DNA of 14,804 nt, taken from IMG/VR virus record IMGVR_UViG_3300025073_000001; one strand, given 5' to 3'. The DNA is from a virus (Duplodnaviria > Heunggongvirae > Uroviricota > Caudoviricetes). A program made the translations under genes and the position numbers. Below, in pieces: positions 1-14,804 of this stretch (its first letter is position 1; each line of letters opens with the position of its first letter). The notes under the pieces were generated by a model. The model saw nothing but the letters and a program-made list of their open reading frames with translations. It had not been told where the DNA came from and searched no databases.

Positions 1-346
1 ATGCCATAGAATGCAATCTTTGAGATATTTGCATAACGTCCATTTCAGGGGCAAATTCACATTCTCCAAACTGCCTAGGATTAGAAGTCATGTGTAAGTG
101 GCCGTGGTAGGCGATTTCGCAGAAATCCAAACTATTTAATTCGTTTGCCCAACCTTTATGTTTGGAAACTGGATACTCGTTGTGCCAATTAGATGGACAA
201 AAGAGTGTAAATTTACAACCATATCGCTCATTTAATTCTCGGAACCATTTTTCAGTCTGTTCTCCAAGAATTCTGTAGCCAGATTTTGGATTACAATCGT
301 CGCAACTGATGGTTATATTTAATTTAAGGTTCGTATCTAAACTCAT
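1..346 (-). CDS. Polysaccharide deacetylase (NodB/CE4 or DUF2334-like), N-terminal part; truncated by the left window edge
   Basis: Not in the ORF track. Hand translation from ATG at 346: MSLDTNLKLNITISCDDCNPKSGY...KFTLFCPSNW...EIAYHGHLHMT..., open to base 1. ITISCDD matches CE4 motif 1 (TFDD-like) and YHGHLH matches the metal-binding HxxxH motif 2. Overlaps the upstream ORF by 23 nt. Confidence 0.75.
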   Translation of the reverse strand, partial: MSLDTNLKLNITISCDDCNPKSGYRILGEQTEKWFRELNERYGCKFTLFCPSNWHNEYPVSKHKGWANELNSLDFCEIAYHGHLHMTSNPRQFGECEFAPEMDVMQISQRLHSMA

Positions 347-641
347 CTTTTCCTTTTGAATTTGAATGAATGTAACAATGAAAAACATTTTTAATCCAAG
401 GGCAAACTTTTACATCTGCACAGAACCAAATGTTTTCTTGATCTTGTGAAAAGACAACGTGATCTTCATAATTACTTCGTTCATAATTCCTTGGATATTC
501 TATCAATGATGATGATTTCAGCCAATTTTCAAATTCATCTGCCCATTTTGTAAATTCTGGACTAATGAACATCGTATCATCGTCAGCACATTCATTTGAA
601 AGAAATAATGCAGCGAATAAATGCTCTTTAAATTTACTCAT
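324..641 (-). CDS. Hypothetical protein (105 aa)
   Basis: Fits the operon; ATGA overlap with the upstream ORF; no motif recognised. Confidence 0.7.
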   Translation of the reverse strand: MSKFKEHLFAALFLSNECADDDTMFISPEFTKWADEFENWLKSSSLIEYPRNYERSNYEDHVVFSQDQENIWFCADVKVCPWIKNVFHCYIHSNSKGKDEFRYEP

Positions 642-889
642 TTCACAATATCTTTTAATTGATTTAAAATTGACGTTTGAGTTTCTCCCCAGAACATTTC
701 ACATTTCCAAGATTTCACAATGACATCGACTACTGCATTTCCATCTTGGATTGGTTCCTCGTCTTCCCAATTTCCAGGAATTTCAACAAAATAACTCTGC
801 CAAAGTGGTTCTTTTGGTCCAGTAAATCTGTGACATTTATCCTTGATTGGACATCCTTCTCCTGAACAGGAGGTGTAATCAGTTGACAT
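638..889 (-). CDS. Small Cys-containing phage hypothetical protein (83 aa)
   Basis: CSGEGCPIKDKCHRF...QSYF...WKCEMFW; four spaced Cys suggest metal binding; tightly packed in the operon. Confidence 0.7.
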   Translation of the reverse strand: MSTDYTSCSGEGCPIKDKCHRFTGPKEPLWQSYFVEIPGNWEDEEPIQDGNAVVDVIVKSWKCEMFWGETQTSILNQLKDIVK

Positions 890-1079
890 TTTGCAATTGA
901 TTTATAATTTGATTCATTCTAATGAAATAAAGCGTAAGATAAGAAATAAACAAGAAGATTGAAATTATGAGCCAAATTCTAGTGCGTTTTTCATTTTTAT
1001 CAACCATACCTAATGCAGACGTTACCATTAACAATACTGTACAAATTTGCCCAATAATCCAAAGTATATTCATTTTCAA
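879..1079 (-). CDS. Small membrane protein, two predicted TM helices (66 aa)
   Basis: Two hydrophobic stretches (ILWIIGQICTVLLMVTSALG; IWLIISIFLFISYLTLYFI) separated by a basic loop; ATGA overlap with the upstream ORF. Confidence 0.7.
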   Translation of the reverse strand: MKMNILWIIGQICTVLLMVTSALGMVDKNEKRTRIWLIISIFLFISYLTLYFIRMNQIINQLQNVN

Positions 1080-1312
1080 TTATCGTTTGAATAATCAATC
1101 ATTTTGTTAAAGTCTGGCGTGAAACTATCGTCTTCCTTGGTTGGAATTTCAGCAACCAACTCTCCCAATATTTCACAATATCCAAGTCCGTTGTTATCAC
1201 AATAAAATCTGGCATCTTTAAATGAAATTCCTGGAACGTTCGGTCCACCCCATAGTTTCAATTCTCCGTCTGACGGATCAATGGCTTGTATTGTCGTTGT
1301 GAATAGTTTCAT
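1076..1312 (-). CDS. Hypothetical protein (78 aa)
   Basis: TAATG-coupled to the upstream ORF; protein-like composition; no family recognised. Confidence 0.7.
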   Translation of the reverse strand: MKLFTTTIQAIDPSDGELKLWGGPNVPGISFKDARFYCDNNGLGYCEILGELVAEIPTKEDDSFTPDFNKMIDYSNDN

Positions 1313-1575
1313 TAAAGATATCCCTTATTTTCATCCCGATATTCCTTGCGAGTAATTGGAATTAACTCCTTGTTATGGAGCCAATCCATTTCATCATCTG
1401 CCCAAACAGAATACCATTTTTGTTCAACTTCATCGTATCTAAAATCAATTCCCCACAATCCAGCATCTCTCCAATAATGATATCCTGCTTTAGGTTCGCC
1501 CCAGTTTTGCTGCTTTCGAGTCAATCGCATTGCAGTATTATGAAGGCGAATGTATTTAGGTGGTTTAATTTTCAT
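1312..1575 (-). CDS. Hypothetical protein (87 aa, Trp/Tyr-rich)
   Basis: ATGA overlap with the upstream ORF; no family recognised. Confidence 0.7.
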   Translation of the reverse strand: MKIKPPKYIRLHNTAMRLTRKQQNWGEPKAGYHYWRDAGLWGIDFRYDEVEQKWYSVWADDEMDWLHNKELIPITRKEYRDENKGYL

Positions 1576-1781
1576 TTCTTTTTATTATCTTCATCCCAAT
1601 AGAACCACGGTTTTTTTGCCTTACCATCTATGAACGCTTGAACCTGTCCTGCTCTATAAATGGCTTGAAATCTCTTTGGGTTTGCAAAATTCCCCCACGA
1701 ATGATCTAACAATGGATATCCCCATTCTTGCTCTTGGTATCCTTTATCAAACCATTTTTGATCATCTTTATTGACTTGCAT
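1572..1781 (-). CDS. Hypothetical protein (69 aa)
   Basis: Overlaps both neighbours in the co-directional array; no family recognised. Confidence 0.65.
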   Translation of the reverse strand: MQVNKDDQKWFDKGYQEQEWGYPLLDHSWGNFANPKRFQAIYRAGQVQAFIDGKAKKPWFYWDEDNKKK

Positions 1782-2124
1782 GATTAACTTTTACTTCTTC
1801 AAATCCCTCTTTGAAGTGTTCATTTAATTGATTTTTAATTTTAATTCTTCCCGCGTTTAAATCCCTGATTGCTAAGGCTCTCCTTCCAACTTCTTCAAGT
1901 CCGAGTTCACCTTCCTTGCCTTGCCGAATATCTGATTCCAATGTCCAAATATCACCATTGGCTTTGAGCAATCCATCAAAGGATTCCTTAATAATATTTG
2001 CATCATAATTCTCTGAATATTCCCTATATTCCTCGCATTCTAAATAAGTGTCAACTTTTCCGCGATAGCATTTTAGATGAGCAATCGTCCAGCGATCGAC
2101 TACGTCTCCAATTGATAATTTCAA
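1768..2124 (-). CDS. DUF6165/DUF4254-like helical protein (118 aa)
   Basis: Pattern SIGDVVDRWTIAHLK...LLKANGDIWTLESDIR...RRALAIRDLNAGRIKIKNQLN resembles the recalled DUF6165 consensus (GELxDKxTILxIK...NxxLWxxExxIR...NxxRxxxKxxIN). TTG start 3 nt after the upstream stop. Confidence 0.5.
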   Translation of the reverse strand: MKLSIGDVVDRWTIAHLKCYRGKVDTYLECEEYREYSENYDANIIKESFDGLLKANGDIWTLESDIRQGKEGELGLEEVGRRALAIRDLNAGRIKIKNQLNEHFKEGFEEVKVNHASQ

Positions 2125-2127
2125 TGT

Positions 2128-2310
2128 TTAATTCTCCATTTCTTTTTTAAATTCAAGTTCTAATTCATCTTCAAAAGGCGAAGGCTCCCAACTGTCTCCC
2201 ATCAATGTTTCCCAATTGCAAGAATCCATTGATCTTCGATGAAAGTTCCACTCAAGTCCTTCAGTTTGAATTGAATATTCAGTGATAATATTTATTTCAG
2301 TTATTTTCAT
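2128..2310 (-). CDS. Hypothetical acidic protein (60 aa)
   Basis: ATG preceded by an A-rich leader; stop 3 nt before the next start. Confidence 0.6.
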   Translation of the reverse strand: MKITEINIITEYSIQTEGLEWNFHRRSMDSCNWETLMGDSWEPSPFEDELELEFKKEMEN

Positions 2311-2339
2311 TTTATTTCTTACAAGTTAAGTGAATATTT

Positions 2340-3404
2340 TTATTTTTCCAAATCTTTTGACAACTTTATTTTTTCCATCACCTCATCCATCTTGATAAAT
2401 GATTTTTGAGTGAATAGATTGCTGAAATTCGCCTTACTTGAATCTTCTAGAATTTTCCACCATTCACCTTTATCAGTAACGGTACATTTTCCTAATGGAT
2501 TATTTTCATTCAAGACTCCTGTTCGCTTCTTTGGATGTCTTCTGTTATGAACGTGGAGGAGATTTTGAAAGCAGTATTGAACGAATTGATCGCCTAATAA
2601 CTTCTTAGCGATTGAACCAATCGAAATATCCTCGCTGCAATGCACCAACGCTTTCGGAATATTTACTCCACTTTTAAGCAAATCTGAACTGAATCCGACA
2701 CATGATCCGTCAAATCTTGGTTCCGAAAACGAAGCAACTTGAATTGTATTGTTAGGAATTGTATTAATTTCTTCCATTCTTTCCCAACTCATGTAACCTT
2801 TACCGGAATCTTCAGAAGTCAACTGCCAATCATTGTCCTGAAACGGAACATTTTCATATCTTGGATGAAGTGGAGCAAATGAATTGTCCCACAATCTCCT
2901 ATCAGCAAAATTAACAATATACTTTGGTGTTTCATTCTTTACAGATTCATGAAGTTGGTCTAAAACTTGCAATGTCTGGCTTGGCCAAAGTGAATCCGTT
3001 TCGCCCCATAAAATTAAATCTTCTTTGTCTTGCCATTCCCAATTGAAATCTCGCCGAGATGCTGCAATGTTGTAGAAATCATCTTGATTTGTTTTGAATT
3101 GAAATCTAAGATTTGCAGGATAGATTCCTTTTATTCCAACCTTATGCTCGAAGATATTTTGAATAGTTTTCATTTGTCCAGTTGGAAACCATGAACCAAA
3201 ATCAAGTCCATATTTATCTTCAAAATATTCCCAATCAATCTTCTCTAAATATTCCTGAGTTGAAAAACAAAAGACAAATGTAACGTTTTCTTTGTTTTCT
3301 ATTCCTTCCAACATTTTAACGCACGATTTGACGTGCTCGTCCAACATTTCTAACTCATAGAACTGAATCAGCGTTCCTATTGCAAACGTGTTCTTTAATC
3401 TCAT
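2340..3404 (-). CDS. Putative GT-A fold (GT2-like) glycosyltransferase (354 aa)
   Basis: N-terminal beta-alpha-beta; YNIAASRRDFN...DLILWGETDSLW matches the GT2 'aRN.g...yilflDxD' region with ETD as the DxD variant; FDGSCVGFSSDLL...HCSED matches the GT2 'G..m.rr...ED' region; late HVHN. Divergent. Confidence 0.6.
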   Translation of the reverse strand: MRLKNTFAIGTLIQFYELEMLDEHVKSCVKMLEGIENKENVTFVFCFSTQEYLEKIDWEYFEDKYGLDFGSWFPTGQMKTIQNIFEHKVGIKGIYPANLRFQFKTNQDDFYNIAASRRDFNWEWQDKEDLILWGETDSLWPSQTLQVLDQLHESVKNETPKYIVNFADRRLWDNSFAPLHPRYENVPFQDNDWQLTSEDSGKGYMSWERMEEINTIPNNTIQVASFSEPRFDGSCVGFSSDLLKSGVNIPKALVHCSEDISIGSIAKKLLGDQFVQYCFQNLLHVHNRRHPKKRTGVLNENNPLGKCTVTDKGEWWKILEDSSKANFSNLFTQKSFIKMDEVMEKIKLSKDLEK

Positions 3405-3709
3405 TTGTACTTGTATTTTAAAACTTTATACTTCTGAATCATTTTATCGTTTCTAACCTTGATCAGGTAAATATCTTCATTCCAGGAATCAAAGCAATAT
3501 TCAAATCCCCTAGACCTCCAAGTCCAAGCAAATAAATCAACGCAACATTTATTGTCGTGTATTAACTTTATTCTCTGAACGCCACAGTGATCAAAATGAA
3601 TGTAATTTTCACTTAATACGATGGTTCCAACGTTGGATTTGACTTCAATTGGTTGAAATTCCTGTGAAATTACAAGATATGGAAGTAGAAGTAAGAGTAA
3701 GAGTTTCAT
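3401..3709 (-). CDS. Putative secreted/periplasmic protein with signal peptide (102 aa)
   Basis: MKLLLLLLLPYLVIS-QEF: basic N-terminus, Leu-rich core, probable cleavage before Gln. Coupled to both neighbours. Confidence 0.65.
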   Translation of the reverse strand: MKLLLLLLLPYLVISQEFQPIEVKSNVGTIVLSENYIHFDHCGVQRIKLIHDNKCCVDLFAWTWRSRGFEYCFDSWNEDIYLIKVRNDKMIQKYKVLKYKYK

Positions 3710-3903
3710 TAATATAACTTATATTCTTTATATTTTTCGTAGAACGCAATTCTGCCAATTTCTTTAAGTTCAGTGACAAATTCCCAAACTTCATCAGTCA
3801 AATCCTCGTGACCGTTCATGTAATCACAATAATGTAACTGTTCATAATCCAGATTTTTGTAATCTGCCCATGTTGCTATCCAAAGCATTTTTGATTTTTT
3901 CAT
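3709..3903 (-). CDS. Hypothetical protein (64 aa)
   Basis: TAATG overlaps on both sides. Confidence 0.65.
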   Translation of the reverse strand: MKKSKMLWIATWADYKNLDYEQLHYCDYMNGHEDLTDEVWEFVTELKEIGRIAFYEKYKEYKLY

Positions 3904-4778
3904 TATATCAATTCTTTTAGTGATTTAATTCTCTTATATCCGACCTCATAACGTTGATTGTGAGGAGCATCGAATAAATAACAGCAAATTCCTGCTTTGT
4001 TCAGTTCAACAAAATTGTCAAATCTGTCATCTACAAAAATATCACAGTCCAATTCTTTCAATACTTCAACCTTTGACTGCCCTAATCCAACCGTATAAAC
4101 TGGACGATGAGGAAATCCGTTTGCATCTAACCACTGCTCCGTTATTTCAGTTGAAACTGGTCTCGATGTGACGTATCCTGCTGGTTCAAATGGAATTTCA
4201 CAAGGAGGAGTTAAAACTTCTAAATTCAAATAAAAATCATCTAACTTTTCATCTTCTTGCATTGCATTGAACCTTGAAGTGATATGTCTGTCAAAGTACC
4301 ATGCAGTTTGTTCTTGAATATTCCACATCTTGCACCAAGCAGGAGCCCATTTACAAAGGACTTCGTCAATGTCAAGATAGATTTTCTTAGGATTCAAATA
4401 ATTGTGATCCCTATTATCCATTTCTGGATGAATCTTGTAGAATTCGATCAACGAAGCAATTCCCCATGCAGCGTTTGCAAGATGTAAAGTTGGACCGAAT
4501 TGTTTCAGAATTTCTTCCGGCCAATCCATGTCATAATCTTCTCCGTCTCTGAACTTTTCAAGATGCCTAATTACTGAACCGACTGATTCTTTCCAAGGCT
4601 GACCGTTTCTCCAATTATCTTCGCCAGTTTCAAGAACATTGCCTTCCGTATCGCGAATGGTGTATTTTTCCGCTCCTGCTGAATAAACCTTAGCGAGTTC
4701 TTTTAGAAAGTTTGGAGGGATTAAATGATATTTGAGTTTTCCTGTATTATATCTTCTTGCCTTTTTCATTTTTAACAA
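3903..4778 (-). CDS. Fusion: dATP/dGTP diphosphohydrolase domain (DUF5664/PF18909-like) + HAD 5'(3')-deoxyribonucleotidase (NT5C-like); likely start is ATG at 4769
   Basis: N-terminal half: RYNTGKLKYHLIP...VYSAGAEKY...DNWRNG...SVIRHLEKFRDGEDYD...HLANAAWG (DUF5664 signature). C-terminal half: IYLDIDEVL (HAD motif I DxD), YVTSR (motif II), FVDDRFDN (motif IV). Confidence 0.85.
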   Translation of the reverse strand: MLKMKKARRYNTGKLKYHLIPPNFLKELAKVYSAGAEKYTIRDTEGNVLETGEDNWRNGQPWKESVGSVIRHLEKFRDGEDYDMDWPEEILKQFGPTLHLANAAWGIASLIEFYKIHPEMDNRDHNYLNPKKIYLDIDEVLCKWAPAWCKMWNIQEQTAWYFDRHITSRFNAMQEDEKLDDFYLNLEVLTPPCEIPFEPAGYVTSRPVSTEITEQWLDANGFPHRPVYTVGLGQSKVEVLKELDCDIFVDDRFDNFVELNKAGICCYLFDAPHNQRYEVGYKRIKSLKELI

Positions 4779-5251
4779 ATTCGCATTAATTTTTTAGCAG
4801 ATTGAATTTCTCCTTCAGTTGGCTCTTCAAAGGGACAATTCATTTCATTTAAAATATCCCAGAATTTAACTGGAAGGTGAATATTTCTCTGATGAATGCA
4901 ATCAATGAATAGTGGAGCGATTTCTTCAATCGAATAACCTGCGTTTTCAGTTCCTATTTTTGGAACTATGAAGGTTAATTCTGGATGTTCCATTGCAAAT
5001 AAAACCAAGTCTAAAATTTCAATTTGAATTTCATTTAGAGTTGATGACCTTTTCTGCCACCAATTCTTCTTCGTGATGATTGCGTAACTTTGACCTTGAA
5101 GTCCCTTACTTTGTCCTAGAATTGCTCCACATTTCTGTAAGGCAAATAACGCTAAACCTTTTTTATGACGACCTTCCGAGTTTCCTCCGAAAACCAAGAT
5201 TTGTCCGGGTTTGATTTCAGTAACAATGTTTGGAGTAATTCGATTGATCAT
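4772..5251 (-). CDS. A1S_2505-family phage protein, macrodomain-like (159 aa)
   Basis: ITP...ILVFGGNSEGRH..GLA...GAILGQSKGLQGQSYAIIT matches the recalled family motif (VFGSNxxGxHGxGAA...GxQGQSYAIPT). VPKIGTENAGY resembles the macrodomain PxIGxGxxG loop. Confidence 0.7.
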   Translation of the reverse strand: MINRITPNIVTEIKPGQILVFGGNSEGRHKKGLALFALQKCGAILGQSKGLQGQSYAIITKKNWWQKRSSTLNEIQIEILDLVLFAMEHPELTFIVPKIGTENAGYSIEEIAPLFIDCIHQRNIHLPVKFWDILNEMNCPFEEPTEGEIQSAKKLMRIC

Positions 5252-5514
5252 GAATCAAATTCGTTTTTAAATTCGAGAAATTCGGTTTCTGAAATTTCAT
5301 TGATTATTTTATCAATATTTTTATCAAACTTTGAAACCTTAAACTCCCATTGAATGGTTTCTGGAGTTGAAACGTCATGTGGAATTGAAGTTGTTTTAGT
5401 AATTTCTGTCAATTGAAAATCTTCAGACAACTTAAAAACAGATTCAATGAAAATATCATTGTCATCATCTCCATCAACATAACCTGAACTAAAATAAATT
5501 GGAAATTGTTTCAT
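5248..5514 (-). CDS. Hypothetical acidic protein (88 aa; start revised from TTG 5592 to ATG 5514)
   Basis: ATG at 5514 forms an ATGA overlap with the stop of the newly found 5511..5669 ORF, which occupies the longer N-terminal extension in another frame. Confidence 0.65.
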   Translation of the reverse strand: MKQFPIYFSSGYVDGDDDNDIFIESVFKLSEDFQLTEITKTTSIPHDVSTPETIQWEFKVSKFDKNIDKIINEISETEFLEFKNEFDS

Positions 5515-5669
5515 CCTGCAAGAATTTGTCCCCAAATTAACCCGTGAACAATTGAAGTTCCAAAGAAATGAAACCAATTTAATCCCTTCCAACTTGGAAA
5601 GACAGAATCACCATCAATTAGAACTAGAATTACTCCGAAGAATGGAATGAATACGTTTAAACCTTCCAT
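5511..5669 (-). CDS. Small hydrophobic/membrane protein (52 aa), absent from the ORF track
   Basis: Hand translation: MEGLNVFIPFFGVILVLIDGDSVFPSWKGLNWFHFFGTSIVHGLIWGQILAG*. Starts 5 nt after the methyltransferase stop and ends in an ATGA overlap, exactly filling the apparent gap. Confidence 0.7.
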   Translation of the reverse strand: MEGLNVFIPFFGVILVLIDGDSVFPSWKGLNWFHFFGTSIVHGLIWGQILAG

Positions 5670-5674
5670 AATGT

Positions 5675-6307
5675 TTAAGATTTTAATTTACAAATTATTC
5701 CCTCGAAGTCCTTAAGAATACGAGCAGGATGGCCTCCGAAGTTATGGTTTGGTTCATGACCGAAATAAGCCACTTTTTCAATCGTTCCAACCCGAATCAG
5801 TTGATTAACAACTTGATAAACTTGGCGATTGTCTTGTCCATAGTCATCAAAGATGAAATAGACCGGATATCGTTCGTCATGTTGTAATTTTAAACAACGA
5901 GTGAAATCCGACATAATTGCATCAAATTCATGAACAGCATCGATGAAGAATACATTACAAGGTTCATGCTTAAAATTTTCTTCCAGCGGCGTATCATAAA
6001 GGTTCATCGGAATGAACTTAATGTTCTGTCTATCTGCATTCAATCTTTCTGCCTGATCAAAGTGATTTGGAAGATTAATTGTATAGACGTTTTTGAACAA
6101 GTGACTCAGGATCCGGGTCGTTTGTCCTTTATGGGTGCCAAATTCAACACAATTGAAATACCTCGATTCAGGGATTGCAGTGAAGAAATTCCACAAATCT
6201 GTCTTGAACTTGAATGAAGTTGTGGAGAGGTTTTGAAACTTGTCCTCCCCACATTCTTCGAGCAATTCTTCTATTGTTTTTAAATAAACTGTTTCTTTCA
6301 AAATCAA
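5675..6307 (-). CDS. Class I SAM-dependent methyltransferase (Methyltransf_24-like, 210 aa)
   Basis: CVEFGTHKGQTT (motif I ExG), FFIDAVHEF (DxxHxY-like) and FIFDDYG, the typical motif set of this group of putative glycan/small-molecule O-methyltransferases. Confidence 0.8.
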   Translation of the reverse strand: MILKETVYLKTIEELLEECGEDKFQNLSTTSFKFKTDLWNFFTAIPESRYFNCVEFGTHKGQTTRILSHLFKNVYTINLPNHFDQAERLNADRQNIKFIPMNLYDTPLEENFKHEPCNVFFIDAVHEFDAIMSDFTRCLKLQHDERYPVYFIFDDYGQDNRQVYQVVNQLIRVGTIEKVAYFGHEPNHNFGGHPARILKDFEGIICKLKS

Positions 6308-6552
6308 TAAATTCTTTTATTTGGTGAAATTGAACATGACATCATACAATTACCATATTCTTGATTAAAGAAACCAATTGGGTTTGAAGTTTTAATTCCA
6401 CTCTTTTCACTTGTGATATTTTCAAATACCAAATCCAAATGATTTTTAATCATTTCAAGTTGTGGTCCAAGTTGAATCTTGTTTGGATGATCAAAGGTTT
6501 CATTTAATTCAAACCATCCGTGAAGCCAATAACAGAAATCTCTACTGTTCAT
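6304..6552 (-). CDS. Conserved-type phage hypothetical protein (82 aa)
   Basis: N-terminal MNSRDFCYWLHGWFEL resembles a recurrent 'xDFCYWLQGFFE' phage motif, with IKNHLDLVF downstream; 4-nt overlaps on both sides. Confidence 0.7.
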   Translation of the reverse strand: MNSRDFCYWLHGWFELNETFDHPNKIQLGPQLEMIKNHLDLVFENITSEKSGIKTSNPIGFFNQEYGNCMMSCSISPNKRIY

Positions 6553-7529
6553 AATCCAAGTTTTTCTTTGACTAAATTATAATTGAAACTGAAATTCTTC
6601 TTTGAATCAACTGGCAAACCTAATGCTAATCCTAATCTCAAAATGGTCGGCTTTCTGACTGCATAAAGTTCTTTCGATGTTTTGAACAAAATTCCTGAAA
6701 CAACTGACCAATCAATTTCTGATGGTTTTGGTGGATTAGGTTCAGTTCCTTCCATCTTAATCTCTTCAATGCACCAAAAATCATCTGCTTCATTTGGATT
6801 AAGTAGGAATGAATAAGGCATCCAAAAATATCCACCATCAACTCCCCAATCTTCACCCCAGGAATTTTGACATTTGAAGCATTTTTTGCTGTCCGAATAA
6901 CCTGTTAAAATTACGCAATGTCCTCCTTGAATTCCCTCATTCTCCTTTGGTAATGGCATAATTCCAGTTGAATTCGCCCAAGATCCAAAGAATGAATCAT
7001 ATACCGTAAACCCAAATACAATTACTGCGCCAGAAACTAAGGTTGCTTTTAAATCATATTCATTTTGATTTACAGTTGCATATTTGACTGTGACATTTTT
7101 CAATCCGTTTTCATATGCATCGGGACTTGGTTTTTTGATAACAGAAGCGAGATCATCGTGATATGGATGGAATTTTTCTAAACATAAGCCAGTTTTATTC
7201 ATTGCCTTGAAACCTGATCTAATGTAAGTTCCAGCGTCTTCTTGAGTTGACCCATCAATATCTCTAGCGTTCCAATAAACAAACAAACGACTCGGTTCAA
7301 AATCGAAATTTCCAGTCAATTCCTTGGCTTCATATCTAAATCCTGAACTGCAACCATTTCCAACACATGATCCTGCGTTGAACTGATTATATGTTGGAAT
7401 TTTGTAATTTAATTCAAATTCACTCGGTAACTCAATTGGAGCAGTTAAATGTCTCGTTGACTTAAAATCCCTTGAATCTGGCGGACTTGGTTTCCAGTTT
7501 AATTTTCTACCATGATTAATTTCTGACAC
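6549..7529 (-). CDS. Papain-like cysteine peptidase (C1A, bacterial xylellain-like) with C-terminal extension (326 aa)
   Basis: NQFNAGSCVG (oxyanion Gln, catalytic Cys), GGHCVILTGY (His), QNSWGEDWGVDGGYFWMPY (Asn); N-terminal WKPSPPDSRD as in bacterial C1A enzymes. GTG start with GAGGA 7 nt upstream. Confidence 0.92.
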   Translation of the reverse strand: MSEINHGRKLNWKPSPPDSRDFKSTRHLTAPIELPSEFELNYKIPTYNQFNAGSCVGNGCSSGFRYEAKELTGNFDFEPSRLFVYWNARDIDGSTQEDAGTYIRSGFKAMNKTGLCLEKFHPYHDDLASVIKKPSPDAYENGLKNVTVKYATVNQNEYDLKATLVSGAVIVFGFTVYDSFFGSWANSTGIMPLPKENEGIQGGHCVILTGYSDSKKCFKCQNSWGEDWGVDGGYFWMPYSFLLNPNEADDFWCIEEIKMEGTEPNPPKPSEIDWSVVSGILFKTSKELYAVRKPTILRLGLALGLPVDSKKNFSFNYNLVKEKLGL

Positions 7530-7541
7530 TATTTATTCCTC

Positions 7542-7859
7542 TTATGTTAGTTGTAAAATTTTCTTAATATTTTTATTGCATTCTTCAATCATTGCATAAG
7601 CATATTCAATGTCAACTTCGTTTCCAGAAAAATCACGATATGAATTTCTTCCATCAACATATTCATTTCTATGATGAAGCCAAGTTAATAATTGACCTAG
7701 ATCTATTAATTCAAATTTTCTCGTATTTCTCGCACTCATCCTTTCATTGTCGACTGCGGATTCTTCTGGATGACCACATTTGATGCACAATCTTGGATAA
7801 GGTTGATTCATTGCTTTTGAATAGACACACCCTGATATATCAGCACATTTATTTTTCAT
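7542..7859 (-). CDS. Hypothetical protein with Cys-rich N-terminus (105 aa)
   Basis: C...C...CIKCGH suggests a Zn-binding module; 12-nt gaps to both neighbours. Confidence 0.6.
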   Translation of the reverse strand: MKNKCADISGCVYSKAMNQPYPRLCIKCGHPEESAVDNERMSARNTRKFELIDLGQLLTWLHHRNEYVDGRNSYRDFSGNEVDIEYAYAMIEECNKNIKKILQLT

Positions 7860-7871
7860 CTTTTATAAATA

Positions 7872-8618
7872 TCAAAATTTTAGAAATTCAAATGTTTTCT
7901 TCATCCAAGCATTAGATTGATCGGGGCTGTTTGGAATTGCATTAAAATGGTAAATTCCGGGAATTTTTGTAAACAAGAACCTATTGTCAAGAACTCCTTT
8001 TCTAGATAAATCCTGCATATTATAACGATATGAAAGAATTTTAACTTCCAATTCAATTTCGTTGGTTAAAAGATTCACGAGCGGCTGATCTGTTCCCGAT
8101 CCGTACTTTTTTTGAGTTGCTAAAACTTTTTCCTGATTGTCCCAATAGAATTTCAACAAAGTTTCATGGACGAATTCAAACGATTTATTTGTCACCATGA
8201 ATCCTGAATTGATATATTTCCAGATGTTGAACTTTTTAGTAAATATTTCAGGGAATTCAAACTGGTAATTTTCAATTGAACGAATAATCCAATCATAGTC
8301 GCCATCGTTGTGAACACCGCAGAATTGATTTTCGGTTAATTCAAAAAAGTTAGGACAATTAGGATGAATAATCGTATCGGCATCTACCGTACAAATCTGT
8401 TCAGTCGTAATATCTGGCAAAAGTTGCGGCCAATAGTGACGGTAATAAATTGGCGACATTGCTGATAAATCCATCAAAGGTTCATCTAAGACGAACAATT
8501 CGCAATTATTTTTTTCACACCAAACTTTCCACGAATGGATTGAAAGGTCGTAAGCATCAGTCCTTCCCGGTTTAGCAGGATTCTTGATGTTGGTGATAAA
8601 GACAATATTTTTTTTCAT
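7872..8618 (-). CDS. GT8-like (GT-A) glycosyltransferase, copy B (248 aa)
   Basis: CTVDADTII (DxD), YINSGFMV (NxG), GTDQPLVN (DQxxLN), YNMQ and YHFN, all hallmark GT8-type motifs. Confidence 0.85.
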   Translation of the reverse strand: MKKNIVFITNIKNPAKPGRTDAYDLSIHSWKVWCEKNNCELFVLDEPLMDLSAMSPIYYRHYWPQLLPDITTEQICTVDADTIIHPNCPNFFELTENQFCGVHNDGDYDWIIRSIENYQFEFPEIFTKKFNIWKYINSGFMVTNKSFEFVHETLLKFYWDNQEKVLATQKKYGSGTDQPLVNLLTNEIELEVKILSYRYNMQDLSRKGVLDNRFLFTKIPGIYHFNAIPNSPDQSNAWMKKTFEFLKF

Positions 8619-9022
8619 CTAATTCGATTTTCTTCTGTTTCAGTTACTTCAATTTCCAAATCCGACCAATATTCAAATACTGGATAGACACTCCGGTAAA
8701 TTCTCCTCTCTCCGGCCCAATGAGCAGGTTCAACGATTAATTCAGAATCAACTAATCCTCCTTTTTTGGATTTTGCATTTTCTTCAGAGTCATCTGACCA
8801 TTCCCCACAAAGATGGAACATTCCAGTCAAATTTCTATCATCGACTGATTTGACAGTTGCTAAATATTGTGGAGAATGATAATAACCATCTGTAAATGAA
8901 TATCGTTGATTTGTCTTTTCTCCGACATATTCATTTTCTCCAATGAAACATTTTTCACTGACTCCGAATGAATTTTTCTTCCAAACAGTTACTAATTTAT
9001 ATTCTTCAATTAATTTATTCAT
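8615..9022 (-). CDS. Hypothetical protein (135 aa)
   Basis: ATGA overlap with the GT gene; no family recognised. Confidence 0.7.
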   Translation of the reverse strand: MNKLIEEYKLVTVWKKNSFGVSEKCFIGENEYVGEKTNQRYSFTDGYYHSPQYLATVKSVDDRNLTGMFHLCGEWSDDSEENAKSKKGGLVDSELIVEPAHWAGERRIYRSVYPVFEYWSDLEIEVTETEENRIR

Positions 9023-9236
9023 AAGAATATTCCGATTTTATAATTTCTGAGTTTCCAACCTTTAATGCAATGGCCCTTGCTAAATCTGAATATCCCTTGA
9101 AATCTCCATATTCATTAATTCCGTGACAGCCAGGGTGAAAATCCCAATAATTTCCTGACATGACTATTTTTCCATTTAAGGAAACTTGTGCCATTTCACA
9201 GGATTTGTCAATTTTTATTTCTATGATGTTTTTCAT
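9015..9236 (-). CDS. Hypothetical protein (73 aa)
   Basis: Overlaps both neighbours; MSGNYWDFHPG segment; no family recognised. Confidence 0.65.
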   Translation of the reverse strand: MKNIIEIKIDKSCEMAQVSLNGKIVMSGNYWDFHPGCHGINEYGDFKGYSDLARAIALKVGNSEIIKSEYSYE

Positions 9237-9592
9237 TTTAATTGATAATTTTCAACTATTTCAATATTGTTTGAATAATGACGCAATGTTGCCCAATCTC
9301 GATTGAATGGTCCAGATGAATCTTCTTTTCTATCAATTGCCAAGTATTCTGAATAATGAGGATTAGTTTGGCTTGACTTATAATCAAAAGTTAAATCACC
9401 TCGTTTCCAAGTCAATAAAGTGTGAAATGTTTCTTCAGGTTCAAATATTTCAACCAATCTCAACGATGCTCCTTCCCAATCGTTAAATTGAACGAAGTAG
9501 ATTCCATCGTATTGAACTTCTTCTTCGTACATTTTGAACTTGATCCTGAGAAAGGAACAGTCTTGGATTTCTTTTCCGTTTTTATCTTTCAT
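9233..9592 (-). CDS. Hypothetical protein, weakly YopX C-terminal-like (119 aa)
   Basis: Begins MKDKNGKEI and ends NIEIVEN, echoing YopX 'DKNGKEIYEGD...EVIGN'; the middle is divergent. Confidence 0.45.
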   Translation of the reverse strand: MKDKNGKEIQDCSFLRIKFKMYEEEVQYDGIYFVQFNDWEGASLRLVEIFEPEETFHTLLTWKRGDLTFDYKSSQTNPHYSEYLAIDRKEDSSGPFNRDWATLRHYSNNIEIVENYQLK

Positions 9593-9783
9593 AAATTTAC
9601 AAATGATTGATTTGAAATTGGTTTTCCATATTTTTCAACATCTTTCTGACATCTGAATATAATTTCTTCAATGGAAACATCCGAATCAGGAATGAATAAA
9701 ACTGATGCTTTCCCTTCACTGATATCATCATATTTGATAAATTTTCCGCAAACATCACATTTAACGTCATATTTATTCTTCAT
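9589..9783 (-). CDS. Small CxxC protein (64 aa; start revised to ATG 9783)
   Basis: MKNKYDVKCDVCGKFI...IFRCQK; ATG at 9783 gives an ATGA overlap with the upstream stop at 9780-9782. Confidence 0.6.
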   Translation of the reverse strand: MKNKYDVKCDVCGKFIKYDDISEGKASVLFIPDSDVSIEEIIFRCQKDVEKYGKPISNQSFVNL

Positions 9784-10052
9784 GTCCATAATACAATGCA
9801 AGGTTTTAAATGTGGATAATCTTTAATGCTTTCTTCAAACTCTTCAAAATTTTCGTAATCATCCTCATTATATGAACATAATTCATTTGAAGGTTGATCA
9901 AAGTATTGTGAACAAATATGATTATCGTCATTTGATAATTCATAGAATTCTTTGAATCCGTTTCCTTCTTCATCTTTGGAAATGACAACGATCCATTCAT
10001 CTTGCGATTCTGGAATGTCATTGACTAACTGTTTAAATTCTTTTACTGTCAT
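9780..10052 (-). CDS. Acidic phage hypothetical protein (90 aa)
   Basis: MTVKEFKQLVNDIP...VVISKDEEGNGF...CIVLW, a common small phage protein pattern; ATGA overlaps. Confidence 0.7.
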   Translation of the reverse strand: MTVKEFKQLVNDIPESQDEWIVVISKDEEGNGFKEFYELSNDDNHICSQYFDQPSNELCSYNEDDYENFEEFEESIKDYPHLKPCIVLWT

Positions 10053-10312
10053 AATATTTCAAATTCACAGAAGTCTTTGTAGAATATTTTTAGAATATGA
10101 ACCTTTTGCTCAATTGTCATCTTTGGTAATTTATCTTCAAATGACAAACTATTTACATGATTAGTTATCAATGGAAGAAAATCATTATTATCCAAAGGAT
10201 TCCAACCATCGCCATTTAAATATATTTCAATTCTTGGAGCATAAGTTTTCGTGTCAAAGATTACTTTCTTAACCTTTTGAACTTTTGTTATTTCGTATCC
10301 AAATATTTTCAT
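10049..10312 (-). CDS. Hypothetical protein (87 aa)
   Basis: Coupled to the downstream ORF; no family recognised. Confidence 0.65.
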   Translation of the reverse strand: MKIFGYEITKVQKVKKVIFDTKTYAPRIEIYLNGDGWNPLDNNDFLPLITNHVNSLSFEDKLPKMTIEQKVHILKIFYKDFCEFEIL

Positions 10313-10316
10313 CGTT

Positions 10317-10574
10317 TCAACAATTTTCGTCTATTTGTAAATCATATCCAACTGGTTCACCTAATGTTTCTTCCAGTCTTCGTTTGAAGTCATCAAATGC
10401 AAATCGCTTTGCAAGATTTAAAGATTGACTTGACCAAGCATCATGTTGGAATGTTACCATCCAGTCATCATCTCTTCGCTCAATGAAATAATAACCAAAT
10501 GTAGTTTTGGTTGAAAACAATTCAAACTCATCAACACCAATCTGAGTCCAAACAAACGGTTTAATCTTTACCAT
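10317..10574 (-). CDS. Hypothetical protein (85 aa)
   Basis: Co-directional, 4-nt gap to the next ORF; no family recognised. Confidence 0.65.
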   Translation of the reverse strand: MVKIKPFVWTQIGVDEFELFSTKTTFGYYFIERRDDDWMVTFQHDAWSSQSLNLAKRFAFDDFKRRLEETLGEPVGYDLQIDENC

Positions 10575-10611
10575 CGTTTATTGATACTTTAAATGTGTGA
10601 ACGTAACCATG

Positions 10612-10914
10612 TTAATTTTCATCTTTTAATTCTTCTGGAAGTGGTGAATTTAGAATAGAATCTTTGTCAACGATATCAGAACCATCCCAAGATCCATCTC
10701 CAATATATTCAAATTTAAGTTCTGCTTCTTCTGAGCAAATCTCCCGTTGCTTTTGACACATAACTTTGGAATATTCCTTCATGATTAAAAATAATTCATC
10801 TAAATCGCAGTCATTAATATCATCATATAAACATTCAGCAATTAATGAATCATGACATTGCTGATCTGTGTCAATTATTTCAAAATATTGAATTAAAAAT
10901 TCTTGTGGTGTCAT
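10612..10914 (-). CDS. Acidic hypothetical protein (100 aa)
   Basis: ATGA overlap with the oxidoreductase; KEYSKVMCQKQREICSEEA segment; no family assigned. Confidence 0.7.
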   Translation of the reverse strand: MTPQEFLIQYFEIIDTDQQCHDSLIAECLYDDINDCDLDELFLIMKEYSKVMCQKQREICSEEAELKFEYIGDGSWDGSDIVDKDSILNSPLPEELKDEN

Positions 10915-11993
10915 ATTATTTCTTTTAATTGATTTGCAATTTGTACTGATGTTCCTATCTTTCCACTGAAAATGGAATATAATTGGTCTGAGTGCTTTGT
11001 GATGTAACTCGGTCTTCCGTCATCATGATCTCTATTCGGCAAAACTGTTCTAATTGTGAACATTGAACCGTGATAGTGAACTCCTCCTATTAATTTACTT
11101 GAACCTTTACTTGATTCGGGAATAACTGGAGTTGAATCAAACTTGAAGAATTCTGAACAACCATTCAAAATGAAAGGGAATCTGGATAAACTTGATTTAC
11201 AAGAACCAATGTTCAAAATGTCTGAATAACCTGCCGGAATCTTGTATTTCTTTCCAAATTGTCTGTCGTGAATGGCTTCCTTAACATGACCCAGAACGTG
11301 AAAATATTTACTGAATCCTAATGGATCAATGCAGCAAAATTCTCCATCCATAATTACCACACCAGTATTCTGCCATTCTTTTCCAACCGATACAATTGGT
11401 TTTTCACACAACTCGAACTGATATTCAAGTTGATTCTCCTCATCTAAAATATCATTGAGGTTAGCATAAGTTGCATTGATGACCAAATCATATTTCTTCA
11501 AGTCCCTTTTCTTAAAAATAGAATTAGTTTTTAATTCAATCCTATTTTCCTTGAGTCTCTTGATTAATTCAAGATAAAGTTCGGCCGAATCAAAACTATT
11601 TTCTTCAACTTTGACAACCAAATCAAGTTTGTTATAAAACAAAGGTAAGTTATTTTCTTCAACTTTCCAATATTTTAACTGATTATTTTCAAGAAAGTTC
11701 AAGTATTCATTTGAACTCACCTTCGATCCTTCTTTAGCAATCGCGTAATATCTCGAACCTTTAACGATGCACGATGAAAATTCAGATTCAAATTCAACAG
11801 TGGATTGAATCATTTCACTGCTTCTTGGATAGTGATATCCTTTGTGCAAACGATATTGATTAATTCCAGATGCACTTGAAAGAATTGAAGTTCCCTTCTC
11901 AAATATTTCAATCTTGGCTTTTTGAAATTTCTCCCTCAACTTTAAGGCCGAATTTATTCCAAAAATTCCTGCTCCAATTATTGCTATTTTCAA
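10911..11993 (-). CDS. FAD-dependent oxidoreductase (DAO-like, 360 aa)
   Basis: KIAIIGAGIFG (Rossmann GxGxxG), IEIFEK (acidic residue ending beta-2), ASGINQYRLHKGYHYPRS, VINATYA, VIMDGEF and C-terminal SGKI. TTG start. Confidence 0.9.
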   Translation of the reverse strand: MKIAIIGAGIFGINSALKLREKFQKAKIEIFEKGTSILSSASGINQYRLHKGYHYPRSSEMIQSTVEFESEFSSCIVKGSRYYAIAKEGSKVSSNEYLNFLENNQLKYWKVEENNLPLFYNKLDLVVKVEENSFDSAELYLELIKRLKENRIELKTNSIFKKRDLKKYDLVINATYANLNDILDEENQLEYQFELCEKPIVSVGKEWQNTGVVIMDGEFCCIDPLGFSKYFHVLGHVKEAIHDRQFGKKYKIPAGYSDILNIGSCKSSLSRFPFILNGCSEFFKFDSTPVIPESSKGSSKLIGGVHYHGSMFTIRTVLPNRDHDDGRPSYITKHSDQLYSIFSGKIGTSVQIANQLKEII

Positions 11994-12062
11994 TTCTAAC
12001 GCCTTCTTTTTCTTTTAATGTAGTTGTGGTTAACTTGGCGGAGATAGTCGCGTAGAGCCCGA

Positions 12063-12518
12063 TTATTTTAATTCTGCGGACAATTCAGTCAAGATTTTAC
12101 CAATTAGATTTTCTCCCCAATTGCTAATATTATCAAGTGCCGATTTTTCATCGTATCCAATTCCCCAAATTCGATCAAAAGGACTTGCTTCAACAAATTG
12201 ACAATCCTTATAAGAAAGCAACTGATGAAGTAAATCAACATTCTGAACAAATTTACATCTCAGTATTTCTTTAACCTTTTCGTATTTAACTTCATCCCAA
12301 GTCTTAGAATCAAAGTTTTTAACCCTTCTACCAATTGCCTTCTGATCCCTCGGCGACATCGCCCAAAGAATTTCTTTGCCAGTTTTTAAATCATTAAATG
12401 TGATGGCCTTTTCATACATCATTGCTTGTTCAGCACAATTGAAGACGATTCCAAGATATTCAAAGTTACTAAGATGCCAATTTGAAAATGGCCCGCTCCA
12501 GAAAAATTTATATTTCAT
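12063..12518 (-). CDS. NADAR (YbiA-like) N-glycosidase / ADP-ribosylhydrolase (151 aa)
   Basis: FFWSGPFSNW, AEQAMMYEKA, KAIGRRVKNFD, KFVQN, FVEASPFDRIWGIG and GENLIGKIL form the full NADAR motif set. Confidence 0.93.
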   Translation of the reverse strand: MKYKFFWSGPFSNWHLSNFEYLGIVFNCAEQAMMYEKAITFNDLKTGKEILWAMSPRDQKAIGRRVKNFDSKTWDEVKYEKVKEILRCKFVQNVDLLHQLLSYKDCQFVEASPFDRIWGIGYDEKSALDNISNWGENLIGKILTELSAELK

Positions 12519-12520
12519 TT

Positions 12521-12787
12521 TTAAAATTTAGTTATTTCAGTTGTTGGAGGTAAATCTTCCTTCAACCTACGATGAAAAGATTCTTCTCCGTCATCACAAG
12601 ATAAAAGATAATCAATCCGTTCCAAGTAAATTCTAGCAGTTTTGATGAAATCTAATCCGATTTCAAATTCAGAAATGGTTTCAATTGAAAATTCGTTAGG
12701 ATTTTCTTCAATGTTCCGTTGAATTTCATCAATTGCTTGATCCCATTCATATCTCCGTTGCAAGTATTCAAATGCTCCTCCTAACAT
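12521..12787 (-). CDS. Phage hypothetical protein (88 aa)
   Basis: GGAFEY...RIDYLLSCDDGEESFHRRLKEDL resembles a recurrent phage family (MSGGxFxY...IDWLLSGDDGE); function unknown. Confidence 0.65.
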   Translation of the reverse strand: MLGGAFEYLQRRYEWDQAIDEIQRNIEENPNEFSIETISEFEIGLDFIKTARIYLERIDYLLSCDDGEESFHRRLKEDLPPTTEITKF

Positions 12788-12788
12788 A

Positions 12789-13070
12789 TTACTTCGCCAT
12801 TATAATTGTTTCTAAAGAAGTTACACCTTGATTAGATGCGGTTGCGATTCCAGAACTTATTCCTTGGAATTTATATCCAAAATAACTCAAAGTGTTCATT
12901 GCTTCTTGAATCGAACCACATTCTACTCTTTTTTGATACTCATTACTCCAATAACTCACCTTCATGTTATAATTGACAATTGTCACATATTCAACTGGAG
13001 GTTTCTGCCAACTAACAAACGCAACGATTAAAAGAATTGCTGCGATTGAAATTAGAATGTTCTTTTTCAT
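12789..13070 (-). CDS. Signal-peptide/anchor-bearing protein, weakly DUF4177-like (93 aa)
   Basis: MKKNILISIAAILLIVAFVS signal; SIQEAMNTLSYFGYKFQG resembles the DUF4177 'LNxLGxxGWELV' core. Confidence 0.55.
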   Translation of the reverse strand: MKKNILISIAAILLIVAFVSWQKPPVEYVTIVNYNMKVSYWSNEYQKRVECGSIQEAMNTLSYFGYKFQGISSGIATASNQGVTSLETIIMAK

Positions 13071-13073
13071 AGT

Positions 13074-13169
13074 TTATGGAAGTTTTGGTTTAATATATTT
13101 TTGAAAGATGAATTGAACAATCACAACTGTCAAACCAATTGTAACTCCACAAATAATTGCTTGTTGCAT
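13074..13169 (-). CDS. Single-pass membrane peptide (31 aa), absent from the ORF track
   Basis: Hand translation: MQQAIICGVTIGLTVVIVQFIFQKYIKPKLP*. ATG 1 nt after the GT stop and TAA 3 nt before the next ATG; hydrophobic helix followed by a Lys-rich tail. Confidence 0.7.
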   Translation of the reverse strand: MQQAIICGVTIGLTVVIVQFIFQKYIKPKLP

Positions 13170-13170
13170 T

Positions 13171-13938
13171 TTATCGATATTGATTTTGAATGAATTCCCA
13201 CGTTGATTTCATCACATTTATGCGATCTTCAATTGGGAATCCGGTGAAATGCCAAATATAGGCGTAATTCAGGAAATATGGTGATTTATTTGCATTCAAC
13301 TGCCAATTATGGGCGAACATATTTTTCTTATGAATTGAAATTAGATTCCAACTTGGATCTAATAATTCAATTTCAACGTTTGACCTTTGTAAGAAAAAGT
13401 TCAGCAATGTCTGTTCTTTTCCTCCTCCATCAATTTCGTTAATTCTTCCTTCATTGGCTATGACAAAGTAAAGGAATTTATGGAAGATATCCAAATATTT
13501 TTTTCCAAAGAATAGAACACCTGTATTCAAGTATTTAAAAATATCAATGGTTGTGTCTGGAAAGAACTTTTGTCTCTGTTCAATTGATGACATGAGCCAA
13601 TTCAAATCGCATAAATCATTGACTCCGTAGAATTTATCTTCTTCTATGAATTCAAAAATATTAGGAGCGTCCCAACGAATCATCGTGTCTGAATCAACAA
13701 CTCCTATTTTATCATATCCCTTTCCGTACTCATATATTAAAGATTTATTCCAAATAGGAAACTTCATTTTGAGTTCATCTTCCTGCAAAACCTTTAAATC
13801 CACGTTGTTCTTAGCACACCAATATTCCCAAGTCTTAATTGAGTATTGTGCGTAATCATGATTCTGAATCTGCCTGTTAGGATCGTTAATGCAGATTATG
13901 AATACGAGTCGTTTTTCTTTTAAATTATTTTTTAGCAT
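13171..13938 (-). CDS. GT8-like (GT-A) glycosyltransferase, copy A (255 aa)
   Basis: GVVDSDTMI (DxD), YLNTGVLFF, KEQTLLN, SWN and IWHFTG. Confidence 0.85.
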   Translation of the reverse strand: MLKNNLKEKRLVFIICINDPNRQIQNHDYAQYSIKTWEYWCAKNNVDLKVLQEDELKMKFPIWNKSLIYEYGKGYDKIGVVDSDTMIRWDAPNIFEFIEEDKFYGVNDLCDLNWLMSSIEQRQKFFPDTTIDIFKYLNTGVLFFGKKYLDIFHKFLYFVIANEGRINEIDGGGKEQTLLNFFLQRSNVEIELLDPSWNLISIHKKNMFAHNWQLNANKSPYFLNYAYIWHFTGFPIEDRINVMKSTWEFIQNQYR

Positions 13939-14677
13939 TTGTCCAAGTTTTCCACATTTCTAAGTTAGAGTTAACTCTATTTGATATTGCTCCTTTACTT
14001 AAATTCAATGCCCTTGAGGCAGATGCCAAACTTTCATAAAACACATCATCAATTATCACAGACCTCTTAGAACTTGAAGTGGTTTTCATTCGTTCTCGAG
14101 TTTCAACTGAATGTTTTCTACCTTTTCTAGATTGACTTCTTTTCTGTCGAGTTTCTTCGGAGACAATATGATTTTTATAAGATTCTCGCCATTTCTGAAT
14201 ATTTTCTTCAGACCTCTTTTTTCCGAACATTCCATGATTTTCTCCAAAACAAACTCCCTTACTATTTTCACTCATGAGTCGTTTTGACTCTTCTGTATGT
14301 TTTAATCCAAGTCTTCCGTTTCTAATACGTTCCTTTGCGTCATCAGTATGATGCCATCCTTGACCTCCTTCACCTCCTGTTCTAAGGTTGTAACACATTG
14401 GATCATCAATTAATTCAATTGTAACAACTGAACGTTCATGCTCACAAACCAATTGTCTAGTTGGATAGTTTGCGATTATTTCTTTAGTAAAATTTTCTTT
14501 ACCATATTTTTCAATTGCTGCTTTAATCAATTTTCCGGAGCCCATATATGTGAAATCGTTTTCTGGACATAAACTTGTTGTCCTAATTCCAAAGTAGAAC
14601 TTTCCATTGATTAAATTTGTAATCTTGTAAAAATAATGATTTCTAAATTCATTCTGTTCTTGGTTTTGTTGATTCAC
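13925..14677 (-). mobile_element. Free-standing GIY-YIG homing endonuclease (Seg-like) with NUMOD3 repeats and a C-terminal NUMOD1-like HTH (250 aa)
   Basis: YFYKITNLINGKFYFG (GIY-YIG variant), YMGSGKLIKAAIEKYGKENF, catalytic-type EHE and YNL. Five NUMOD3-like repeats (HHTDDAKERI, KHTEESKRLMS, KRSEENIQKW, VSEETRQKRS, KHSVETRERMK). C-terminal YESLASASRALNLSKGAISNR. GTG start with GAGGA 6 nt upstream. Confidence 0.9.
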
Positions 14678-14804
14678 TAAGATTCCTCATTGCATTGGTT
14701 AACAGTTTTTCAACAAACTGATTAATCTTTAAGCAATGCTCATTACAATGACGAACTATTTCATCATGTATTGCTTCATTAACTTGAAATGTCTTAACCT
14801 TTTT
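14649..14804 (-). CDS. Ribbon-helix-helix-like small DNA-binding protein, 5' end outside the window
   Basis: Not in the ORF track. Hand translation: ...KKVKTFQVNEAIHDEIVRHCNEHCLKINQFVEKLLTNAMRNLSESTKPRTE*. Alternating beta strand (KTFQV) followed by two amphipathic helices. Overlaps the endonuclease start by 29 nt. Confidence 0.6.
   Translation of the reverse strand, partial: KKVKTFQVNEAIHDEIVRHCNEHCLKINQFVEKLLTNAMRNLSESTKPRTE

Follow-up and report, generated by a model that had tools for sequence, protein, structure and literature searches.

The window, the whole 14,804-nt stretch of DNA analyzed here, comes from a large, uncultured, marine, T4-like phage. Its open reading frames (ORFs) all run in the same direction, most of them overlapping or narrowly spaced, and no enrichment of promoter-like or terminator-like sites was found among them. 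Seven genes named in an earlier note (three GT-A glycosyltransferases, a methyltransferase, a deacetylase, an FAD oxidoreductase and a DUF6165-like protein) are all intact on the minus strand at or near the coordinates given there; the span assigned to them, 1–13938, also contains unrelated genes, and the gene set goes on beyond coordinate 1. Read along the minus strand, the module begins with two GT8-like glycosyltransferases (GT8b, GT8a), followed by a SAM methyltransferase, a third glycosyltransferase (GTA354), the DUF6165-like protein and a DUF2334 protein, and then, outside the window, by a GT4-like 319-aa protein (u319), a 418-aa GT2 and an NDP-sugar epimerase/dehydratase (SDR). The window holds the upstream two thirds of the module, which reaches ~8.9 kb beyond it on the left. 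A scan of the flanks, proposed in the earlier note as a search for nucleotide-sugar enzymes or base-modification genes, recovered the former: the NDP-sugar epimerase/dehydratase, the GT2 and a second methyltransferase lie just outside the window. The GT2 of one relative carries an intein-like insertion at its catalytic ED motif, and since inteins tend to lodge in conserved, important sites, this suggests that the ED site is both. Homing endonucleases and small mobile ORFs abound in the region.

The module-bearing relatives carry a Gp23-type capsid protein, as T4-like phages do, and have genomes of 128–293 kb. By capsid protein, their closest cultured phage is Microcystis phage Mel-JY01 (61.5%), followed by Flavobacterium phage immuto (58.5%); the clade that hosts the module is T4-like, with its nearest cultured relatives on Flavobacterium.

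The anchor of the module, GTA354 (2340–3404, minus strand; 354 aa), is a Pfam-orphan predicted from its model and motifs to be a GT-A glycosyltransferase of GT2/GT25-like type. Searches against Pfam, PHROG and NCBIfam gave no match, and among 21 distant members of its family one matched GT25 (1.3e-6) and none matched PF00535. Its structural model (pLDDT 91) aligned by VIA-align with SpsA, RmlT, TarS, TarP, WrtF and ppGalNAcT at Z 15–16.4 over 200–235 residues, and R117, E135, D137, E258 and D259 are invariant among 30 family sequences, pointing to a GT-A/GT2-like fold with acidic metal-binding/catalytic motif residues. The likeness of GTA354 to Swiss-Prot models is a generic one to GT2, GT25 and GT62. 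The family is small, with only 396 representatives in 1.84 billion proteins, and no relative turned up when 185,579 species genomes were scanned with a pattern.

The other two glycosyltransferases form a pair. GT8a (7872–8618, minus strand; 248 aa) appears to be a GT8-like retaining GT-A enzyme, judging from its homologues' PF01501 matches, its model and its motifs. A direct Pfam search of GT8a gave no match, and neither GT8 copy of the window reached PF01501 at E <= 10; in an alignment of GT8a with 30 homologues and the window paralogue (n = 32), PF01501 Glyco_transf_8 was matched by 16 of the 32 sequences, with a best E of 2.4e-14. The predicted structure (pLDDT 94) gave 119 Foldseek matches at E <= 0.001, including the retaining GT-A enzymes PBCV-1 A64R, GlyE, XXT1, UGGT, glycogenin and LgtC (E 4e-7 to 2e-5), with the capsid-glycosylating A64R at the top (E 3.6e-7), and the modeled fold is most like those of solved GT8/GT24/GT34 retaining enzymes. 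D79, D81 and Q178 are invariant across all 32 sequences, and the DxD, DQ and His-Phe stretches line up with their counterparts in glycogenin. GT8b (13171–13938, minus strand; 255 aa), the first gene of the module, is 29% identical to GT8a (E 4e-26), carries a DxD motif (VDSDT), and is probably GT8-like by paralogy to the modeled enzyme. The three GT-A glycosyltransferases proposed earlier are thus upheld, two of them by structure prediction and GT8b by paralogy.

The remaining named genes are candidate tailoring enzymes or accessories. The class I SAM methyltransferase (5675–6307, minus strand; 210 aa) fell just short of the Methyltransf_24 cut-off (25.6 bits against 26.3), with orthologues above it at 29.4, 33.0 and 36.9 bits, in agreement with its earlier description as Methyltransf_24-like. 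In two relatives it is fused to a GT8 domain (L026:6192-7550 and L022:7359-8726), the domain orders being opposite. At the window's left end (1–388, minus strand) lie the N-terminal 129 of the 260 aa of a putative CE4-like deacetylase, whose gene extends a further 394 bases (full ORF, G000:C1:64844-65626). The full ORF scored 31.1 bits on DUF2334 (PF10096; cut-off 26) and its orthologues 38–49 bits, and a DD pair (D30, D31) and an H-x3-H motif (H95, H99) are invariant in 12 orthologues. DUF2334 belongs to the same Pfam clan as the CE4/NodB polysaccharide deacetylases. The NodB-type assignment made earlier may hold in part: the CE4-like match and the candidate metal-motif residues would fit it, Polysacc_deac_1 (PF01522) did not match, leaving DUF2334 as the only matching family, and a search of the family profile against the PDB found nothing.

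The small protein directly downstream of GTA354 (1768–2124, minus strand; 118 aa) bears the DUF6165-like character noted earlier as a likeness only, suggested by an Atlas score of 0.94 to viral clusters, 16–33% of whose members carry DUF6165. Its own profile scores are sub-threshold (DUF6165 E 0.11, DUF4254 E 0.03; one orthologue, DUF4254 E 0.0049). Forty columns are invariant over 14 orthologues, and a glycosyltransferase gene directly adjoins the homologue in four of the five cellular loci examined. The FAD oxidoreductase (10911–11993, minus strand; 360 aa) matched the DAO profile (PF01266) over its N-terminal FAD-binding part only (positions 1–64 of 353; 27.5 bits against 27.9), an orthologue reaching 35.6 bits over positions 1–84, and had an Atlas score of 0.98 to DAO clusters. 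The DAO-like enzyme of the earlier note is therefore present, as a subclade accessory of uncertain membership rather than as a core gene: it is kept in five of 22 relatives, there between both GT8 genes, and as a generic DAO-family enzyme so seldom kept it does not bear out the proposal that the glycan is oxidized. Also outside the core are a papain-like protease, a dATP/dGTP diphosphohydrolase-nucleotidase fusion (3/22) and NADAR (0/22). Several family assignments of this genome's own copies fall just below curated cut-offs.

Co-occurrence, which had been set beforehand as a test that could refute a shared function, was examined in 22 distinct IMG/VR loci (related viral contigs) anchored on GTA354. 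The glycan genes were kept in 11–19 of the 22: u319 in 19, GT8 in 18 (GT8b mostly in tandem with GT8a), GT2 in 18, SDR in 15, the methyltransferase in 14 (adjoining the GT8 genes), the DUF6165-like protein in 14 (invariably right after GTA354) and DUF2334 in 11. The other ORFs of this 30-kb region, 51 in all, had a median of 0 and a maximum of 7, and unsupervised clustering put the same glycan families on top. Fifteen of the 16 loci with both GT8 and GT2 have the same gene order on one strand, L020 being the deviating one. In distant relatives (GTA354 34–47% identical) the core is a tight operon of about 5.8–8.6 kb, compared with 21 kb here, where unrelated genes and small ORFs have been inserted into the module and have pulled it apart. 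A complete 157-kb relative has the core embedded in a 17-kb sugar cluster, alongside an extra GT2 and genes for a Polysacc_synt_2 dehydratase, a DegT aminotransferase, an RmlD-like reductase and a sugar C-methyltransferase. The glycan genes were selectively retained in a fixed order while intervening ORFs were lost, which supports the earlier note's proposal that they form one functional glycan set, and the core genes of the window are confirmed as part of one conserved phage glycan-building module.

We propose that this module would act in the cytoplasm as a phage-specific glycan-assembly line. None of its enzymes has a predicted transmembrane segment, so all are predicted to be soluble. The donors would be host nucleotide sugars, since no phage nucleotidyltransferase was found (NTP_transferase matched none of five module-bearing records, with control matches in 14 of 14 genomes). 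The SDR enzyme, together with the extra tailoring enzymes in relatives, may remodel these donor sugars, residues would then be added in succession by soluble transferases, four to five in number and drawn from different families, and the glycan would be O-methylated and probably de-N-acetylated.

As the earlier note held, the acceptor cannot be read from the sequence. We tentatively favor virion proteins of the phage itself, by analogy with chloroviruses and mycobacteriophages, while giving this reading somewhat less than an even chance. It is favored because the transferase core is conserved over the clade while the sugar-tailoring periphery varies, and because the enzymes are not host-like and no priming, flipping or polymerizing machinery was seen by Bac_transf profile search and transmembrane prediction. 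Bac_transf, the profile for priming transferases, matched none of the five module-bearing records (control matches in 9 of 14 genomes), and transmembrane prediction found no membrane protein inside this genome's module; the priming transferase and membrane components that would mark an autonomous O-antigen or capsule cluster were thus not seen. In 301 Bacteroidota genomes the GTA354 profile had no match and the GT8-like profile matched three at E about 4e-4, which suggests that these two transferase families, the ones searched, lack close homologues there. Counting against virion proteins, the module does not adjoin structural genes, the capsid gene lying ~65 kb away in the complete relative; soluble transferases can use host undecaprenyl-linked intermediates at the inner membrane face; and A64R and TarP as structural top matches are generic for small GT-A enzymes.

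Possible, if rather unlikely, is remodeling of the host envelope, in which the soluble phage transferases would act on host lipid-linked intermediates (LPS/O-antigen, capsule or the Bacteroidota general O-glycosylation) and the host would supply the priming enzyme, flippase and ligase for the remaining steps. The changed cell surface could then provide superinfection exclusion or keep progeny phage from being trapped. Soluble transferases of this sort normally serve membrane-bound lipid carriers, LgtC and similar cellular GT8 enzymes make LPS cores, and the module sits amid accessory genes at a distance from the structural genes, all in favor of an envelope target. Such a target is also the usual reading for the GT-plus-epimerase sets of the marine cyanomyoviruses P-SSM2, S-SCSM1 and S-SCSM2R (PMC12801897). 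Yet the transferase core and its order are conserved over a wide clade, in which surface glycans should vary from host to host, and the Bacteroidota, priming-transferase and membrane-protein searches described above argue in the same direction; a lytic T4-like phage would also have scant time for cell-surface renewal.

We regard it as improbable that the acceptor is a modified base in the phage DNA, on which the transferases would assemble an oligosaccharide. Such a glycan would shield the genome against restriction and CRISPR, as it does in T-even phages, RB69, DLP3 and 5mYOX-linked clusters. DNA-glycosylating phage clusters contain GT-A (top PDB match TarP), GT8-like (top PDB match PBCV-1 A64R) and BshA-like GT-B transferases along with epimerases (bioRxiv 10.1101/2023.12.21.572611; PMC13326640), and GTA354, GT8a and u319 yield the same top matches, but the resemblance of GTA354 to Swiss-Prot models is generic. 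The dNTP-degrading fusion within the module, which the earlier note had taken to keep DNA modification open, is not supported as a link, given its retention in only three loci and the lack of any thymidylate-synthase-type hydroxylase or other base-hydroxylating partner accompanying the module. Neither an adjacent thymidylate-synthase homologue nor 5mYOX, the mark of such clusters, was found: a ThyA homologue is present in one relative only (G002), 35 kb from the module, and is missing from a 91%-complete 293-kb relative (G001), ThyX occurs only in G003, and a Tet_JBP search, run without a positive control, returned nothing. Virion DNA of Flavobacterium phage immuto, analyzed by LC-UV-MS, contained only dA, dC, dT and the formyl-preQ1 deoxynucleoside (PMC10516641), with no reported DNA sugar, yet that phage shares half of the cluster, namely its GT4-like, SDR and GT2 genes. 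In our judgement, a glycan made by five transferases, a methyltransferase and a deacetylase also seems large for a nucleobase. Least probable, and already largely refuted by co-occurrence and gene order, is that accessory genes with no pathway in common have come to lie side by side by chance in a hyperplastic region, for which the abundance of homing endonucleases and mobile small ORFs and the assignments under Pfam cut-offs might speak, but against which stand selective retention in the same order over 22 loci, loss of the intervening ORFs and the tie of the methyltransferase to GT8 by domain fusions.

The module is a member of an already known type of phage gene set. In the A064R protein of Chlorovirus PBCV-1 two transferase domains are joined to a methyltransferase domain, an arrangement that the methyltransferase-GT8 fusions of the two relatives resemble. 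PBCV-1 likewise encodes its own cytoplasmic machinery, and the N-terminal domain of A064R (PDB 2P6W, 2P72, 2P73) is the top match of GT8a, a likeness at the level of the fold only, with about 10% sequence identity; PBCV-1 is a eukaryotic virus with capsid glycosylation, and for the phage described here virion glycosylation is a proposal. The DNA-glycan hypermodification clusters, both those linked to 5mYOX or ThyS (bioRxiv 10.1101/2023.12.21.572611) and the arabinosyl-5-hydroxycytosine clusters of RB69 and DLP3 (PMC13326640), share the succession of GT-A, GT8-like and BshA-like transferases, the epimerases and the generic top PDB matches, but the neighbors that define them (5mYOX, a thymidylate-synthase homologue, dCTPase, C5-methyltransferase and nucleotide kinase) are missing here.

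Moraphages, large aquatic phages with predicted Bacteroidota hosts whose core genes include four glycosyltransferase orthogroups (PMC12619734), are similar in having T4-type structural genes, a host predicted to belong to the Flavobacteriia, Hsp20, more than one conserved transferase and, adjoining homing endonucleases, small antitoxin-like genes. This comparison is by description, and the moraphage paper does not treat gene order, the core set or the tailoring genes. Flavobacterium phage immuto has, in matching relative order, a methyltransferase, a u319-related GT4 (24.7%, E 1e-5) and a homologue of the 418-aa GT2 (43.8% identity, E 1e-89) with an NDP-sugar epimerase beside it. It has neither of the GT8 genes, no GTA354 and no DUF6165-like protein, and carries in their stead two aminotransferases, other transferases and a 'pilin glycosylation protein' of acetyltransferase-like type. 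GT8a, GTA354 and the DUF6165-like protein had no sequence match in 50,697 GenBank phage records. Like this phage, the cyanophages P-SSM2, S-SCSM1 and S-SCSM2R are large myoviruses of marine origin in which numerous SDR epimerases and soluble transferases cluster among the accessory genes; the cyanophage sets of transferase and epimerase genes are labeled 'cell wall synthesis and modification' genes (PMC12801897). Unlike them, the phage described here belongs to another lineage, near immuto, and its module has a fixed core in a fixed gene order demonstrated over 22 loci.

We analyzed the conservation of the proposed glycan genes among related phages using 24 IMG/VR loci fetched with 10-kb flanks around GTA354, the 354-aa predicted glycosyltransferase encoded at 2340-3404 on the minus strand. 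Three of these loci were identical (the contigs of L013, L015 and L023 match across the locus), leaving 22 distinct loci, which were searched with every ORF in the final 30 kb of the viral contig. The genes kept were those for u319, a GT4-like 319-aa protein (19 of 22 loci), the GT8-like proteins (18), a 418-aa GT2 (18), an NDP-sugar epimerase/dehydratase of the SDR type (15), the methyltransferase (14), a DUF6165-like protein (14) and a DUF2334 protein (11), against a median of 0 and a maximum of 7 loci for the remaining 51 ORFs. The same glycan families ranked highest when all ORFs of the loci were clustered unsupervised. The genes lie on a single strand in the order GT8b, GT8a, methyltransferase, GTA354, DUF6165-like, DUF2334, u319, GT2 and SDR, and this order was identical in 15 of the 16 loci having both GT8 and GT2, the exception being L020. 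The co-occurrence implied by the earlier note, which had proposed a phage pathway that assembles, oxidizes, deacetylates and methylates a glycan, is thus borne out across 22 loci, with the glycan genes selectively kept and their order conserved. In L020, the region of the u319 homologue (11011-11958) has five stop codons in the matched frame and may be a pseudogene or a coordinate error. At L013:8913-9020, ~1 kb upstream of the complete gene, lies a stretch of 36 residues with 69% identity to the GTA354 N-terminus, a remnant of duplication or replacement; L015 and L023 have it too.

The core forms a compact operon of 5.8-8.6 kb in distant relatives (GTA354 34-47% identical), whereas it spans 21 kb here, and in two relatives the methyltransferase domain is fused to the GT8 domain, in opposite domain orders. 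Taken with the conserved order and co-occurrence, these features point to one old module stretched by insertion of small ORFs, a demonstration that this genome's copy expanded threefold via gene insertion. What had been described as a dispersed toolkit is therefore indeed one set, its dispersion being the later stretching of a single module.

The window occupies the right end of the 80-kb contig (G000:C1:65239-80016) and is densely filled by 34 consecutive ORFs, all on the minus strand, with a GC content of ~33% and a steadily negative GC skew. Its final 26 bases (14779-14804) are absent from that contig and do not match the contig start, and the window therefore derives from a longer assembly; a 229-kb ENA scaffold encodes a 354-aa protein identical to GTA354. 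No match to the whole window was found by megablast among 50,697 GenBank phage records, and sigma-70 promoter and terminator scans with a reading of the intergenic spacers gave no enrichment and no motif in common.

Direct family scans of the window named several minus-strand genes outside the core. A DAO-type oxidoreductase, matched over its N-terminal FAD-binding part (10911-11993), occurs in 5 of 22 loci, always between both GT8 genes in that subclade; because this generic DAO-family flavoprotein is not part of the core, the proposed oxidation step is unsupported. Its candidacy as a UDP-galactopyranose mutase was dropped because the GLF domain was absent from Pfam scans. A papain-family peptidase (Peptidase_C1, 6549-7529), with no predicted signal or membrane segment, occupies the interval between GT8a and the methyltransferase in all 6 loci that have it. 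A fusion of a dATP/dGTP diphosphohydrolase N-domain with an NT5C-like nucleotidase (3903-4778) occurs in 3 loci; QueC and TGT profile searches for a 7-deazaguanine link of this fusion gave no significant matches in the records searched, and a divergent DpdA may escape PF01702. The NADAR domain protein (12063-12518, E 3e-42), found in none of the 22 loci, and a 159-aa phrog_2072 protein (4772-5251, minus strand), found in 7, both look like insertions within the module. At 13925-14677, a GIY-YIG/NUMOD3 homing endonuclease gene shares 14 bases with the start of GT8b and has further paralogues on the contig at 10467-11474 and 31449-32318.

Pfam, PHROG and NCBIfam models gave no match to any of the three proposed glycosyltransferases, and single-sequence searches of PDB sequences gave no meaningful match. 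The 248-aa GT8a (7872-8618) and 255-aa GT8b (13171-13938) are paralogues (29% identity, E 4e-26). GT8a has at least 236 metagenomic homologues, and in an alignment of GT8a with 30 homologues and GT8b, 16 of the 32 sequences match Glyco_transf_8. In a weak profile match to PDB sequences (E ~0.1), the DxD, DQ and His-Phe stretches of GT8a line up with glycogenin, and its AlphaFold model (pLDDT 94) is closest to the retaining GT-A enzymes PBCV-1 A64R, GlyE, XXT1, UGGT, glycogenin and LgtC. The GTA354 family is small, with 387 matches in 5.8 billion clusters and 396 representatives in 1.84 billion proteins, and no sampled member carries a GT2 Pfam domain. Its acidic motifs are invariant across the family alignment, and its model (pLDDT 91; Z 15-16.4 to SpsA, RmlT, TarS, WrtF and ppGalNAcT) predicts a clear GT-A/GT2-like fold despite the missing Pfam match. 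The claimed GT-A folds are thus confirmed by predicted models for GT8a and GTA354, that of GT8b resting on its paralogy with GT8a. When the GTA354 model was compared with Swiss-Prot AlphaFold models for a specific likeness to the trypanosome base-J glucosyltransferase, the matches listed were generic GT2, GT25 and GT62 enzymes, although the absence of that family among them does not exclude it. Neither GT8a nor GTA354 nor the DUF6165-like protein had a tblastn match in the GenBank phage records, and scanning 185,579 species genomes by pattern revealed no relative of GTA354.

The methyltransferase (5675-6307, minus strand) was named by a weak Methyltransf_24 match. The gene read as a NodB-type deacetylase is present, starting at 388 and leaving the window; its full 260-aa product is a DUF2334 member whose DD pair and H-x3-H pair are invariant among orthologues. 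The DUF6165-like assignment (1768-2124, 118 aa, minus strand) is weak by HMM and backed by Atlas, and neither this profile nor that of DUF2334 found anything among PDB sequences. Cellular homologues of the DUF6165-like protein, 43-51% identical, come from DPANN archaea, CPR bacteria and Planctomycetota; a GT4 or GT2 glycosyltransferase directly adjoins the homologue in four of five cellular loci checked, with methyltransferase, sulfotransferase and SDR genes also nearby. In a Crocinitomicaceae MAG, a 329-aa protein (L057:5371-6357) carries the DUF6165-like sequence at its C-terminus and, at its N-terminus, a match to the 8xMP membrane-protein family.

The 9 kb to the left of the window contain the remainder of the DUF2334 gene, u319 (GT4-like by an Atlas lead and a weak BshA match, E 0.017), the GT2 (PF00535), a CmcI-like methyltransferase and the extended-SDR NDP-sugar epimerase/dehydratase (E 2.7e-53), a nucleotide-sugar enzyme of the kind for which the earlier note had suggested scanning the flanks. 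A complete 157-kb relative carries the same core inside a 17-kb cluster that adds a Polysacc_synt_2 dehydratase, a sugar C-methyltransferase, an RmlD-like reductase, a DegT aminotransferase and an extra GT2. The overall pattern is that the transferase core stays constant while the sugar-tailoring genes vary. Directly after the module GT2 of this relative is an Fe/Mn superoxide dismutase with a ~100-aa N-terminal extension (L028:14871-15785). In IMGVR_UViG_3300033074_001484, the homologue of the 418-aa GT2 is a single 810-aa ORF (L024:13449-15878) with a ~375-aa in-frame insertion immediately past the catalytic ED motif; the insertion starts with Ser, terminates in His-Asn followed by Ser, contains two LAGLIDADG-like motifs and looks like an intein, for which a glycosyltransferase would be an unusual host protein.

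Module-bearing relatives have a T4-type Gp23 capsid protein and genomes of 128-293 kb, and the cultured phages nearest by capsid protein are Microcystis phage Mel-JY01 (61.5%) and Flavobacterium phage immuto (58.5%). The clade consists of T4-like phages that probably infect Bacteroidota. Among 301 sampled Bacteroidota genomes, GTA354 was found in none and a GT8-like profile in three (E ~4e-4); judged by sequence, the transferases are not host-like.

Every module enzyme is predicted to be soluble. Neither a Bac_transf priming transferase nor a sugar nucleotidyltransferase was found when five module-bearing records (the 80-kb contig and four IMG/VR relatives) were checked genome-wide with positive controls, which argues that the phage would draw on host nucleotide sugars and would make no surface polymer unaided. 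We tentatively favor virion proteins as the acceptor, an inference rather than proof, because the core has been conserved even though hosts within the clade should differ in their surface chemistry, because the enzymes are phage-specific, and because the variable tailoring genes resemble diversification of an exposed glycan. That the module instead acts on the host envelope or lipid-linked glycans is a somewhat doubtful reading, and some other cytoplasmic product is unlikely. Glycosylation of DNA is quite improbable: published DNA-glycosylating phage clusters do rely on GT-A, GT8-like and BshA-like enzymes whose top PDB hits are the same generic ones (bioRxiv 10.1101/2023.12.21.572611; PMC13326640), but the base-hydroxylating enzyme that is their defining neighbor does not travel with the module, and immuto virion DNA yielded only dA, dC, dT and a formyl-preQ1 deoxynucleoside (PMC10516641). 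These two observations leave virion proteins or host lipid-linked glycans. A Tet_JBP search matched no record, its controls being equally blank. In the complete relative, a thymidylate-synthase homologue lies in a 430-aa frame, far longer than usual (G002:C1:99923-101131). That the module builds a methylated oligosaccharide on a base of the phage DNA other than a hydroxymethyl- or hydroxy-pyrimidine is very improbable; a replaced purine is one candidate, given that a dATP/dGTP diphosphohydrolase-nucleotidase fusion lies inside the module and that formyl-preQ1 replaces all dG in a cultured relative, immuto (PMC10516641). If true, such a modification would constitute a DNA hypermodification of a new class. 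We give hardly any credence to the genes forming no pathway at all.

If the virion is the target, glycan coats could affect how a common group of marine viruses recognizes hosts, aggregates, is grazed and decays, and the module may, on the same tentative footing, be the first virion-protein glycosylation system among T4-like marine phages. Immuto shares the GT4-like, SDR and GT2 part, half of the cluster, already annotated in GenBank, and since this phage is cultured the acceptor question is testable at the bench. Sugar-transferring genes with no identified target are common in large marine phages; transferase and epimerase sets are already known in large marine myoviruses (PMC12801897), and the large Bacteroidota-type 'moraphages' are reported to have four core transferase orthogroups (PMC12619734). 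New here are a core with fixed gene order across a T4-like clade, a Pfam-orphan GT-A family (GTA354) for which the searched genomes gave no cellular homologue, methyltransferase-GT8 fusions, a DUF6165-like companion protein and the threefold expansion of this genome's copy by gene insertion.
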